Shown: positions 1 to 64,000, counted from the first letter of the stretch. The stretch is 64,000 bases of DNA from an uncultured Thiohalophilus sp. (GCA_964405505.1 CAYOOC010000005.1:820-64819); one strand, 5' to 3'. Program-made: numbers and translations. The notes: generated by a model not told the origin, from the letters alone.

Positions 1-1164
1 GCGCAGGTCCTGTTCGATGCGCGCCTGGTTCTGGCTGGTGGGCGGGACGATATTGGCTTTGAGTACCATGCCCTCATTATCCAGATCATAACGATGCCAG
101 AGAATGCCGCGCGGTGCCTCGGTGCAGCCGTAGCCGGTGCCCGCAGCCGGTTCGATGAACTCGGCATACTGGTTCGGCTGTGCGTAATCATCCAGTAAAT
201 GGACGGCTTCCTGCAGGGCGTAATACAGCTCGATGGCCCGGGCGACGATGGAGTGAAACATGTTGCGACTGGGAAACTGAATGCCGCTGGCCTCGATCAG
301 CGCCTGGATATTGTCAGGCAGTTTATCCCGGTTCAGGTTCAGGCGGGCCAGGGGACCGACCAAATACGGCTTGTCATGCAACAGGGAATGAAACGAGGTG
401 GAGTGCGGCTCCTGAAATTCACGAAAATGCTGTTCGTAGTCGGCGATATCGATATCCAGGCCATCGTCCGAGACCAGGCGGCCGTGATACATGGGATACT
501 CGTTCTCATCACGCATGGCCACGCTGGTAAAGCGCTGTGGATCATCGGGCAGGTCCAGCGACGCAGTCCAGCTGACCAGCGCTTCGGCCTGCGGCAGTGC
601 CTCGGCCAGTTCCCGGCGCAGCGCCGTTACCGCCTTGACTGGCGGGGCGTGATGAAAGCCGCCGGCACAGACGCCCACCGGGTGCACGGAGCGTCCGCCG
701 AACAGCGCGATCAGTTTGTTACCCAGTGACTGCAGGTGCAGGCCGCGGCGCACGGCATCGGCATGTTCGGCGGCCATCTCGATCGCGTTGTTGAAACCGA
801 GAAAGTCCGGCGCGGCGAGCAGGTGAATATGCAGCGCGTGGCTCTGGATCCATTCACCGCAATACATGGCACGGCGCATGCGTTTGACCCACTCATTGTC
901 CGGCGTCGCGAAGATATTCTCGATCGCCTGCACCGCGCTCATTTGATAGGCCACCGGGCAGATACCGCAGATGCGCGCGACCATGTCCGGCACTTCGCTG
1001 TAGCTGTGACCTTCGAGAAATTTTTCAAACAGGCGTGGCGGCTCGAAGATGCGCAGCCGCAGTTCGTCGATCTTTCCCGCGCTCGCGGTCAGTTCCAGCG
1101 CGCCCTCGCCCTCGACCCGGGCCAGTACCGGCACATTGATGTTGATATCGCGCCGCTCGCTCAT
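1..1164 (-). CDS. hydA: Group 3b [NiFe]-hydrogenase (sulfhydrogenase) large/alpha subunit, 3' end off the window edge
   Basis: Absent from the ORF track because there is no stop in the window. Hand translation from the ATG at 1164 (ATGA overlap with the hydD stop) gives MSERRDININVPVLARVEGEGAL...VARICGICPVAY..., with the ARVEG and RxCGxC (L1) motifs. Confidence 0.93.
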   Translation of the reverse strand, partial: MSERRDININVPVLARVEGEGALELTASAGKIDELRLRIFEPPRLFEKFLEGHSYSEVPDMVARICGICPVAYQMSAVQAIENIFATPDNEWVKRMRRAMYCGEWIQSHALHIHLLAAPDFLGFNNAIEMAAEHADAVRRGLHLQSLGNKLIALFGGRSVHPVGVCAGGFHHAPPVKAVTALRRELAEALPQAEALVSWTASLDLPDDPQRFTSVAMRDENEYPMYHGRLVSDDGLDIDIADYEQHFREFQEPHSTSFHSLLHDKPYLVGPLARLNLNRDKLPDNIQALIEASGIQFPSRNMFHSIVARAIELYYALQEAVHLLDDYAQPNQYAEFIEPAAGTGYGCTEAPRGILWHRYDLDNEGMVLKANIVPPTSQNQARIEQDLR

Positions 1165-1955
1165 GACTCATCCCGCTTCCAGCGCAGGCCGGCGCTGGTA
1201 AACGGCTCCGCGCCGCTGTTGATAAAATGAAAACGGCGCCCGACGGTCGCCGGTAACAGCCCCAGCCGTCGAAACTCCTCGCCCAGCGCTTCGGGGTTGA
1301 TATTCTCCGCCGGCCCGTAACAGGCATAGCAATCCCGACCCAGTGACGGACAGATCGCCCCGCAGCCGGTGCGGGTCACCGGTCCCATGCACGGTTCGCC
1401 CTTGGTGACCATGACACAGACATTCTGTTGCCGTTTGCATTCCAGGCAGACCTTGTCCTGTTCGATTACCGGGACGGCACCGTGTAACAGTGAACGGATC
1501 GCCCCTATCACCTGCCGGCCATTGACCGGGCAACCCCACAGTTCCAGGTCCACTTTGACATGTTGGGATATGGGTGTGCAGGTGGCCAGGCTGTTGACGT
1601 ACTCCGGCGTTGCATAAACCTCGGCCAGCCACTGTTTGCCATCGGCCAGGTTGCGCAAAGCCTGCAGCCCCCCGGCGGTGGCGCAGGCGCCGATGGTGAT
1701 CAGGTAACCGCTGTTTTGACGAATGCGCTGAATGCGCTGCTCATCGTGCGCTGTGCAGATGCTGCCTTCGACAAAGGCGATATCGACTTGTGCCTCGGGA
1801 TTCATCGGCCCGGCCTCGGCAAAGTGCACCAGTTCCACCTGTTGCGACAACGTCAGCAACGCTTCACCGGCATTGAGAAAGGCCAGCTGGCAGCCGTCGC
1901 AGGAGGCGAATTTGTGGACGGCAACGCGGGGTTTGACAATGTGTTTATCACTCAT
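1161..1955 (-). CDS. hydD: Group 3b hydrogenase small/delta subunit
   Basis: N-terminal SCDGCQ, GACATAGG, WGCP and C-terminal Cys cluster (CLEC...CMGP...GCGAICP...CYACYG). Confidence 0.92.
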   Translation of the reverse strand: MSDKHIVKPRVAVHKFASCDGCQLAFLNAGEALLTLSQQVELVHFAEAGPMNPEAQVDIAFVEGSICTAHDEQRIQRIRQNSGYLITIGACATAGGLQALRNLADGKQWLAEVYATPEYVNSLATCTPISQHVKVDLELWGCPVNGRQVIGAIRSLLHGAVPVIEQDKVCLECKRQQNVCVMVTKGEPCMGPVTRTGCGAICPSLGRDCYACYGPAENINPEALGEEFRRLGLLPATVGRRFHFINSGAEPFTSAGLRWKRDES

Positions 1956-2066
1956 CCCATAATCCTTCTAGCACCCTTGCAAATACGTGTTCCGAACAGC
2001 GGTCCATTTTACGCCGTAGCCTGGCTCAAGGAGCAAGGCGACGGATCCAGGTTGTGCCGGGGTTCT

Positions 2067-2096
2067 GGTGGAACCGCTTCGCTTGTTCCACCCTAC
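2067..2096 (-). repeat. GTAG-type REP (family R1): GTAG-GGTGGAAC-AAGCGAAGCG-GTTCCACC
   Basis: 8-bp perfect stem with a 5' GTAG tetranucleotide on the minus strand; identical 30-nt copy at 4359-4388. Confidence 0.85.
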
Positions 2097-2102
2097 TTAT
2101 AG

Positions 2103-2936
2103 TTAGAAGCCTTTTATCCCCAGCAGCGGTTTGAGTTCCGGGTAACTGAACACCGGTCCGTCCTTGCAGACGAAGTTGGGGCCATGCTGGCAATGCCCAC
2201 AATGGCCGATCGCGCATTGCATGTTGCGCTCCATGCTCAGCCAGATGGACGCCTCGGGTACGTTACGGGGTAACAGTTCCTTGATCGCCGCGATCATCAT
2301 GCCTTCCGGACCGCACATCATGACGGTGCAGTTTTGCGGATCAAAATCGATCTCGCTGACCAGCTCGGTGATATGGCCGGTAGCCCAGGGCCAGCCCTGC
2401 CCGCCCTGGCTGGCGGCCAGGACCACCTGGGTATCGTCCTGTTTGCTCCAGGTTTCGTATTTCTCACGCCAGATCAGATCGTCCGCATGTTTGACGCCCT
2501 GCATGATGATCAGCCTACGGAAACGGTCCCGGCGCTTGAGCACATAATTGATCACCGAGACCACCGGGGCGCAGCCCAGTCCGCCGGTAATCAGTACCAC
2601 GTCCTTGCCCTCGGCCTGCTGTACCGGCCAGCCTCGCCCGTAGGCGCCGCGCACGCCGATGCGATCGCCCTCCTTCAGGTCGGCCAGTACGTTGGTTACC
2701 CGGCCCAGGCGGCGAATGGTGTGATCGTAGGCGTGTTCGTCTTGCGGATCGGAGACGATGGAGATCGGCACCTCGCCCACGCCATACACATACAACATGT
2801 TGAACTGGCCCGGTTCGAAGCGATACTGCTCGTGAATGTCGGGATCGGTAAAGCGCAGGCGCAGGGTGAAGATATGCGGGGTCTCTTCCAGGCGCTGGAA
2901 GATTTCCGCTTCGTGGGGCAGATAGGGCGAGCTCAT
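2103..2936 (-). CDS. hydG: Group 3b hydrogenase gamma subunit (FAD/NAD(P)-binding, 2Fe-2S)
   Basis: FEPGQFNML, GEVPISI, GGLGCAP, MCGPEGM and CAIGHCGHCQ...C motifs. Confidence 0.9.
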   Translation of the reverse strand: MSSPYLPHEAEIFQRLEETPHIFTLRLRFTDPDIHEQYRFEPGQFNMLYVYGVGEVPISIVSDPQDEHAYDHTIRRLGRVTNVLADLKEGDRIGVRGAYGRGWPVQQAEGKDVVLITGGLGCAPVVSVINYVLKRRDRFRRLIIMQGVKHADDLIWREKYETWSKQDDTQVVLAASQGGQGWPWATGHITELVSEIDFDPQNCTVMMCGPEGMMIAAIKELLPRNVPEASIWLSMERNMQCAIGHCGHCQHGPNFVCKDGPVFSYPELKPLLGIKGF

Positions 2937-4042
2937 GCTTCATCACTCCCGCAAATGGCCTGCAGCTCTTCGGTCACATCGATGCCCACCGGGCACCAGG
3001 TAATACAGCGTCCGCAACCGACACACCCACTGCGACCGTATTGATCGTGCCAACTGCCGAATTTGTGCGTCAGCCACTGACGATAACGCTCGCGGGTCTG
3101 TTGTCGAACCGTCAGGCCATGGATATAACTGTGACCGGCGGTAAAACAGGAATCCCACTGGCGCACGTGTTCCGAACTGCCCCCGTCCAGTGGCGCCAGC
3201 TCTTCCTCGCTGTGACAGAAACAGGTCGGACAAACTGACGTGCAGTTACCGCAGGACAGACAGCGCCCTGCCACTTCGTCCCAGCGCTCATGATCGAGAT
3301 TGGCAAACAGCGCATCGCGCAACTGTTTGCCCGGCACCTTCCTCAACTGTTCGTACGCTTTTTCCTGCTGTAGCTCGATCGCCTCCAGATGCCCGTCGGT
3401 TACGGGGATCAGGTTGAGCCGCGCCATGATCGCCTGGCCTTCCTCGGTACCGGCCTGAATCATGAAACCGTCATCCAGTTCATCCATAACCAGATCATAA
3501 CCGGCCTTCGCTACCGGCCCGTCGCCGGTGGAGGCACAGAAACAGGTTGAAGCCGGATGCGAACAGTTGACGGCAATCAGCAGGAGATTCTCGCGGCGTG
3601 CAGCATAGGCCGGATCGGGATAGTCGCACCCGAGAAAATGGCGATCCTGCAGGGCCAGGGCAGCCAGATCGCAGGCCCGGACACCGAAGATTGCCCTTTT
3701 CGGTACCTCTGGCGTGGCCGGTTCAAACTGCAACCGTCCCCCGTCTTGAAGGCGGACGCGCCAGAGCGTCTCGCGCGGCGCGAATAAAAAGGGTTTCAGG
3801 GCCTGGGGACCATTGGCCCAGGCAAAATAACGAACCTGGTTGTCCAGCACCTCGCCGCAGTATTCGCCGGGATACTGGTTCACCTGCACGCCGCGGGGCA
3901 GCTGGTCGACCTGGCTCAGGGTGTCATACACAATGGCATCGTCTTGCCATTGCGGGCCGATGCACTCATAGCCTTCAGCCTGGACGGCTTCCAGCAGCAG
4001 CGGCAGGCGCTCGCGCAGTAAAAAAGCGTCCTTATCCCCCAT
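2933..4042 (-). CDS. hydB: Group 3b hydrogenase beta subunit (4Fe-4S dicluster)
   Basis: GVRACDL, CFC, CLSCGNCTSVCPTCFC and GCVGCGRCITWCPVGID motifs; 4-nt overlap with hydG. Confidence 0.9.
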   Translation of the reverse strand: MGDKDAFLLRERLPLLLEAVQAEGYECIGPQWQDDAIVYDTLSQVDQLPRGVQVNQYPGEYCGEVLDNQVRYFAWANGPQALKPFLFAPRETLWRVRLQDGGRLQFEPATPEVPKRAIFGVRACDLAALALQDRHFLGCDYPDPAYAARRENLLLIAVNCSHPASTCFCASTGDGPVAKAGYDLVMDELDDGFMIQAGTEEGQAIMARLNLIPVTDGHLEAIELQQEKAYEQLRKVPGKQLRDALFANLDHERWDEVAGRCLSCGNCTSVCPTCFCHSEEELAPLDGGSSEHVRQWDSCFTAGHSYIHGLTVRQQTRERYRQWLTHKFGSWHDQYGRSGCVGCGRCITWCPVGIDVTEELQAICGSDEA

Positions 4043-4072
4043 CCCTTGACCCTGGCAAGTATTGAGTCTTCA

Positions 4073-4102
4073 AGCGTAGCCAGCGGGGATAGCCGGCGTC
4101 AA
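4073..4102 (-). promoter_or_regulatory. Candidate sigma70 promoter for the hydrogenase operon
   Basis: Minus strand TTGACG-N18-TACGCT, about 30 nt upstream of the hydB ATG; pattern match only. Confidence 0.3.
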
Positions 4103-4238
4103 ACCATTCCTCTGCCATTTTAGGAATAAACCCACGAGGCCCTGCAAATCAGATAGCAGGATGAACGCCCCACCGGCGCGATGTCAGGGACACAGTCCGT
4201 TCCCGGCCGGGAGATTGTGCGCTTAACCGGCGATAATA

Positions 4239-4311
4239 CTCTCGCAAAGACGCAGAGCCGCGGAGAGTGATCAATATCAGTTCGCTTTGCGCCGTGGCGT
4301 CTCTGCGAGAG
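4239..4311. repeat. Tri-repeat-armed palindrome, CGCRRAG family
   Basis: Left arm ctctCGCAAAGaCGCAGAGcCGCGGAGag (4239-4267), 17-nt spacer, right arm ctttgcgccgtggcgtctctgcgagag (4285-4311). Confidence 0.8.
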
Positions 4312-4358
4312 ACACGCTTTTCTCTTCTGCTGCATCCTGGACCAGAACAACCAGTTCA

Positions 4359-4388
4359 GGTGGAACCGCTTCGCTTGTTCCACCCTAC
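4359..4388 (-). repeat. GTAG-type REP (family R1), second copy
   Basis: Identical to 2067-2096. Confidence 0.85.
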
Positions 4389-4420
4389 AGGGGTGAGCGG
4401 GTAGTAGTGGGAACGTTTAT

Positions 4421-4684
4421 TTAGCCGCGTACTGCCTGTTCCATGCGGGCCATGGCCGACTGCCAGGGCTCATCATGAATCCGGTTGTCGGCCATCAGTT
4501 CCATTAACCCGTAAGCCAGCTGCCGGTTTTCGGGCGTAAACTCCTTGAGCTTGCCGAGCATGTACATATGCCCGGTCTTCTCCACGTTCAGCGTCGAGAC
4601 CAGCGCGAACAGCAATAACGATTGCCCCGAGCGGGGATCCGCCTCGATGATCGACGCCACCTGTTCCAGTACATCATTCGACAT
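4421..4684 (-). CDS. Hypothetical helical protein (87 aa)
   Basis: Protein-like composition (MSNDVLEQVASIIEADPRSGQSLLLFALV...), same strand as fba; no family recognised; start could also be 4690. Confidence 0.7.
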   Translation of the reverse strand: MSNDVLEQVASIIEADPRSGQSLLLFALVSTLNVEKTGHMYMLGKLKEFTPENRQLAYGLMELMADNRIHDEPWQSAMARMEQAVRG

Positions 4685-4702
4685 AATCACATCCTGAGAA
4701 AA

Positions 4703-5018
4703 CTGAATCCGCCAATTAACGCGAATAAACGCAAATCATTTTTTTAAACTCACATTGAAATTCATTAGCGTTGATTCGCGTGCATTTGCGGACTGAAAAA
4801 CTTATATCCCAACAAAAAAAGATTGTAGGTCACGCTGGCGTTAGCCTGCGTGACACCCTTTACGGAGAATGTCAGGTAGCGCTACGCGCAGCCTGACCTA
4901 CACCTGAGTTCGCCAATTAACGCGAATAAACGCCAATCACTTTAAACTCACATTGATATTCATTAGCGTTTATTTGCGTGCATTTGCGGACTGAAAAACC
5001 TATATCCCAACGAAAAAA
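4703..5018. repeat. Composite repeat: palindrome A - REP R2 - REP R3 - palindrome A
   Basis: About 115-nt direct repeat (4703-4820 and 4904-5018, period about 201) carrying palindrome A (4708-4792, 4909-4990). Between the copies sit inverted REPs GTAG-gtcacgc..gcgtgac (4825-4854) and gtcagg..cctgac-CTAC (4871-4901). Confidence 0.85.
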
Positions 5019-5039
5019 GGCGGGCCGAGGCCCGCCTTT
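5013..5039 (-). terminator. Intrinsic terminator after fba
   Basis: aaaggcgggc-cgag-gcccgccttt stem, with a 6-U run on the minus strand. Confidence 0.8.
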
Positions 5040-5061
5040 GCTACAGCGATAGTCCGTAGAC

Positions 5062-6138
5062 TTAAGCCGCTTTGGACTTGACCTTCGGATCCAGTTCGCC
5101 GGAGGCGTAACGCTCAACCATTTTTTCCAGGTTGATAACGTCGATCTTGCTGGCATTGCCGGCGCAACCGAAGGCTTCGAAACGGGCCTTGCAGATTTCC
5201 TTCATGGCCTTGGTAGATTCCTTGAGGAATTTACGCGGGTCGAAGTTGCTCGGGTTGTCGGCCAGGTGCTTGCGAACGGCACCGGTGGAAGCCATGCGCA
5301 GGTCGGTGTCGATGTTGACCTTGCGCACGCCGTGCTTGATGCCTTCCTGGATTTCGTGGACCGGTACACCATAGGTGCTGCCCATGTCACCGCCGTAGTT
5401 ATTGATGATTTCCAGCCATTCCTGCGGAACGGAAGAAGAACCGTGCATAACCAGGTGGGTATCCGGAATCCGCTCGTGGATTTCCTTGATGCGATCGATG
5501 CGCAGGATATCGCCGGTCGGCTCCTTGGTGAACTTGTAGGCGCCGTGGGAAGTCCCGATGGCAATGGCCAGGGCATCAACACCGGTCTGGGAAACGAAAT
5601 CGGCCGCTTCCTGGGGATCGGTCAGCAGCATGTCCATGTCCAGCTTGCCTTCGGCGCCGTGGCCGTCTTCTTCACCCATTTCGCCGGTTTCCAGCGAGCC
5701 CAGGCAACCCAGTTCGCCTTCGACGGAAACGCCGCCGGCATGAGCCATTTCCACGACCTTTCGGGTCACGTCGACGTTGTATTCATAGGAAGCAGGGGTC
5801 TTCATGTCTTCCATCAGGGAACCGTCCATCATGACCGAGCTGAAGCCGGACTGGATGGAGCGCAGACAAACGCCCGGGGCGGAGCCGTGGTCCTGGTGCA
5901 TGACGACCGGGATATGCGGGTACATTTCCAGCGCGGCGGTGATCAGGTGGCGCAGGAAGGGTTCGCCCGCGTAGGAGCGTGCCCCGGCGGAACCCTGCAT
6001 GATAACCGGGCTGTTGGTTTCGTCGGCAGCCTGCATGATGGCATGCACCTGCTCCATGTTGTTGACGTTGAACGCCGGCATGCCGTAGCCAACTTCGGCA
6101 GCATGATCCAGCAATTGACGCAGTGAAATCAGGGCCAT
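5062..6138 (-). CDS. fba: Fructose-bisphosphate aldolase class II (Calvin-cycle/CbbA-like subtype)
   Basis: [36 protein letters not shown] and KVNIDTD motifs. Confidence 0.96.
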
Positions 6139-6206
6139 TTTCGGGACCTCCTTAAATGTGTGTTTCCGACTAGTTTACTGTGTTTCGTTTAATCTTCCAG
6201 GCTCGA

Positions 6207-7667
6207 TCAGATGAGCGTGTTATCCAGATCGATGCCATCCACATCGCCCACCCGGACGATGGTCATGGCATTGGTACCACCCTGGACGCCCATCAGATCG
6301 CCTCGGGTAATCACGACCAGGTCGCCGTCGCGGACCGCACCTCGACGCAGCAGCTCATCAATGGCTTCCCGGTTAACGGCGGCGCGATCCAGGTCGGACG
6401 GGATCTCAAAGCTGACCGGATAAACGCCGCGGTAGAGTGTCACCTTTCTACGCGTCTCCACATAGCTCGTCAAGGCGTAGATGGGGATCCCCGAGCTGAT
6501 CCGGGACATCCAGCGGGTGGTCGCCCCTGACTCGGTGAGGGCGGCGATCGCCTTCACCCCAAGGTGGTTGGCGGTATACATGGCCGCCATGGCGATGGCC
6601 TCGTCGATGCGCTTGAAGCGGGTATCGATGCGATGGTCGGAGCGCTTGGCGGTGCGCTGTTTTTCCGCCTCGCGACAGATCCGGTCCATCGCGGCGATGG
6701 CGCTGTCCGGGTAGCGGCCGCTGGCGGTCTCGGCGGAGAGCATGACCGCGTCGGTGCCGTCCAGCACCGCGTTGGCCACGTCAAAAACCTCAGCGCGGGT
6801 CGGGATATGGCTGGTGATCATCGACTCCATCATCTGGGTCGCGGTGATCACCACCCGGTTCATGGCGCGGGCCTTGCTGATCAGGTTCTTCTGCACCGGC
6901 GGCAGCGCGGCATCGCCGATCTCCACGCCCAGGTCGCCGCGGGCGATCATGATCACGTCGGAGGCCTCGATGATCTCCTCGACCTTGTCCAGGGCATCGG
7001 CGCGTTCGATCTTGGCCACCACGTGCGCATTGCTGCCCGCCGCCTCGATCAGGTGACGGGCCTCGTTGACGTCGGCCGCGTTGCGCGGAAAGGAGACCGC
7101 AATGTAATCGGCCTTCATGGCCGCGGCGGTCTTGATGTCCTCGCGATCCTTGTGGGTCAGGGCCGGCGCCGACAGGCCGCCGCCCTGCTTGTTGAGTCCC
7201 TTGCGATCCAACAGCTCGCCGCCGACCACGACGCGACAATGCACTTCGGGCCCTTCAATGGTATCGACCCACAGGACAATCCGCCCGTCATCCAACAGCA
7301 GGGTATCGCCGCGGGTGACATCTTCGGGCAGTTCCTTGTAGGCCATACCGACCCGCTCGACCGTGCCGGCTTCAGGATCCAGTTTGGTATCGAGGATGAA
7401 AGTTTCACCCTCCTTGAGAGTGATCTTGCCGTCCTTGAAGCGCTCGATGCGGATTTTCGGCCCCTGCAGATCGCACATGACACCGACCTGACGACCGTGG
7501 GCGCGGGCCCGGTTGCGAATCTTGTCCGCCCGATCGATGTGCTCTTCGGCGGTGCCGTGGGAAAAATTGATCCTGGCAACATCCACCCCGGCCTCGATGA
7601 TCTTGTCCATCACCTTGGGATCATCGGTCGCAGGGCCGAGCGTGGCAACAATTTTGGTTCTTCTCAT
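6207..7667 (-). CDS. pyk: Pyruvate kinase
   Basis: MRRTKIVATLGPAT start (7667 preferred over the ORF-track 7760); DLQGPKIR, ARGDLG, ATQMMESM and DAVMLSAET motifs. Confidence 0.97.
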   Translation of the reverse strand: MRRTKIVATLGPATDDPKVMDKIIEAGVDVARINFSHGTAEEHIDRADKIRNRARAHGRQVGVMCDLQGPKIRIERFKDGKITLKEGETFILDTKLDPEAGTVERVGMAYKELPEDVTRGDTLLLDDGRIVLWVDTIEGPEVHCRVVVGGELLDRKGLNKQGGGLSAPALTHKDREDIKTAAAMKADYIAVSFPRNAADVNEARHLIEAAGSNAHVVAKIERADALDKVEEIIEASDVIMIARGDLGVEIGDAALPPVQKNLISKARAMNRVVITATQMMESMITSHIPTRAEVFDVANAVLDGTDAVMLSAETASGRYPDSAIAAMDRICREAEKQRTAKRSDHRIDTRFKRIDEAIAMAAMYTANHLGVKAIAALTESGATTRWMSRISSGIPIYALTSYVETRRKVTLYRGVYPVSFEIPSDLDRAAVNREAIDELLRRGAVRDGDLVVITRGDLMGVQGGTNAMTIVRVGDVDGIDLDNTLI

Positions 7668-7763
7668 AAGTCTAGTGACTGGTTCCTGTAACCGTCTTGT
7701 GGCAACGCCACTGAATAAGATTTTGTTTTTAGTCGCGGGCCGCCAGGCGGCCCCGCGCACATT

Positions 7764-7798
7764 CCACTAGCAACTAGAACCTGGTACCTAGCGCCTAG
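7764..7798. repeat. Heptamer tandem array (NNNCTAG x5)
   Basis: ccactag caactag aacctgg tacctag cgcctag; the last unit contains the pgk stop. Confidence 0.7.
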
Positions 7799-8979
7799 TT
7801 TTTGGCCCGTTCTTCCAGCATGGCCACGGCCGGCAGGGTCTTGCCTTCCAGGTATTCCAGGAACGCACCGCCGGCGGTGGAGATGTAGGAGACCTTGTCA
7901 TAGATATCGTACTTCTGGATCGCGGCGATGGTGTCGCCGCCACCGGCCAGGCTGAAGCCCTTGGCATTGGCGATGGCCATGGAAATGGTTTTGGTGCCTT
8001 CGCCGAACTGATCGAACTCGAACACACCAACCGGACCGTTCCAGACAATGGTACCGGCCTGGGCGATCTTGTCTGCCAGTTGTTTCGCAGAATCGGGACC
8101 GATATCAAAAATCATGTCGTCTTCGGCCACTTCATCGACTTTTTTCAGTACGGCCGGCTCGTTTTCATCGAACTTCTTGCCGACCACCACGTCGGTGGCG
8201 ATCGGGATGCTGGCGCCGGCCGCCTCGGCCTTTTGCATCAGTTCTTTGGCCGTATCGACCAGATCGTCCTCGCACAGGGACTTGCCCACCGGATGACCGG
8301 CCGCCTTGAGGAAAGTGTTGGCAATCCCGCCACCGACAATCAGCTGATCCACCTTGGTGGAGAGCGCTTCGAGCACGGTCAGCTTGGTGGAGACCTTGGA
8401 GCCGCCGACAATAGCGACCATCGGCCGGGCCGGATCGGCCAGTGCCTTGGCCAGCGCTTCCAGCTCTTCGGCCAGCAGCAGACCGGCACAGGCGGTCGGG
8501 GCAAACTTGCCGACGCCGTGGGTGGAAGCCTGGGCGCGGTGTGCGGTACCGAAGGCATCCATCACGAACACGTCGCACAGCGCGGCGTATTTCTTGGCCA
8601 GGGTTTCATCGTCTTTCTTTTCGCCGGCGTTGAAACGCACGTTTTCCAGCAGGACGACTTCGCCTTCGGCCGGCTGCGGATCGTTGTCCATGTAATCCTT
8701 GGACAGGCGAACCTGCTTGCCCAGCTTGGCGGACATGTCATCGGCGATCGGTGCCAGGGAGTTTTCCTCGTCCGGTACGCCTTCTTCGGGACGACCGCGG
8801 TGGGACATCACCATAACCGCCGCGGCACCGTTTTTCAGGCAGTACTCGATGGTCGGCATGGACGCGGTAATCCGCGCATCGGAAGTGACCTTGCCGTTTT
8901 TCACCGGCACGTTGAGATCGGCGCGAATCAATACCCGCTTGCCGGACAGATCCAGATCAGTCAATTTTATAAAAGACAT
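7795..8979 (-). CDS. pgk: Phosphoglycerate kinase
   Basis: [40 protein letters not shown] and STAGGAFLE motifs. Confidence 0.98.
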
Positions 8980-9067
8980 GTTTGTTACTCCGTGTAAATT
9001 TTCAAAAACTATTAGCCAAACGGTCGGCGCTTGGCGAATAGCTCTTTCCGTAACGTTTTGTAATTAA

Positions 9068-9147
9068 AACGCGGAGAGCGCAGAGACGCGGAGGGGCAGA
9101 GAAACAAATTATTCTCCGCGACTCTGCGCCTCCGCGTGCTCTGCGTT
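9068..9147. repeat. Palindrome of the CGCRGAG family with four sub-repeats per arm
   Basis: aaCGCGGAGagCGCAGAGaCGCGGAGgGGCAGAG (9068-9101), 12-nt AT spacer, ctccgcgactctgcgcctccgcgtgctctgcgtt (9114-9147). Confidence 0.85.
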
Positions 9148-9167
9148 AATCAACCAAACCCGGCTGA

Positions 9168-10202
<1,035 letters not shown>

Positions 10203-10211
10203 TCAAAATTG

Positions 10212-12200
10212 TTACAGGATGTCTTCAACGGCCTTGGCGACGTTGTCGACAGTGAAACCGAAGTATTCAAACAGCTTGCCGGCGGGCGCGGACTCACCGA
10301 AGCGGTTGAGACCGACGACCTTGCCATTCATACCGACATATTTGTACCAGCCGTCGGTGACCCCGGCTTCGACCGCTACGCGGGCCGTCACATTCGAGGG
10401 CAGTACCGATTCGCGATAGGCGTCGTCCTGGGCTTCGAAGACATCGACGCAAGGCATGGAGACCACGCGAACCTTCTTGCCGGACAGTTTTTCCACCGCG
10501 CCCATGGCCAGGGCGACTTCCGAACCGGTGGCGATGATGATGGCGTCCGGCGTGCCGTCGCAATCTTTCAGCACATAGCCGCCACGCGCGATATTGGCGA
10601 TCTGTTCGGCGCTGCGTTCCTGGTGGGCCAGTCCCTGACGGCTGAAGATCAGCGAGGTCGGACCGTCATTGCGTTCCACGGCCGCTTTCCAGGCCACGGC
10701 GGTCTCGACGCTGTCACAGGGACGCCACAGGGACATGTTCGGGATCATGCGCAGGGTCGCGGTCTGCTCAACGGCCTGATGCGTCGGGCCGTCTTCGCCC
10801 AGACCGATCGAGTCATGGGTATAGACGAAGATGCTCGGGATCTTCATCAGTGAAGCCATGCGCAGCGCGTTACGCGCATACTCGGAGAACATCAGGAAGG
10901 TGCCGCCAAACGGCTTGAAGCCGCCATGCAGGGTGATGCCGTTGATGATGGCGGACATGCCGAATTCACGCACACCGTAAGACAGGTAGTTGCCGTCGCT
11001 GACCGTGTTGGTGATGGTCTTGGCATCGGGCCAGTCGGTCAGGTTCGACGGGGTCAGGTCGGCGGAGCCGCCGAGAAATTCCGGCAGCGCCTTGGCAAAG
11101 GCGGTGATGGCGCCCTGGGAGGCCTTGCGGGTCGCCGGGGAATCGGCTTTTTCCACGCACTGCTGGATGAAGCTGTTGGCGACCTCTTCCCAGTTGCCCG
11201 GCAGTTCGCCCTTCATGCGCCGCTCGAACTCGGCGGCCAGTTCGGGATGATCTTTCTTGTAGGCCTCGAATTTCTTGTTCCACTCGGCCTCGGCCTGCTT
11301 GCCCTTGTCCTTGGCATCCCAGCCGGAATAGACCTCGTCGGGGATCACAAACGGCTCATGCGGCCAGCCGATGTTTTCGCGGGTCGCCTTGACTTCGTCT
11401 TCGCCCAGCGCGGCACCGTGACAGTCGTGGCTGCCGCACAGGTTGGGTGCGCCGAAACCGATGGTGGTCTTGGTGCAGATCAGGGTGGGCTTGTCGTTGA
11501 CCGACTTGGCTTCGTGGATCGCCTTGTCGACCGCTTCGGCGTTATGCCCGTCGACATCGCGAATCACGTGCCAGCCATAGGCTTCAAAACGCTTGGGCGT
11601 GTCGTCGGTAAACCAGTTGTCGACGTGACCGTCGATGGAGATGCCGTTGTCATCCCAGAAGGCGATCAGCTTGCCCAGGCCCAGGGTGCCGGCCAGCGCG
11701 CAGGATTCATGGGAGATGCCTTCCATCATGCAGCCGTCGCCCAGGAACACCCAGGTATAGTGATCGACGATGTGGTGACCGTCGCGGTTGAACTGGCCGG
11801 CCAGGGTGCGTTCAGCCAGCGCCATACCCACGGCATTGGAGATGCCCTGACCCAGCGGACCGGTGGTGGTTTCCACGCCGGCAGTATAGCCGTATTCGGG
11901 ATGGCCCGGGGTCTTGGAATGCAGCTGACGGAAGTTTTTCAGTTCTTCCATCGGCAGGTCATAACCGGTCAGGTGCAGCAGGGAATAGATCAGCATGGAA
12001 CCATGGCCGTTGGAGAGCACAAAACGATCCCGGTCGTACCAGTTCGGGTTGGTCGGGTTGTGCTTCATGAAGTCGTTCCACAGGACTTCGGCGATATCGG
12101 CCATACCCATGGGCGCGCCCGGGTGGCCGGAATTTGCCTTTTGCACCGCGTCCATACTCAGGGCGCGGATTGCATTGGCGAGATCTTTGCGAGATGCCAT
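10212..12200 (-). CDS. tkt: Transketolase
   Basis: [25 protein letters not shown]...DDN and [15 protein letters not shown] motifs. Confidence 0.98.
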
Positions 12201-12568
12201 AAAGTTCCCCTCGGTTCATTAAATTGCAAAAATACTGTTATCGGTACTGCCAGGGGCGAAGCGTTTTCTGATGTGTTTTGTTTCATCAGAAATGAGCACT
12301 CCACCCGCGCCGTCGCTCGGCGCGTCTGAATTCGGTTACTAGCTTCCGTCGGGATTGCCGTAATGATGGAAGTCGAGCATTGTTGTTTTCAGGCGCTGTG
12401 TTGCCTGATGAAAATGCCGGTTCGGCTTCCTCCCCGGTTTAACGAGGCCGGGATTTTCCCATTTTTTACCTGTGGCGGGCAAGCGCCGGGTGCGCTACCA
12501 CTCCCGGCGCTTGCCTGGCTTATGGGGCAAACAGTGAATTTTATTGGCAAAAGTGGTGGGGTATTGGC

Positions 12569-13132
12569 TCAGCCACCCTCTTTCCACTTGATGGAACAGC
12601 CCATGCTGGGGATCTGCTCGGCCGGTCCGCGGCCGGTTTGCGCCACCTGCACCATCGCCTCGAACAGATCCCGGCGCGCGTCCGCCGGCGCGGTATCCTT
12701 GCGACTGGCATCGAACCGGCCCCGGTACTGCAGCTTGAGGTCGGCGTTGTAACCGAAAAAGTCCGGGGTGCAGACCGCGCCATAGGCTTTGGCGACTTGC
12801 TGGGACTCATCCATTAAATAAGGAAAGGGGAAGTCATATTCGGTGGCCACCTTCTGCATGTTCTCGAACGAGTCCTCGTCGTATTCGGTCGGGTCATTGG
12901 CCATGATCGCCACGCTGTTGATGCCGTGCTTATCGCGCAATTCGCGGGTATCACGCACCAGTCGTTCGCGAATCGCCTTGACGTAGGGGCAGTGGTTGCA
13001 GATAAACATCACCAGCAGGCCGTTTTCTCCCCGACACTGTTCCAGTGCCCAGGTCTTGCCGTCGACCCCCGGGAGGGCAAAATCCACCGCCGGCGCGTCA
13101 AAATCACAGACCGGAGTCTCCAGACTGACCAT
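12569..13132 (-). CDS. Thioredoxin-fold (AhpC/TSA/redoxin family) protein
   Basis: FICNHCPYV, ACTPDFF-like (AVCTPDFF) and SMGCSIKWK motifs; GGAGG RBS favours a start at 13132 over 13150. Confidence 0.88.
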   Translation of the reverse strand: MVSLETPVCDFDAPAVDFALPGVDGKTWALEQCRGENGLLVMFICNHCPYVKAIRERLVRDTRELRDKHGINSVAIMANDPTEYDEDSFENMQKVATEYDFPFPYLMDESQQVAKAYGAVCTPDFFGYNADLKLQYRGRFDASRKDTAPADARRDLFEAMVQVAQTGRGPAEQIPSMGCSIKWKEGG

Positions 13133-13265
13133 AAACCCTCCTTTTTTCATCTATACTTTAAAGCAGACGTCAGGGAACTTACCCGTTCGGGCCCCTGAAA
13201 ACAAATTCATTCGTGCCCCCCTGCACGTCTGCTTGCTGTAATACGTTGCTGTACAGGAGGTTCGT

Positions 13266-14072
13266 ATGCACCCCGTCACCGGATTTCGACGGATCGCCGT
13301 TGTCACCACCGTGTTCCTGTTGTTGAGCGCCCCGCCTGCCCTTGCCGCGACCTACACGCTGGGTATACAGCCCATCATGTCCCGGGCCGAGACGAAAACC
13401 TTCTACCGGCCGCTGACCGACTATCTGGGTGAGCAGACCGGTCACCAGTTCCGGATCGTCGCGCACCACAATTTTGTCGCCTACTGGGAGGCCATGCGTC
13501 GCAAGCCGACCGATCTGGTGCTGGATCCGCCCCATTTTACCGGCTACCGTGTCGCCAAGGCCAACTATCAGGTGCTCGCGAAAATCCGCGATACCCTCAG
13601 TTTCAGTCTGATTACCAATGAAGATCTGCTGTTATTCGGGCCGGACGAGCTGATCGGCAAGCGGGTGGTCACCCCGGCCTCGCCCAGCCTCAGCGGGGTG
13701 GAGCTGGCCAGGTTGTTTCCCAGCCCGATGCGCCAGCCGACGATCGTGAGTGAACCGAACTTTGAACAGGCGCTGCAACGACTCAAGGCGGGTCGCGCCG
13801 AGGCAGCCCTGATCCCGACACCGATGATCAGCGGGGATACCGCGGTCAACACCGTCACCACCACCGAGCCGGTGCCACACCTGGCGGTTTCCGCCTCGCC
13901 GCAACTGCCGCAACAGGTTCGCCAGCAGATACAAAACGCCCTGCTGACGGCCCATGAAACGGAAGAGGGACAGGCCATGCTGGAGAAAGTGAATATCAGC
14001 GGTTTCGAAGCCGCCGATAACGATCTTTACCGGCCCTACGCCGCCCTGCTCCGGGGTGTCTGGGGTTACTAG
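13266..14072 (+). CDS. PhnD/SsuA-like periplasmic substrate-binding protein
   Basis: Signal peptide (ALA|A), LGIQP, YRPLTDYL...TGHQF, VPHLAVSAS; family assignment from overall pattern. Confidence 0.75.
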   Translation: MHPVTGFRRIAVVTTVFLLLSAPPALAATYTLGIQPIMSRAETKTFYRPLTDYLGEQTGHQFRIVAHHNFVAYWEAMRRKPTDLVLDPPHFTGYRVAKANYQVLAKIRDTLSFSLITNEDLLLFGPDELIGKRVVTPASPSLSGVELARLFPSPMRQPTIVSEPNFEQALQRLKAGRAEAALIPTPMISGDTAVNTVTTTEPVPHLAVSASPQLPQQVRQQIQNALLTAHETEEGQAMLEKVNISGFEAADNDLYRPYAALLRGVWGY

Positions 14073-14078
14073 CGGAAT

Positions 14079-14294
14079 GTCAGGTAGCGCTGCGCGCAAC
14101 CTGACCTACGCCTGAGTCCGCCAATTAACGCGAATAAACGCCAATCATTTCAAGCATATATTGAAATTCATTAGCGTTGATTTGCGTGCATTTGCGGACT
14201 GAAAAAAAGATTGCAGGCCACGCTGGCGTTAGCCTGCGTAACACTTCTGCCGATACGGAGTAAGTCAGGTAGCGCTGCGCGCCACCTGACCCAC
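14079..14294. repeat. Composite repeat: REP R3 - palindrome A - REP R2 - REP R3
   Basis: R3 14079-14109, A 14117-14198, R2 variant 14213-14242, R3 (GTGG variant) 14264-14294; same modules and order as 4703-5018. Confidence 0.85.
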
Positions 14295-14308
14295 TGGCCT
14301 AACCGGGG

Positions 14309-14337
14309 TTACTAGTCGCTAGCAGCTAGCGACTAGT
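14309..14337. repeat. CTAG heptamer array forming a perfect hairpin
   Basis: ttactag tcgctag cagctag cgactag; actagtcgctag-cag-ctagcgactagt is a 12-bp perfect stem. Confidence 0.75.
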
Positions 14338-14346
14338 TACTGGCAT

Positions 14347-15192
14347 TTACGCCGGCTTGCGGAAATGCAGAATGCCCCAGCGCAGATAGCCCTTGCTACC
14401 CGCCTCGACCCAGTGACCCAGGCCGGTGATCATGCGATCGATGTAGGCATCGGAGACCTTGTCGGTGATGCTGTCGCGATTTTCTTCCAGCTCGCGACGT
14501 ACCCGGCCGTAATGCTTGACCAGGTTTTCGGTCATCACTTCGATCTCAATCTCTTCCAGGCCATTATCTTTGGCCGCTTCGCGGTAGAACTCGATGGAGC
14601 CCAGTGACGGCAGGTGAATCCGGTCGTAAACCGGCTGCAACACGCCCTCGGGGCAGTCGTCGACCTGCATGGGATCGGTGAAAATGAGCTCGCCGCCGGG
14701 CTTGAGCACCCGCGCGGCCTCGGCGATCACTTTGCCCCGTTCACTGCTGTGCAGGATCGAGTCCTGTGACCAGACCACGTCAAAGCTGGCATCGGCGGCT
14801 TCGACGGACTCGAAGCTGCCGTCCCAGACCTCGATGAGGTGATCCAGCCCCTGCTCCTGGTTCATTTTGCGATCGCGCTCGTTCTCCCGTTCGCTCAGAT
14901 TCAGGGCAACAACCTTGCAGCCATAGTTCTTGGCCAGGTAACGGGCGACACCACCATAACCGGCACCCATGTCGAGCACTTTCTTATCAGCGTCCAGCTT
15001 GACTTGAAGCTTGGACGCGATGTGCTCGACCGTGCGCAGGCTGGCATCGCGGATCGGCTCATCACCGGTCTCATAGAGCCCGATATGAATGTCTTCGCCA
15101 CCCCAGACGTGGAAATAGAAATTATCGGCATCCTCGCTGTTGTAGTAATCGCGGGCCGTTTCTACGACATCGGAATAGCTCTTACTCATCAT
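14347..15192 (-). CDS. sdmt: Sarcosine/dimethylglycine N-methyltransferase
   Basis: YYNSEDADNFY..WGGEDIHIGLY, VLDMGAGYGG, WSQDSILH and FTDPMQ closely resemble Halorhodospira SDMT as I recall it. Confidence 0.92.
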   Translation of the reverse strand: MMSKSYSDVVETARDYYNSEDADNFYFHVWGGEDIHIGLYETGDEPIRDASLRTVEHIASKLQVKLDADKKVLDMGAGYGGVARYLAKNYGCKVVALNLSERENERDRKMNQEQGLDHLIEVWDGSFESVEAADASFDVVWSQDSILHSSERGKVIAEAARVLKPGGELIFTDPMQVDDCPEGVLQPVYDRIHLPSLGSIEFYREAAKDNGLEEIEIEVMTENLVKHYGRVRRELEENRDSITDKVSDAYIDRMITGLGHWVEAGSKGYLRWGILHFRKPA

Positions 15193-16000
15193 TCTCCCCT
15201 TCGATGTAGCGTTTTTCGGCTACGTGGATGAAGAAGTCCGGCTCGGCTTCGCGGTAGGTTTCCTTGAAGTCACCGTAGGTGGTCACTTTCTGGAAACCAA
15301 CATCACGCATCAGCTTGCGCACATACTCCTTGCGCAGCGGAAACATATTGAGATGGAAGGTGGACTTGTCCGGGAACTCGTAGCGGAAACGGGCCAGAGA
15401 CTCGTCAATATGCTCCGGGCTCGCCTTCACATTATCGCCGCAATAGTAGTAGTTATGCGTCGGCTGCACCTGGTGGTCCAGCAGTGCATCATAGTTACGT
15501 TGATCCAGGATCAGGATGCCGTCATGACGCAGCGTGGCGTAAAACTCGGCCAGGGTCTTGCGACGATCGTTGTCGCTATGCAGATGGGTAAAGGAGTTAC
15601 CCAGGCAGATGACCGCGTCGTAGAGGTCATGCACTGACTTGTTCAAAAAGCGCCAGTCGGCATGCACGGTACGCAGGATGTGTCCGCGCTTGCGGCCGTT
15701 TTCAAACGCCTTGGCCAGCATTTCGGGGCTGCCATCGGCGCTGGTGACTTCAAAACCACTTTCCAGCAGGCGTACGGAATGGAAACCGGTTCCGGCGGCT
15801 ACGTCCAGCACCTTCTTGGCACCGTGTTCCTGCAGCAGGCGAATAAAGAAGTCGCCCTCACTGTTGGCGCGGCCGTCCCAGTCGATCAGTTCGTCCCACT
15901 TGTCTACGAAGCCGGAGACATATTCGTCCTTGTAATGGTCCGTGTTACGGACATCCAGCGGATTTTCACCAAAATCTTGCGTTTTCTTTTCTTGGGTCAC
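15182..16000 (-). CDS. gsmt: Glycine/sarcosine N-methyltransferase
   Basis: DFGENP..VRNTDHY..EYV.GFVDKWD.LIDW, VLDVAAGTGFHS and CLGNSFTHL resemble Halorhodospira GSMT as I recall it; GTG start at 16000 with an AAGGA RBS preferred over 16096. Confidence 0.92.
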   Translation of the reverse strand: MTQEKKTQDFGENPLDVRNTDHYKDEYVSGFVDKWDELIDWDGRANSEGDFFIRLLQEHGAKKVLDVAAGTGFHSVRLLESGFEVTSADGSPEMLAKAFENGRKRGHILRTVHADWRFLNKSVHDLYDAVICLGNSFTHLHSDNDRRKTLAEFYATLRHDGILILDQRNYDALLDHQVQPTHNYYYCGDNVKASPEHIDESLARFRYEFPDKSTFHLNMFPLRKEYVRKLMRDVGFQKVTTYGDFKETYREAEPDFFIHVAEKRYIEGENDE

Positions 16001-16426
16001 GTCGTTTTCCTTATCTTGCTCTACAGATGAAGAGAAAACGGGCCCCTCATGAGCCGGACAGTTATAGCCGTATCCTGTGTACAACCTGGTTGCCACGATA
16101 ACGCGAGGGCAGTTTAATTCCAGTTGTTTCAGAACTTGCGCCCTGATGCCAAAGATACGAGTCAGGCTCGTCAGATTGAGCGTGTTTACGGGTACTACCG
16201 CAAACCACGTTTGATAGTCACCGACAGAAACTTGCGTAAAGTATTCACTGACGGGATGAGGACCCGTGTTTGTGTAATCCCTCTATCTTACCTTGTTGAG
16301 CAAAAAACGCCAGTGTTTTCCCCGATTTATTCGGGAGCGACTTTCATAAAACGGCAAAAAGAGCCTGATTTTCCGGGAAATTCGCCCATTTCCGGCGGTT
16401 GATAAAAGTTTTTTTGATATCGTATT

Positions 16427-16481
16427 ATTATAAATTGCTATTTATAGTCTCATTAGACAACATTAATACTATTGTTATATT
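16427..16481. promoter_or_regulatory. Candidate back-to-back sigma70 promoters for gsmt and metK with an AT-rich inverted repeat
   Basis: Minus-strand TATAAT at 16427-16432. Plus-strand TAGACA-N16-TATATT with TGn extension (16454-16481). Perfect IR TATAAAT-N4-ATTTATA at 16429-16446. Confidence 0.4.
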
Positions 16482-16702
16482 AGGGGTACTGCCCTTTAAT
16501 CCGAAGCCGTTTTCTGGCATTATATTAATAATTACTAATCAGGGTTGAATAAATACTCCAGACTAACCCGCCCTAGCTTTCGATAGTCACGAAAGCGTCT
16601 GCGAATTTTAAGCTGTAACTTTAGCAATACCATGCCGTATACGGCGACTCTGCGCCACATGTATCGGCGAACAAAACTTATAGAAAGAAAGAGAGGACTT
16701 TA

Positions 16703-17863
16703 ATGGCTGAGAAATATATCTTTACCTCTGAATCGGTTTCTGAAGGTCATCCGGACAAGGTTGCTGACCAGATTTCAGACTCCATTCTCGATGCACTGCT
16801 GGAGCAGGATCCCAAATCCCGTGTTGCCTGCGAAACCATGATCAATACCGGCATGGTTATCCTGTCAGGTGAAATCACTACCACGGCTCAAATCGACATG
16901 CCGACCGTCGTGCGCGAACGCGTCAAGGAAATCGGCTATAACAGCTCCGATATGGGCTTTGACTGGGAAACCTGCGCCGTGCTGGTTGCACTGGACAAGC
17001 AGTCTCCCGACATTGCCATGGGCGTGGACGAAGGCGACGAAAAAGAACAGGGCGCCGGTGACCAGGGCCTGATGTTCGGCTATGCCGCCAATGAAACCGA
17101 CGTTCTGATGCCCGCGCCGATTACCTACGCGCACCGTCTGGTTCGCCGTCAGGCTGAAGTTCGCAAGAATGGCACCCTGCCGTGGTTGCGCCCGGACGCC
17201 AAGAGCCAGGTCAGCTTCCGCTATGACAAGGGCGAACCGGTGGGTGTTGACGCCGTTGTACTGTCTACCCAGCATAACCCGGAAATCGATCTGAATACCC
17301 TGCAGGATGCCGTGATGGACGAAATCATCAAACCGGTACTGCCTGAAGGCTGGATCACCAAGGACACCAAGTTCCATATCAACCCGACCGGCCGTTTTGT
17401 TATCGGTGGCCCGGTAGGCGACTGTGGTCTGACCGGCCGCAAGATCATTGTGGACACCTACGGTGGTATGGGTCGTCACGGTGGTGGCGCCTTCTCCGGC
17501 AAGGACCCGTCCAAGGTGGACCGTTCCGCTGCCTACGCCGGCCGTTATGTGGCCAAGAACATCGTGGCAGCCGGTCTGGCCGAGCGCTGTGAAATCCAGA
17601 TTTCCTACGCAATTGGTGTGGCTGCGCCGACTTCCATTTCCGTCGACACTTTCGGTACCGGCAAGGTCTCCGAAGAGCGCATCGAGGAACTGGTTCGCGA
17701 ACACTTCGATCTGCGTGCCGGTGGCCTGGTGAAAATGCTCAACCTGCTGCAACCGATTTACGCCGGTACCGCCGCGTATGGTCACTTTGGTCGTGAAGAT
17801 CTGGACCTGCCGTGGGAGAAAACCGACAAGGCTGAAGAACTGAAGAAAGCCGCTGGCATTTAA
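16703..17863 (+). CDS. metK: S-adenosylmethionine synthetase
   Basis: [19 protein letters not shown] and [16 protein letters not shown] signatures. Confidence 0.99.
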
Positions 17864-17877
17864 TAAATGCAGTATCC

Positions 17878-17897
17878 GGGGGGACTTTCGTCCCCCC
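17878..17897 (+). terminator. Stem-loop after metK (weak terminator or RNA stabiliser)
   Basis: ggggggac-tttc-gtcccccc perfect stem; poor U tract. Confidence 0.45.
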
Positions 17898-17901
17898 AAC
17901 T

Positions 17902-17929
17902 TTATAAGCGACAAGTAATAAGCTATAAG
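17902..17929. repeat. Heptamer tandem array (NNNNAAG x4)
   Basis: ttataag cgacaag taataag ctataag. Confidence 0.55.
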
Positions 17930-17954
17930 CTAGTTAGCAAGAATTCACTGGGGC

Positions 17955-18078
17955 TCTGAGGAGCGCTGCAGCCCCGCTACTCAATCCGTTTTGCCACACG
18001 TCAGGCGTGTTGATGAGACAGGATTGAGTAGCGGGGTCAGGCTCAGACCACCCAGTCTAAATAAACAACGGCGCTCAC
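17955..18078 (+). ncRNA. SAH riboswitch
   Basis: P1 tctgag/ctcaga, GAGGAGCGCUGC core, CAGGCUC, and pseudoknot gagcgc (17961-66) / gcgctc (18071-76) after AACG; directly upstream of ahcY. Confidence 0.9.
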
Positions 18079-18100
18079 CGTATATATACGGAGCTACAAC

Positions 18101-19519
18101 ATGAACGCTGTTCCTAAAGACTTTACAGATTATAAAGTCGCGGACATCGGCCTTGCGGAATTTGGCCGCAAGGAGATGGATATCGCCGAGACCGAAATGC
18201 CCGGCCTGATGGCCCTGCGCGAAAAATACGGCAAGGACAAGCCGCTCAAGGGCGCCCGCATTACCGGTTCCCTGCACATGACCATCCAGACCGCCGTACT
18301 GATCGAAACCCTGGTTGAACTGGGTGCCGACGTCCGCTGGGCTTCCTGTAATATTTTCTCCACCCAGGACCATGCCGCTGCCGCTATCGCCGCACAAGGC
18401 ATCCCGGTTTACGCCTGGAAAGGTGAAACCCTGGAAGAGTACTGGTGGTGCACCGAGCAGGTACTGACCTGGCCCAACGGCGAACTGCCGAACATGATCC
18501 TGGACGACGGTGGCGACGCCACGCTGCTGGTTCACAAGGGTGTGGAGTTTGAAAAAGCCGGTGCTGTACCGGATCCCGCCAAGGAAGAAAACGAAGAATT
18601 CCGTGCCGTACTGGGTGTACTGCAGCGTAACTTCGAAAAGAACAAGGGTATGTGGACCAAGATGGCCGAGTCCATCAAGGGTGTCACCGAAGAAACCACC
18701 ACCGGTGTTCATCGCCTGTACCAGATGTTCAACAAGGGTGAGCTGCTGTTCCCCGGCATGAACGTCAACGACTCTGTCACCAAGTCCAAGTTCGACAACC
18801 TGTATGGCTGCCGTGAATCCCTGGTGGATTCCATCAAGCGTGCCACTGACGTTATGGTTGCCGGCAAGATCGCGGTTGTTTGCGGTTACGGCGACGTTGG
18901 CAAGGGCTCTGCCCAGTCTCTGCGTGGCCTTGGCGCCAATGTCTGGATCACTGAAATCGATCCGATCTGTGCCCTGCAGGCTGCGATGGAAGGCTATCGC
19001 GTTGTGACCCTGGATGAAGCCGTTAGCCAGGCCGACATTTTTGTTACCACTACCGGTAACAAGGACGTCATCACCCATGACCACATGGCGGCCATGAAGG
19101 ACCAGGCTATCGTTTGTAACATCGGCCACTTCGACAACGAAATCCAGGTCGAAAGCCTGCGCAAGTACGAGTGGATCAACATCAAGCCGCAGGTCGATCA
19201 GATCAAATTCCCTGACGGCAAGAAGATCACTCTGCTGGCCGAAGGCCGTCTGGTAAACCTGGGTTGCGGTACCGGTCATCCGAGTTTCGTGATGTCCAAC
19301 TCCTTCACCAACCAGGTTGTTGCCCAGATCGAAATGTTCACCAAGCCGGAAAACTATCCGCTGGGTGTTTATGTACTGCCGAAGAAACTGGACGAAGAAG
19401 TTGCCGCCCTGCACATTGGCAAGATTGGCGCCAAGCTGACCAAGCTGAGTAAAGAGCAGGCCGACTACATCGGTGTCCCGGTTGAAGGTCCGTACAAGTC
19501 TGAACATTATCGTTACTAA
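18101..19519 (+). CDS. ahcY: Adenosylhomocysteinase
   Basis: [34 protein letters not shown] and [10 protein letters not shown] motifs. Confidence 0.99.
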
Positions 19520-19524
19520 ACACT

Positions 19525-19588
19525 AAGGGACGAGAGACCGGGGACGGACGACGAAGTTGGAACCTCAGCTTCGTCTCCGTCCTTTTTT
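19525..19588 (+). terminator. Heptamer array (4 x NNNNGAC) merging into a strong intrinsic terminator
   Basis: aagggac gagagac cggggac ggacgac; long stem ggacgga(c)gacgaagttg/cagcttcgtctccgtcc followed by 6 U. Confidence 0.75.
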
Positions 19589-19607
19589 ATCTCGTTAACT
19601 GGAGCCT

Positions 19608-20465
19608 ATGGAATCACAAAAGAAACATACCCCCGTTTATAGCGTGGAGTTTTTCCCGCCCAAATCGGAAGATGGGGCGGAGAAGCTGCGCAAGGTCCGC
19701 AAGAACCTGAACAAGGGCATGCAGCCGCGGTATTACTCGGTGACTTTCGGAGCCGGTGGCAGTACCCAGCAGGGGACGTTTGACACCGTGGTCGAAATCC
19801 AGAACTCGGGTGACGATGCGGCACCGCATCTGTCCTGCATTGGTGCGACCAAGGACAGCCTGCGTGACCTGCTCGGCCGCTACAAGGAGAACGGCATCAA
19901 ACGGATTGTGGCACTGCGCGGTGATATGCCCTCGGGCATGCGTGGCCCTGGCGAACTCCGTTATGCCAATGAACTGGTCGAGTTCATTCGTGCCGAGACC
20001 GGCGATTACTTCGAACTTGAGGTAGCCGCCTATCCGGAGATTCATCCCCAGGCACCGTCTGCCTCCGATGATCTGAAAAACTTCAAACGCAAGGTGGAAG
20101 CCGGCGCCGATACCGCCATCACGCAGTACTTCTTTAATCCGGATGCCTACTTCCGGTTTATCGATGAGTGCGAGCGGATGAATATCGATCTGCCGATTAT
20201 CCCCGGCATTATGCCGATCACCAATTACAAACAGTTGTCACGTTTTTCCGAAATGTGTGGCGCCGATATCCCGCGCTGGATTCGCAAGCGCCTGGAAGAC
20301 TTTGGCGACGACAAGGAATCGATCAAACAGTTCGGTGAGGAAGTCATCACTGATATTTGCCACACCCTGCTCGAAGCAGGTGCGCCCGGACTGCATTTCT
20401 ATTGCATGAACCAGTCCGCGCCAACGCTGGCCATCTGGCGTAATCTCGGCATCCAACAGTCCTGA
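19608..20465 (+). CDS. metF: 5,10-methylenetetrahydrofolate reductase
   Basis: SVEFFPPK, SVTFGAGG, PHLSC, ALRGD, ITQYFF and PGLHFY motifs. Confidence 0.97.
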   Translation: MESQKKHTPVYSVEFFPPKSEDGAEKLRKVRKNLNKGMQPRYYSVTFGAGGSTQQGTFDTVVEIQNSGDDAAPHLSCIGATKDSLRDLLGRYKENGIKRIVALRGDMPSGMRGPGELRYANELVEFIRAETGDYFELEVAAYPEIHPQAPSASDDLKNFKRKVEAGADTAITQYFFNPDAYFRFIDECERMNIDLPIIPGIMPITNYKQLSRFSEMCGADIPRWIRKRLEDFGDDKESIKQFGEEVITDICHTLLEAGAPGLHFYCMNQSAPTLAIWRNLGIQQS

Positions 20466-20519
20466 GTTTTATCCCGGGGCAACAACACTGTCATCCGGAC
20501 AATAGCGGATGACTGCCAG

Positions 20520-20548
20520 CGGCACAGGGATGTGCCGTTTCTTTTTTT
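20520..20548 (+). terminator. Intrinsic terminator after metF
   Basis: cggcaca-ggga-tgtgccg followed by tttctttttttt-like U tract; an extra hairpin gtcatccg/cggatgac lies just upstream. Confidence 0.75.
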
Positions 20549-20681
20549 CCCCACCCCGTACCGCAACCGAATTGCACACTATTTCCCGTTCGCAATATTG
20601 CCATCACACCTACCTTGACCCTTTTGCAGGAGGCCGGCATAGTGCCGTTATCCCGCATATTGCAAAGCAACGACGATTTCC

Positions 20682-21128
20682 ATGTCCGAACAGACACCGC
20701 AGATAATCGGCTGGCGTGAATGGGTCCGGCTTCCGCAGCTGGGCATCGGGCATATCAAGGCCAAGATCGACACCGGCGCCCGCACTTCCGCCCTGCACAC
20801 CTTTGATCTGGAGCCCTATAACGACAAAGGCATGCGCATGATTCACTTCAAAGTGCATCCGGTACAGAACAAGCCAAAGCCGATCGTCGAATGCCACTGC
20901 CCGGTACTGGACGAACGATCGGTCACCGACTCGGGCGGCCACAGGGAACAACGTTTCGTGATTATCACCGAAGCCTGCCTGGGTGAGCTGTGCTGGGAAA
21001 TCGAAATGACCCTGACCAACCGGGACACCATGCGCTTTCGCATGCTGCTCGGGCGTACCGCCATGGCCGGCCGTTTTCTGGTCGATCCCCGCGCCTCTTA
21101 TCTGATCGGTCATAGGCCCGGCCACTGA
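20682..21128 (+). CDS. RimK-associated retropepsin-like protease (annotated as ATP-dependent Zn protease; RimB-like)
   Basis: [27 protein letters not shown] and MLLGR motifs. Confidence 0.88.
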
Positions 21129-21177
21129 GACAGGTTAAACTGGACCTGATATTTTACCCCGCAACCACGGAGTCCCT

Positions 21178-22083
21178 ATGAAAATTGCGATCATGTCACG
21201 GAACGCAAAACTTTATTCCAGTCGCCGCCTGGCCGAGGCCGCGAAGGACCGTGGTCATGAGGTAAGCGTGATCAATCCGCTCAAATGCTACATGGACATT
21301 ACCAGTATGCGCCCCTCTATTTATTACCGGGGCGAAAAGCTGGGGGGCTTCGACGCTGTGATTCCTCGCATCGGTTCATCGATTACTTTTTACGGCACCG
21401 CCGTTTTACGCCAATTCGAGATGATGGGTGTTTACCCGCTGAATGAATCGGTCGCTATCGGGCGTTCCCGTGACAAATTGCGTTCCCTGCAACTGCTGGC
21501 ACGCAAGGGCGTCGGGCTGCCGGTCACCGGTTTTGCCCATGATGTCGATGATACCGACAGTCTCATCAAGCTGGTCGGTGGCGCACCGCTGGTGGTCAAG
21601 TTGCTGGAAGGAACTCAGGGCAAGGGCGTGGTGCTGGCCGAAACCAAAAAGGCCGCCGAAAGCGTCATCGACGCCTTTCGTGAACTGAATGCCAACTTCC
21701 TGGTGCAGGAGTTCATCAAGGAAGCCGGCGGCTCGGACATCCGTGCTCTGGTCATCGGCGACAAAGTCGTGGCCGCCATGATGCGCACTGCCAAGGAAGG
21801 CGAGTTTCGCTCCAACCTGCATCGCGGCGGTTCGGCCAAGGTGATCAAGCTGACCCCCGAAGAACGCTCCACGGCCGTGCGCGCGGCCAAGACCATGGGG
21901 CTGAACGTGGCCGGTGTGGATATTCTGCGTTCCAACCACGGCCCGGTGATCATGGAGGTCAATTCCTCGCCGGGGCTGGAAGGCATCGAAGCGGCCACCA
22001 ACAAGGATATCGCCGGGCAGATCATCGATTTCATGATCAAGTCGGCCAAACCGCACAAAACCCAGACCCGGGGCAGAGGCTGA
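21178..22083 (+). CDS. rimK: Ribosomal protein S6-L-glutamate ligase
   Basis: ATP-grasp: [31 protein letters not shown] and [12 protein letters not shown]. Confidence 0.96.
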
Positions 22084-22087
22084 GCCC

Positions 22088-23146
22088 ATGGACCCGGAAA
22101 TCATTTCGGTCAACGGCAGCCAGATCCCGCGCAATTCCCGCGTCACCCTCGATCTGCCGGTGGCCCGGCTGTATACCCATTCCCAGGTGGCCATGCCGGT
22201 GCAGGTGATCCGCGGTAAAAAACCGGGTCCGGCACTGTTTGTCAGCGCCGCCATCCACGGGGATGAACTTAACGGGGTGGAAATCATCCGCCGCCTGCTC
22301 AATCTACCCGCACTAAAACGTTTGAGCGGCACCCTGTTCGCGATCCCCATCGTCAATGTCTACGGCTTTATCCAGCAGTCCCGTTACCTGCCCGACCGCC
22401 GCGATCTCAATCGCAGCTTTCCCGGTTATGAACGGGGCTCGCTGGCAGCGCGGGTGGCCTATCAATTCATGCACGAGATCGTCGAGCAGAGCACGCACGG
22501 CATCGATCTGCATACCGGTGCCATCCACCGCAGCAACCTGCCACAGATCCGCGCCAACATCGATGATTCCCAGACTGCTGATCTGGCCCACGTGTTCGGG
22601 GTGCCGGTGATTCTCAATGCCGATCTGCGCGACAACTCCCTGCGCGAGGCGGCCGCTGAATATGGTATCCCGATGCTGCTGTATGAAGCCGGCGAGGCCC
22701 TGCGCTTTGATGAGGTGAGTATTCGTGCCGGCCTCAAAGGTATCGTGAATGTGATGCGCCACCTGAACATGCTGCCTGCTTCGCGACGCAAGCCCAAACG
22801 TGAACATAAACCCCTGTACGCTCGCGCCAGCAGCTGGGTGCGGGCACCGGCCGGGGGGATCCTGCGCGCAATCGTGCCGCTGGGCGGCAGCGTGGAAAAA
22901 GATCAGTTACTCGGCATCCTCTCCGATCCCTTTGGCGAACACGAGATCGAAATCAACGCCCCCTGTGACGGCATTGTCATCGGCCGGACCAACCTGCCCC
23001 TGGCCAACGAAGGGGATGCGTTGTTCCATATCGCCCGCTATCGCAAGCTGGAGGCCGTCACCGCGCGGGTCGAGGAGTTCACCGAACAGCATCAGCCCGA
23101 CACCAATCCCGACTCGCCGCCCGATGCCGAACCCCCGATTGTCTGA
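22088..23146 (+). CDS. Succinylglutamate desuccinylase/aspartoacylase (M14-like Zn hydrolase) family protein
   Basis: AAIHGDELNG, DLNRSFPG, DLHTG and EAGE motifs. Confidence 0.9.
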   Translation: MDPEIISVNGSQIPRNSRVTLDLPVARLYTHSQVAMPVQVIRGKKPGPALFVSAAIHGDELNGVEIIRRLLNLPALKRLSGTLFAIPIVNVYGFIQQSRYLPDRRDLNRSFPGYERGSLAARVAYQFMHEIVEQSTHGIDLHTGAIHRSNLPQIRANIDDSQTADLAHVFGVPVILNADLRDNSLREAAAEYGIPMLLYEAGEALRFDEVSIRAGLKGIVNVMRHLNMLPASRRKPKREHKPLYARASSWVRAPAGGILRAIVPLGGSVEKDQLLGILSDPFGEHEIEINAPCDGIVIGRTNLPLANEGDALFHIARYRKLEAVTARVEEFTEQHQPDTNPDSPPDAEPPIV

Positions 23147-23147
23147 C

Positions 23148-25124
23148 TCAATCCCGGCGGGTTAGCAGCAGGCAGCCCGTCGCATGCACCTCGGCCTGCC
23201 AGTGCGGGGCCAGATAGGTGGTCGAGACGGTTTCGGTGATCAGCGCCGGCCCGTGCAGGATCTGCCCGACAGGCAAGGTCTCACGCGCATACACCGGCAC
23301 CGGTTGCTCAATCTCCGGCAGGTTAACCTCTTCATACGGGCCGGCGTCCCCGGTGGCATTCACCGCTTGCAAGGCCAGGGCCTGCGACGGCCGCTGCAGG
23401 CCCACGCGCAGATTCACCACCTCCACCGGCAGGTCGAGACGGTGCCCGTAGCGTTGTTCATGCAGGCGATGAAAATCCGCCCTGGCCTGCCGGCGGTCCT
23501 GCCAGGGGACATTCAGATAATAGGATTGCCCCTGGTAGCGCAGATCCAGACTGGGCTGGATGATGATTTCGTCCCGTGCCACCCCTTCTTCCTGCATGGC
23601 AGTGAGCCCGGCCTCGATCAGCGGCTGCATTTGATCCGCGATGGCCGGATCGTCCAGCGCGTCCAGCAACTGGCCCAGGGTCTGCGACAGCTGGCGCGCG
23701 CGCGGCGCCACCAGCATCCCCAGCGCCGACAATACCCCGGCATAGACCGGCACGATCGCCCGGGACATATTCAGCGCCTCGGCCAGGGCACAGACATGCA
23801 GCCCGCCGGCGCCGCCGAATGAGACCAGCGCCAGTTCACGCGGATCGACCCCGCGCTGCACCGACATCACCCGCAGGGCATGGGCCATATGTTCATTGGC
23901 CAGCCGGAGGATCCCCTGTGCCGCCTCTTCGATGGAGACGCCGAGTTGCCAGCCGATCGCCCCGACCGCCGCCCGGGCCGCCGCCACATCCAGCGACATG
24001 TTGCCGCCCAGGAAGGCGCCGGGGCGCAGCCGTCCCAGCACCAGGTTGGCATCGGTGACCGTGGCGCGGGTTCCCCCCTGGCCGTAACAGGCGGGGCCGG
24101 GCGCGGCCCCGGCCGATTCGGGCCCCACCTGCAGCAGCCCGCCCGCATCGACGCTGGCCAGTGAGCCGCCCCCGGCGCCAATGGTGTGCATATCCACCAT
24201 CGGTACGGCCACGGGGTAATCGCGAATCCGGCCTTCGCTGGTCAGCTGCAGCTCGCCGTCGATCAATGCCACATCGGTGGAGGTGCCGCCCATATCGAAC
24301 GTCAGCAGGCGCGACAGTCCTACCTGCTCCCCCATGTAGCGTGCCGCCGCCAGCCCCCCGGCGGGGCCGGAGAGCAACAGGTGCACCGCCGCCTCGCCGG
24401 CCTGCTCGGCGGCGAGGGTTCCGCCGGAACTTTGCATGACCGTGATATGCGCGTGCGGGACGCCCTGTTGCAGACGCTGCAAGTAACCCCGGACCCGCGG
24501 CCCGACCGCGGCGTTGAGCCAGGTGGTCATGCCACGTTCATACTCTTTATATTCCGGCAACACGCGGGAGGAGCGGGAAATAAACAGCTCCGGCGGCAGT
24601 GCCGCCTCGATCTGTTTTTCAAAGCGCTCATCGAGATAGGAAAACAGCAGGTTGATCGCAACCGCCTCCGGTTGCAGGCGCTCGACGGCGTCACGTAGCT
24701 GCTGCAGATCGGTGTCGGTCAACGCTTCGATGACCGTCCCGTCGGCCGCCAGCCGACCGCCGGTTTCCAGGCACTGTTCCCGGGGAACCGGGGGGGCGAC
24801 AGCGGCCGGTTGCAGGTTATACAGTTCACTGCGGATCTGACGCCCGATGGCGAGCATATCGCCCAGGCCGCGATTGGTAATAAACACCGTGCGCGCCGTC
24901 TTGCCCTCGAGCACCGCATTGGTTGCCACGGTGGAACCGTGCACCATGTAAAACAGGGTGTCGGGCGACAGCCGGTCCAGGCCCAGGTCCCGCACCCCCT
25001 GCAGGATCGCCTGCTCCGGTGCCGCCGGTGTCGATAACACCTTGTGTGTGCTGATGGCGCCATCTCGAACCAGCACGAAATCGGTAAAAGTACCGCCGGT
25101 ATCGACGCCGAGTATGACACTCAT
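23148..25124 (-). CDS. Hydantoinase A / 5-oxoprolinase N-terminal-subunit family protein
   Basis: GVDTGGTFTD, HGSTVATNA, SGPAGG, DMGGTSTD, IGAGGGS and FGGAGGLH; start at MSVILG (25124). Confidence 0.92.
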   Translation of the reverse strand: MSVILGVDTGGTFTDFVLVRDGAISTHKVLSTPAAPEQAILQGVRDLGLDRLSPDTLFYMVHGSTVATNAVLEGKTARTVFITNRGLGDMLAIGRQIRSELYNLQPAAVAPPVPREQCLETGGRLAADGTVIEALTDTDLQQLRDAVERLQPEAVAINLLFSYLDERFEKQIEAALPPELFISRSSRVLPEYKEYERGMTTWLNAAVGPRVRGYLQRLQQGVPHAHITVMQSSGGTLAAEQAGEAAVHLLLSGPAGGLAAARYMGEQVGLSRLLTFDMGGTSTDVALIDGELQLTSEGRIRDYPVAVPMVDMHTIGAGGGSLASVDAGGLLQVGPESAGAAPGPACYGQGGTRATVTDANLVLGRLRPGAFLGGNMSLDVAAARAAVGAIGWQLGVSIEEAAQGILRLANEHMAHALRVMSVQRGVDPRELALVSFGGAGGLHVCALAEALNMSRAIVPVYAGVLSALGMLVAPRARQLSQTLGQLLDALDDPAIADQMQPLIEAGLTAMQEEGVARDEIIIQPSLDLRYQGQSYYLNVPWQDRRQARADFHRLHEQRYGHRLDLPVEVVNLRVGLQRPSQALALQAVNATGDAGPYEEVNLPEIEQPVPVYARETLPVGQILHGPALITETVSTTYLAPHWQAEVHATGCLLLTRRD

Positions 25125-25348
25125 GGATAAACTGCCCCGTTCAGGTTTGGACGCCATTGTAGCATTCCACGCAATCACGCCGTGTCGCGATTGTACTCAA
25201 TCAACGGGCTTTTAACGCGAACTCCCAATACCCGCTTACTTTGATCTTTTCCGGTAGCGGCCATCACCATCTGAGCCCCGTCTGAACCAATCGCAGAGAC
25301 ACCCGTCAAAGCAAGTGTGAATTGTTTGCCCAAAGCAACAATGCGGGC

Positions 25349-25376
25349 TTGTCAGCACGGCGCAGAAGCTTATAAT
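25349..25376 (+). promoter_or_regulatory. sigma70 promoter for the ABC operon
   Basis: TTGTCA-N16-TATAAT, 63 nt upstream of the ATG. Confidence 0.55.
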
Positions 25377-25439
25377 TTCAGGCCAGTTTCTGATACCAGT
25401 TCCGATACCGAATAATAATACCGGTTAACGTTTATCCGC

Positions 25440-26393
25440 ATGTCGAATGACAATCTGATCAGTGTAAAACACCTGTACCGGCGTTATGCCGGTTTGACCG
25501 CTGTCAGCGATGTCAGCTTTGAACTGGCACGCGGCGAGGTTCTGGGTTTTCTCGGACCCAACGGGGCCGGCAAAACCTCAACCATGCAGATGCTCACCGG
25601 CAATCTTGCCCCGAGCAGTGGCCGCATCCTGATCAACGGGATCGATTTGCTGGACAATCCCAAACAGGCCAAGGCGCTGATCGGTTATCTGCCGGAACAA
25701 CCACCGTTGTATCGGGAACTCACAGTTGACGAATATCTCCAGTTTTGTGCGCGGCTCAACCGCATCCGGCGTAACGCCGTTGGCCAGGCCGTGGAACGCG
25801 CCAAGCAGCGCTGTGGTCTGGAGCAGGTCGGGCGACGTCTGATCAACAATCTGTCCAAGGGCTATCAGCAACGGGTTGGTATTGCCCAGGCGATTATTCA
25901 TTCGCCGCCGGTGGTGGTGCTGGATGAACCGACCGTGGGGCTGGATCCGATCCAGATTCGCGAGATACGCAGTCTGATTCGCGAACTGGGCGAAGATCAT
26001 GGCGTGATTCTCTCCACCCATATTCTGCCCGAAGTGCAGATGACCTGTGACCGGGTCCAGATCATCAATCGTGGCCGCCTGGTGTTCAGCGATAACATCG
26101 ACAGTCTCAACCGGCGCATGGACTCGAACAGCCTGATCCTCGGACTGCATCAGCCGCCGGCCGAAACCGAGCTGGCCGCCCTGCCGGCGATCACCGAGAT
26201 ACAGCCCCTGGACAATCAGCGTTTCCGTCTGTTTCACGCCAGTGATCAGATGCCGGCCGAAGCCATCGCCGAACAGGCGGTGGCCCGCGGCTGGGGATTA
26301 TTCGAGCTGAGCCCGGAGTACAAGACGCTGGAGCAGGTCTTTGTCGAGATCACCAGCTCCGAGCAGGCCACGGCGGAGGAGGATGCGGCATGA
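25440..26393 (+). CDS. ABC transporter ATP-binding protein (GldA-like)
   Basis: GPNGAGKT, LSKGYQQRVG, LDEPT and STH motifs. Confidence 0.93.
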   Translation: MSNDNLISVKHLYRRYAGLTAVSDVSFELARGEVLGFLGPNGAGKTSTMQMLTGNLAPSSGRILINGIDLLDNPKQAKALIGYLPEQPPLYRELTVDEYLQFCARLNRIRRNAVGQAVERAKQRCGLEQVGRRLINNLSKGYQQRVGIAQAIIHSPPVVVLDEPTVGLDPIQIREIRSLIRELGEDHGVILSTHILPEVQMTCDRVQIINRGRLVFSDNIDSLNRRMDSNSLILGLHQPPAETELAALPAITEIQPLDNQRFRLFHASDQMPAEAIAEQAVARGWGLFELSPEYKTLEQVFVEITSSEQATAEEDAA

Positions 26394-27151
26394 TGCTCCT
26401 GACCCTGGCACAACGGGAATTACGCACGCTGTTTCTGTCGCCGCTGGCCTGGGCGATTCTGGCGGTCATGCAGTTCATTCTCGCCTACCTGTTTTTGACC
26501 GCGTTGAATGATTTCATCACCCTGCAGCCGCAACTGCAGAGTCTGGAATCCCCGCCCGGGGCGACCGAACTGGTCGTAGCCCAGGTTTACGGCAGTGCCG
26601 CGTTTATTTTCATGATGGTGGTCCCTCTGCTGACCATGCGCATCATCAGCGAGGAGCGACGCAATCGCAGTATTGCCTTGCTGTTCAGCGCCCCGGTATC
26701 GATGACCGAGATCATCCTGGGCAAATACCTCGGCCTGCTCGGCTTTTTACTGCTCGCCTGCCTGATGATCACTTTGATGCCGCTGGCGCTGATGTTCGGC
26801 GGCCCGCTGGATACCGGCCTGTTGCTGGCCATGCTGCTGGGGCTGATTTTGCTGGTGGCCTGCTTTGCCGCCATTGGTCTATTTTTGTCAACGCTGACCG
26901 TGCAGCCGACGATTGCCGCGATCAGTACCTTCGGCGTCCTGTTGTTGCTGTGGATCATCGACTGGGCCGGCGATCAGGTCGGGGATGGCGTCACCAGTGG
27001 ACTGCTGGAATATCTGTCCATACTGCGCCATTTTGAATCGCTCAGTCAGGGCATCTTCAACAGCGCCGACATCGTCTATTTTCTGCTGTTTATCACCGTC
27101 TTTCTGGTCCTCGGCATCCGTCGCCTGGATGCCGATCGGCTGCAACACTAA
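26390..27151 (+). CDS. ABC-2 permease (GldF-like)
   Basis: Six hydrophobic segments; P.LTMR.ISEERR motif. Confidence 0.88.
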   Translation: MMLLTLAQRELRTLFLSPLAWAILAVMQFILAYLFLTALNDFITLQPQLQSLESPPGATELVVAQVYGSAAFIFMMVVPLLTMRIISEERRNRSIALLFSAPVSMTEIILGKYLGLLGFLLLACLMITLMPLALMFGGPLDTGLLLAMLLGLILLVACFAAIGLFLSTLTVQPTIAAISTFGVLLLLWIIDWAGDQVGDGVTSGLLEYLSILRHFESLSQGIFNSADIVYFLLFITVFLVLGIRRLDADRLQH

Positions 27152-27169
27152 CGCAGGTCTGGAATCCGT

Positions 27170-28546
27170 ATGCAGGTTACCTCCCGAAGTCGCTTACAGA
27201 TTCGCATTCAAAACATTCTGTTCGTCGTATTGTTTCTGGCGGTCATCGGCCTGCTTGCCTGGCTCAGCCTGCATTACAAGTATGAAAGTGACTGGACGGC
27301 TTCGGGGCGCCATACCCTGTCAGAAGCCACGGTCAAACTGCTGGAGCGTATGGACGATCCGATCGAGATCATCGCCTTTGCCCGTTCCGGCAGCATGGTA
27401 TCGACCCGGCGCAACATCGCCGACATGCTCGGCCGTTACCGGCAACACAAGGACGATATCACCGTCCGCTATATCAACCCCGATACCGAGCCGGACAAGA
27501 CGCGCGAATATGATATCAGTGTCGATGGCGAGCTGGTCGTCACCTATAACGGTCGCACCGAACATGTGCGCAACCTCAGTGAAGAGAGCCTGACCAACAC
27601 CCTGCAGCAACTGTTGCGCAGCGGCGAAAAACATCTGGTGTTTATTTCCGGCCACGGCGAACGCCAGCCGCAGGGCCAGGCCAATCACGATTACGGCCGT
27701 TTCACCCGTCACCTGCACAACAAGGGCATCAAGACCAGCAGTCTCAAGCTGAGTGATAATCCTGAAATTCCGGCGGACACCGCGGCACTGGTCATCGCCG
27801 GCCCCCAGCTCGATTATCTGCCCGGTGAAGTGGCGATCATCCGCGAGTATGTGCGCCAGGGCGGCAATCTTTTGTGGTTACACGATCCGGGCAAACTGTA
27901 CGGCCTGCAGCCCCTGCTGGAGGATCTTGGTCTGACCTTTGTCGAGGGGACCATTGTCGATCCTTCCACCCGCATGCTGGGGATCGAGGATCCGACGTTT
28001 GCCGTGGTCGCCGATTACAGCGCCAGCGATCATCCGGTGACCCGTGACTTTCGCTTCATGACCCTGTTCCCGCGCGCCATCGGCATCGAAGTACGCCAGG
28101 ACAGTGAGTTTCAGGCTACCCCGTTTCTGCAGACCGTGCCGCGCAGCTGGGCGGAAACCGGTCCGCTCGATGGGGTCATTAACTATGACGCCGGCGAAGA
28201 TACCGCCGGCCCGCTGCAGATTGGTATTGCTCTGAGTCGTAAACCGGCCGACGAAGACGCCGGGCCGGGTAACACCGGGCAGCGCATCGCCGTGCTGGGC
28301 GACGGGGACTTTCTGGCCAACGCCTACCTGGGCAACCAGGGTAACCAGGATCTGGGCTACAACCTGATCAACTGGCTGAGCCATGATGATCGCTTTATCG
28401 ATATTCCGGCCCGTGCCGCACCGGATACCGATCTGAGCCTGGATTCGACCACCTGGTCGATACTCGGCCTGCTGTTCCTGTTCGGTCTGCCGTTACTGCT
28501 GCTCGGCTATGGCCTCTACATCTGGTGGCAACGGCGTAAACCCTGA
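27170..28546 (+). CDS. GldG-family ABC auxiliary protein
   Basis: N- and C-terminal TM helices; DWT...HTLS, GHGE, GDGDFLAN and N.INWL motifs. Confidence 0.85.
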   Translation: MQVTSRSRLQIRIQNILFVVLFLAVIGLLAWLSLHYKYESDWTASGRHTLSEATVKLLERMDDPIEIIAFARSGSMVSTRRNIADMLGRYRQHKDDITVRYINPDTEPDKTREYDISVDGELVVTYNGRTEHVRNLSEESLTNTLQQLLRSGEKHLVFISGHGERQPQGQANHDYGRFTRHLHNKGIKTSSLKLSDNPEIPADTAALVIAGPQLDYLPGEVAIIREYVRQGGNLLWLHDPGKLYGLQPLLEDLGLTFVEGTIVDPSTRMLGIEDPTFAVVADYSASDHPVTRDFRFMTLFPRAIGIEVRQDSEFQATPFLQTVPRSWAETGPLDGVINYDAGEDTAGPLQIGIALSRKPADEDAGPGNTGQRIAVLGDGDFLANAYLGNQGNQDLGYNLINWLSHDDRFIDIPARAAPDTDLSLDSTTWSILGLLFLFGLPLLLLGYGLYIWWQRRKP

Positions 28547-29421
28547 TGCGCGCCCGCCTGCTACTCAACCTCGTCCTGTTACTGACCATCATCGTCCTGG
28601 TAGTGCTGGTCAGCCGCACCGCGGACGAAACGGAGACCCCGGCGCCATCGACGCTGACCGACCTCGCGCCGGATAAGGTCCAGCACATCCGGTTGCAACG
28701 CCGTGATCAGGAACCGGTCACCTTGTACAGGGAACAGGGCACCTGGTACATGCAGCAACCCTATCAGCTGGCGGCCAATGAATACCGCGTTCAGGCCCTG
28801 CTGCGCCTGTTACAGGCCGAGTATGAAACCGCGCACCGTCTCGATGAACTTGAGCCGGCCCGCTACGGACTGGAGCACCCCCGTGCCAGCCTCACCTATA
28901 ACGATTCAACGGTCATCGAATTCGGTGACACCGAACCGCTTTCCAAACAGCGCTATGTGCGGTTCGGCAACCGGCTCTATCTGTTACCCGATACCCATTA
29001 CTATCACACCATCAGCCCGGCTACCGGTTATCTCAGCCATGCGCCACTGCCCAAGGGCAAGATCGTTGCGCTGGCATTACCCGATCTCCGTCTCGACCTG
29101 GAAGCGGGCCAGTGGCAGGCCCGGCCACCACAGCCGACACATTCCGCCGATGCGTTGACCGAACTGATCGCCAACTGGCGCAACGCCCAGGCACTGCGGC
29201 TCGAACCCTCTACACCGGACAGCCTGCCCAAAGCCGATATTGAAGTGCAACTGCAAGACCGGGAAGAACCCGTGCGCTTTACCCTGCAGATAAAAGACGG
29301 CCAGCCCGCCCTGCTGCGCCATGACGCGGCAATGCGCTACATCATCAACGACGAAATTCGCCAGCAGCTATTACAACTCCCCGAGCCACTACCCGAACCA
29401 CAACTGAAAACTGAAAATTAA
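28546..29421 (+). CDS. DUF4340-like periplasmic protein
   Basis: N-terminal membrane anchor and YGL..P motif; typical fourth gene of this ABC cassette. Confidence 0.75.
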   Translation: MRARLLLNLVLLLTIIVLVVLVSRTADETETPAPSTLTDLAPDKVQHIRLQRRDQEPVTLYREQGTWYMQQPYQLAANEYRVQALLRLLQAEYETAHRLDELEPARYGLEHPRASLTYNDSTVIEFGDTEPLSKQRYVRFGNRLYLLPDTHYYHTISPATGYLSHAPLPKGKIVALALPDLRLDLEAGQWQARPPQPTHSADALTELIANWRNAQALRLEPSTPDSLPKADIEVQLQDREEPVRFTLQIKDGQPALLRHDAAMRYIINDEIRQQLLQLPEPLPEPQLKTEN

Positions 29422-29573
29422 CCACCAAGACACGAAGACACAAAGAAAAAACTCAGATCATGTGGGTCAGGTTGCGCGATGTGCTACCTGACACGACCTA
29501 TTAATTAACAGTCTGCCCGTTTCAGGCATCCAGTACCTGAAAATATTACTTGGTGTCTTCGTGTCTTGGTGGT
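29421..29573. repeat. Tri-repeat-armed palindrome, CACNAAG family, enclosing a REP
   Basis: Arms accaccaagacacgaagacacaaag (29421-29445) and cttggtgtcttcgtgtcttggtggt (29549-29573) are 24/25 complementary; the 103-nt spacer holds REP R3 at 29462-29492. Confidence 0.88.
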
Positions 29574-29613
29574 GAAATACTATAAATTTTAAGCGAGACT
29601 GTTCCAAAGCCTC

Positions 29614-30429
29614 ATGCCCGAATTGCCCGAAGTTGAAACCACCCGTCGCGGGATCGCCCCGCATTTGCAGGGACGCCAGGTGCGCGAGGTGATCGTGCGT
29701 CAGCGCCAGTTACGCTGGCCGATACCGCGCAATCTCAATGCCTTGCTGCAGGGACAGACGATCCAGCACATCGATCGACGCGGCAAGTACCTGTTGCTGG
29801 GAATGGATACGGGTACCCTGATCCTGCACCTGGGCATGTCCGGCAGCCTGCGCATCCTGCCGGCGACGACGCCGGTGCAAAAACACGATCACCTGGATAT
29901 CGTGCTGGACAACGACCAGTGTCTGCGCCTGCGCGATCCGCGCCGTTTCGGGGCGGTGTTGTGGACCCGCGAGGATCCCGCCCGGCACAAGTTACTGCAA
30001 AGCCTGGGGCCCGAACCACTGTCCGCTGAGTTCGACGGGGATTACCTGTGGCAACGCTCGCGCGGGCGCAAACTGGCGATCAAATCTTTTGTAATGGACA
30101 GCAAGATCGTCACCGGGGTAGGTAATATTTACGCCAATGAAGCACTGTTTATCGCCGGGATTCATCCGCAGCGGGCCGCCGGACGCATTTCCCGTGAGCG
30201 TTATCAACAGCTGGCCGTCGCGATCAAACAGGTGCTTGAAGCCGCGATCCGTGAAGGCGGCACCACCTTGCGCGACTTTACCGCCAGCGACGGTAAACCC
30301 GGCTACTTTCGTCTGAAACTGCATGTGTATGAGCGTGAACAGGAGCCCTGTCATCAGTGCGGGCAAGCCTTGCGTCACCGGGTAATCGGTCAACGTTCGA
30401 GTTACTATTGCAGCCATTGCCAGCGCTGA
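29614..30429 (+). CDS. mutM: Formamidopyrimidine-DNA glycosylase
   Basis: MPELPEVE start, HLGMSG, GVGNIYA and C-terminal zinc finger. Confidence 0.98.
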   Translation: MPELPEVETTRRGIAPHLQGRQVREVIVRQRQLRWPIPRNLNALLQGQTIQHIDRRGKYLLLGMDTGTLILHLGMSGSLRILPATTPVQKHDHLDIVLDNDQCLRLRDPRRFGAVLWTREDPARHKLLQSLGPEPLSAEFDGDYLWQRSRGRKLAIKSFVMDSKIVTGVGNIYANEALFIAGIHPQRAAGRISRERYQQLAVAIKQVLEAAIREGGTTLRDFTASDGKPGYFRLKLHVYEREQEPCHQCGQALRHRVIGQRSSYYCSHCQR

Positions 30430-30621
30430 TATTTTTAAAGCGTCGAAAGAATAAAAGAGCTCCGGATACTCGTACCGATACTCAGCAGTCCGGTTCAAAG
30501 AGCAACGTAACGGATCCGCTTTTACCGATTCCGGCTGGATTCACTTAGCTCGTTCTCCCTGAATGCGATGATCGGATATCGGGACCTTTTATTTGGCGCC
30601 AATCCGGTAGAGGAATCTTTC

Positions 30622-32289
30622 TCAGTCACGCGTGGCCGCTATGCCTTCGCCACGCGGATCGCTGGCCGCGGTGACCTGCTGATTCTGCTTATCCCAGATC
30701 ACCGCCTGCATATTGCCATAACGATCGTTCAGCTCGACCAATACATGTCCCCGTTCGGCCAGATCCAGTTGCTGTTGTGGCGTAAAGGCGTCGGCTTCAT
30801 GCTGAACCCGATCCGGCAAATACTGATGATGATAACGGGGCCGGCTGACAATGGTGTCGACATCCTCACCGTTGATCGCGCCCAGTATGCCGTGCAATAC
30901 CATGGTAATGATGCGGCTGCCACCCGGCGTGCCGAGAATGACGATGCGATCCGGATGTTCGACAAACGTCGGGCTCATACTGGAGAGCATCCGCTTGCCC
31001 GGCTCTATCGCGTTCGCCTCGGCCCCGATCAGCCCATAGACGTTGGGCACGCCGGGCTTGGCCGAGAAATCGTCCATCTCGTCGTTGAGCAGGACACCCG
31101 TGCCCGGTGGCATAAAGCCCGAACCGAACGGATAATTGATACTCAGGGTGGCCGCGACCCGGTTGCCTTCCCGATCCAGTACCGAAAAATGCGTGGTGTC
31201 GGTTCCTTCCTTCTCCGTGGTGACGGCCGGCAACAGGCTGCTGTCGGTCGCCCGCCCGGGTTCGATACTCTGGCGCAGGCGTGCGGCATGGGCCTTGCCC
31301 GTCAAACGCGGGATAGCCATTTCCACAAAATCGGGATCACCGAGATACTCGGCACGATCGCGATAGGCACGCCGCATCGCCTCGATGATCAGATGCTGGC
31401 GTTCCACCGCCGGCAACCGGTCCAGCGCATACGGCTCGAGAATGTTCAGCATGGTCGCCAGCGCCACGCCGCCGGAGGAAGGCGGGGCCGCGGAGACGAT
31501 CCGGTAATCGCCATAACGCACGCTGATCGGCTCCCGCTCCACGATTTCGTACTGCGCCAGATCCGACTGCGTCCAGATCCCCCCGGCCTCACGGGTACCC
31601 TGCACCAGCTGCCGGGCCAGCTCGCCCTGATAGAATCCGTCGCGCCCGGCAACGGCCAGCCGTTCCAGCGTCTGCGCCAGATCGTGCTGGCGAATGATAT
31701 ACCCCGCCGGTGGCACCTCGTTGTCATGCAAAAACACCTCGGCCGCGGCGGGTGACCGACGCAATACCTCGAGACGAAACCGGGCCATGCGCCGGTAATG
31801 GGGCGTGACTTCAAATCCCTCGCGCGCGGCGCGGATCGCCGGGGCCAGCGAACGGCCCAGTGGCAGGCGACCGTACTGCTCGGCCAGGTGCACCAGGGCC
31901 GCGGGTTCACCGGGAATCCCGGCCGCCAGCGGCCCATCCACCGACAGTCCCTCGATCACGTTGCCCTGTTCATCCAGATACATATCCCGGTGCGCCTGCA
32001 AGGGGGCTTTTTCACGACCGTCGAGCATGATGTTACGGCCACTGTCCGCCTCATGCAGCAGCCAGAATCCACCGCCCCCCAGCCCGGAACTGTAGGGCTC
32101 GACCACGGCCAGGGTCGCGCTGACCGCCACTGCCGCATCGAAGGCATTACCCCCGGCATCCAGTATTTCCAGGCCCGCTTCGGTCGCCAGCGGATGCGCC
32201 GAAGCCACGGCGGCGGCCGGCGGCGCCGCTCGGTCACAGGCGGCAAGCAGCGTGACCAGAAGAACAAGACACAGGCGAATGATTTTCAT
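30622..32289 (-). CDS. ggt: Gamma-glutamyltransferase (lipoprotein)
   Basis: LAAC lipobox, GGNAFDAA, catalytic TTHFS, LNDEMDDF, LSSMSP and GTPGGSRI. Confidence 0.96.
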   Translation of the reverse strand: MKIIRLCLVLLVTLLAACDRAAPPAAAVASAHPLATEAGLEILDAGGNAFDAAVAVSATLAVVEPYSSGLGGGGFWLLHEADSGRNIMLDGREKAPLQAHRDMYLDEQGNVIEGLSVDGPLAAGIPGEPAALVHLAEQYGRLPLGRSLAPAIRAAREGFEVTPHYRRMARFRLEVLRRSPAAAEVFLHDNEVPPAGYIIRQHDLAQTLERLAVAGRDGFYQGELARQLVQGTREAGGIWTQSDLAQYEIVEREPISVRYGDYRIVSAAPPSSGGVALATMLNILEPYALDRLPAVERQHLIIEAMRRAYRDRAEYLGDPDFVEMAIPRLTGKAHAARLRQSIEPGRATDSSLLPAVTTEKEGTDTTHFSVLDREGNRVAATLSINYPFGSGFMPPGTGVLLNDEMDDFSAKPGVPNVYGLIGAEANAIEPGKRMLSSMSPTFVEHPDRIVILGTPGGSRIITMVLHGILGAINGEDVDTIVSRPRYHHQYLPDRVQHEADAFTPQQQLDLAERGHVLVELNDRYGNMQAVIWDKQNQQVTAASDPRGEGIAATRD

Positions 32290-32462
32290 GAACGCTCCCG
32301 TTGGCAGACAATTGACTGAAAACAGGATTCTGGCACAGGCACAGGCAGGAGGCTAATCACCGACGACACCGAACTCACTGTATACACCGATCGGTGCTGT
32401 CAGTACCTCGATGACACACAACTGCTGATAAAAAAGCATGCTTCTCAACAAACCGGGGTTTG

Positions 32463-32486
32463 CTTTGCGTCCTTTGCGCCTTTGCG
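32463..32486. repeat. Solo right arm of the CGCRRAG palindrome family
   Basis: CTTTGCG x3 at periods 9 and 8; no partner arm nearby. Confidence 0.65.
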
Positions 32487-32515
32487 ATCGCTGCGTTTTG
32501 TTCCAGCGGACCAAC

Positions 32516-32539
32516 AAAAAAGCCCCTTAACGGGGCTTT
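32516..32539 (-). terminator. Intrinsic terminator after the ferredoxin gene
   Basis: aaagcccc-ttaac-ggggcttt with a 6-U run on the minus strand. Confidence 0.7.
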
Positions 32540-32567
32540 AATCAAAGAGCGGGAGTGGAACGTGATT

Positions 32568-33338
<771 letters not shown>

Positions 33339-33409
33339 TTATCCCCGTGACTGAACAGCGCTAGTGTAACGCGTCGCCCGCGCCGCGACCACGCCCTCAC
33401 CGGAGGCGA

Positions 33410-33976
33410 TTATTCCTGCGGCTGACGACGGGCAAGCTGATAGGCGACCTGCCCGGCCTGTTTGCTACGCAATACTTGCCAGTCGGACGGCAGGGCGGGC
33501 GCCTCTGTGTGGCTGTCATGCTCGAAGTAGATCCAGGCCCCCTCACTCAGCCAGCCGGATTCCAGGGCGCTAAAACAGTCTTCCAGTACCCGGGCCTGAT
33601 AGGGCGGATCGAGAAACACAATGTCACAGGGCTCGGGGGGACGCTGCAGGTAACGCAACACCGCTGACTGGCAGATACTCATCTGCGTCGCCTGTAACAG
33701 GCGAACATTCTGTTGCAACTGCGACACCACCCGTGGATGGCTGTCCACCAGGGTTACCTGCGCGGCCCCACGCGAGGCCGCTTCAAAACCAAGTGCACCG
33801 CTGCCGGCGAACAGGTCCAGTACCCGGGCGCCGTCTATCACCGGCGCCAGCCAGTTGAACAATGTCTCACGCACCCGATCGGGCGTCGGGCGCAAACCGG
33901 GCGCGGGAAAAAAACCCAGCTTGCGACCACGCCACTGCCCGCCGATGATCCGAAACTGGTTACGCTGTCCCGCCAT
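33410..33976 (-). CDS. rsmD: 16S rRNA m2G966 methyltransferase
   Basis: RIIGG.WRGRKL, LRPT.DRVRETLFNWL, DLFAGSGALG and DPPY; start at 33976 preferred. Confidence 0.95.
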   Translation of the reverse strand: MAGQRNQFRIIGGQWRGRKLGFFPAPGLRPTPDRVRETLFNWLAPVIDGARVLDLFAGSGALGFEAASRGAAQVTLVDSHPRVVSQLQQNVRLLQATQMSICQSAVLRYLQRPPEPCDIVFLDPPYQARVLEDCFSALESGWLSEGAWIYFEHDSHTEAPALPSDWQVLRSKQAGQVAYQLARRQPQE

Positions 33977-34047
33977 GTTGGTTGATTCCCGCTGATACAT
34001 CGTCACGGGTGTTATATCACGCCACTTGACTTGCACCAATCATGATT

Positions 34048-34215
34048 ATTCTCGCCAAGCCACAAGGGAATGACATAACGTGGTGAGCTCTGCGTCTCTG
34101 TGAGATCATGTGATGCTTTATCTCACACCTTGTTTTATCCCAATAATGAAAACTCTCGCCAGGGCGCAGAGACGCAAAGGGAACTACATAATGGGCGCTC
34201 TTGGCTGGCGAGAAT
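34048..34215. repeat. Two tandem degenerate CGCRRAG-family palindromes
   Basis: Arms at 34048-34067, 34088-34105, 34153-34180 and 34196-34215. Confidence 0.65.
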
Positions 34216-34223
34216 ATCAGGAA

Positions 34224-35600
34224 TTATTCACTTCGATTCCCATTGCCGACGGTCACGGTGAGCAGTTTGTCGGGATGGATGCGTCGCTGGAAGGCATCAC
34301 GAATGTCGGCGGTGGTCACCGCCTCGACCCTGTCGTTGAAGGTATCGAGATAATCATGTGGCAGGCCGTAAAACTCGATCATCGCGATGTACTGGACAAT
34401 GTCCTTATTGCTGTCGATGCGCAGCGGAAAACCACCGGTGATATTCTTCTTGGCATGCTGCAACTCTTCTTCGGTCGGACCCTTGTCGACAAAGCGGGTC
34501 AGAACCTCCTGCAATAACGTCAGCGCTTCTTCGGCCTGATCGTTGCTGGTCTGCAGTCCCATGATAAACGCCCCGTTGACCCGCTGCGGAACAAAGTAGC
34601 TGTAACTGCTGTAGGCCAGTCCCCGCTCTTCACGGATGGTTTCCATAATTCTGGAACCAAACCCGCTGCCGCCCAGGATGTGATTACCGACATACAAACT
34701 GAAATAATCGCGATCGCCGCGCCGCATGCCGGGCTGGCCCACCAGCAGGTGAGTTTGCGCCGAGGGATGGGAACGGTCCACCCGGTTCGCCTCGTTCAAA
34801 GCTTCCACTTCCGGCAGGGCGGGCGCCGCCTCACCGGCATTCAGTTTTGCCGTGATTTTTTCGGCCAGCGCCTCGGCCTGCGGACGATCCATATCCCCCA
34901 CGATAGCCACTATCGCATTATTGGCGACCAGATAACGTTGATGGAACGCTTTGAGATCGGCCAGTTCCATGGCCTTGATGCTCTCCTCCTTACCCGAGAC
35001 CGGCGTGGCATAGGGATGCTGGCCGAACAAATGACGATAGAACAGATCCTCGGCCAGATCGCCGGGTGACTGTTTTTTATTCTGCAGGCTGACCAGCGTG
35101 TTACGCCGCACACGGTTGAAAGCCTCATGCGGGAAAGTTGGCTCGGCCAGGATCGTGGCAAAGGTTTGCACGGCTTGCTCCAGCAGGGTCTCTTCGGTCA
35201 GGCTGCGCAGACTGAATGCGGCCATATCCCGTTTGACCGACACCCCGTAATTGGCCCCGATATTATCGAACCGCTCGGCCAGTTGATCCGAATTCCACTG
35301 CCCGGCGCCTTCATTGAGCATCCCGGCGGTCACATTGGCCAGACCCGGCAAATCACCATCACGTGCGCTGCCGGCATCGAACACCACCCGAACATCGACC
35401 ATGGGCAGTTCCGGGGCCGGCACAAACACCACCCGGGCGCCATTTTCGGTCGTCCAGCTCTGGAACTCAAAACTGCTGTCAACGCCGGTGGAAACCGGTT
35501 CACCGCTGTGTTCGAACCGCGCCAGGGTAAAGGTCAATGCCAGAATGACAATAACAGCAAGGGCAATTTTCCAGTTCAGTCGCTTCATCATATTCATCAT
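34224..35600 (-). CDS. M16B peptidase, non-catalytic subunit
   Basis: M16 fold features (LP.VD..V.FDAGS, NHILGGSGF.SR..IRE.RGLAYS); no HXXEH. Confidence 0.88.
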   Translation of the reverse strand: MMNMMKRLNWKIALAVIVILALTFTLARFEHSGEPVSTGVDSSFEFQSWTTENGARVVFVPAPELPMVDVRVVFDAGSARDGDLPGLANVTAGMLNEGAGQWNSDQLAERFDNIGANYGVSVKRDMAAFSLRSLTEETLLEQAVQTFATILAEPTFPHEAFNRVRRNTLVSLQNKKQSPGDLAEDLFYRHLFGQHPYATPVSGKEESIKAMELADLKAFHQRYLVANNAIVAIVGDMDRPQAEALAEKITAKLNAGEAAPALPEVEALNEANRVDRSHPSAQTHLLVGQPGMRRGDRDYFSLYVGNHILGGSGFGSRIMETIREERGLAYSSYSYFVPQRVNGAFIMGLQTSNDQAEEALTLLQEVLTRFVDKGPTEEELQHAKKNITGGFPLRIDSNKDIVQYIAMIEFYGLPHDYLDTFNDRVEAVTTADIRDAFQRRIHPDKLLTVTVGNGNRSE

Positions 35601-35614
35601 CAGGTAGAAAGATC

Positions 35615-36970
35615 TCAGTGTCCGGTGGCGGTCGGTGATCCAGCAGGTTGTTGGCCGTCAAGCGGTAACGGATCGAGTATTGTCACGCTGCGGTTATCCT
35701 GACGCAGATATTTGCGAGCCACCTGTTGAATCTGTTGCGGTGTGACGGCGTTAATTTTCTCGCGGTACGCTTCCATGGTTTGCCAGCCGAGTCCCACGGT
35801 TTCCAGAATCCCCATCTGCATGGCCTGATAGAACATGGAATCCTTTTCATAAACATCGCCGGCCACCACCTGGGCCTTGATCCGCGCCAGCTCATCTTGC
35901 CCGACCGGTTCGTTTTTCAACGCCTCGATCTCCTCCAGCAGGGCCTGCTCCAGTTCCGTGATATCATGGCCACGCGCCGGTGTTCCGCTGAGCGTGAACA
36001 GGTTGCCCTGCCGCGAATAGAGATCGTAACCGGCATCGGCACCGGCGGCGATCTGCTGCCCGCGCACCAGCCGCGCGGGCAGACGGGCACTGCGCCCGCT
36101 GCTTAAAATGCCGGTCATCACTTCCAGTGCGTAGGCTTCCCACTCCTGTTCGACGGTTTTGAGTACCGGCACGTGATAGCCGATCATTAAATAGGGCAAT
36201 TTGGCCGGTGCCTGAACGACGACTCGCCGCTCACCCTTTTGCGGCGGCTCGACCCGCGGCTTGATCGGCGGTACATCAACCTGCTGCAGGCGGGCGAAAT
36301 GTTTTCTTGCCAGGCGGTAAACTGCATCCGGCTCGACATCGCCAACCACAACCAGGGTCGCGTTGTTTGGCGCATACCACGGGTGATACCACTGTTGCAG
36401 ATCCTCGACGGTCAGGTTCTTCAGGTCGTTCATCCAGCCGATGGTCGGATGCCGGTACGGGCTCACCATAAACGCCGCCGCGTTGAATTTTTCATAGGCC
36501 AGGGCGCGCGGGTTATCTTCCGTGCGCAGTTTACGTTCCTCCATGACCACCTGACGTTCCTTTTGAAACTCGTCTTTCGGCAGGGTCAGGTTACGCATAC
36601 GATCGGCCTCCAGTTCGAAGCTGATCGCCAACCGGCTTTTTTCCAGTTGCTGGAAATAGGCGGTGAAATCCTTGCTGGTGAAGGCATTCTCCCGTCCGCC
36701 GTTTTCGGCAATGATGCGCGAGAACTCCCCGGGGCCGTGTTTTTCGGTGCCCTTGAACATCATGTGTTCCAGAACATGGGAGACGCCGGTGATCCCATTG
36801 TGTTCGTAACTGGCACCAATTTTGTACCAGATTTGCGAGACTACCACCGGGGCGCGGTGATCCTCGCGCACCAGCAGTTTCATGCCATTATCCAGATTGT
36901 ATTCGTGGACCTGGCCCAGTGCCGGTAAACAAAACAGTCCCAGCCCGAGCAGAATCAGTAAACGTCGCAT
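35615..36970 (-). CDS. M16B zinc peptidase, catalytic subunit
   Basis: Signal peptide; HVLEHMMFKGT; NAFT. Confidence 0.92.
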   Translation of the reverse strand: MRRLLILLGLGLFCLPALGQVHEYNLDNGMKLLVREDHRAPVVVSQIWYKIGASYEHNGITGVSHVLEHMMFKGTEKHGPGEFSRIIAENGGRENAFTSKDFTAYFQQLEKSRLAISFELEADRMRNLTLPKDEFQKERQVVMEERKLRTEDNPRALAYEKFNAAAFMVSPYRHPTIGWMNDLKNLTVEDLQQWYHPWYAPNNATLVVVGDVEPDAVYRLARKHFARLQQVDVPPIKPRVEPPQKGERRVVVQAPAKLPYLMIGYHVPVLKTVEQEWEAYALEVMTGILSSGRSARLPARLVRGQQIAAGADAGYDLYSRQGNLFTLSGTPARGHDITELEQALLEEIEALKNEPVGQDELARIKAQVVAGDVYEKDSMFYQAMQMGILETVGLGWQTMEAYREKINAVTPQQIQQVARKYLRQDNRSVTILDPLPLDGQQPAGSPTATGH

Positions 36971-37104
36971 TGATTTATTTGGCCTGTATGAGAGGTTGGT
37001 GGCTTACTCAAAACATCAAGCAGTGGTAGGATAGTGCGCCTGAAACACAGGAACAACCGGTTCCTCCACATTCCTCGATCACATTCACTACGACCCTGAA
37101 ATTG

Positions 37105-38100
37105 ATGTTTGGTTTCCGTAAATCCGATTCTGACAACCGCGACGCAAAATCCGCCGCGCCGGGTCTGTTTGCCCGCCTGAAGCAGGGGCTGTCACGCACC
37201 CGTTCCGGCCTCACCGAGAGCCTGACCCGCCTGGCCCGGGGCAAAAAACAGATCGATGATGAACTGCTCGAAGAGATCGAGACCCTGCTGCTGGGCGCCG
37301 ATGTCGGCGTCGAGGCGACCCGGCGGATCATCGACGAGCTGACCACCCGGGTCTCGCGCAAGGAACTGCAGGACAGCGATGCCCTGCTGGAGGCCCTGCA
37401 ACAGGATATGCAGCAGATTCTGGCCCCCTGCGAGGCACCGCTGACCATCGACACTACCTGCCAGCCGTTTGTGATCCTGATGGTCGGCATCAACGGGGCC
37501 GGCAAGACCACCACCATCGGTAAACTGGCCCGGCAACTCCAGCAACAGGGCCATTCCGTCATGCTGGCTGCCGGCGATACCTTCCGTGCCGCCGCCATCG
37601 AACAGCTGCAGACCTGGGGAGAACGCAACGACATCCCCGTCATCGCCCAGCAACACGGCGCCGACAGCGCCTCGGTCATTTATGACGCCATGGCCGCGGC
37701 CCGCTCGCGCGGCATTGATGTGCTGATCGCCGACACCGCCGGGCGCCTGCATACCCAGTCCAACCTGATGGACGAGCTGAAAAAGGTCAAACGGGTCATG
37801 ACCAAGCTGGATTCGGCCGCACCGCATGAAGTGATGCTGGTGGTGGATGCCGGCACCGGCCAGAACGCCCTGGTCCAGGCCGAACAATTCCACAACGCCG
37901 TGGGCCTGAGCGGCATTACCCTGACCAAACTCGACGGCACCGCCAGGGGCGGGGTAATCTTTGCCATTGCCCAGAAACTGGGCGTGCCGATCCGTTTCGT
38001 CGGCGTCGGCGAGAGCATCGAGGACCTGCGCCCGTTCCACGCCGGTGAATTCGTCCAGGCCCTGCTGGGCAGCGACACCAGCGAGGCGCAAGAGCAATAA
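37105..38100 (+). CDS. ftsY: SRP receptor GTPase
   Basis: GINGAGKTTT, DTFRAAA, DTAGR and TKLDGTARGG; short NG-only form. Confidence 0.97.
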   Translation: MFGFRKSDSDNRDAKSAAPGLFARLKQGLSRTRSGLTESLTRLARGKKQIDDELLEEIETLLLGADVGVEATRRIIDELTTRVSRKELQDSDALLEALQQDMQQILAPCEAPLTIDTTCQPFVILMVGINGAGKTTTIGKLARQLQQQGHSVMLAAGDTFRAAAIEQLQTWGERNDIPVIAQQHGADSASVIYDAMAAARSRGIDVLIADTAGRLHTQSNLMDELKKVKRVMTKLDSAAPHEVMLVVDAGTGQNALVQAEQFHNAVGLSGITLTKLDGTARGGVIFAIAQKLGVPIRFVGVGESIEDLRPFHAGEFVQALLGSDTSEAQEQ

Positions 38101-38210
38101 TAAAAAGCGGCCAGTGGTTCAATTCGTGACCGCGTCAGACAAACAAGGCGAACCGAAACGTTACGCTTTCGTAGTTGATGTAAAGGGGAAACCGGGGTGT
38201 ATCCAAATCA

Positions 38211-38238
38211 GCCACCGAAAACACCGAAGCCACTGAAA
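38211..38238. repeat. Solo left arm with CACYGAA x3
   Basis: gcCACCGAAaaCACCGAAgcCACTGAAa, period 9. Confidence 0.55.
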
Positions 38239-38266
38239 CGGGCGGCTACCCGAATGCCTGCGGGTT

Positions 38267-38300
38267 CTCCTCGTCCCTCGTTCCTCGTAACTCGTCCCTG
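38267..38300. repeat. Heptamer tandem array (NNNCTCG x4-5)
   Basis: ctcctcg tccctcg ttcctcg taactcg tccctg; reverse-complement relative of 19525-19553. Confidence 0.65.
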
Positions 38301-38309
38301 TGTTGTCGG

Positions 38310-38981
38310 ATGATTCGTTTCACCTCGGCCAGCAAGCGCTATCCCGGCGGCTATGAAGCCCTGACCAATGTCAGCTTCCACATGCCGGCCGGGCAGATGG
38401 CGTTTTTAACCGGCCATTCGGGCGCCGGCAAGAGTACCCTGCTCAAGCTCATTGCGCTGCTGGAGCGGCCCAGCCGCGGCCAGGTGCTGATCAACAACCA
38501 GAACCTGGCGCGCATCGGCCGCCGGCGCATTCCCTATTTCCGGCGCAACATCGGCATCATCTTCCAGGATCACCAGTTACTGTTCGATCGCACCGTGTTC
38601 GACAACGTGGCCCTGCCGCTGATCATCGCCGGTCAGCCGCAGCGCGAGATCGACCGGCGGGTACGTGCATCACTGGACAAGGTCGGCCTGCTGGGCAAGG
38701 AGAAGGCCTATCCGATTACGCTCTCCGGCGGCGAGCAACAGCGGGTCGGCATCGCCCGGGCGGTGGTCAACAAACCGCCGCTGCTGCTGGCCGACGAACC
38801 GACCGGCAACCTGGACCCGACGCTTTCCGCCGAGATCATGGGCATTTTCGAGGATTTCAGCCAGGTGGGCGTCACCGTGCTGGTGGCCAGCCACGATCTG
38901 GCCCTGATCTCTAACCTGCCCTACCGTCGCCTGACCCTGGAACAGGGCCGGCTGAGCGCCGACAGTGACCCGAGCGAGTAA
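38310..38981 (+). CDS. ftsE: Cell division ATP-binding protein
   Basis: [21 protein letters not shown] and [10 protein letters not shown]. Confidence 0.97.
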
Positions 38982-38985
38982 GCCC

Positions 38986-39975
38986 ATGCGCCGCGACCGC
39001 CCTGCCCCGTCCTCCAAGCCCCGGCGCAGTGAAGCGCGCCGCCCCGGCCCGCCGGGCCGGCTGCGCATTCACCTGTTGCGGCATGCCCAGGTGTTTTTCT
39101 ACAGCCTCGGCCAGCTCAGCCGCCGCCCGGCCTCGATGCTGATGACCGCCGCCGTCATCGGCATTGCGCTGGCCCTGCCCGCGGGCCTGCATGTGGTGCT
39201 CAAAAGCGCCCAGCAACTCAGCGGTGGCTGGGACGAGACGAGCCAGATTTCCCTGTTTTTGCAACGCGGCACCCCCGAGGCGGAGGCACGCCGGCTGGTC
39301 CGCCAGCTCGAGGCGCATCCGCGGGTTCGCCAGGTCAACTACATTTCCCCGCAGCAGGCGCTGGCCGAATTCCAGCGTCTGTCGGGCTTCGGCGAGGCAC
39401 TGGACGCCCTGCAGGAGAACCCCCTGCCGGCGGTGCTGGTGGTCCTGCCGGCGCTCGAGCGCAGCAACCCGGCCGCCACCGAGACGCTGCTGGCCGAGCT
39501 GCGCGAGAATCCGCGCGTGGATCTGGCCCGGCTCGATGTGCAATGGGTCAAACGGCTCTACGCCATCATGGATATCCTGCGCCAGGGAGTCTATGTACTG
39601 GCCAGCCTGCTGGCCCTGGCGGTACTGCTGGTGGTGGGCAACACGATTCGCCTGGCCATCCAGAACCGCCGGGACGAGATTGTGATCATCAAGCTGATTG
39701 GCGGCACCGACGCCTTCATTCGTCGTCCGTTTCTGTATACCGGCTTCTGGTATGGCCTGATTGGCGCCCTGATCGCCTGGCTGCTGGTCACGGTTTCCCT
39801 GTGGATTCTGAGCGGACCGGTGGAAAAACTGGCCGGTCTGTACCAAAACAGTTTCAGCCTGAGCGGATTGAATATCCAGACCACGGCCATATTGCTGCTA
39901 TCGGGGATCGCGCTGGGGCTGGTGGGCTCGTGGATCGCCGTGGGCCGCCATCTGCGTGACATCGAGCCGGGCTGA
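38986..39975 (+). CDS. ftsX: Cell division permease
   Basis: NPLP, GNTIRLAI..RRDEI and KLIGGTD.FIRRPF; start uncertain (38965 or 38986). Confidence 0.96.
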   Translation: MRRDRPAPSSKPRRSEARRPGPPGRLRIHLLRHAQVFFYSLGQLSRRPASMLMTAAVIGIALALPAGLHVVLKSAQQLSGGWDETSQISLFLQRGTPEAEARRLVRQLEAHPRVRQVNYISPQQALAEFQRLSGFGEALDALQENPLPAVLVVLPALERSNPAATETLLAELRENPRVDLARLDVQWVKRLYAIMDILRQGVYVLASLLALAVLLVVGNTIRLAIQNRRDEIVIIKLIGGTDAFIRRPFLYTGFWYGLIGALIAWLLVTVSLWILSGPVEKLAGLYQNSFSLSGLNIQTTAILLLSGIALGLVGSWIAVGRHLRDIEPG

Positions 39976-40064
39976 AGCCCAAAATAACCAGAAAATTTGT
40001 TACAGATTGCCCCGTTACTGTCGATACCTGTAGCAGTGCCGTAATTTGTATCCGATACTAAAAA

Positions 40065-41408
40065 ATGTCAGACATACAGACCCGAATCCTGGTGGTCGAT
40101 GGCTCGTCCGTGTCACGGGCGATCCTCGCTCGCATCCTGCGCGAGGAGATGGACCACGTCGAGGTGGTGACCTGCGAATCGGGCAATGAAGCACTGGCAC
40201 TGCTCAAACAGGCGCATTTCGACCTGATTACCACTGCCCTGCTGCTGTCGGACATGGATGGCCTGGCGCTGAGCCGCGCGGTACGGGACACCAAGCACCA
40301 TCATTACACCCCGGTCATCGTGGTCTCCGGCGACGCCGATGAACGTCTGCTGCGCGAGGGTTTCGAGGCCGGCGTCACCGATTATTTCGACAAATCCAGT
40401 GGCTACAAGGCCTTTGGTGACTTCATCAAATCCTTTATCCAGCGTAATACCGGACTGGTCGGCCATGTCCTGTATGTGGAAGACAGCCGCACTGCCGCCG
40501 CAGTGACCCGGAAAATCCTGGAAAAACACGGCCTCAAGGTGACCCTGACCGACAACGCCGAGCAGGCCATCGTGCTGCTGGACAACCCCAATCCCGAGAC
40601 CGCGTTCGACATGGTCATCACCGATTTCTTCCTCGAAGGGGCGTTGACCGGCGGTGACCTGCTGCACGCCATCCGCGCCCGCCTGCACCTGTCGCAGCAG
40701 GAGCTGCCGGTGCTGGTGCTGACCGGCTCCGACGACAAACAGAAACAGGTCGAGGTGTTCCACGCCGGGGGCAACGATTTTGTCGGCAAGCCCCTGATCG
40801 AAGAGGTGCTGATCGCCCGGGTCCGTTCGCTGCTGCTGATCAAGCACCAGTATGACGCGCTCAAGCAACAGACCGAAGCGATGCGCTGGATCGCCGCCAC
40901 CGACAGCCTGACCGGCGTGCGCAGCAAGCGCTACCTGGTGGACAACGGCGAAAGCCTCATTCGGGACACCACGCACCAGCCGGTCTGGGCCATGCTGATT
41001 GACATCGATCACTTCAAACGGATCAACGATACCCTGGGCCACATTACCGGCGATCACGTGCTGGCCGAACTGGGCGAGACGCTCAATCAGTGGTTCCCGG
41101 ACGATATGGCCGTGCGTTTCGGCGGGGAAGAATTCTGCGTGCTGGTCCGACAGACCCAGGCCGACGCCATGTTCGAGCTGGCGGAAAAGCTGCGCCACCA
41201 CGTCGAGCACCTGCAGCCGGCCGGAGTCGACATCACCATCAGCCTGGGGCTGGCCAGCACCGAGGACCACCCCGATCTGCACCTGAGCGAATTCCTGAAC
41301 AAGGCCGACCAGGCTCTCTACCATTCCAAGGAGCAGGGCCGAAACCGCGCCAGCCTGTTCGCCAGCGACGGGGTACAGACCTCCCCGTGGAACTATTCGA
41401 GCCCATAG
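40065..41408 (+). CDS. REC-REC-GGDEF diguanylate cyclase response regulator
   Basis: Two receiver domains; DSLTG, DIDHFKRINDTLGH.TGD, RFGGEEF and ADQALY. Confidence 0.93.
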   Translation: MSDIQTRILVVDGSSVSRAILARILREEMDHVEVVTCESGNEALALLKQAHFDLITTALLLSDMDGLALSRAVRDTKHHHYTPVIVVSGDADERLLREGFEAGVTDYFDKSSGYKAFGDFIKSFIQRNTGLVGHVLYVEDSRTAAAVTRKILEKHGLKVTLTDNAEQAIVLLDNPNPETAFDMVITDFFLEGALTGGDLLHAIRARLHLSQQELPVLVLTGSDDKQKQVEVFHAGGNDFVGKPLIEEVLIARVRSLLLIKHQYDALKQQTEAMRWIAATDSLTGVRSKRYLVDNGESLIRDTTHQPVWAMLIDIDHFKRINDTLGHITGDHVLAELGETLNQWFPDDMAVRFGGEEFCVLVRQTQADAMFELAEKLRHHVEHLQPAGVDITISLGLASTEDHPDLHLSEFLNKADQALYHSKEQGRNRASLFASDGVQTSPWNYSSP

Positions 41409-41429
41409 TGTTCACAAGTCTTTGTAATC

Positions 41430-41457
41430 TTGACAATTTCACTCTATATATTAGAGT
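41430..41457 (+). promoter_or_regulatory. sigma70 promoter of rpoH
   Basis: Perfect TTGACA (41430-35), N16, TAGAGT (41452-57). Confidence 0.55.
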
Positions 41458-41472
41458 GAACTAATAAGGAAT

Positions 41473-41499
41473 TTGGCACTCTAATTTATCGAGTGCTAG
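41473..41499. promoter_or_regulatory. CIRCE operator (HrcA site)
   Basis: TTGGCACTC-N9-GAGTGCTAG against consensus TTAGCACTC-N9-GAGTGCTAA (16/18), between the promoter and the rpoH start. Confidence 0.88.
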
Positions 41500-41534
41500 T
41501 ATTGGTGAATATGATGAACGAGGAAACACAGATT

Positions 41535-42386
41535 ATGAGTAAGGGTCTAGAACTGCAACTGGCCGTCCCGACCGGCAACCTGGAATCCTATATTCAGGCA
41601 ACGCGCAGTATTCCGATGCTTTCGGCGGAGGAAGAGACCTCACTGGCCCGACGCTGGCAGGAACAGCAGGATCTGGATGCCGCGCAACAGCTGGTGCTCT
41701 CGCATCTGCGCTTTGTCGTCCACATTGCCCGTAGCTACAGCGGCTACGGTCTGCCTCAGGCGGATCTGATCCAGGAGGGCAACATCGGGCTGATGAAGGC
41801 GGTCAAACGCTTCGATCCCAATGTGGGTGTGCGCCTGGTGTCCTTTGCGGTCTACTGGATCCGCGCCGAGATTCACGAATATATCCTGCGCAACTGGCGC
41901 ATCGTCAAGGTCGCCACCACCAAGGCGCAGCGTAAACTGTTCTTCAACCTGCGCAGCGCCAAACAGCGTCTGGGCTGGTTCAACCAGGATGAGGTCGAAT
42001 CGGTGGCCGAGGATCTCGGCGTGACCACCAAGGACGTGCGCGAGATGGAATCGCGCATGAGCGGCCAGGACGTCGGCTTCGATCAGCCGGATGATGACGA
42101 CGACGATCGGCCCAATCTCTCACCGGTCGGCTTTCTGGAAGACATGAGCCATGAGCCGTCGCAGGTAGTGGAAGACCAGCAATGGGAAGATCACAGCAAA
42201 CAACAGCTGATGGGCGCCCTGCAGAAGCTGGACGATCGCAGCCGCGATATCATCACCCGGCGCTGGTTAAGCGACAACAAATCCACGCTGCATGATCTGG
42301 CCGATACCTACAACATCTCGGCCGAACGGATCCGTCAGCTGGAAAGCAATGCCATGAAAAAACTGCGTGGTGCACTGACCGCCTGA
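41535..42386 (+). CDS. rpoH: RNA polymerase sigma-32 factor
   Basis: [14 protein letters not shown], RpoH box QRKLFFNLR and SAERIRQLE; the ATG at 41535 has a GAGG RBS. Confidence 0.97.
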
Positions 42387-42393
42387 CTTCAAG

Positions 42394-42421
42394 GGGCTAG
42401 TCTCCAGGTGCTAGTCGCTAG
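42394..42421. repeat. Heptamer tandem array (NNNCTAG x4)
   Basis: gggctag tctccag gtgctag tcgctag, directly after the rpoH stop. Confidence 0.65.
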
Positions 42422-42453
42422 AACCCAAATTGAACGACCAGCATTAAACTACT

Positions 42454-42486
42454 AAAAGGCCTCCGAATGGAGGCCTTTTTTGTTTT
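42454..42486. terminator. Bidirectional intrinsic terminator
   Basis: aaaaggcctcc-gaat-ggaggcctttt followed by further U residues; lies between convergent genes. Confidence 0.85.
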
Positions 42487-42524
42487 GGTCTGTCTTGAGT
42501 TTTATGTAAACGAAACAATAATTA

Positions 42525-42596
42525 TCCGCTAATTAACGCGAATAAACGCCAATCAACTTGTCATTACATTTGCGTCAATTCGCGTGCATTTGCGGA
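42525..42596. repeat. Palindrome A (CGCNAAT family), stand-alone copy
   Basis: tccgctaattaacgcgaataaacgccaat ... atttgcgtcaattcgcgtgcatttgcgga, with a shorter and different spacer than the other three copies. Confidence 0.85.
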
Positions 42597-42620
42597 CTGA
42601 TATGACTTTGCGTATTTGCG

Positions 42621-42821
42621 CTACTTTCCAGCTCCCTGAAAAGTGGTGCCCCCGGACTTGTCAGTCGCGTTGTCGGATTCGTAGTCACTGCCCAGGTCGA
42701 TGCCGAGTTCTTCGGCCACGGCCTGCCAGTAGGGTTCGGCCTCGCAGGAGCAACAGTCGCACCAGACGGCGATACCGTCGTGCATGCTGATGGAATTCCG
42801 GGATTGTGATTTGCCGCTCAT
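42621..42821 (-). CDS. Small acidic Cys-cluster protein (66 aa), unknown function
   Basis: GAGGTG RBS 4 nt before the ATG; WCDCCSC motif; co-oriented with the upstream pair and ends before the terminator. Confidence 0.6.
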   Translation of the reverse strand: MSGKSQSRNSISMHDGIAVWCDCCSCEAEPYWQAVAEELGIDLGSDYESDNATDKSGGTTFQGAGK

Positions 42822-42889
42822 GATTCACCTCTGCCAAACAAGTGATCGCGGAGCCCGTACGAGGGATTGCTGCTTATCCCCCAGAGATA

Positions 42890-43597
42890 TTACTGATTCG
42901 GTTTGGGTTCCTCGGTATCGGGGTCCAGCTCTGGTATTTCATCTTCGTCATCCGTTTCACTCCCCTGCTCCTCACCGTTGTCACTGGAAACCACCTTGCT
43001 GATCTTCTGTTGCAACTTGAACATTTCATTTTTCAGCCGTTGCTCGCCTTCCTTGTGCCCGCCTTCATACATGGAGGCGTATTCGTCCATCATGTTCTCC
43101 ATGGTTTCCATGGTGGTCTCGAGGTTTTTTTGCAGGCTGTTTTTTTCCTCCCGTAATTGCTTGTTTTCGCGCTTGAGCTTGACGATCAGCGATTCGCGTT
43201 CGGCGTCGCCTTCCTCTTCCTCCTCCTCTTCCAGTAAATGATAGTAGCTTCTGACCAGCTTTTCGACGTCGTGATCCACCTGCAACAGCTGTTCCGGATC
43301 CCGTCCCATGAACAGGCGTAACACGTGGGAGTAGAGGCTGGTTTCACATTTGAGCATCGCCCGGGCCCGGGCCTCGGCCTGCTCGGCGTCCATTTCAAGA
43401 TGCTCGCTAAGCAGCGCGACCAGTTTCCGCCGCCGTTCGGGCTCCGACTCGCGCAGGCGATGGATCAACTCCAGGGCCAGCCGCCGGTGCTTGCGCTGGC
43501 GCCGGATCATCCACACCAGCAGCACAATGGCGCCCAGCAATAATACCGCGCTCAATTCACTGGTCAGTACCAACATTCCGGTCATAAATTCGCTCAT
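42890..43597 (-). CDS. Membrane-anchored acidic coiled-coil hypothetical protein
   Basis: N-terminal TM helix followed by RRQRKHRR, heptad-like segments and an E-run; 4-nt overlap with the VWA gene. Confidence 0.8.
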   Translation of the reverse strand: MSEFMTGMLVLTSELSAVLLLGAIVLLVWMIRRQRKHRRLALELIHRLRESEPERRRKLVALLSEHLEMDAEQAEARARAMLKCETSLYSHVLRLFMGRDPEQLLQVDHDVEKLVRSYYHLLEEEEEEEGDAERESLIVKLKRENKQLREEKNSLQKNLETTMETMENMMDEYASMYEGGHKEGEQRLKNEMFKLQQKISKVVSSDNGEEQGSETDDEDEIPELDPDTEEPKPNQ

Positions 43598-45336
43598 AGT
43601 TCCAACTCCTTTTCTTCGGAGGCCAGAACATCACGGCGCAGCTTGCGCAGATAAGCATAGATCGCCAGACCACCCAGGATGAGTAACAGATTGGTCAGTG
43701 CCACCATGGCGATAACCCAGCGCCAGTCCAGTTCCGTTTGCGTCTGCGGTTCACTTTGCGGGTCGCCGGCGGTTAAAGCCGGGCTGCCGTCCCCTTCGCT
43801 GGCCAGGGTGCTGGCCGGCGCACGGCCTATCAGGCGTTCCACATGACTGACAAAATCACGTCCAGCCTGGCGGGTCGCCTGAAACTCAATGCTCAGGGTC
43901 TCGCCGCTCAAGCTTGCCGGCACCTCGGCCTGCCAGGCATTGCCCTCGCGGGTCAGTTCGATCGGCATATCGGCGCTGTTTTGCACCGACACCTGGATTG
44001 ATTCGGGCTGGAACAGGGCGGTCACCGGGTTAATCTCAAGCCGGTAATCCCCTTCGGGCTGCTCATCCAGCCGGATGGCAAGCGGCGCGTCATACACGCG
44101 CAGATGATGGACCTGCTCGCGTTCGAAGGTCGGGCTGCTGGCCCGTACCCGCAGGGTATGTTCGCCACTCTCCAGCGCCGGTACCCTATCGCGTTGATAA
44201 ACGCCGTCAGCGTCAGCATCGTTCAATGGATAGCGCGACACCCCGGAATCCGGCGGGTTATCGGTATGCAGGCTGAAGTCGACCAGTTCAAGGAAGGCTG
44301 GATCGTTAATCCGCTGCCCCTTGTCACTCAGCCAGGCGTCTGGGCTCAGCGCATCCTGGCGCAGTAGATGATCCGGCAAGGGCGCCACCTGCAGTTGCAG
44401 ATTGGTCAGCACCATGACCCGGTTATCGGGATCCTCGCGGGTCTGTAGCAGCCACTCACCGCTTTGCGGCTGTTCGATAGTCACAAGATCATAGGCCTCT
44501 TCGCCATACCAGCGTGCCGACGAAGGATGCTCTGTTTCGCGCCAGGATTTCTGTTCGGGAGTGACGATACTCAGCGCTGGGTCGCCATCTTCACGAAACA
44601 CCAGCAAGGTAATATCCTCGACCTTTTCATCGACGACAAAGCGATTGTTCGTCAGGGGCAGGGTCTGCACCGTTACCGCCTTTTCAAACAGCCGCAGAAA
44701 CAGTCGTTGCAGCGCCTCGCTGTCGCGGGCCTCCTCATACCAGCCACCGCTGGCGGCCGACAGTGTCGTCAGCAATTCCCGATCCACGCCGTCGGAGAGC
44801 CCGAGCGTATGGATTTTGACCCCGGCGCGTTGCAGGCGTGGCAACAGTTCCTCCAGGATTCGCTGACGGGAAACCGCGCTCTCGCGCGGCTTATCACTGA
44901 CATCCACCTTGCCGTCGGTCAGTAATAACAGATGCCGATCATAGGCGGGATCCGGCGATTGCCAGTTGAACGCGGCCTTCTCCAGTGCGGCCTCGATGTT
45001 GGTATACAGACCGCGGGAATGCAGCGCGTCCGCTTCACGCCGGGCGCGCGTTTTCCAGTCGGCGTCAACCTGACCGTAGGGCACCGCCATGTTCACGTAC
45101 TGTCCGAACGTCCAGACACCGGCACGGGTTCCCTCCGGCATCAGACCGGTGAGCAGCTTCAATGCCGGGCGACGCAGGTTATCGGGATCGGTCTGCTTCA
45201 TACTGCCGGAGATATCGATCAGGACACGCAGATCGGTCGTCGGTGCCTCGTCCGCCCACAGGGGGACACTGCCCGACATGAGCAGAACCAGCAGGAAAAA
45301 AGCGTAATAGCGCGATCGTGGCAAAAAACCCAGCAA
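43594..45336 (-). CDS. VWA-domain periplasmic protein with C-terminal membrane anchor
   Basis: Signal peptide; MIDAS DISGS...TNIE...LLTDG; C-terminal TM helix followed by RKLRR; start codon uncertain. Confidence 0.88.
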   Translation of the reverse strand: MLGFLPRSRYYAFFLLVLLMSGSVPLWADEAPTTDLRVLIDISGSMKQTDPDNLRRPALKLLTGLMPEGTRAGVWTFGQYVNMAVPYGQVDADWKTRARREADALHSRGLYTNIEAALEKAAFNWQSPDPAYDRHLLLLTDGKVDVSDKPRESAVSRQRILEELLPRLQRAGVKIHTLGLSDGVDRELLTTLSAASGGWYEEARDSEALQRLFLRLFEKAVTVQTLPLTNNRFVVDEKVEDITLLVFREDGDPALSIVTPEQKSWRETEHPSSARWYGEEAYDLVTIEQPQSGEWLLQTREDPDNRVMVLTNLQLQVAPLPDHLLRQDALSPDAWLSDKGQRINDPAFLELVDFSLHTDNPPDSGVSRYPLNDADADGVYQRDRVPALESGEHTLRVRASSPTFEREQVHHLRVYDAPLAIRLDEQPEGDYRLEINPVTALFQPESIQVSVQNSADMPIELTREGNAWQAEVPASLSGETLSIEFQATRQAGRDFVSHVERLIGRAPASTLASEGDGSPALTAGDPQSEPQTQTELDWRWVIAMVALTNLLLILGGLAIYAYLRKLRRDVLASEEKELEL

Positions 45337-45474
45337 CCCGAGACTCCGTCTTGAAATAGATCCGCAAGGAAAAACCCCGGCGGTTCATTCAGTTATCGGC
45401 GAAGACGGTGACAGAGTTGAGTGTTTGACGGGGTTTCTGACAGAAAAAGTGGCAGTTAGAGGGGCAGACAATCA

Positions 45475-45504
45475 ACCCGAAAAGTGCCGCGGCACTTTTC
45501 GGGT
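45475..45504. repeat. Perfect 30-nt palindrome (probable terminator or RNA hairpin)
   Basis: acccgaaaagtgccgcggcacttttcgggt equals its own reverse complement. Confidence 0.7.
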
Positions 45505-45514
45505 AGCAGACGGT

Positions 45515-45616
45515 TCAGCCGGCAATAATAACGGACAGGAAGCTGAACCAAGCAATGGCGATCAGGGCAATCACAATCACCATGGGCAAATTCTGGAACG
45601 TGAACATTTCTTTCAT
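45515..45616 (-). CDS. Unannotated 33-aa single-TM peptide downstream of ccoS
   Basis: Hand translation MKEMFTFQNLPMVIVIALIAIAWFSFLSVIIAG; GGAG RBS about 7 nt upstream; below the ORF-track cut-off. Confidence 0.6.
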   Translation of the reverse strand: MKEMFTFQNLPMVIVIALIAIAWFSFLSVIIAG

Positions 45617-45677
45617 GGGGCTCTCCAAAAAGGCATCATCTTCAATAAGTAAATTCTAATAAACCCGGACCGGGGCA

Positions 45678-45881
45678 TCAAGTCCGCCTGTCCCTCTCCT
45701 CCCCGGAGGCGTCTTCCTGACGCCGACTGGGAATCCGCGGATCGTCATCATCCATCAAAATCCGGTGAGCCGGGCCTTCCAGATCCTCGAACTGCCCGCT
45801 GCGCACCGCCCAGATCAGCGCACCGATGGCCACTGCCAGCACGATCACGGCAATGGGGATAAGCAGATAGAGGATCTCCAT
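45678..45881 (-). CDS. ccoS: cbb3 oxidase maturation protein
   Basis: MEILYLLIP...WAVRSGQFEDLEGPAHRILMDDD; AAGGAG RBS. Confidence 0.95.
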   Translation of the reverse strand: MEILYLLIPIAVIVLAVAIGALIWAVRSGQFEDLEGPAHRILMDDDDPRIPSRRQEDASGEERDRRT

Positions 45882-45913
45882 AACGTCTCCTTGAATACCC
45901 ACTCCCGGCTATA

Positions 45914-48421
45914 TCAGCCCGGACGACCCTCATTATCCGCCACCGGCGACAGCGGTGAAACCCCGGCTTCCCCCCGATCCGACAGCGGAGCCTGTTTTTC
46001 CCCGCGCAACAGGCGCAGGGCATTGAGCACCACCAGCAGCGAGCTCAGGGACATCCCCAGCGCGGCAAGCCAGGGCGTCAGGAAACCGGCCGCCGCCACC
46101 GGCAGGGCCACCAGATTATACCCCAGCGCCCAGCCGATATTCTGGCGCACGATGCGCAGCGTGGCGCGCGACTGTTTGACGGCGTCCAGCAAATGGCCCA
46201 GCCGGTTGGACTGCAAAATCATGTCGGCGCTGTTGCGGGCCAGCTCCACCCCGCTGGCCATGGCAATGGAGACATGGGCCTGCGAGAGGACCGGAGCATC
46301 ATTGACCCCGTCGCCGACCATCGCCACGGTCTGCCCCTGCTCCTGCAATTCCCGCAAACCGGCCAGCTTGTCCGCCGGCAGCAGGGCGCCCCGGGCCTGT
46401 TTAATTCCCAGCTGTTCGGCGACCCGGCTCACCGCGGCCGCGTCATCGCCGGAAAAGAGCCGGACATCGATCCCCAGCCCCTGGAGGCCGGCCACGGTTG
46501 CCTTCGCATCACAACGCAGCCGGTCGCTCAGCTCCAGCAGTGCCAGCACCCCCTCGGCCGATCCCAGATAGACCGGGCTGGTGCCGGGCGTCGCCGCGGG
46601 TACCGCGCCGCCCTCGACGCCGCTCAGTTCGCTGACAAAGGCCAGCGTCCCCACCCGGTAAGTCACCCCGTCGATCTCGCCGCTCACCCCGCAACCGGGT
46701 GTCGCCTGCAGCCGTTCAACGGGGGGCGGCGACCCCGCTTCGGCGCTAATGGCCCGGGCCAGCGGGTGTTCCGAACCCTGCTCCAGGGCCGCCGCCAGTG
46801 CCAGCGCACGTTGCGTCGACAGCTCACCCAGCAGGCGGACCTGGGCGAGCGACAGCTGACCCTCGGTGAGGGTCCCGGTTTTGTCGAAAATCAGCGTATC
46901 AGTGCGTGCCAGGGTCTCCAGCGCGTGGCCCCGCGTGGTTATCACACCGCGACGGGTCAGCTGACCGGTACTGGCGGTCATGGCCACCGGGGTGGCCAGT
47001 GACAGGGCACAGGGACAGCTGACCACCAGCACCGCCACGGCCACCCAGAAGGCCCGGGCCGGGTCGATCTGCCACCAGATCAGCCCCGCGCCGGCGGCCA
47101 GCAACAGGACCAGCAACACGAAATGGCCGGTACCGCGCTGGGCCAGCCGGGCGATGCGCGGTTTTTCGCTCTGGGCCCGATCCAGCAGCCGCTGGATACC
47201 GGAGAGCACGGTATCCTGTCCGACCCGGGTCACCCGCATCTCCAGCGGACTCTCCACGTTGACGGCGCCACCAATCAGGCCATCGCCGGCCTGGCGCGGG
47301 CGAGGCAGGCTCTCCCCGGTCAGCAACGATTCGTCCACGCTCGAGGTGCCGCTGAGCACCTCGCCATCGGCCGGTACCGTCTCACCGGGTCGGATACGCA
47401 CCCGATCGCCGGGCACCAGTTCGGCGACCCCGACCTGGGTCTCCTCCCCTTGCGCATTCAGTCGCGTGGCCAGCGCCGGCAACAGGGTGGCGAGATTCTC
47501 CACCGCCGCGCTGGCGCGCTGGCGTGCTCCCATCTCCAGATAGCGGCTCAATAACAGGAAAAATACAAACATGGTGGCCGATTCGAAATAGACCTCGCCA
47601 CCGCGCGTGACGGTGGCGATGGCACTGGCGATGTAGGTGCCACCCACGGCCAGCGCTACCGGCACGTCCATGCCCAGCTGACGCTGGCGCAGATCCCGCC
47701 AGGCGGCGCTGTAGAACGGCCAGCCGGCGTACACAACCACCGGGGTAGCAATAATCAGGCTGATCCAGCGCAAGAAGTGCATCATGTCGTGGCTCATGCC
47801 CTGGTCCTCGCCGGCATACAGCGCCACGGCCAGCATCATCACCTGCATCATCCCCAGGCCGGCAATGGCCAGACGCCGCAGGGCGCGGCCGCGCTCGCGC
47901 TGCTGGACCTGGGCCTGACGGTGCGGATCGTAAGGATGAGCGCGGTAACCGATGGCACTGATCGCCCTCAGGATGTCACTGAGCTGAATCTGTCGCTCGT
48001 CCCAGCGCACGCGGGCGCGCTGGGTACTGTAATTGATGGCAAATTCCAGCACCCCGGGCAGGCTGCCGACGTGTCGTTCGTTGAGCCAGACACAGGCGGC
48101 GCAGGTGATGCCTTCCAGAATCAGCGAGGCTTCGCGCTCCTCGGGTTCGCCGCTGACGAAGCGTTGCTGCACTTCGGGCCGATCGTAGAGATCCAGCGTT
48201 TTCAGGGCCTCGGGCACCAGTTGCGCGGGATTCGGCGCATTTTCGGTACGATAACGATAGAAGTCTTCCAGGCCGGCCTCGACAATGGCATTGGCCACCG
48301 CCTCGCAACCGGGACAACACATGGGCCGGGCCTCGCCATCGATCACAGCCTGGTAATGACTGCCTGGAGGAACCGGCTGCCCGCAATGAAAACAGCTGTG
48401 ATGTTCCCCGGCCATCGGCAA
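45914..48421 (-). CDS. ccoI: Cu-transporting P1B ATPase for cbb3 assembly (FixI)
   Basis: CFHC...CCPGC, CAAC, CPCALSLATP, DKTGT, SEHP and GDGVND. Confidence 0.95.
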   Translation of the reverse strand: MPMAGEHHSCFHCGQPVPPGSHYQAVIDGEARPMCCPGCEAVANAIVEAGLEDFYRYRTENAPNPAQLVPEALKTLDLYDRPEVQQRFVSGEPEEREASLILEGITCAACVWLNERHVGSLPGVLEFAINYSTQRARVRWDERQIQLSDILRAISAIGYRAHPYDPHRQAQVQQRERGRALRRLAIAGLGMMQVMMLAVALYAGEDQGMSHDMMHFLRWISLIIATPVVVYAGWPFYSAAWRDLRQRQLGMDVPVALAVGGTYIASAIATVTRGGEVYFESATMFVFFLLLSRYLEMGARQRASAAVENLATLLPALATRLNAQGEETQVGVAELVPGDRVRIRPGETVPADGEVLSGTSSVDESLLTGESLPRPRQAGDGLIGGAVNVESPLEMRVTRVGQDTVLSGIQRLLDRAQSEKPRIARLAQRGTGHFVLLVLLLAAGAGLIWWQIDPARAFWVAVAVLVVSCPCALSLATPVAMTASTGQLTRRGVITTRGHALETLARTDTLIFDKTGTLTEGQLSLAQVRLLGELSTQRALALAAALEQGSEHPLARAISAEAGSPPPVERLQATPGCGVSGEIDGVTYRVGTLAFVSELSGVEGGAVPAATPGTSPVYLGSAEGVLALLELSDRLRCDAKATVAGLQGLGIDVRLFSGDDAAAVSRVAEQLGIKQARGALLPADKLAGLRELQEQGQTVAMVGDGVNDAPVLSQAHVSIAMASGVELARNSADMILQSNRLGHLLDAVKQSRATLRIVRQNIGWALGYNLVALPVAAAGFLTPWLAALGMSLSSLLVVLNALRLLRGEKQAPLSDRGEAGVSPLSPVADNEGRPG

Positions 48422-48426
48422 ACGGC

Positions 48427-49251
48427 TCAGCGCGCCGCCTCTATCCGGGTGCTTGCCTTGATCTCATGGCGCTGTTCCCCCCGGCGTATTTGCAGCAGCA
48501 ATTCCCAGCGCCCGCCTTCGGGCAGCACCGGCTCGGCCAGATAACTGCCGGGCTCGTCGCTCAGCGGTGACATGGCAAACACCTGATCCAGCCGGCTGTC
48601 GCCCGGGCGCAAAAAGAGGCCTCGCACCTCGGCGTCACTGATCGGTGTCCCATCCCGCTCGAGCACCCGCAGCTTGAAGACAGACGCCTGCCCGGCCCGG
48701 GCCTCACCCAGCCAGCCTTTTTGCACCTGCCAGCCCCGTTCCTGCTGTTCCTGAAAGCGCTGTTGAAACTGGTTGAATTCATCCTGCTCCTTGCGAAAAT
48801 CGCGCGCCACGGTACCGGGAAAATGCGAACTCACCTCCCCGCCACTGCGCGGCTCGGGCAGCAGCCAGCGGGTCGCCCCGCTGTCCAGGCCTTTTTGCGC
48901 CAACAGGATATAGACGGAATTGACGGCAATGACCACCATGAAAAAGATCACGATCGCCGCCGGTCCCCAGTGAAACCAGCGACCGGTCTCGCCATCCGCG
49001 CGGCGCGCATCGCGCTGGCTGCTGATAATCCCCAGCACATAGACCGTCACCAGATAAACGGCAATATGAATGGCAAACACATCGGCCCCCGGCCAGGCAA
49101 TGATGACCGTGGGCATATAGATACCCACCACCAGCAAGGCCGCGACCACTGCCACCATCTTGCCATCCAGCCGGCTGAAGCGGTACAGCAGGGCAAAACC
49201 AATGACAATGGCAATAACACCACCGAGCAGGGAATACAGGATATCTGTCAT
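48427..49251 (-). CDS. ccoH: FixH/CcoH-family protein with extra N-terminal TM segments
   Basis: Position between ccoG and ccoI; WFHWGP..IVIFF followed by a FixH/YtkA-like C-terminal domain (GRWELLL). Confidence 0.78.
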   Translation of the reverse strand: MTDILYSLLGGVIAIVIGFALLYRFSRLDGKMVAVVAALLVVGIYMPTVIIAWPGADVFAIHIAVYLVTVYVLGIISSQRDARRADGETGRWFHWGPAAIVIFFMVVIAVNSVYILLAQKGLDSGATRWLLPEPRSGGEVSSHFPGTVARDFRKEQDEFNQFQQRFQEQQERGWQVQKGWLGEARAGQASVFKLRVLERDGTPISDAEVRGLFLRPGDSRLDQVFAMSPLSDEPGSYLAEPVLPEGGRWELLLQIRRGEQRHEIKASTRIEAAR

Positions 49252-49261
49252 GGCAGCGACC

Positions 49262-50668
49262 TTAGTCAGTTAGCGGTGTATAGAAAACGGTATCACGCCG
49301 GGTGGTCAGCGGATCGTCATTGTCCAGCTGACGAATCACAAACTCGAACGACTGACGTTCCTGCTCGGCCGTTTGCGGCCGCCGGTTCACCTTGGCGATC
49401 AGCTTGAGACTGTGTTCAGGGCTGACAGTAACCTCCCTGTTGCCTCCCAGATCCAGTTCCGCCTGCGGGAGCCCTTCGATGCTGATCCGGTAACGGATTG
49501 CATCGCTGGTTTTGTTATTAATCTTGATCTCGTAACGATTCTGAATCCGGCCGTCCGACAATGTGACGGATAATGGCTGACGGAACTGGGCCACACTCAG
49601 CTCAACCTTGTCCCGATGCGAGATAGCCCAGGCCAGCAGGCTGATCGCGGCAATCAGCACCAGCGCATAGCCCAGATTTTTCAGGTTGAAGGGATTGCTC
49701 TTTTTCCCTTCCAGGGCGTTTTGTGAGGTATAGCGGATCAGTCCGCGCGGATAACCGATGCTGTCCATGATGGTATCGCAGGCATCAATACACAGGGCGC
49801 AGGAGATACACTGATATTGCAGACCGTTACGAATATCGATGCCGACCGGGCAAACCTGCACGCAATAGCCACAGTCAATACAATCGCCTACCTTGTCGGC
49901 GATACGCGCCTCGCGCTCCATGTAGTCCTTGGATGGTTTATGCCGACCCTGCTCGCGCTCGCCGCGTTGCTCGTCGTAAGCCACAATCAGGGTATCCTGA
50001 TCGAACATCACGCCCTGGAAGCGGGCATAGGGGCACATGTAGGTGCAGACCTGCTCGCGCGCCAGGCCGGCCATCACATAAGTTGTGGCGGTCAGGAACA
50101 GTGTCGTGGCATACGCCGCGAAGGGCGCCTGCCCCTGGAAGAAATCCACAGCCAGCTGCGGCGCGTTGCCCCAGTAAAGCGTAAACGTCAAACCGGTGAC
50201 AAACGCCATGGCCAGCCACAGCAGATGCGTCATTCCCAGTTTGACAAACTTGGCCATGCCCCATGGCGCGTTAGCCAGTTTGATGCGGGCATTACGTTCG
50301 CCCTGCACCAGCCGTTCGATCAGAATATACACATCCGTCCACAAGGTCTGGAAGCAGAAATAACCGCAGAAGACACGCCCGGCAACGCCGGTGACGAAAA
50401 ACAGCAACAGCGCAAATATGACCAGCAGTCCCGCCAGCCAGAAGATATCCTGGGCATAGACCACCAGATCAAACAGATAAAACCGCCGTCCGGCCAGATC
50501 GAACAATACTGCCTGGTCCGGTGCATTTTCGCGCGCCCAGCGTAGCCAAGGCAGGAGGAAATAGACGCCATAGGCCAGCGTCAGTATCGCATATTTAATC
50601 GTGCGAAAGCGTCCTTTGACCGAACGCGGATAGATTGGAATACGGGCCTGGTATGCGGGTTGTGTCAT
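49262..50668 (-). CDS. ccoG: cbb3 accessory 4Fe-4S protein / cupric reductase (FixG)
   Basis: GRVFCGYFCFQT, CTYMCPY, CIDCGYCVQVCP and CISCALCIDAC. Confidence 0.96.
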   Translation of the reverse strand: MTQPAYQARIPIYPRSVKGRFRTIKYAILTLAYGVYFLLPWLRWARENAPDQAVLFDLAGRRFYLFDLVVYAQDIFWLAGLLVIFALLLFFVTGVAGRVFCGYFCFQTLWTDVYILIERLVQGERNARIKLANAPWGMAKFVKLGMTHLLWLAMAFVTGLTFTLYWGNAPQLAVDFFQGQAPFAAYATTLFLTATTYVMAGLAREQVCTYMCPYARFQGVMFDQDTLIVAYDEQRGEREQGRHKPSKDYMEREARIADKVGDCIDCGYCVQVCPVGIDIRNGLQYQCISCALCIDACDTIMDSIGYPRGLIRYTSQNALEGKKSNPFNLKNLGYALVLIAAISLLAWAISHRDKVELSVAQFRQPLSVTLSDGRIQNRYEIKINNKTSDAIRYRISIEGLPQAELDLGGNREVTVSPEHSLKLIAKVNRRPQTAEQERQSFEFVIRQLDNDDPLTTRRDTVFYTPLTD

Positions 50669-50708
50669 TCCTGTTTCAATTTTGTGTCAGACATCCACGG
50701 GTAATGCC

Positions 50709-50755
50709 AAATAAATAAAGGGAGGGACGTTCGCCTGTTGCAAACGCGCCCTCCC
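50709..50755 (-). terminator. Likely terminator between ccoP and ccoG
   Basis: gggaggg...ccctccc stem followed by tttatttattt on the minus strand. Confidence 0.5.
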
Positions 50756-50794
50756 ACCGGTTGTTTTTGTTGTTTTCGAGTCGGGCAATCGAGT

Positions 50795-51706
50795 CTAGTT
50801 CCCGCCGCCCATTTCGTGCACATAGAAAGTCAGAATCTTGATCTCGGTATCCGACAGACGTTGTTTCCAGGCCGGCATTTCTCGCGATACCCCATTACGT
50901 ACCATTTTCATCACGGTCTCTTTTTTCGCCTGATTACCCGCGGCACCCGGAACATCGATTATGGTCCAGATACTGTCGGTCAGATTCGCCGAGCCCATCG
51001 CTGTTTTACCGGTGGCATTTTCGCCATGGCAGACCGCGCAATTGGTATTGAATACCTGTTTGCCGCGCTCGACCTCCGCATTGTTGTCCATATCATGTCC
51101 GGAAAGACTCAGCACATACGCCGAAACATCGCTGATTTGATCCTGCGAGAGCTGCCCCTTGAAGCCCGGCATATTACCCTGGCGACCTTCGCGAATGGTA
51201 TGTTCGATCTGTTCGAATGAGCCACCCCACAGCCAGGCATCGTCGATCAGGTTCGGATACTTGCCCATCACGCCATTACCCCCGGTCTGATGACAGGCGG
51301 CACAGTTATCCGCGAACAATACCTTGGCCTTGGAAAAGGCAAAACCACTCTGCTCGGGATCGGCCTGAATCTCCTGGTATGAAGCCTGGCTCAACTGCTC
51401 AATATACTTGGCCTGTGCCTCGCGGGCTTCCTGCATTTCTTTTTCAAACAGTGCGCGCGTGTTCCAGTGCGTGGTGACTGTCTTGCCGTCTTCGGTGGTA
51501 TAGGTGATATCGTTCATCACGCCCTTGGTATAATCGTCACCAATGGGTAATGTGGGATAAAGAATCCAGTAAATAATTGAAAACACAACCGTGGCATAGA
51601 ACGCCCACAGCCACCAGTTCGGAAGCGGATTATTAAACTCCTGCAGATCACCGTCCCAGGCGTGACCGGTAGTCTGTACTGTCTTCTGGCTTTTATCTTT
51701 ACTCAT
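50795..51706 (-). CDS. ccoP: cbb3 oxidase subunit III (dihaem cytochrome c)
   Basis: TTGHAWDG.LQEFNNPLP.WW; CAACH and CAVCH haem motifs. Confidence 0.96.
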   Translation of the reverse strand: MSKDKSQKTVQTTGHAWDGDLQEFNNPLPNWWLWAFYATVVFSIIYWILYPTLPIGDDYTKGVMNDITYTTEDGKTVTTHWNTRALFEKEMQEAREAQAKYIEQLSQASYQEIQADPEQSGFAFSKAKVLFADNCAACHQTGGNGVMGKYPNLIDDAWLWGGSFEQIEHTIREGRQGNMPGFKGQLSQDQISDVSAYVLSLSGHDMDNNAEVERGKQVFNTNCAVCHGENATGKTAMGSANLTDSIWTIIDVPGAAGNQAKKETVMKMVRNGVSREMPAWKQRLSDTEIKILTFYVHEMGGGN

Positions 51707-51896
51707 TGTCTGTATCCTTGCGATGGCCTACGTCATCATCTTCAAACGGAATATTCTTGTACGACTCGAGACGGCGAGTGCGATTGCGGTTTGTAAAGAC
51801 ATACAAAATGATTCCCACAAACGTAATGAAGAAAAGAAGCAACAGGAACGTTTTTGCGCTCCCGGAATGCACTATCGATTCTATCCAGTCATACAT
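51699..51896 (-). CDS. ccoQ: cbb3 oxidase subunit IV
   Basis: Single TM helix followed by NR.RRLE.YKNIPFEDD; lies between ccoO and ccoP. Confidence 0.88.
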   Translation of the reverse strand: MYDWIESIVHSGSAKTFLLLLFFITFVGIILYVFTNRNRTRRLESYKNIPFEDDDVGHRKDTDNE

Positions 51897-51913
51897 ATCA
51901 GGTCAGCTTCCCT

Positions 51914-52663
51914 TCAACGGTACTGCACAAAGTGTCCGTCTTCGAACTCACTGAAGTCCACCATGGTGCCAAGTACCTGCAAATAGGCCACGAGGGCATC
52001 CATCTCACTGACAACCATCGGATTACCGTCGTAGTTACCCTGGTTGGCCTCGGCGACAAGGTTTTCCGCAGCGGCATTGATGTCCAGCTGTTTGGCGACG
52101 TCTTCGCCGAAACGTTCGACGTTAACCTGATACTCTGCCTCGGTCTCTGAATAAGGCACACCCACGACTTTCAGCGCCCGCATGCGGTCGGCTACATCCT
52201 TATAGTTCAGCTTGTTTTCCAGCAGCCAGGGGTAATTCGGCATAATCGATTCGGGGACTACGGAACGTGGTGCAACCAAGTGCTGGACATGCCATTCGTT
52301 GGAGTATTTTCCACCAACGCGCGCCAGATCCGGCCCGGTCCGCTTGGAACCCCACTGGAAAGGATGGTCGAACTTCGATTCGGCGGCCAGGGAATAGTGA
52401 CCGTAGCGCAATGCCTCGTCACGGAACGGACGCACCATCTGTGAATGACAGGTATAGCATCCTTCCTGTATATACAGATCACGACCACGCAATTCCAGTG
52501 GTGTGTAGGGCCGAACGGTCTCCTTGCCGGCAACTTTTACCTCTTCGATTGTGTCATCGATCATGTATAGCGGAACGACTTCGACCAGACCGCCGATACT
52601 GATGACGATCAGAGTCAGGACGATAAGCCAGCCGGCATTGGTTTCTATAGTTTCGTGTTTCAT
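51914..52663 (-). CDS. ccoO: cbb3 oxidase subunit II
   Basis: [31 protein letters not shown] and [10 protein letters not shown]. Confidence 0.97.
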
Positions 52664-52688
52664 TGCTCTTCTCTAATCCTGTTGTTCT

Positions 52689-54143
52689 TTAGGCCTTGGC
52701 CATTTTCGTGGCCAGCTTGGCTTCCAGTTCAGCTCTTTCACGACTTGCCTTGCGGATGGTCATGTAGACATTGAATGCCATCAGGATCATACCGGCAACA
52801 AAGAACGCGCCGCCAATGGCCCGGAATACGTACGGCTGGTGCAGGAAGGCAACGGATTCCACGAAGGTGTAAGCCAGATTGCCGTATTCATCAAAGGCGC
52901 GCAGCAGCAGGCCCTGGCCGATACCGGCCACCCACATGGCGCTGATGTAGAGCACGATACCGATGGTCGCCAGCCAGAAATGCAGATAGATCAAGCGGTC
53001 ACTGTACATTTTGGTTTCCCACAGACGCGGGATCAGGTGATACAGCGAGCCGAAGGTGATCATGGCAACCCAGCCCAGCGCACCGGAATGCACGTGACCG
53101 ATGGTCCAGTCGGTGTAATGCGACAGCGCATTAACACTCTTGAGCGACATCAGCGGGCCTTCGAAGGTCGACATGCCGTAGAACGACAGAGCCACGATCA
53201 AAAAGCGAATGATCGGATCGGTACGCAGTTTGTCCCAGGCACCGGAGAGGGTCATGATGCCGTTGATCATTCCGCCCCATGACGGCATGAGCAGCAGGAT
53301 GGAGAAGGTAGCCGCCAGGGTGGAGGTCCAGTCGGGAATCGCGGTCCAGTGCAAATGATGGGTACCGACCCACATGTACAGGAAGATCAGGGCCCAGAAG
53401 TGGATGATCGACAGACGATAGGAATAGACGGGACGGCCGGCCTGCTTCGGCACAAAGTAATACATCATGCCCAGGAAGGCCGCAGTCAGGAAAAACCCGA
53501 CAGCATTATGGCCATACCACCACTGGGTCATGGCATCCTGAACACCGGCATGCAGACTGTAGGAAGAGAGGCTGAACATGCTGACCGGGACGGCCATGTT
53601 ATTGAAGATATGTAACAGGGCCGTTGCCAGGATAAAGGCGATGAAGAACCAGTTGGCCACATAGATGTGCGGCTGGCTGCGCCGGCGCAGGGTCTGTACA
53701 TAAATCCAGAAATAGGCCACCCAGGTGACGGCGATCAGCAGATCGATCGGCCAGACCATTTCGGCGTATTCCCGGGCCTGGGTGTACCCGAACATGTAGG
53801 AGATCGCGGCCAGCGCGATGGAAGCCTGCCAGCCCCAGAAGGTCAGATTGGCGAGCCCATCGTTGTACAGGCGCGCCTGACAGGTTCGCTGCACCACATA
53901 ATAGGAGGTGGCGAACAGCGCACTACCCCCAAAACCAAATATGACCAGTGTCGTGTGCACCGGACGCAGACGACCAAAAGTGATTTCCGGGATATCGAAG
54001 TTCAGAAATGGCCAGGCCAGTTCGGAGGCAATATACAAACCTGCGAACATTCCCAGCACACCCCAGACAATGGTCATAATGGTGAACTTGCGGACAATAT
54101 CGTAGTTGTATTGTTCCGCAGCCTGTGCAGTTGAGTGGGCCAT
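52689..54143 (-). CDS. ccoN: cbb3 oxidase subunit I
   Basis: [29 protein letters not shown] and HVHSGALGW. Confidence 0.98.
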
Positions 54144-54371
54144 ATAACGCCTCTTGGTTCTTGGTTGAATCAGGTGATGATAAGGGAGTTTTCCGCCTGC
54201 AGCGCCACAGGAATCCTGAGAAAATCCCTCGGGAATATCAATATATCAGAATATTGTAAAGTATCTGTAAAGTGACAGGCAACTGCTGATCATCTCATCA
54301 GTATAGACGCAGCATCCCATTCAGCACCAATCTGGGAGGATCACACCGATTATAACTTACATAGTGTGAGG

Positions 54372-55298
54372 TTATTGCCAGAGCGCCAGCAGTAACGGAA
54401 TGTAGTGATCTATCAGCAACAGCGCGAACAGCAACATCAGATAGAGAATGGAATAGCCGAACGTTTTGATGGCGATTTTCGGATCTTTGTCCGACTGCAT
54501 GCGAATGGCGTAATAGAGGAAGATGCCGCCGAGGACAAGCGCCCCGATAAAATAGAGCCAGCCGCTCATCCGGGTGGCAAACGGCAACAGCGTCACGCCA
54601 AACATAATAATGGTGTACAGCAGCACATGCAGACGGGTGAACTGTACCCCGTGGGTGACCGGCAACATCGGCACATTGACCCTGGCGTACTCCTCGCGTT
54701 TATGAATTGCCAGAGCCCAGAAATGGGGCGGGGTCCAGGTATAGATGATCAAAAACAGCAACAGGCTGTCGGGATGGATATGCCCGGTTACCGCCGTCCA
54801 GCCCAGTACCGGCGGCGCCGCACCGGCCGCGCCACCGATCACAATATTCTGCGGCGTGGCGCGCTTCAGGTACATCGTATAAACAAAGGCATACCCGATC
54901 AGCGACAACAGGGTCAGTACCGCGGTCAGCGGATTAACCAGATAGACCAGGATCACCATCGAGGCAATGCCAAGCAGGGCGGAGAACAGCAGTGCCTGTT
55001 TGTTGGTAATCGTGCCGGAGGGCAGGGGCCGTTTTGAGGTCCGTTGCATCTCGGCATCGATCTTCTGATCCACAATCTGATTGATAGCCGCCGCCGACGC
55101 CGCGGCCAGACCAATGCCCAGAGTGCCGAAGATCAGTGGCTGCCAGGGCACCATCCCTGGCACCGATAAAAACATACCCACAATAGCCGTAAATACGATC
55201 AACGCCACGACCTTGGGTTTACACAGAGTATAGTAGTCACACCATAGCCGGAAAATATCCGGGCGAACTTCAGACTGTTTGACGGTCTCCCCCATCAT
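54372..55298 (-). CDS. cyoE: Protoheme IX farnesyltransferase
   Basis: [31 protein letters not shown] and WTPPHFWAL. Confidence 0.97.
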
Positions 55299-56308
55299 CT
55301 TCTCCGCGGCTCGAATGCCAGGTGGTTCAGAGTTACCAGGGTGAGTAACAATAACGCACCCACGCCGTTATGCGCCACTGCCACACCCAGCGGCAGGGAC
55401 AGCAGGACATTGGCAATCCCCAGGCTGACCTGGAGTAACAATACGGCCAACAGGGTCAAACCCACAGGCCGCAGAGTTTCACCCAAACGGCCCAGCAATA
55501 ACATCAATCCCAACACACCCAGATACAAAAAGGTGACCAGCGCGCCAAGTCGATGGGTGAAGTGAACCGTGACCCGCGCGGTGTTACTCATCACACCGCC
55601 TTCATAGTCCGGCCCGATACCGTGCCAGAAAGTAAAGGCTTCGCCAAAGTCAGTCTGCGGCCACCACTGGCCCTGGCAGGTCGGGAAATCGGTGCAATGC
55701 AACGCGGCATAGTTGGCACTGGTCCAGCCCCCCAGCATGATCTGCCCCACCACGATCAACAGACCTATCAAAGCCAGTTTTTTCAATCGCCCAACCTGTA
55801 CGCCAGTACGTAATCGGGCAAACAGGTTCATATGCCGCAGGGTTATCCACCAGAGCAGGGACAGGGTCGCCATTCCCCCCATTAGATGCAGCATAACAAT
55901 CACGGGCTTGAGCTTGATCGTAACCGTCCACATCCCGAGCAAAGCCTGGAAGATAATCAACACACTCAGGAATAACGGCAACTTGAGTGCCTGTTGTGGA
56001 TGACGGCGATTGCGCCAGGCAATAAAGGCCAGAGTAAATACCAGCAGACCCAGAATACCGGCAAAATAGCGGTGTACCATTTCCTTCCAGGCCTTGTGTG
56101 CCTCCACCGGACGCTCGGGATACAGCGCATTGGCCGTCAGCACCTCCTGCTCGCTCTTCGGCACACCCAGGTGTCCATAACAGCCCGGCCAATCCGGGCA
56201 GCCCAGCCCGGCATGCGACAGGCGGACATAGGCCCCCAGTATCACTACACACAGGGCCAGCACGGTGGCAATCAATCCCAGCCTGGCAAACAGCGTTTCT
56301 TTGTTCAT
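55295..56308 (-). CDS. ctaA: Heme A synthase (COX15/CtaA)
   Basis: [28 protein letters not shown] and AHN motifs. Confidence 0.93.
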
Positions 56309-56314
56309 GTTTTA

Positions 56315-56965
56315 TTATCCTGATCGCGCAAACTTCAGCAAACGTTCCAGATCCCGGATAGCGCCCCTCGGTTCGTAGTCTTCGGGATAACTCATCATCA
56401 GATAACCCCGTGGATCCACCAGATAGATTGACTGTAGCGACGGGCCGGAACCGGTATCGTGTTTAAATTGATTAAGCACTTTCCGCAGGTTGGCATCATC
56501 CGCATAGACGATCTTCAAATCCGGGTGCTCCGCCAGCACAGCACGCAGGCTGGCTTGCGGTGCACCGTCTGTCGAGATGTGAATACGGACAAGCCGCTGC
56601 CGGTTGCCCCCCTGGGCCAGACGAATCTGGCGCATCAGGTACAACTCTTCGACACATTCCGGGTTACAGCTCGCACCACCAAAATGGATCATCAACCACT
56701 TATCACGAACATCGGAAAATCGAAAAGTCGCACCTTCTTGATCAGTGAGGGCAACATCCGTCAGCAGACGTGGCGGCTGAATCAGATCACCATGGTTGCG
56801 TTCACCACCTATATCCCATTTCTCAAGATTAAAATACAGGACCAGGACAATAATTATCGGCAAAAAGAATACCGCAACAAGCAGCAAGAATTCCCGCCGA
56901 CCCTTGTTTCGCTGTGCCTCACTTACGTTCATGTTCTGCATGTTCAATTTTTCTACTGTTAACAA
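56315..56965 (-). CDS. SCO/thioredoxin-like membrane-anchored protein of the cox cluster
   Basis: N-terminal TM helix, CNPEC and IYLVDPRG; start uncertain. Confidence 0.78.
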   Translation of the reverse strand: MLTVEKLNMQNMNVSEAQRNKGRREFLLLVAVFFLPIIIVLVLYFNLEKWDIGGERNHGDLIQPPRLLTDVALTDQEGATFRFSDVRDKWLMIHFGGASCNPECVEELYLMRQIRLAQGGNRQRLVRIHISTDGAPQASLRAVLAEHPDLKIVYADDANLRKVLNQFKHDTGSGPSLQSIYLVDPRGYLMMSYPEDYEPRGAIRDLERLLKFARSG

Positions 56966-57659
56966 ATATAAATATTAAAATCAGCACCAGCGCAAGGGTA
57001 AACCATTGTACGGCATAACTGGTACTCTTCTCGGGTGAACTACTGACAATCTTCCACTCTCTGATGAACCCGTGTGGCTCATTTTCACCCAACTGCAATA
57101 TATACGGATACAGTTTGTGGCCTGTCCGGTCTTCGAGTTCTTTTATATCCAGCCATTGCACCACCAGTGGCCAGCTGGTATTGGTATAACTTTTTTCGCC
57201 CAGTTTCAGGCCGATGTCTGACGGCAGTTTCAATCGACCCGTCAATTCAATTTGTTGCTTCGGTGTTGTAAACTTCGGCATCTTGTCGCGTTGCAAATGG
57301 CCATCGATCCAGCCGCGATTAACCAGGATGTATTGCTGCGCACCACCGATTCGTAACGGTGTCAGCACGTGATAACCCGCACGCTTTTGATGAACCTGGT
57401 TATCCAGCAATATTTGCCGATCATCGTCAAACTGGCCGCTGATCCTGACCCGTCGATATTCTATCTGACCTGTCGGATCAAGCCGGGATAATTCAACGGC
57501 AGGCCGGGCTTGCTGCTCGGCAAAGCGCTGCTCGATTTCCCGTTTTTCCTGCGCCCGGTCCAGTTGCCAGAAACCCAGGCGCAGCAATACCGGCAGCAGG
57601 ATAATTGTTGCGATCGTCGGCCAGAGGCGCGGTCTGAATTCACGATTGCCAAATTGCAT
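56919..57659 (-). CDS. SURF1-family oxidase assembly protein
   Basis: LGFWQLDRA.EK, LDNQ, LVNRGW and YAVQWF motifs. Confidence 0.93.
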   Translation of the reverse strand: MQFGNREFRPRLWPTIATIILLPVLLRLGFWQLDRAQEKREIEQRFAEQQARPAVELSRLDPTGQIEYRRVRISGQFDDDRQILLDNQVHQKRAGYHVLTPLRIGGAQQYILVNRGWIDGHLQRDKMPKFTTPKQQIELTGRLKLPSDIGLKLGEKSYTNTSWPLVVQWLDIKELEDRTGHKLYPYILQLGENEPHGFIREWKIVSSSPEKSTSYAVQWFTLALVLILIFIFVNSRKIEHAEHERK

Positions 57660-57732
57660 TTTATTACCCGCCGTCCATATGACCGTCGCGACATTTTGGG
57701 TATACTTTATTCACCAGTTAGCGGAGGTAACC

Positions 57733-57939
57733 ATGCTTTTTAAAGCAGCGATCGTCATTGTCCTCGTGCTGATATTACTCAGCCTGGCCACAGCCATGTT
57801 TTCCATGCTCAAAGGCAACCAGGACTCCACACGTACCGTCAAGGCATTGACCCTGCGGATCGCGCTGTCTATCGGTCTGCTTCTCTTTATTATGATCGGT
57901 TATTCGCTCGGCCTTATTTCACCACACGCGCTGATATAA
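57733..57939 (+). CDS. Twin-TM small protein (DUF2909/HIG1-like)
   Basis: GGAGG RBS; SL..A.F.ML....RTVKALT.RIALS; antisense position typical of gammaproteobacterial cox clusters. Confidence 0.85.
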   Translation: MLFKAAIVIVLVLILLSLATAMFSMLKGNQDSTRTVKALTLRIALSIGLLLFIMIGYSLGLISPHALI

Positions 57940-58061
57940 CGCCACGGTGAATTTCCTTTTTTTCTCACGTCGGATTTTTCTTCCGCAACAGCGATTTACA
58001 GCCTTTATTTGGCTAAATGACCGACCCAAAATCCTGTGCCCCGCCCTGACGAATGATACAC

Positions 58062-58167
58062 GTCACGTTGGCAACGCCTGCGTGACTCATAGAACAGGGC
58101 ATCCACCTTCGATCTCCGGGAATCGCAAAATGTCAGGCAGAGAGGTGCGCAGCTCGAGCTACGCCTG
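58062..58167. repeat. Degenerate REP R2 + R3 pair
   Basis: gtcacgttggcaacgcctgcgtgac (58062-86) resembles R2; aatgtcagg...ctacgcctg (58129-67) resembles R3. Confidence 0.5.
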
Positions 58168-58278
58168 TCTGAAGAGACCACAAAATACCGGGTAACAATT
58201 CCTCCGGTTAAGAAATTGTCATTTCCTATTTGCTGTGGCATACAGTTTCGATAAGCACCCCGTACCTGCATCATATCC

Positions 58279-58308
58279 AAAAAAAAGGCGCCGCAATCGC
58301 GGCGCCTT
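58279..58308 (-). terminator. Intrinsic terminator after ctaE
   Basis: aaggcgccgc-aatc-gcggcgcctt with an 8-U run on the minus strand. Confidence 0.85.
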
Positions 58309-58329
58309 CCATAGCCATGTTATCGCCTG

Positions 58330-59196
58330 TTACAGCCAGTATACGAAAATAAACAGGCCGAGCCAGACCACATCCACAAAGTGCCAGTACCAGGCCGCAG
58401 CCTCGAAGGCAAAGTGGTGCTTCGCGGTAAAGTGGCCCTTGATCGACCTCAACAACATCACCAGCAGCATGATGGCCCCAATCATTACATGCAGACCATG
58501 GAATCCGGTCAACATGAAGAAAGTCGAGCCATAAATACCGGATGACAACTTCAGATTCAGATCACTATAGGCATGACCATATTCCCAGGCCTGCAGTGAA
58601 ATGAACACTGCCCCCAGTAGCACAGTCAGAAAAAGTCCGGCAATCAGCTGAGTACGATTGTTTTTCTTCAGCCCCCAGTGTGCCCAGGTGACAGTCAAGC
58701 CGGATGTCAGCAGGATAATCGTGTTATAGAACGGGATTCCCCAGGCACCGACAACCTCCTTTGGTTTATCAAAGCCTTCACCGGGCACATCCATCAGGGG
58801 CCAGGCTGCCTGGAAGTTCGGCCATAATAATTCGCCGGTCATGGCATTGTTGCCTGCCCCATCCAACCAGGGTAATGCCCATTGCCGTACGTAAAAAAGC
58901 GCACCGAAGAAAGCGGCGAAAAACATCACTTCCGAGAAGATAAACCAGGCCATCCCCATGCGAAAAGAGGTGTCTACCTGCGCATTGTATTGTCCACCTT
59001 CACTTTCGGAAATGACTTTGCCAAACCAGCCAAACATCATCACGATAACAATGATGGCACCGGCAATCATCCACAGGCTGCTTCCGCCATGCAACCACCC
59101 GGCAAAACCGGCCAGCAGGGTGAACAGACCAATCGAGCCGATAATCGGCCAATGGCTCGGCTCGGGCAAATAATAGCTACCTTGTGCGTTTGACAT
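58330..59196 (-). CDS. ctaE: Cytochrome c oxidase subunit III
   Basis: [31 protein letters not shown] and [10 protein letters not shown]. Confidence 0.97.
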
Positions 59197-59233
59197 GGCT
59201 ACCCCTCTTTTATGCTTATAGTGCTGATTGTTA

Positions 59234-59875
59234 TTAGTTCGAATAAGTCAGGCTGTTTTCAGTAACTGCCGCAATGCGCTTGTTATTACTTTCCAGCCTG
59301 GCGTTTTTATCAGTATCAAAAAATGTATAACCCAGGGTTATTGTATTAACGTTCTTTGGCAGATCCGGGTCCACCACAAACACCAATGGCATTTCCTTGG
59401 CCTCTCCCGGCTTGAATGTCTGCTGATTAAAGCAGAAGCACTCCATCTTGGTGAAGTATTTCACTGCCTGGGATGGTGCCAGGCTCGGCACCGCCTGTGC
59501 CACCACGGTCTGGTCTGTCTTGTTCCTGGCATAAAATTTCACTTGCTTGATTTCACCAGGATGCAGCTTCATGGTCCGGGTCATGGTTCTGAACTCCCAG
59601 GCCATGTTCTGATTTAACGTGGTCGTGAACTGGACTGTTACCGTGCGCTCCAGGTCTTTTCTCGCCGCCAGTTCCCTGCCTTTAACCGAACCTTCTTCAG
59701 CGGTATAACTACCATCCTGAATCTCAAGGAAACGGCCGTTAATCCCGAAGGCGTCACAGACCATGTTGTACAAAGGCACCAGCGCAAACCCGAAACCGAA
59801 CATCGCAAACACAACCACCGTCAACTTGCTTATAAGTCGACCATGTGCTTTTTCGGGCTTGTTGTCCTGTGTCAT
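59234..59875 (-). CDS. ctaG: Cu-assembly protein Cox11
   Basis: FALVPLY...C and KMECFCF motifs. Confidence 0.96.
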
Positions 59876-59881
59876 GACCGC

Positions 59882-59989
59882 TTACCAGTATTTGGCAAAA
59901 ATCGCGATATAGAACCCCAGGGCGATCAACACCAGGATTGCAATTGTCGATTTTTTTGCCTTCGCTCGTGCCACGTTAGTACTCATCAT
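59882..59989 (-). CDS. Unannotated 35-aa membrane peptide between ctaD and ctaG
   Basis: Hand translation MMSTNVARAKAKKSTIAILVLIALGFYIAIFAKYW; AAGGT RBS-like sequence; stop 6 nt before the ctaG ATG. Confidence 0.7.
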   Translation of the reverse strand: MMSTNVARAKAKKSTIAILVLIALGFYIAIFAKYW

Positions 59990-60008
59990 TACTACCTTGT
60001 CTGGTCAT

Positions 60009-60038
60009 ACGGGAAGGCAGTTGTTACTGCCTGCCCGT
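60009..60038. other. Intra-operon stem-loop after ctaD
   Basis: acggg(a)aggcag-ttgtta-ctgcct(g)cccgt; no U tract on the coding strand. Confidence 0.5.
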
Positions 60039-60044
60039 TTCGAC

Positions 60045-61631
60045 TCATTTAACCTGCGGCGGTGTTTCGAAGGTGTGGTACGGCGCCGGTGAAGGAACCG
60101 TCCATTCCAGGCCATCCGCGCCATCCCAGACCTTGTCGGTGGCTTTTTCTCCGCCACGGATGGTCTTGATCAGGATATACAGGAACAGCAGCTGGCTGGC
60201 ACCAAAGACGAAGCCGCCGACCGAGGCCATCATGTTGAACTCGGCGAACATCGGCGAATAGTCCGGAATCCGTCGCGGCATCCCGGCCAGGCCAACAAAA
60301 TGCATCGGGAAGAACAATACATTAACCGAGATAGCCGACAGCCAGAAGTGCCACCGGGCCAGGGTTTCGCTGTACATGTTACCGGTCCACTTCGGCAGCC
60401 AGTAGTACACGCCCGCGATTATGGCGAAGACCGCACCGGTCACCAGTACATAGTGGAAATGCGCGACCACAAAGTAGGTATCGTGGTACTGGAAGTCAGC
60501 CGGTGCGACACCCAGCATCAGGCCGGTAAAGCCGCCAATAGTGAACAGGAACACAAAGGCAATCGCCCACAGCATCGGTGCCTCGAAGGTCATCGAGCCC
60601 TTCCACATGGTGGCGGTCCAGTTGAACACCTTGACCGCGGTCGGCACCGCAATCATCACCGTGGCATACATAAAGTAGAGCTCACCCGCCAGCGGCATGC
60701 CAACCGTGAACATATGGTGTGCCCAGACGATGAACGACAGGAACGCAATCGCTGCGGTCGCATAGACCATCGAGGCATAGCCGAACAACGGCTTGCGCGC
60801 AAAGGTCGGAATGATCTGCGAGACCACGCCGAAGGCCGGCAGGATCATAATGTAAACCTCGGGATGTCCGAAGAACCAGAACACATGCTGGAACAGAACC
60901 GGGTCACCGCCGCCGGCGGCATCAAAGAAGCTGGTGCCAAAGTTGCGGTCGGTCAGCATCATGGTGACCGCACCGGCCAGTACCGGCATAACGGCAATCA
61001 GCAGGAAGGCGGTGATCAACCAGGTCCAGACAAACAGCGGCATTTTCATCAGGGTCATGCCCGGCGCACGCATGTTCAAAATGGTCGCGATGATATTGAT
61101 CGCCCCCATGATGGACGAGAAGCCAAGCAAATGGACCGCAAAGATAAAGAAGTCCGTACTGGCCGGCGCAAAGGTCGTGGACAATGGGGCGTAGAACGTC
61201 CAGCCGAAGGCCGGGCCACCGCCTTCCATAAACAGGGTGCTGACCAGCATGGTGCCGGCGAACGGCAGGATCCAGAATGACCAGTTGTTCATGCGCGGCA
61301 GCGCCATATCCGGCGCGCCGATCATCAGCGGGATCTGCCAGTTGGCCAGGCCGACAAACGCCGGCATGACCGCGCCGAAGACCATAATCAGGCCGTGCAT
61401 GGTGGTCATCTGATTGAAGAAGTGCGGATCCACAATCTGCATGCCCGGCTGGAACAGCTCGGCACGGATGACCATGGCCATGGCGCCGCCGGTCAGGAAC
61501 ATGATGAAAGCGAACCACAGGTACAGGGTACCGATATCTTTATGGTTGGTGGTAAACAGCCAACGCGTAATACCCGTCGGGTGGTGATGCTCGTGTGTCG
61601 CAGCTACTGTACTCATTCTTATATCCTCCAC
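60045..61631 (-). CDS. ctaD: Cytochrome c oxidase subunit I (type A1)
   Basis: [19 protein letters not shown], and D- and K-channel residues; start may be 61616. Confidence 0.99.
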
Positions 61632-61637
61632 TACGCC

Positions 61638-62777
61638 TTAGCGTGCTGCCTTGACGGCTGACGGTTGCACAACGCTGGCGTCATTGCCCCAGCTTTTACG
61701 TTCATAAGTGATAACCGCGGCCAGATCGGCATCATTGAGCTGCGGACCAAAAGACTGCATCGAGGTCCCGCTCCTGCCGTTCAGAACAATATCGATATGC
61801 CCTTCTGCCGGCCCGGTGGTGATTTCACCGCCAGCCAGTGCCGGGAAGGTACCCGGAATGCCCTGCCCGTTGGCCTGATGGCAAGCCGCACAGTTGGCTT
61901 TGTAAACCTCTTCGCCCCGGGTCAACAGCTCTTCCTCGGTCCATTCCCGGTCGCTGCCCGCACTGGCTGCTGCGGCAGCTTGTTTTTGTTCTGCAACCCA
62001 GTTCTTGTATTCGTTCTCGGCGACCACCTTGACCACGATGGGCATGAAGCCGTGGTCCTTGCCGCACAGCTCGGCACACTGACCGCGGTAGGTTCCGGTT
62101 TCAGTTGCCTTGAACCAGCTTTCATTAATATAGCCAGGAATCGCGTCGCGCTTGACACCAAGATCCGGTACCCACCAGGCATGAATCACATCATTGGAAG
62201 TGGTCAGGATCCGGACTTTTTTGTTAACCGGAACCACAATCGGCTTGTCGACATCCAGCAGGTAGTTTTCGACTGTCCGCACATCCACACCGGAGTCCTT
62301 TTGCCGGGCGTCGTTACTGGCCTGATCGAGATTACTGAAGAAACTAAGGCCTTCATCCAGATACTCATATTGCCATTTCCACTGCCAGCCAGTGGCCTTG
62401 ACGGTCACATCGGCATTGCCGGTGTCCTCAATCTTGATCAGCGTCTTGGTGGCCGGAATTGCGATCAACACCAACACCACCAGCGGAATAATGGTCCAGA
62501 TAACTTCCACAGTCGTGCTTTCATGGAATTGCGCCGGTTTGGCGCCTTTGGATTTGCGGTGTTTGAACAGGGAGTAAATCATCACCCCGAACACGCCGAT
62601 ACCAACGATCGTGACAATCCACAGCACCAGCATATGCAGGCCATAGATCTCCTTACCAACAACAGTCACAGTCTCTGACATGTTCAGGCCATATTCTGCA
62701 AATGCGCTGCCAGGCCCCAACAGCAAAACAGCATATAGGAAGCTTCGGAGCTTTCTCGTTATAGTATTTGCCGACAT
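61638..62777 (-). CDS. ctaC: Cytochrome c oxidase subunit II fused to cytochrome c (caa3-type)
   Basis: QWKWQY, DVIHAW, CuA CAELCGKDHGFM and C-terminal CAACH. Confidence 0.97.
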   Translation of the reverse strand: MSANTITRKLRSFLYAVLLLGPGSAFAEYGLNMSETVTVVGKEIYGLHMLVLWIVTIVGIGVFGVMIYSLFKHRKSKGAKPAQFHESTTVEVIWTIIPLVVLVLIAIPATKTLIKIEDTGNADVTVKATGWQWKWQYEYLDEGLSFFSNLDQASNDARQKDSGVDVRTVENYLLDVDKPIVVPVNKKVRILTTSNDVIHAWWVPDLGVKRDAIPGYINESWFKATETGTYRGQCAELCGKDHGFMPIVVKVVAENEYKNWVAEQKQAAAAASAGSDREWTEEELLTRGEEVYKANCAACHQANGQGIPGTFPALAGGEITTGPAEGHIDIVLNGRSGTSMQSFGPQLNDADLAAVITYERKSWGNDASVVQPSAVKAAR

Positions 62778-63252
62778 ACCTCTACCTCTTCCGGTTGGGA
62801 TTCACTTGATTTTATTGGTTCTGGTTTTTTATACGCTCATCGCCGCACATGCCTGTCTCTTTAATCTTATGGCCAGCGCGAGTGAATAATTTATAAATCT
62901 GGATCGTACCTGCTGCTTATGACCGGTTGATCGCCTGCAGACATCAACCCGCCGTTTATTCTTAATTTTTAATGCCTTGTTTTGGCGCGATCATAGCCGC
63001 CCCCTGGCACGCCGCCTTTTTCAGGCTGTTACGCATGGTAATCAGGCACCCGGCGCCGCGCAATAAAAAAGATAGAATGGGCTTATAACAAACAGATATA
63101 AAAGTAACTGCTAATATGTTTATCTTCTAATTAGCTATTTAGCCATTTTCTGCTAGCAGTCAACTGTATGTGGCGCGGCCAGTAATGCGGATCGTTTAAT
63201 AACCTTAACGATCAACCGAGAAATTACCAAGGAGTTTCACTCCTTAAGAATA

Positions 63253-63957
63253 TTACAACCAGCTTATATTGATGCTTGTTGCCAGTTGTGCGTGTTGTTG
63301 CGGGGTGAGTGGCGCAGATTGATAAGGAATCTGGCCCAGACAGGGCACTGCGAGGCGGGATTCAAGGGTCTTGAGGTTGCCCTGTTGCGCGGCAAAATCG
63401 GGGGCGATCCCATTGGCGATCCAGCCCACCACCGGGACGTTCTGTTGTTCAATACTTTCGATGGTTAACAGCGCATGATTCAGACAACCCAGGCGCATGC
63501 CAACCACCAGCACCACGGGCAAACCCAGCAAGCCGGGTAAATCGGAGACCGACAAACCGTCACTTAACGGCACACGCCAGCCGCCGACCCCTTCAACGAT
63601 GACCTGATCGCTGTGTTGTTGCAATTGCGCATAAGCCTGCTGAATCGCCTCGCGCTCGATACGACACCCCGCCTGGCTGGCGGCCAGGTGCGGGGCAATC
63701 GGCGGCTCAAACACATACGGATTTACCCAGTCGTAAGGATGATTCATACCGGACTGCTGTTGCAACTGCCGGGCATCCTCGTTGACCAGTCGCCCGTTTT
63801 GTAACTCGCCGCCGCTGGCAACCGGTTTCATCCCGGCGACCTTCAAACCTCGCTGCTGCAACGCCGCCATCAGCAGGCAACTGCAGAAGGTCTTGCCGAT
63901 CTCGGTATCGGTCCCCGTAACGAAAACACCGGGATACTGTGCCATGTTTGAGCTCAT
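63253..63957 (-). CDS. bioD: Dethiobiotin synthetase
   Basis: FVTGTDTEIGKT, MKPVASG, VEGVGG and LGCLNHA. Confidence 0.96.
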   Translation of the reverse strand: MSSNMAQYPGVFVTGTDTEIGKTFCSCLLMAALQQRGLKVAGMKPVASGGELQNGRLVNEDARQLQQQSGMNHPYDWVNPYVFEPPIAPHLAASQAGCRIEREAIQQAYAQLQQHSDQVIVEGVGGWRVPLSDGLSVSDLPGLLGLPVVLVVGMRLGCLNHALLTIESIEQQNVPVVGWIANGIAPDFAAQQGNLKTLESRLAVPCLGQIPYQSAPLTPQQHAQLATSINISWL

Positions 63958-64000
63958 CGCCGCGGAACAAAGTTGACCGGGACTTCCTGCGGGACGGCAC
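63954..64000 (-). CDS. C-terminal tail of an upstream gene (possibly bioC), truncated by the window edge
   Basis: Open frame ...AVPQEVPVNFVPRR* whose TGA overlaps the bioD ATG; identity inferred from usual bio gene order only. Confidence 0.4.
   Translation of the reverse strand, partial: AVPQEVPVNFVPRR

Follow-up and report, generated by a model that had tools for sequence, protein, structure and literature searches.

REP and REPIN repeats are said, in work attributed to Nunvar (2010) and to Bertels and Rainey, to go together with a gene for a REP-associated tyrosine transposase (RAYT). Cyanobacteria reportedly carry heptanucleotide tandem repeats, the STRRs, in an account credited to Mazel (1990). 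MITEs are short non-coding derivatives of autonomous transposons, for example the Correia/NEMIS elements. In the intervening sequence (IVS) that Coxiella burnetii carries in its 23S rRNA, tandem heptamers lie in the terminal stem, and RNase III cuts there (PMC4990558).

In this study, palindromes built of heptamer arrays were characterized in 64,000 nucleotides of DNA from an uncultured Thiohalophilus sp. (CAYOOC010000005.1:820-64819, hereafter the window), where all copies lie between protein-coding genes. On balance, we favor the view that they are gene-less members of four dispersed families that form REPIN/RAYT-like partnerships, in which each nuclease would recognize its own heptamer arrays. 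All elements listed in the initial annotation were found (Table 1), with several adjustments. The 8–9 nt period given there does not hold for the CGCNAAT family (period 10 nt), and unit spacing is 8–10 nt across families. The core C-R-C-N-R-A-N is better written A-C-R-C-N-R-A-N as the conserved unit. The interval 34048–34215, initially taken as a single element with a 103-nt spacer, is better described as two adjacent degenerate 'tct-CGC..' palindromes with approximate bounds. The solo CACYGAA arm was confirmed, but it adjoins a solo arm of a fifth family. The REP noted in one spacer corresponds to a REP-like hairpin in the 29421–29573 element, whose spacer also carries a second hairpin; the inverted repeat is 90% complementary. 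GTAG-type REPs proper occur separately within the same intergenic regions as the heptamer elements.

Table 1. Heptamer-array elements of the window, numbered from its first nucleotide. A strict array has at least three heptamer units.
Position	Element	Strand	Array match
4239–4311	CGCRRAG subtype B palindrome, 'ctct'-3 units-19 nt-3 units-'agag'		strict array 4243–4265(+)
4708–4792	CGCNAAT palindrome, 3 units per arm, period 10, 27-nt spacer		strict arrays 4710–4736(+) / 4764–4790(-)
4909–4990	CGCNAAT palindrome, 24-nt spacer		strict arrays 4911–4937(+) / 4962–4988(-)
9068–9147	CGCRRAG palindrome, pgk/gap intergenic, 4 units per arm, linkers 2,1,2, 20-nt spacer		strict arrays 9070–9093(+) / 9114–9145(-)
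14117–14198	CGCNAAT palindrome within a REP-A-REP-REP mosaic		strict arrays 14119–14145(+) / 14170–14196(-)
29421–29573	CACNAAG palindrome, 3 units per arm, period 8, 103-nt spacer		strict arrays 29423–29445(+) / 29549–29571(-)
32463–32486	Solo CGCRRAG arm, 3 units; strict array over the full interval	-	
34048–34105	Degenerate CGCRRAG subtype B palindrome, first of adjacent two		2-unit match 34088–34102
34155–34215	Degenerate CGCRRAG subtype B palindrome, second of adjacent two		2-unit match 34165–34179
38211–38238	Solo CACYGAA arm, 3 units	+	strict array 38213–38237(+)
38262–38295	Solo arm, fifth family ACGAGNN, period 7	-	
42525–42596	CGCNAAT palindrome, 14-nt spacer		strict arrays 42527–42553(+) / 42568–42594(-)

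A search of the whole 3.0 Mb genome (G000) for the pattern (C-R-C-N-R-A-N plus 1–3 nt), repeated at least three times, returned 503 arrays, compared with 6–7 in first-order Markov controls. CGCRRAG was the most abundant family (213 arrays), followed by CGCNAAT (103), CACYGAA (98) and CACNAAG (81). Same-family inverted pairs, 171 in number, accounted for 342 of the 503 arrays, and their polarity was fixed: adjacent same-family pairs were ordered '+ then -' in 171 cases versus 11 in the reverse order. CGCRRAG elements comprise type A (4 units, linkers 2,1,2, outer ends ..CTGGAAATAA, median spacer 93 nt) and type B (3 units, 'ctct'..'agag' ends, median spacer 19 nt). With respect to neighboring genes, 81 elements were co-directional, 48 convergent and 20 divergent, and 1 lay inside an ORF; gene 3′ ends were favored. 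The high conservation in the core-position logo is partly circular, since the arrays were themselves selected by the core pattern, and partner arms and orthologous copies were relied on instead. Spacers of at least 40 nt (n = 74) were nearly all unique, with interiors unrelated between gene-less copies. Comparison of these 74 spacers with the four gene-bearing cassettes described below (blastn and tblastx) gave no significant match. The possibility that spacers are decayed resident genes was rejected, the single weak match (C55:13842, E 0.011) being unconvincing.

Four GxxExxY (PF13366) genes are present in the genome, each flanked on both sides by arms of a different family. The pairing with CGCRRAG, CGCNAAT, CACYGAA and CACNAAG is one-to-one, and the initial suggestion that such arms flank small GxxExxY genes is borne out by one filled cassette per family. 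Each of the genes occurs once, at a constant operon junction, and its cassette contains no other gene. All four proteins belong to TIGR04256 / PF13366 PDDEXK_3, scoring 124–141 bits against PF13366 (cut-off 22) and 132–147 bits against TIGR04256 (cut-off 35, E 1e-39 to 1e-43). The PD-(D/E)XK motifs (GxxExxY glutamate, D, ExK, QxxxY) are intact in all four sequences; E27, E77, Q91 and Y95 are invariant, and D67 and K79 are conserved at 90% or more. The paralogues are diverged (29–41% identical), one per family, which speaks against the single shared recognizer proposed initially.

An AF2 model of the GxxExxY protein (pLDDT 95.8) gave Cas4, lambda exonuclease and RecE as top structural matches, and the partners are predicted to be small (125-residue) PD-(D/E)XK nucleases with a Cas4-like fold. 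A phmmer search against the PDB gave no match at E up to 10. Identity with Cas4 itself was rejected: the protein has only two cysteines versus the four-cysteine Fe-S cluster of Cas4, and the gene stands alone between trpE and trpG without cas1/cas2 association. Membership in a defense system was likewise discarded, as PADLOC gave weak Cas4-like matches only (E 3e-4 to 5e-3). Of the other cargo types suggested initially, four-helix-bundle genes (PF05635) were recovered: two in the genome are bracketed by other heptamer families, and the ACGAGNN family brackets the one at C49:3137-3442. The suggestion failed for DUF559, since the DUF559 gene in the genome is flanked by CTCCCC/GGGGAG hairpins instead of heptamer arrays.

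The distribution of genes and arrays was compared between G000 and eight genomes of the same genus, which are kin to one another and include several incomplete drafts. The trpE|trpG cassette was found in all nine genomes and in three other genera (degraded in one, G013), a cassette upstream of a czcA-like gene in six genomes, and the carA|carB cassette in two (G000 and G004). Cassettes inside operons are co-oriented with them. The trpE|trpG junction is also filled in distant lineages, there with different arm words.

Family abundance was generally higher where the matching gene was found. CGCNAAT arrays numbered 83 and 80 in genomes with the gene versus 34, 11, 8, 2, 1, 0 and 0 in those without it; neither G002 nor G007 has the carA|carB gene, and these arrays are less numerous in each. 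The corresponding counts were 89 versus 36, 23, 13, 11, 2, 2, 0 and 0 for CACYGAA, and 47–92 versus 34, 26 and 0 for CACNAAG. In G005 both the gene and the arrays are of the CGCRRAG family alone. Two genomes are exceptions and count against the link between gene and abundance. G006 has the highest CGCRRAG count (398 arrays, 95 of them pure AAG-type), its trpE|trpG gene is frameshifted, and an AAG-armed gene was not found there. G002 retains 34–36 strict arrays for two families, and the matching genes were not found in that genome. A subtype B-armed GxxExxY gene is present in G002 and G003; the G000 locus falls at the contig break C101|C122.

These features resemble the REP/RAYT association. 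Both comprise dispersed intergenic palindromic repeats in tens to hundreds of copies per genome, and in both, as found here, a single-copy, vertically inherited enzyme gene is flanked by its own repeat family. Several families can coexist per genome, each with its own gene, and genomes that lack the gene have smaller repeat populations, here with G006 and G002 as exceptions. However, the enzyme here is a predicted 125-residue PD-(D/E)XK nuclease (PF13366), whereas RAYT is a Y1 HUH (IS200/IS605-like) transposase. The arms consist of 3–4 spaced heptamers with a free central base instead of a GTAG-headed imperfect palindrome of 20–40 nt, there are no compensatory changes between arms, and many copies have long unique AT-rich interiors.

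Filled and gene-less states were observed at one orthologous site. The carA|carB junction is filled in G000 and G004; in G007 the gene has been deleted from between the same arms, both of which remain, with 25 and 22 nt of inner flank. Because these inner cassette flanks are kept, the G007 copy represents the product of a deletion rather than a virgin site. There is no sign that gene-less copies are vacant sites awaiting cargo, as had been suggested, and this one arose from a filled copy. These observations bear on classical homing, in which gene-less palindromes would be intact targets of a free-standing homing endonuclease gene that is copied in by repair. Homing would account for a gene located exactly between two arms, for identical arms in the filled and gene-less carA|carB states, and for a trpE|trpG junction filled in distant lineages with different arm words. 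However, each family has a single gene copy and 27–70 gene-less palindromes, the position of the gene is constant within the genus and outside it, and the G007 copy runs in the direction of loss; we consider homing quite unlikely.

At other orthologous sites, variable presence, which the initial annotation had made a point of comparison, proved common, in the form of clean loss or of replacement by another family. The G003 counterpart of 4239–4311 matches it exactly in the arms and differs in the spacer alone, and a segment of about 330 nt surrounding this element is absent from G002 and G007. The 4708–4792 element is part of an A-REP-REP-A mosaic that is 99–100% identical in G002; its place in G003 and G007 is taken by CGCRRAG elements with long unique spacers. 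The pgk|gap palindrome is conserved in G001, G004, G006, G007 and G008, and the changes there fall almost exclusively at R positions; in G003 the site is occupied by a CTAG-heptamer palindrome, and G005 has the right arm only. Region 14096–14296 is 100% identical to G004 within flanks of 85–97% identity, and its palindrome (14117–14198) is absent at the orthologous site of G001, G002, G003, G006, G007 and G008. Orthologous copies are more conserved than coding flanks, R positions and spacer excepted. When G006 elements were compared with G001, all 14 sites in G001 were taken by other elements, and G001 was dropped as an 'empty' reference.

Such polymorphism is also a property of MITEs, and the elements could be MITE-like, moved by a transposase, with the GxxExxY gene as a passenger or addiction module of the full-length element. 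Like MITEs, they are short and non-coding with terminal inverted arms, outnumber the gene-bearing form and differ in presence between relatives, and the G007 copy is one short derivative produced by internal deletion. Nevertheless, the cassettes contain GxxExxY and no other gene, and no transposase; almost every gene-less copy has an interior related neither to the other interiors nor to the cassette, no spacer matching one; and what the ends conserve is the words, not the sequence as a whole. The one clean empty/filled pair (C32:2746-2835) showed no clear target-site duplication, and there are four families, each with a different paralogue. We consider a MITE-like origin unlikely.

The same turnover weighs on a further explanation, namely that the arrays are host-beneficial binding sites for chromosome organization or regulation, to which domesticated and perhaps non-cutting GxxExxY proteins would bind, and which ordinary recombination would have spread slowly, without element-driven mobility. 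Single-copy, vertically inherited genes, conserved words and the long-lived pgk|gap copy are compatible with this. Replacement at orthologous sites is rapid, however, the GxxExxY family keeps its catalytic residues intact and almost without variation, and whole families are missing from congeners at no obvious cost. This explanation appears rather improbable.

Selection on the arms was examined at the level of paired units. At position 4, in-register matches were no commoner than out-of-register ones, and mismatches on the transcribed strand comprised 66 of the G-U type versus 72 of the A-C type. Since the variable base is non-complementary and wobble is not favored, selection seems to act on motifs in DNA rather than on an RNA stem. 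Both comparisons led us to reject a selected hairpin, and the conserved RNA fold proposed initially is unlikely, there being no covariation between arms at the variable base and no preference for G-U.

An RNA-level role would have transcribed arms form stems that terminate, stabilize or are cut by RNase III, insulating the gene, with gene-less copies as leftover hairpins for processing or termination. Predicted hairpin potential is indeed strong (short-spacer elements folded as single strands, z about -7), gene 3′ ends are preferred, cassettes are co-oriented inside operons, and the Coxiella stem offers a precedent for RNase III cutting at tandem heptamers. Against it stand the variable base, which is non-complementary in any register, and the G-U and A-C counts on the transcribed strand. 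Consensus terminators adjoin elements at 5016–5039 and 9015–9035 (consensus terminator scan) but are separate from them, the elements themselves were not scored as terminators, and cassettes within the trp and car operons argue against termination. We therefore judge an RNA-level role very unlikely.

The initial exclusion of REPs, attC sites, CRISPR arrays and terminators was upheld and extends to known RNA families, since Rfam gave only a SAH riboswitch. Intrinsic terminators have a short GC-rich stem, a 3–8 nt loop and a U tract, and the elements were not reported as whole hairpins. CRISPR arrays are direct repeats of 23–50 nt with unique spacers of similar length between them, whereas the arms here are inverted, with 7-nt units at 8–10 nt spacing. 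The arm words C-R-C-N-R-A-N lack the integron attC core (RYYYAAC / GTTRRRY).

A close parallel to the filled cassettes is the ORF-bearing 23S rRNA IVS. Both are cassettes of about 0.4–0.5 kb with one small ORF and with terminal inverted repeats that contain tandem heptamers in variable copy number, and the IVS-type protein family PF05635 is heptamer-bracketed in this genome also. In contrast to IVSs, the elements lie between protein-coding genes and not in rRNA helices (helix 25 or 45), Rfam finding no rRNA in the region. Most copies are ORF-less, the cargo of the four families is GxxExxY and not S23p, and selection for an RNA stem finds no support in the sequence statistics.

Correspondence between protein and word was apparent at trpE|trpG, where three protein types occur and arm types match them. 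Genome-wide, the AAG-type share of arrays was 34% with type III, 10–13% with type II, and 0.4–9% with type I in five of six genomes. In a wide sample covering many phyla, arms were detected with gapped words plus a generic pattern, which replaced an exact 5-mer search; the central base being free, that search had overlooked most arrays. Protein residue 8 tracked word position 5 in 50 of 54 loci; a tree-aware test left two supported independent pairs, so this relation is suggestive only. Gene and arms are physically linked, and co-variation is therefore expected by descent alone.

This pattern hints at a simple protein–DNA code, in which each nuclease would read its 7-base word through a few N-terminal helix residues and cut its own arrays genome-wide, while repair would rewrite arms and swap interiors at fixed hot-spots beside gene ends. 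We regard this as a tentative possibility with the odds against it. If true, it would amount to concerted evolution combined with cassette exchange, with several orthogonal specificities per cell. It would explain the unrelated interiors, the wholesale AAG/GAG differences between arms at orthologous sites of close species, and the occurrence of repeats with 100% identity between species.

The broader partnership that we favor would operate as follows. In the arms, a 7-base word for protein recognition, (A)C-R-C-N-R-A-N, would be repeated as inverted arrays of 3–4 copies at 8–10 nt spacing. The nuclease of each family would bind its own words in DNA and nick or cut at the element or close to it. 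Repair drawing on other copies would keep the core words intact while free positions drift, would swap units and interiors, and may occasionally place, remove or replace elements at preferred sites just past gene ends, so spreading them. Insertion at new sites is more than a 125-residue nuclease alone can explain, and the variation in unit spacing from 8 to 10 nt between families is awkward for one rigid binding geometry.

The partnership between heptamer-array repeats and a GxxExxY enzyme is apparently undescribed in the literature searched. STRRs, compared by description only, are likewise intergenic tandem 7-base repeats in several families; they are reportedly contiguous with period 7, unlike the spaced units here, and the literature search found no published link of STRRs to GxxExxY or PF05635 genes. 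The GxxExxY/PF13366 family is very large (at least 8000 close relatives by sequence search), and its function is entered as 'unknown' in a 2012 survey of PD-(D/E)XK enzymes (PMC3424549). The pairing supplies a concrete candidate substrate for each GxxExxY protein and points to a possible recognition code; its practical yield might be small sequence-specific nucleases. The genome constitutes a natural experiment, with four orthogonal gene/repeat-family pairs per cell and sister species that have lost or swapped single genes. If the partnership is true, it could explain widespread heptamer arrays at gene junctions as well as heptamer-bearing rRNA intervening sequences, and it would provide a second, mechanistically unrelated example, beside REPIN/RAYT, of long-lived associations between bacterial repeats and enzymes.

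The genome holding the window (G000; a 2.99 Mb draft in 130 contigs, 57% G+C, 90.8% complete) was scanned for arrays of at least three units of the generic pattern C-R-C-N-R-A-N. The initial annotation had proposed four sequence families in the window, where each listed element was read and confirmed at its given coordinates, and had named further copies genome-wide as a check. The scan returned 503 arrays, against 6–7 in first-order Markov controls, and nearly all were assignable to these families. Each arm holds 3–4 copies of the 7-base word, mostly preceded by A, giving a true unit of A-C-R-C-N-R-A-N. Two details were revised: the CGCNAAT period is 10 nt rather than 8–9 nt, and 34048-34215, described as a single element, reads as two adjacent degenerate palindromes.

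Same-family pairs ran in one order, word array then reverse complement (342 arrays in 171 pairs), with only 11 pairs in the opposite order. Element polarity is therefore fixed, a feature not required of a plain hairpin. About 0.8% of the genome lies in paired elements, whose spacer lengths are bimodal, about 10–30 nt and 60–150 nt. Further heptamer families were also seen. In the congener G001, many palindromes have inner arms of TTGAATN arrays (..aattttgaatgttgaatgttgaatt.. / ..aattcaacattcaaaatt..; extracts L157–L170), nested within CGCGGAG arms or standing alone.

Repeat families, arrays and associated features in G000 and eight same-genus genomes (G001–G008)
Family	Arrays in G000, genome-wide	Feature in G000	Strict arrays, G000 to G008 in order	Genomes with matching gene
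CGCRRAG	213	GxxExxY gene, contig C49:18373-18723	274, 271, 291, 186, 373, 39, 398, 336, 284	all
CACNAAG	81	GxxExxY gene, contig C70:14179-14526	64, 92, 60, 48, 34, 0, 64, 47, 26	G000, G001, G002, G003, G006, G007
CGCNAAT	103	GxxExxY gene, contig C18:41521-41859	83, 1, 34, 11, 80, 0, 0, 8, 2	G000, G004
CACYGAA	98	GxxExxY gene, contig C92:5616-5960	89, 23, 36, 0, 11, 0, 13, 2, 2	G000
ACGAGNN (fifth family, period 7)	99	solo arm, window 38262-38295
CTAGYNN (further palindrome family)	32	palindrome, window 14308-14340

The small GxxExxY genes (PF13366/TIGR04256) named in the initial annotation do occur between such arms, as one filled cassette per family. The four proteins share 29–41% mutual identity and retain the catalytic E, D, ExK and QxxxY. 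A confidently predicted structure (pLDDT 95.8) has Cas4, lambda exonuclease and RecE as its best structural matches; no solved homologue was detectable by sequence search, and the nearest named database relatives are labelled 'Gammaproteobacteria bacterium' bins. The Shine-Dalgarno sequence is the innermost arm unit running into GAG (..CAAAGGAG.. or ..CCAAGGAG.., 6–8 nt before ATG; L001, L002, L020, L012), and reading the CACYGAA cassette arm in frame can give an N-terminal T-E-N/S/D repeat. Where G000 has a contig break, relatives have a fifth gene, with CGCRRAG subtype B arms. Four-helix-bundle ORFs, also anticipated between arms, were represented by two PF05635 genes, bracketed by ACGAGNN and by CGYGAG/CTCACGC heptamers. 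DUF559 did not fit this pattern: the sole such gene (C26:32194-32508; L007) has CTCCCC..GGGGAG hairpins on both sides ('tctccccctgaagggggagaggggag') instead, a bracket unlike the heptamer arrays.

Across the nine genus genomes, the CGCRRAG-armed gene lies at trpE|trpG in 9/9; three further genera of the family also have it there, degraded in one case (G013). Six of the nine carry the CACNAAG-armed gene upstream of a czcA-like gene, the CGCNAAT-armed gene is between carA and carB in two, and the CACYGAA-armed gene is found in one. Strict array counts track the presence of the matching gene, a pattern that is suggestive but short of statistical proof, since the genomes are kin to each other and some are incomplete. 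The sole GxxExxY gene of G005 is of CGCRRAG type, as is its sole array family, and CGCNAAT in G001 and G006 is at noise level even with up to 3 mismatches permitted. GxxExxY cassettes also directly precede trpG (MLLMIDNYDSF..) in unrelated Proteobacteria, including Sedimenticolaceae and a Burkholderiales bin with CACAGAG-type arms (L057, L117, L121, L123), pointing to a very ancient insertion or else to a favoured target.

The trpE|trpG proteins fall into three types, and the arm words match the type: type III in G000 ('RIANK' at the N-terminus, arms rich in AAAG), type II in G002 and G005 ('EIS[RK]', mixed arms) and type I in the other six (mostly '[IL]AGE', 'LTRE' in G008; GGAG/AGAG arms). 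The genome-wide pure-AAG share of CGCRRAG arrays tracks protein type, G006 excepted: 34% for type III, 13% (G002) and 10% (G005) for type II, and 0.4% (G008), 1.1% (G001), 1.6% (G004), 2.7% (G007) and 9% (G003) for type I. In G006, with a frameshifted type I gene, the share was 24%, and an AAG-armed gene was not found. The G006 gene (C8:568195-568548; L025) is interrupted over a short stretch that is out of frame and contains two TGA codons; despite this, G006 has the highest CGCRRAG array number in the genus. A wider sample combined 80 loci, drawn from many bacterial phyla plus two archaeal bins, with 16 loci from relatives; at least four generic units lay within 130 nt of the gene in 80/96 loci. 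Residue 8 and word position 5 agreed in 50 of 54 loci (K/N/R/Y with A, E/G/H/D with G), a suggestive match only, as a tree-aware test yielded just 2 supported independent pairs.

Best supported is a reading as REPIN/RAYT-like partnerships, in which the gene itself is one family member and each family would be made up of arrays of a word that its own small nuclease recognises. Orthologous sites, whose comparison the initial annotation had named as a check for presence/absence and for filled versus empty states, showed all of these. The carA|carB site is filled in G000 and G004, the left arm containing the carA stop codon, whereas G007 retains the same two arms and inner cassette flanks of 25 and 22 nt, the gene gone; G001 has a CACNAAG palindrome there, and G002 and G003 have other fillers. 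CarA in G000 has a new C-terminus (..IESANERK*) relative to congeners without the cassette (C18:41400-41480; L003:1380-1460). A CACYGAA element of G000 (C32:2746-2835) is degenerate in G003 and cleanly missing from G002 and G004. The pgk|gap copy (window 9068-9147) is common to six genomes, with nearly all changes confined to R positions, and G003 (L035) carries a CTAG-heptamer palindrome in its place. At window 4708-4990, G002 is 99–100% identical, while G003 and G007 have CGCRRAG elements whose long interiors are unique; at 14096-14296, G004 is 100% identical between flanks of 85–97% identity. G006 and G001 are both occupied at 14/14 sites compared, with flanks 81–98% identical, unalignable interiors and systematically different arms (CGCAAAG-type versus CGCGGAG-type, or an inner TTGAATN palindrome). 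We therefore conclude that, at preferred sites, elements are variously retained, lost and replaced.

The near-identical REP/palindrome mosaics (14096-14296 with G004, 4685-5013 with G002) suggest that repeat blocks were recently exchanged between species or are strongly homogenised. Window 4110-4430 is a ~330-nt segment in G000 and G003, replaced by ~20 nt in G001, G002, G006 and G007; within it lie the subtype B palindrome, a REP-like hairpin and a GC-rich structured stretch that carries no annotation. At the site of the CACYGAA cassette (C92:5480-6140), the readable relatives G001, G002, G003 and G007 (the G004 stretch is N) have long, uninterrupted tandem repeats of period 7, (AGTTCTG)n, (AGTGCTG)n and (AGTCGGG)n, then an ACGAGNN arm and hairpin (L052, L054–L056). 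Under the partnership reading, internal deletion is at least an occasional source of gene-less copies, which are maintained, homogenised and exchanged, with nuclease-initiated repair between copies as the proposed driver. Classical homing, and mobilisation by a putative transposase with the gene as passenger, are less well supported.

The proposal of a conserved RNA fold fared poorly. In-register agreement at the fourth base of paired units was no higher than one unit off (CGCNAAT, 29% versus 28–33%). Hairpins are predicted to be strong (z about −7), yet most units hold a mismatch. Wobble pairing is not favoured, because co-directional contexts gave 66 G-U-type versus 72 A-C-type mismatches on the transcribed strand. 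Interiors 40 nt or longer are AT-rich (35% G+C) and nearly all unique, with 0 matches to resident-gene sequence. By crude gene calls, 1/165 elements lies inside an ORF, and contexts were 81 co-directional, 48 convergent and 20 divergent versus 1379, 423 and 401 intergenic regions; elements are biased to gene 3' ends, most strongly in CGCRRAG (34/26/3). Consensus terminators adjoin elements and none lies within them, in keeping with their initial description as not terminators. Gene-bearing cassettes are co-oriented inside operons, and an Rfam scan gave a SAH riboswitch as sole match, with no RNA family among the elements. Taken together, these results point to conserved words that are probably read in DNA, more than to simple terminators or a conserved RNA fold. 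Purely host-beneficial binding sites are a less well supported account than the nuclease partnerships.

The Coxiella 23S rRNA intervening sequence is likewise an ORF-bearing cassette with tandem heptamers, variable in number, in a terminal stem within which RNase III cleaves (PMC4990558); RNA-level insulation of that kind is also less well supported here. A 2012 PD-(D/E)XK survey listed PF13366 function as unknown (PMC3424549), and our literature search found no publication tying GxxExxY to repeats. The locus contributes four orthogonal gene-family pairs in one genome, together with their comparative gain, loss and replacement.
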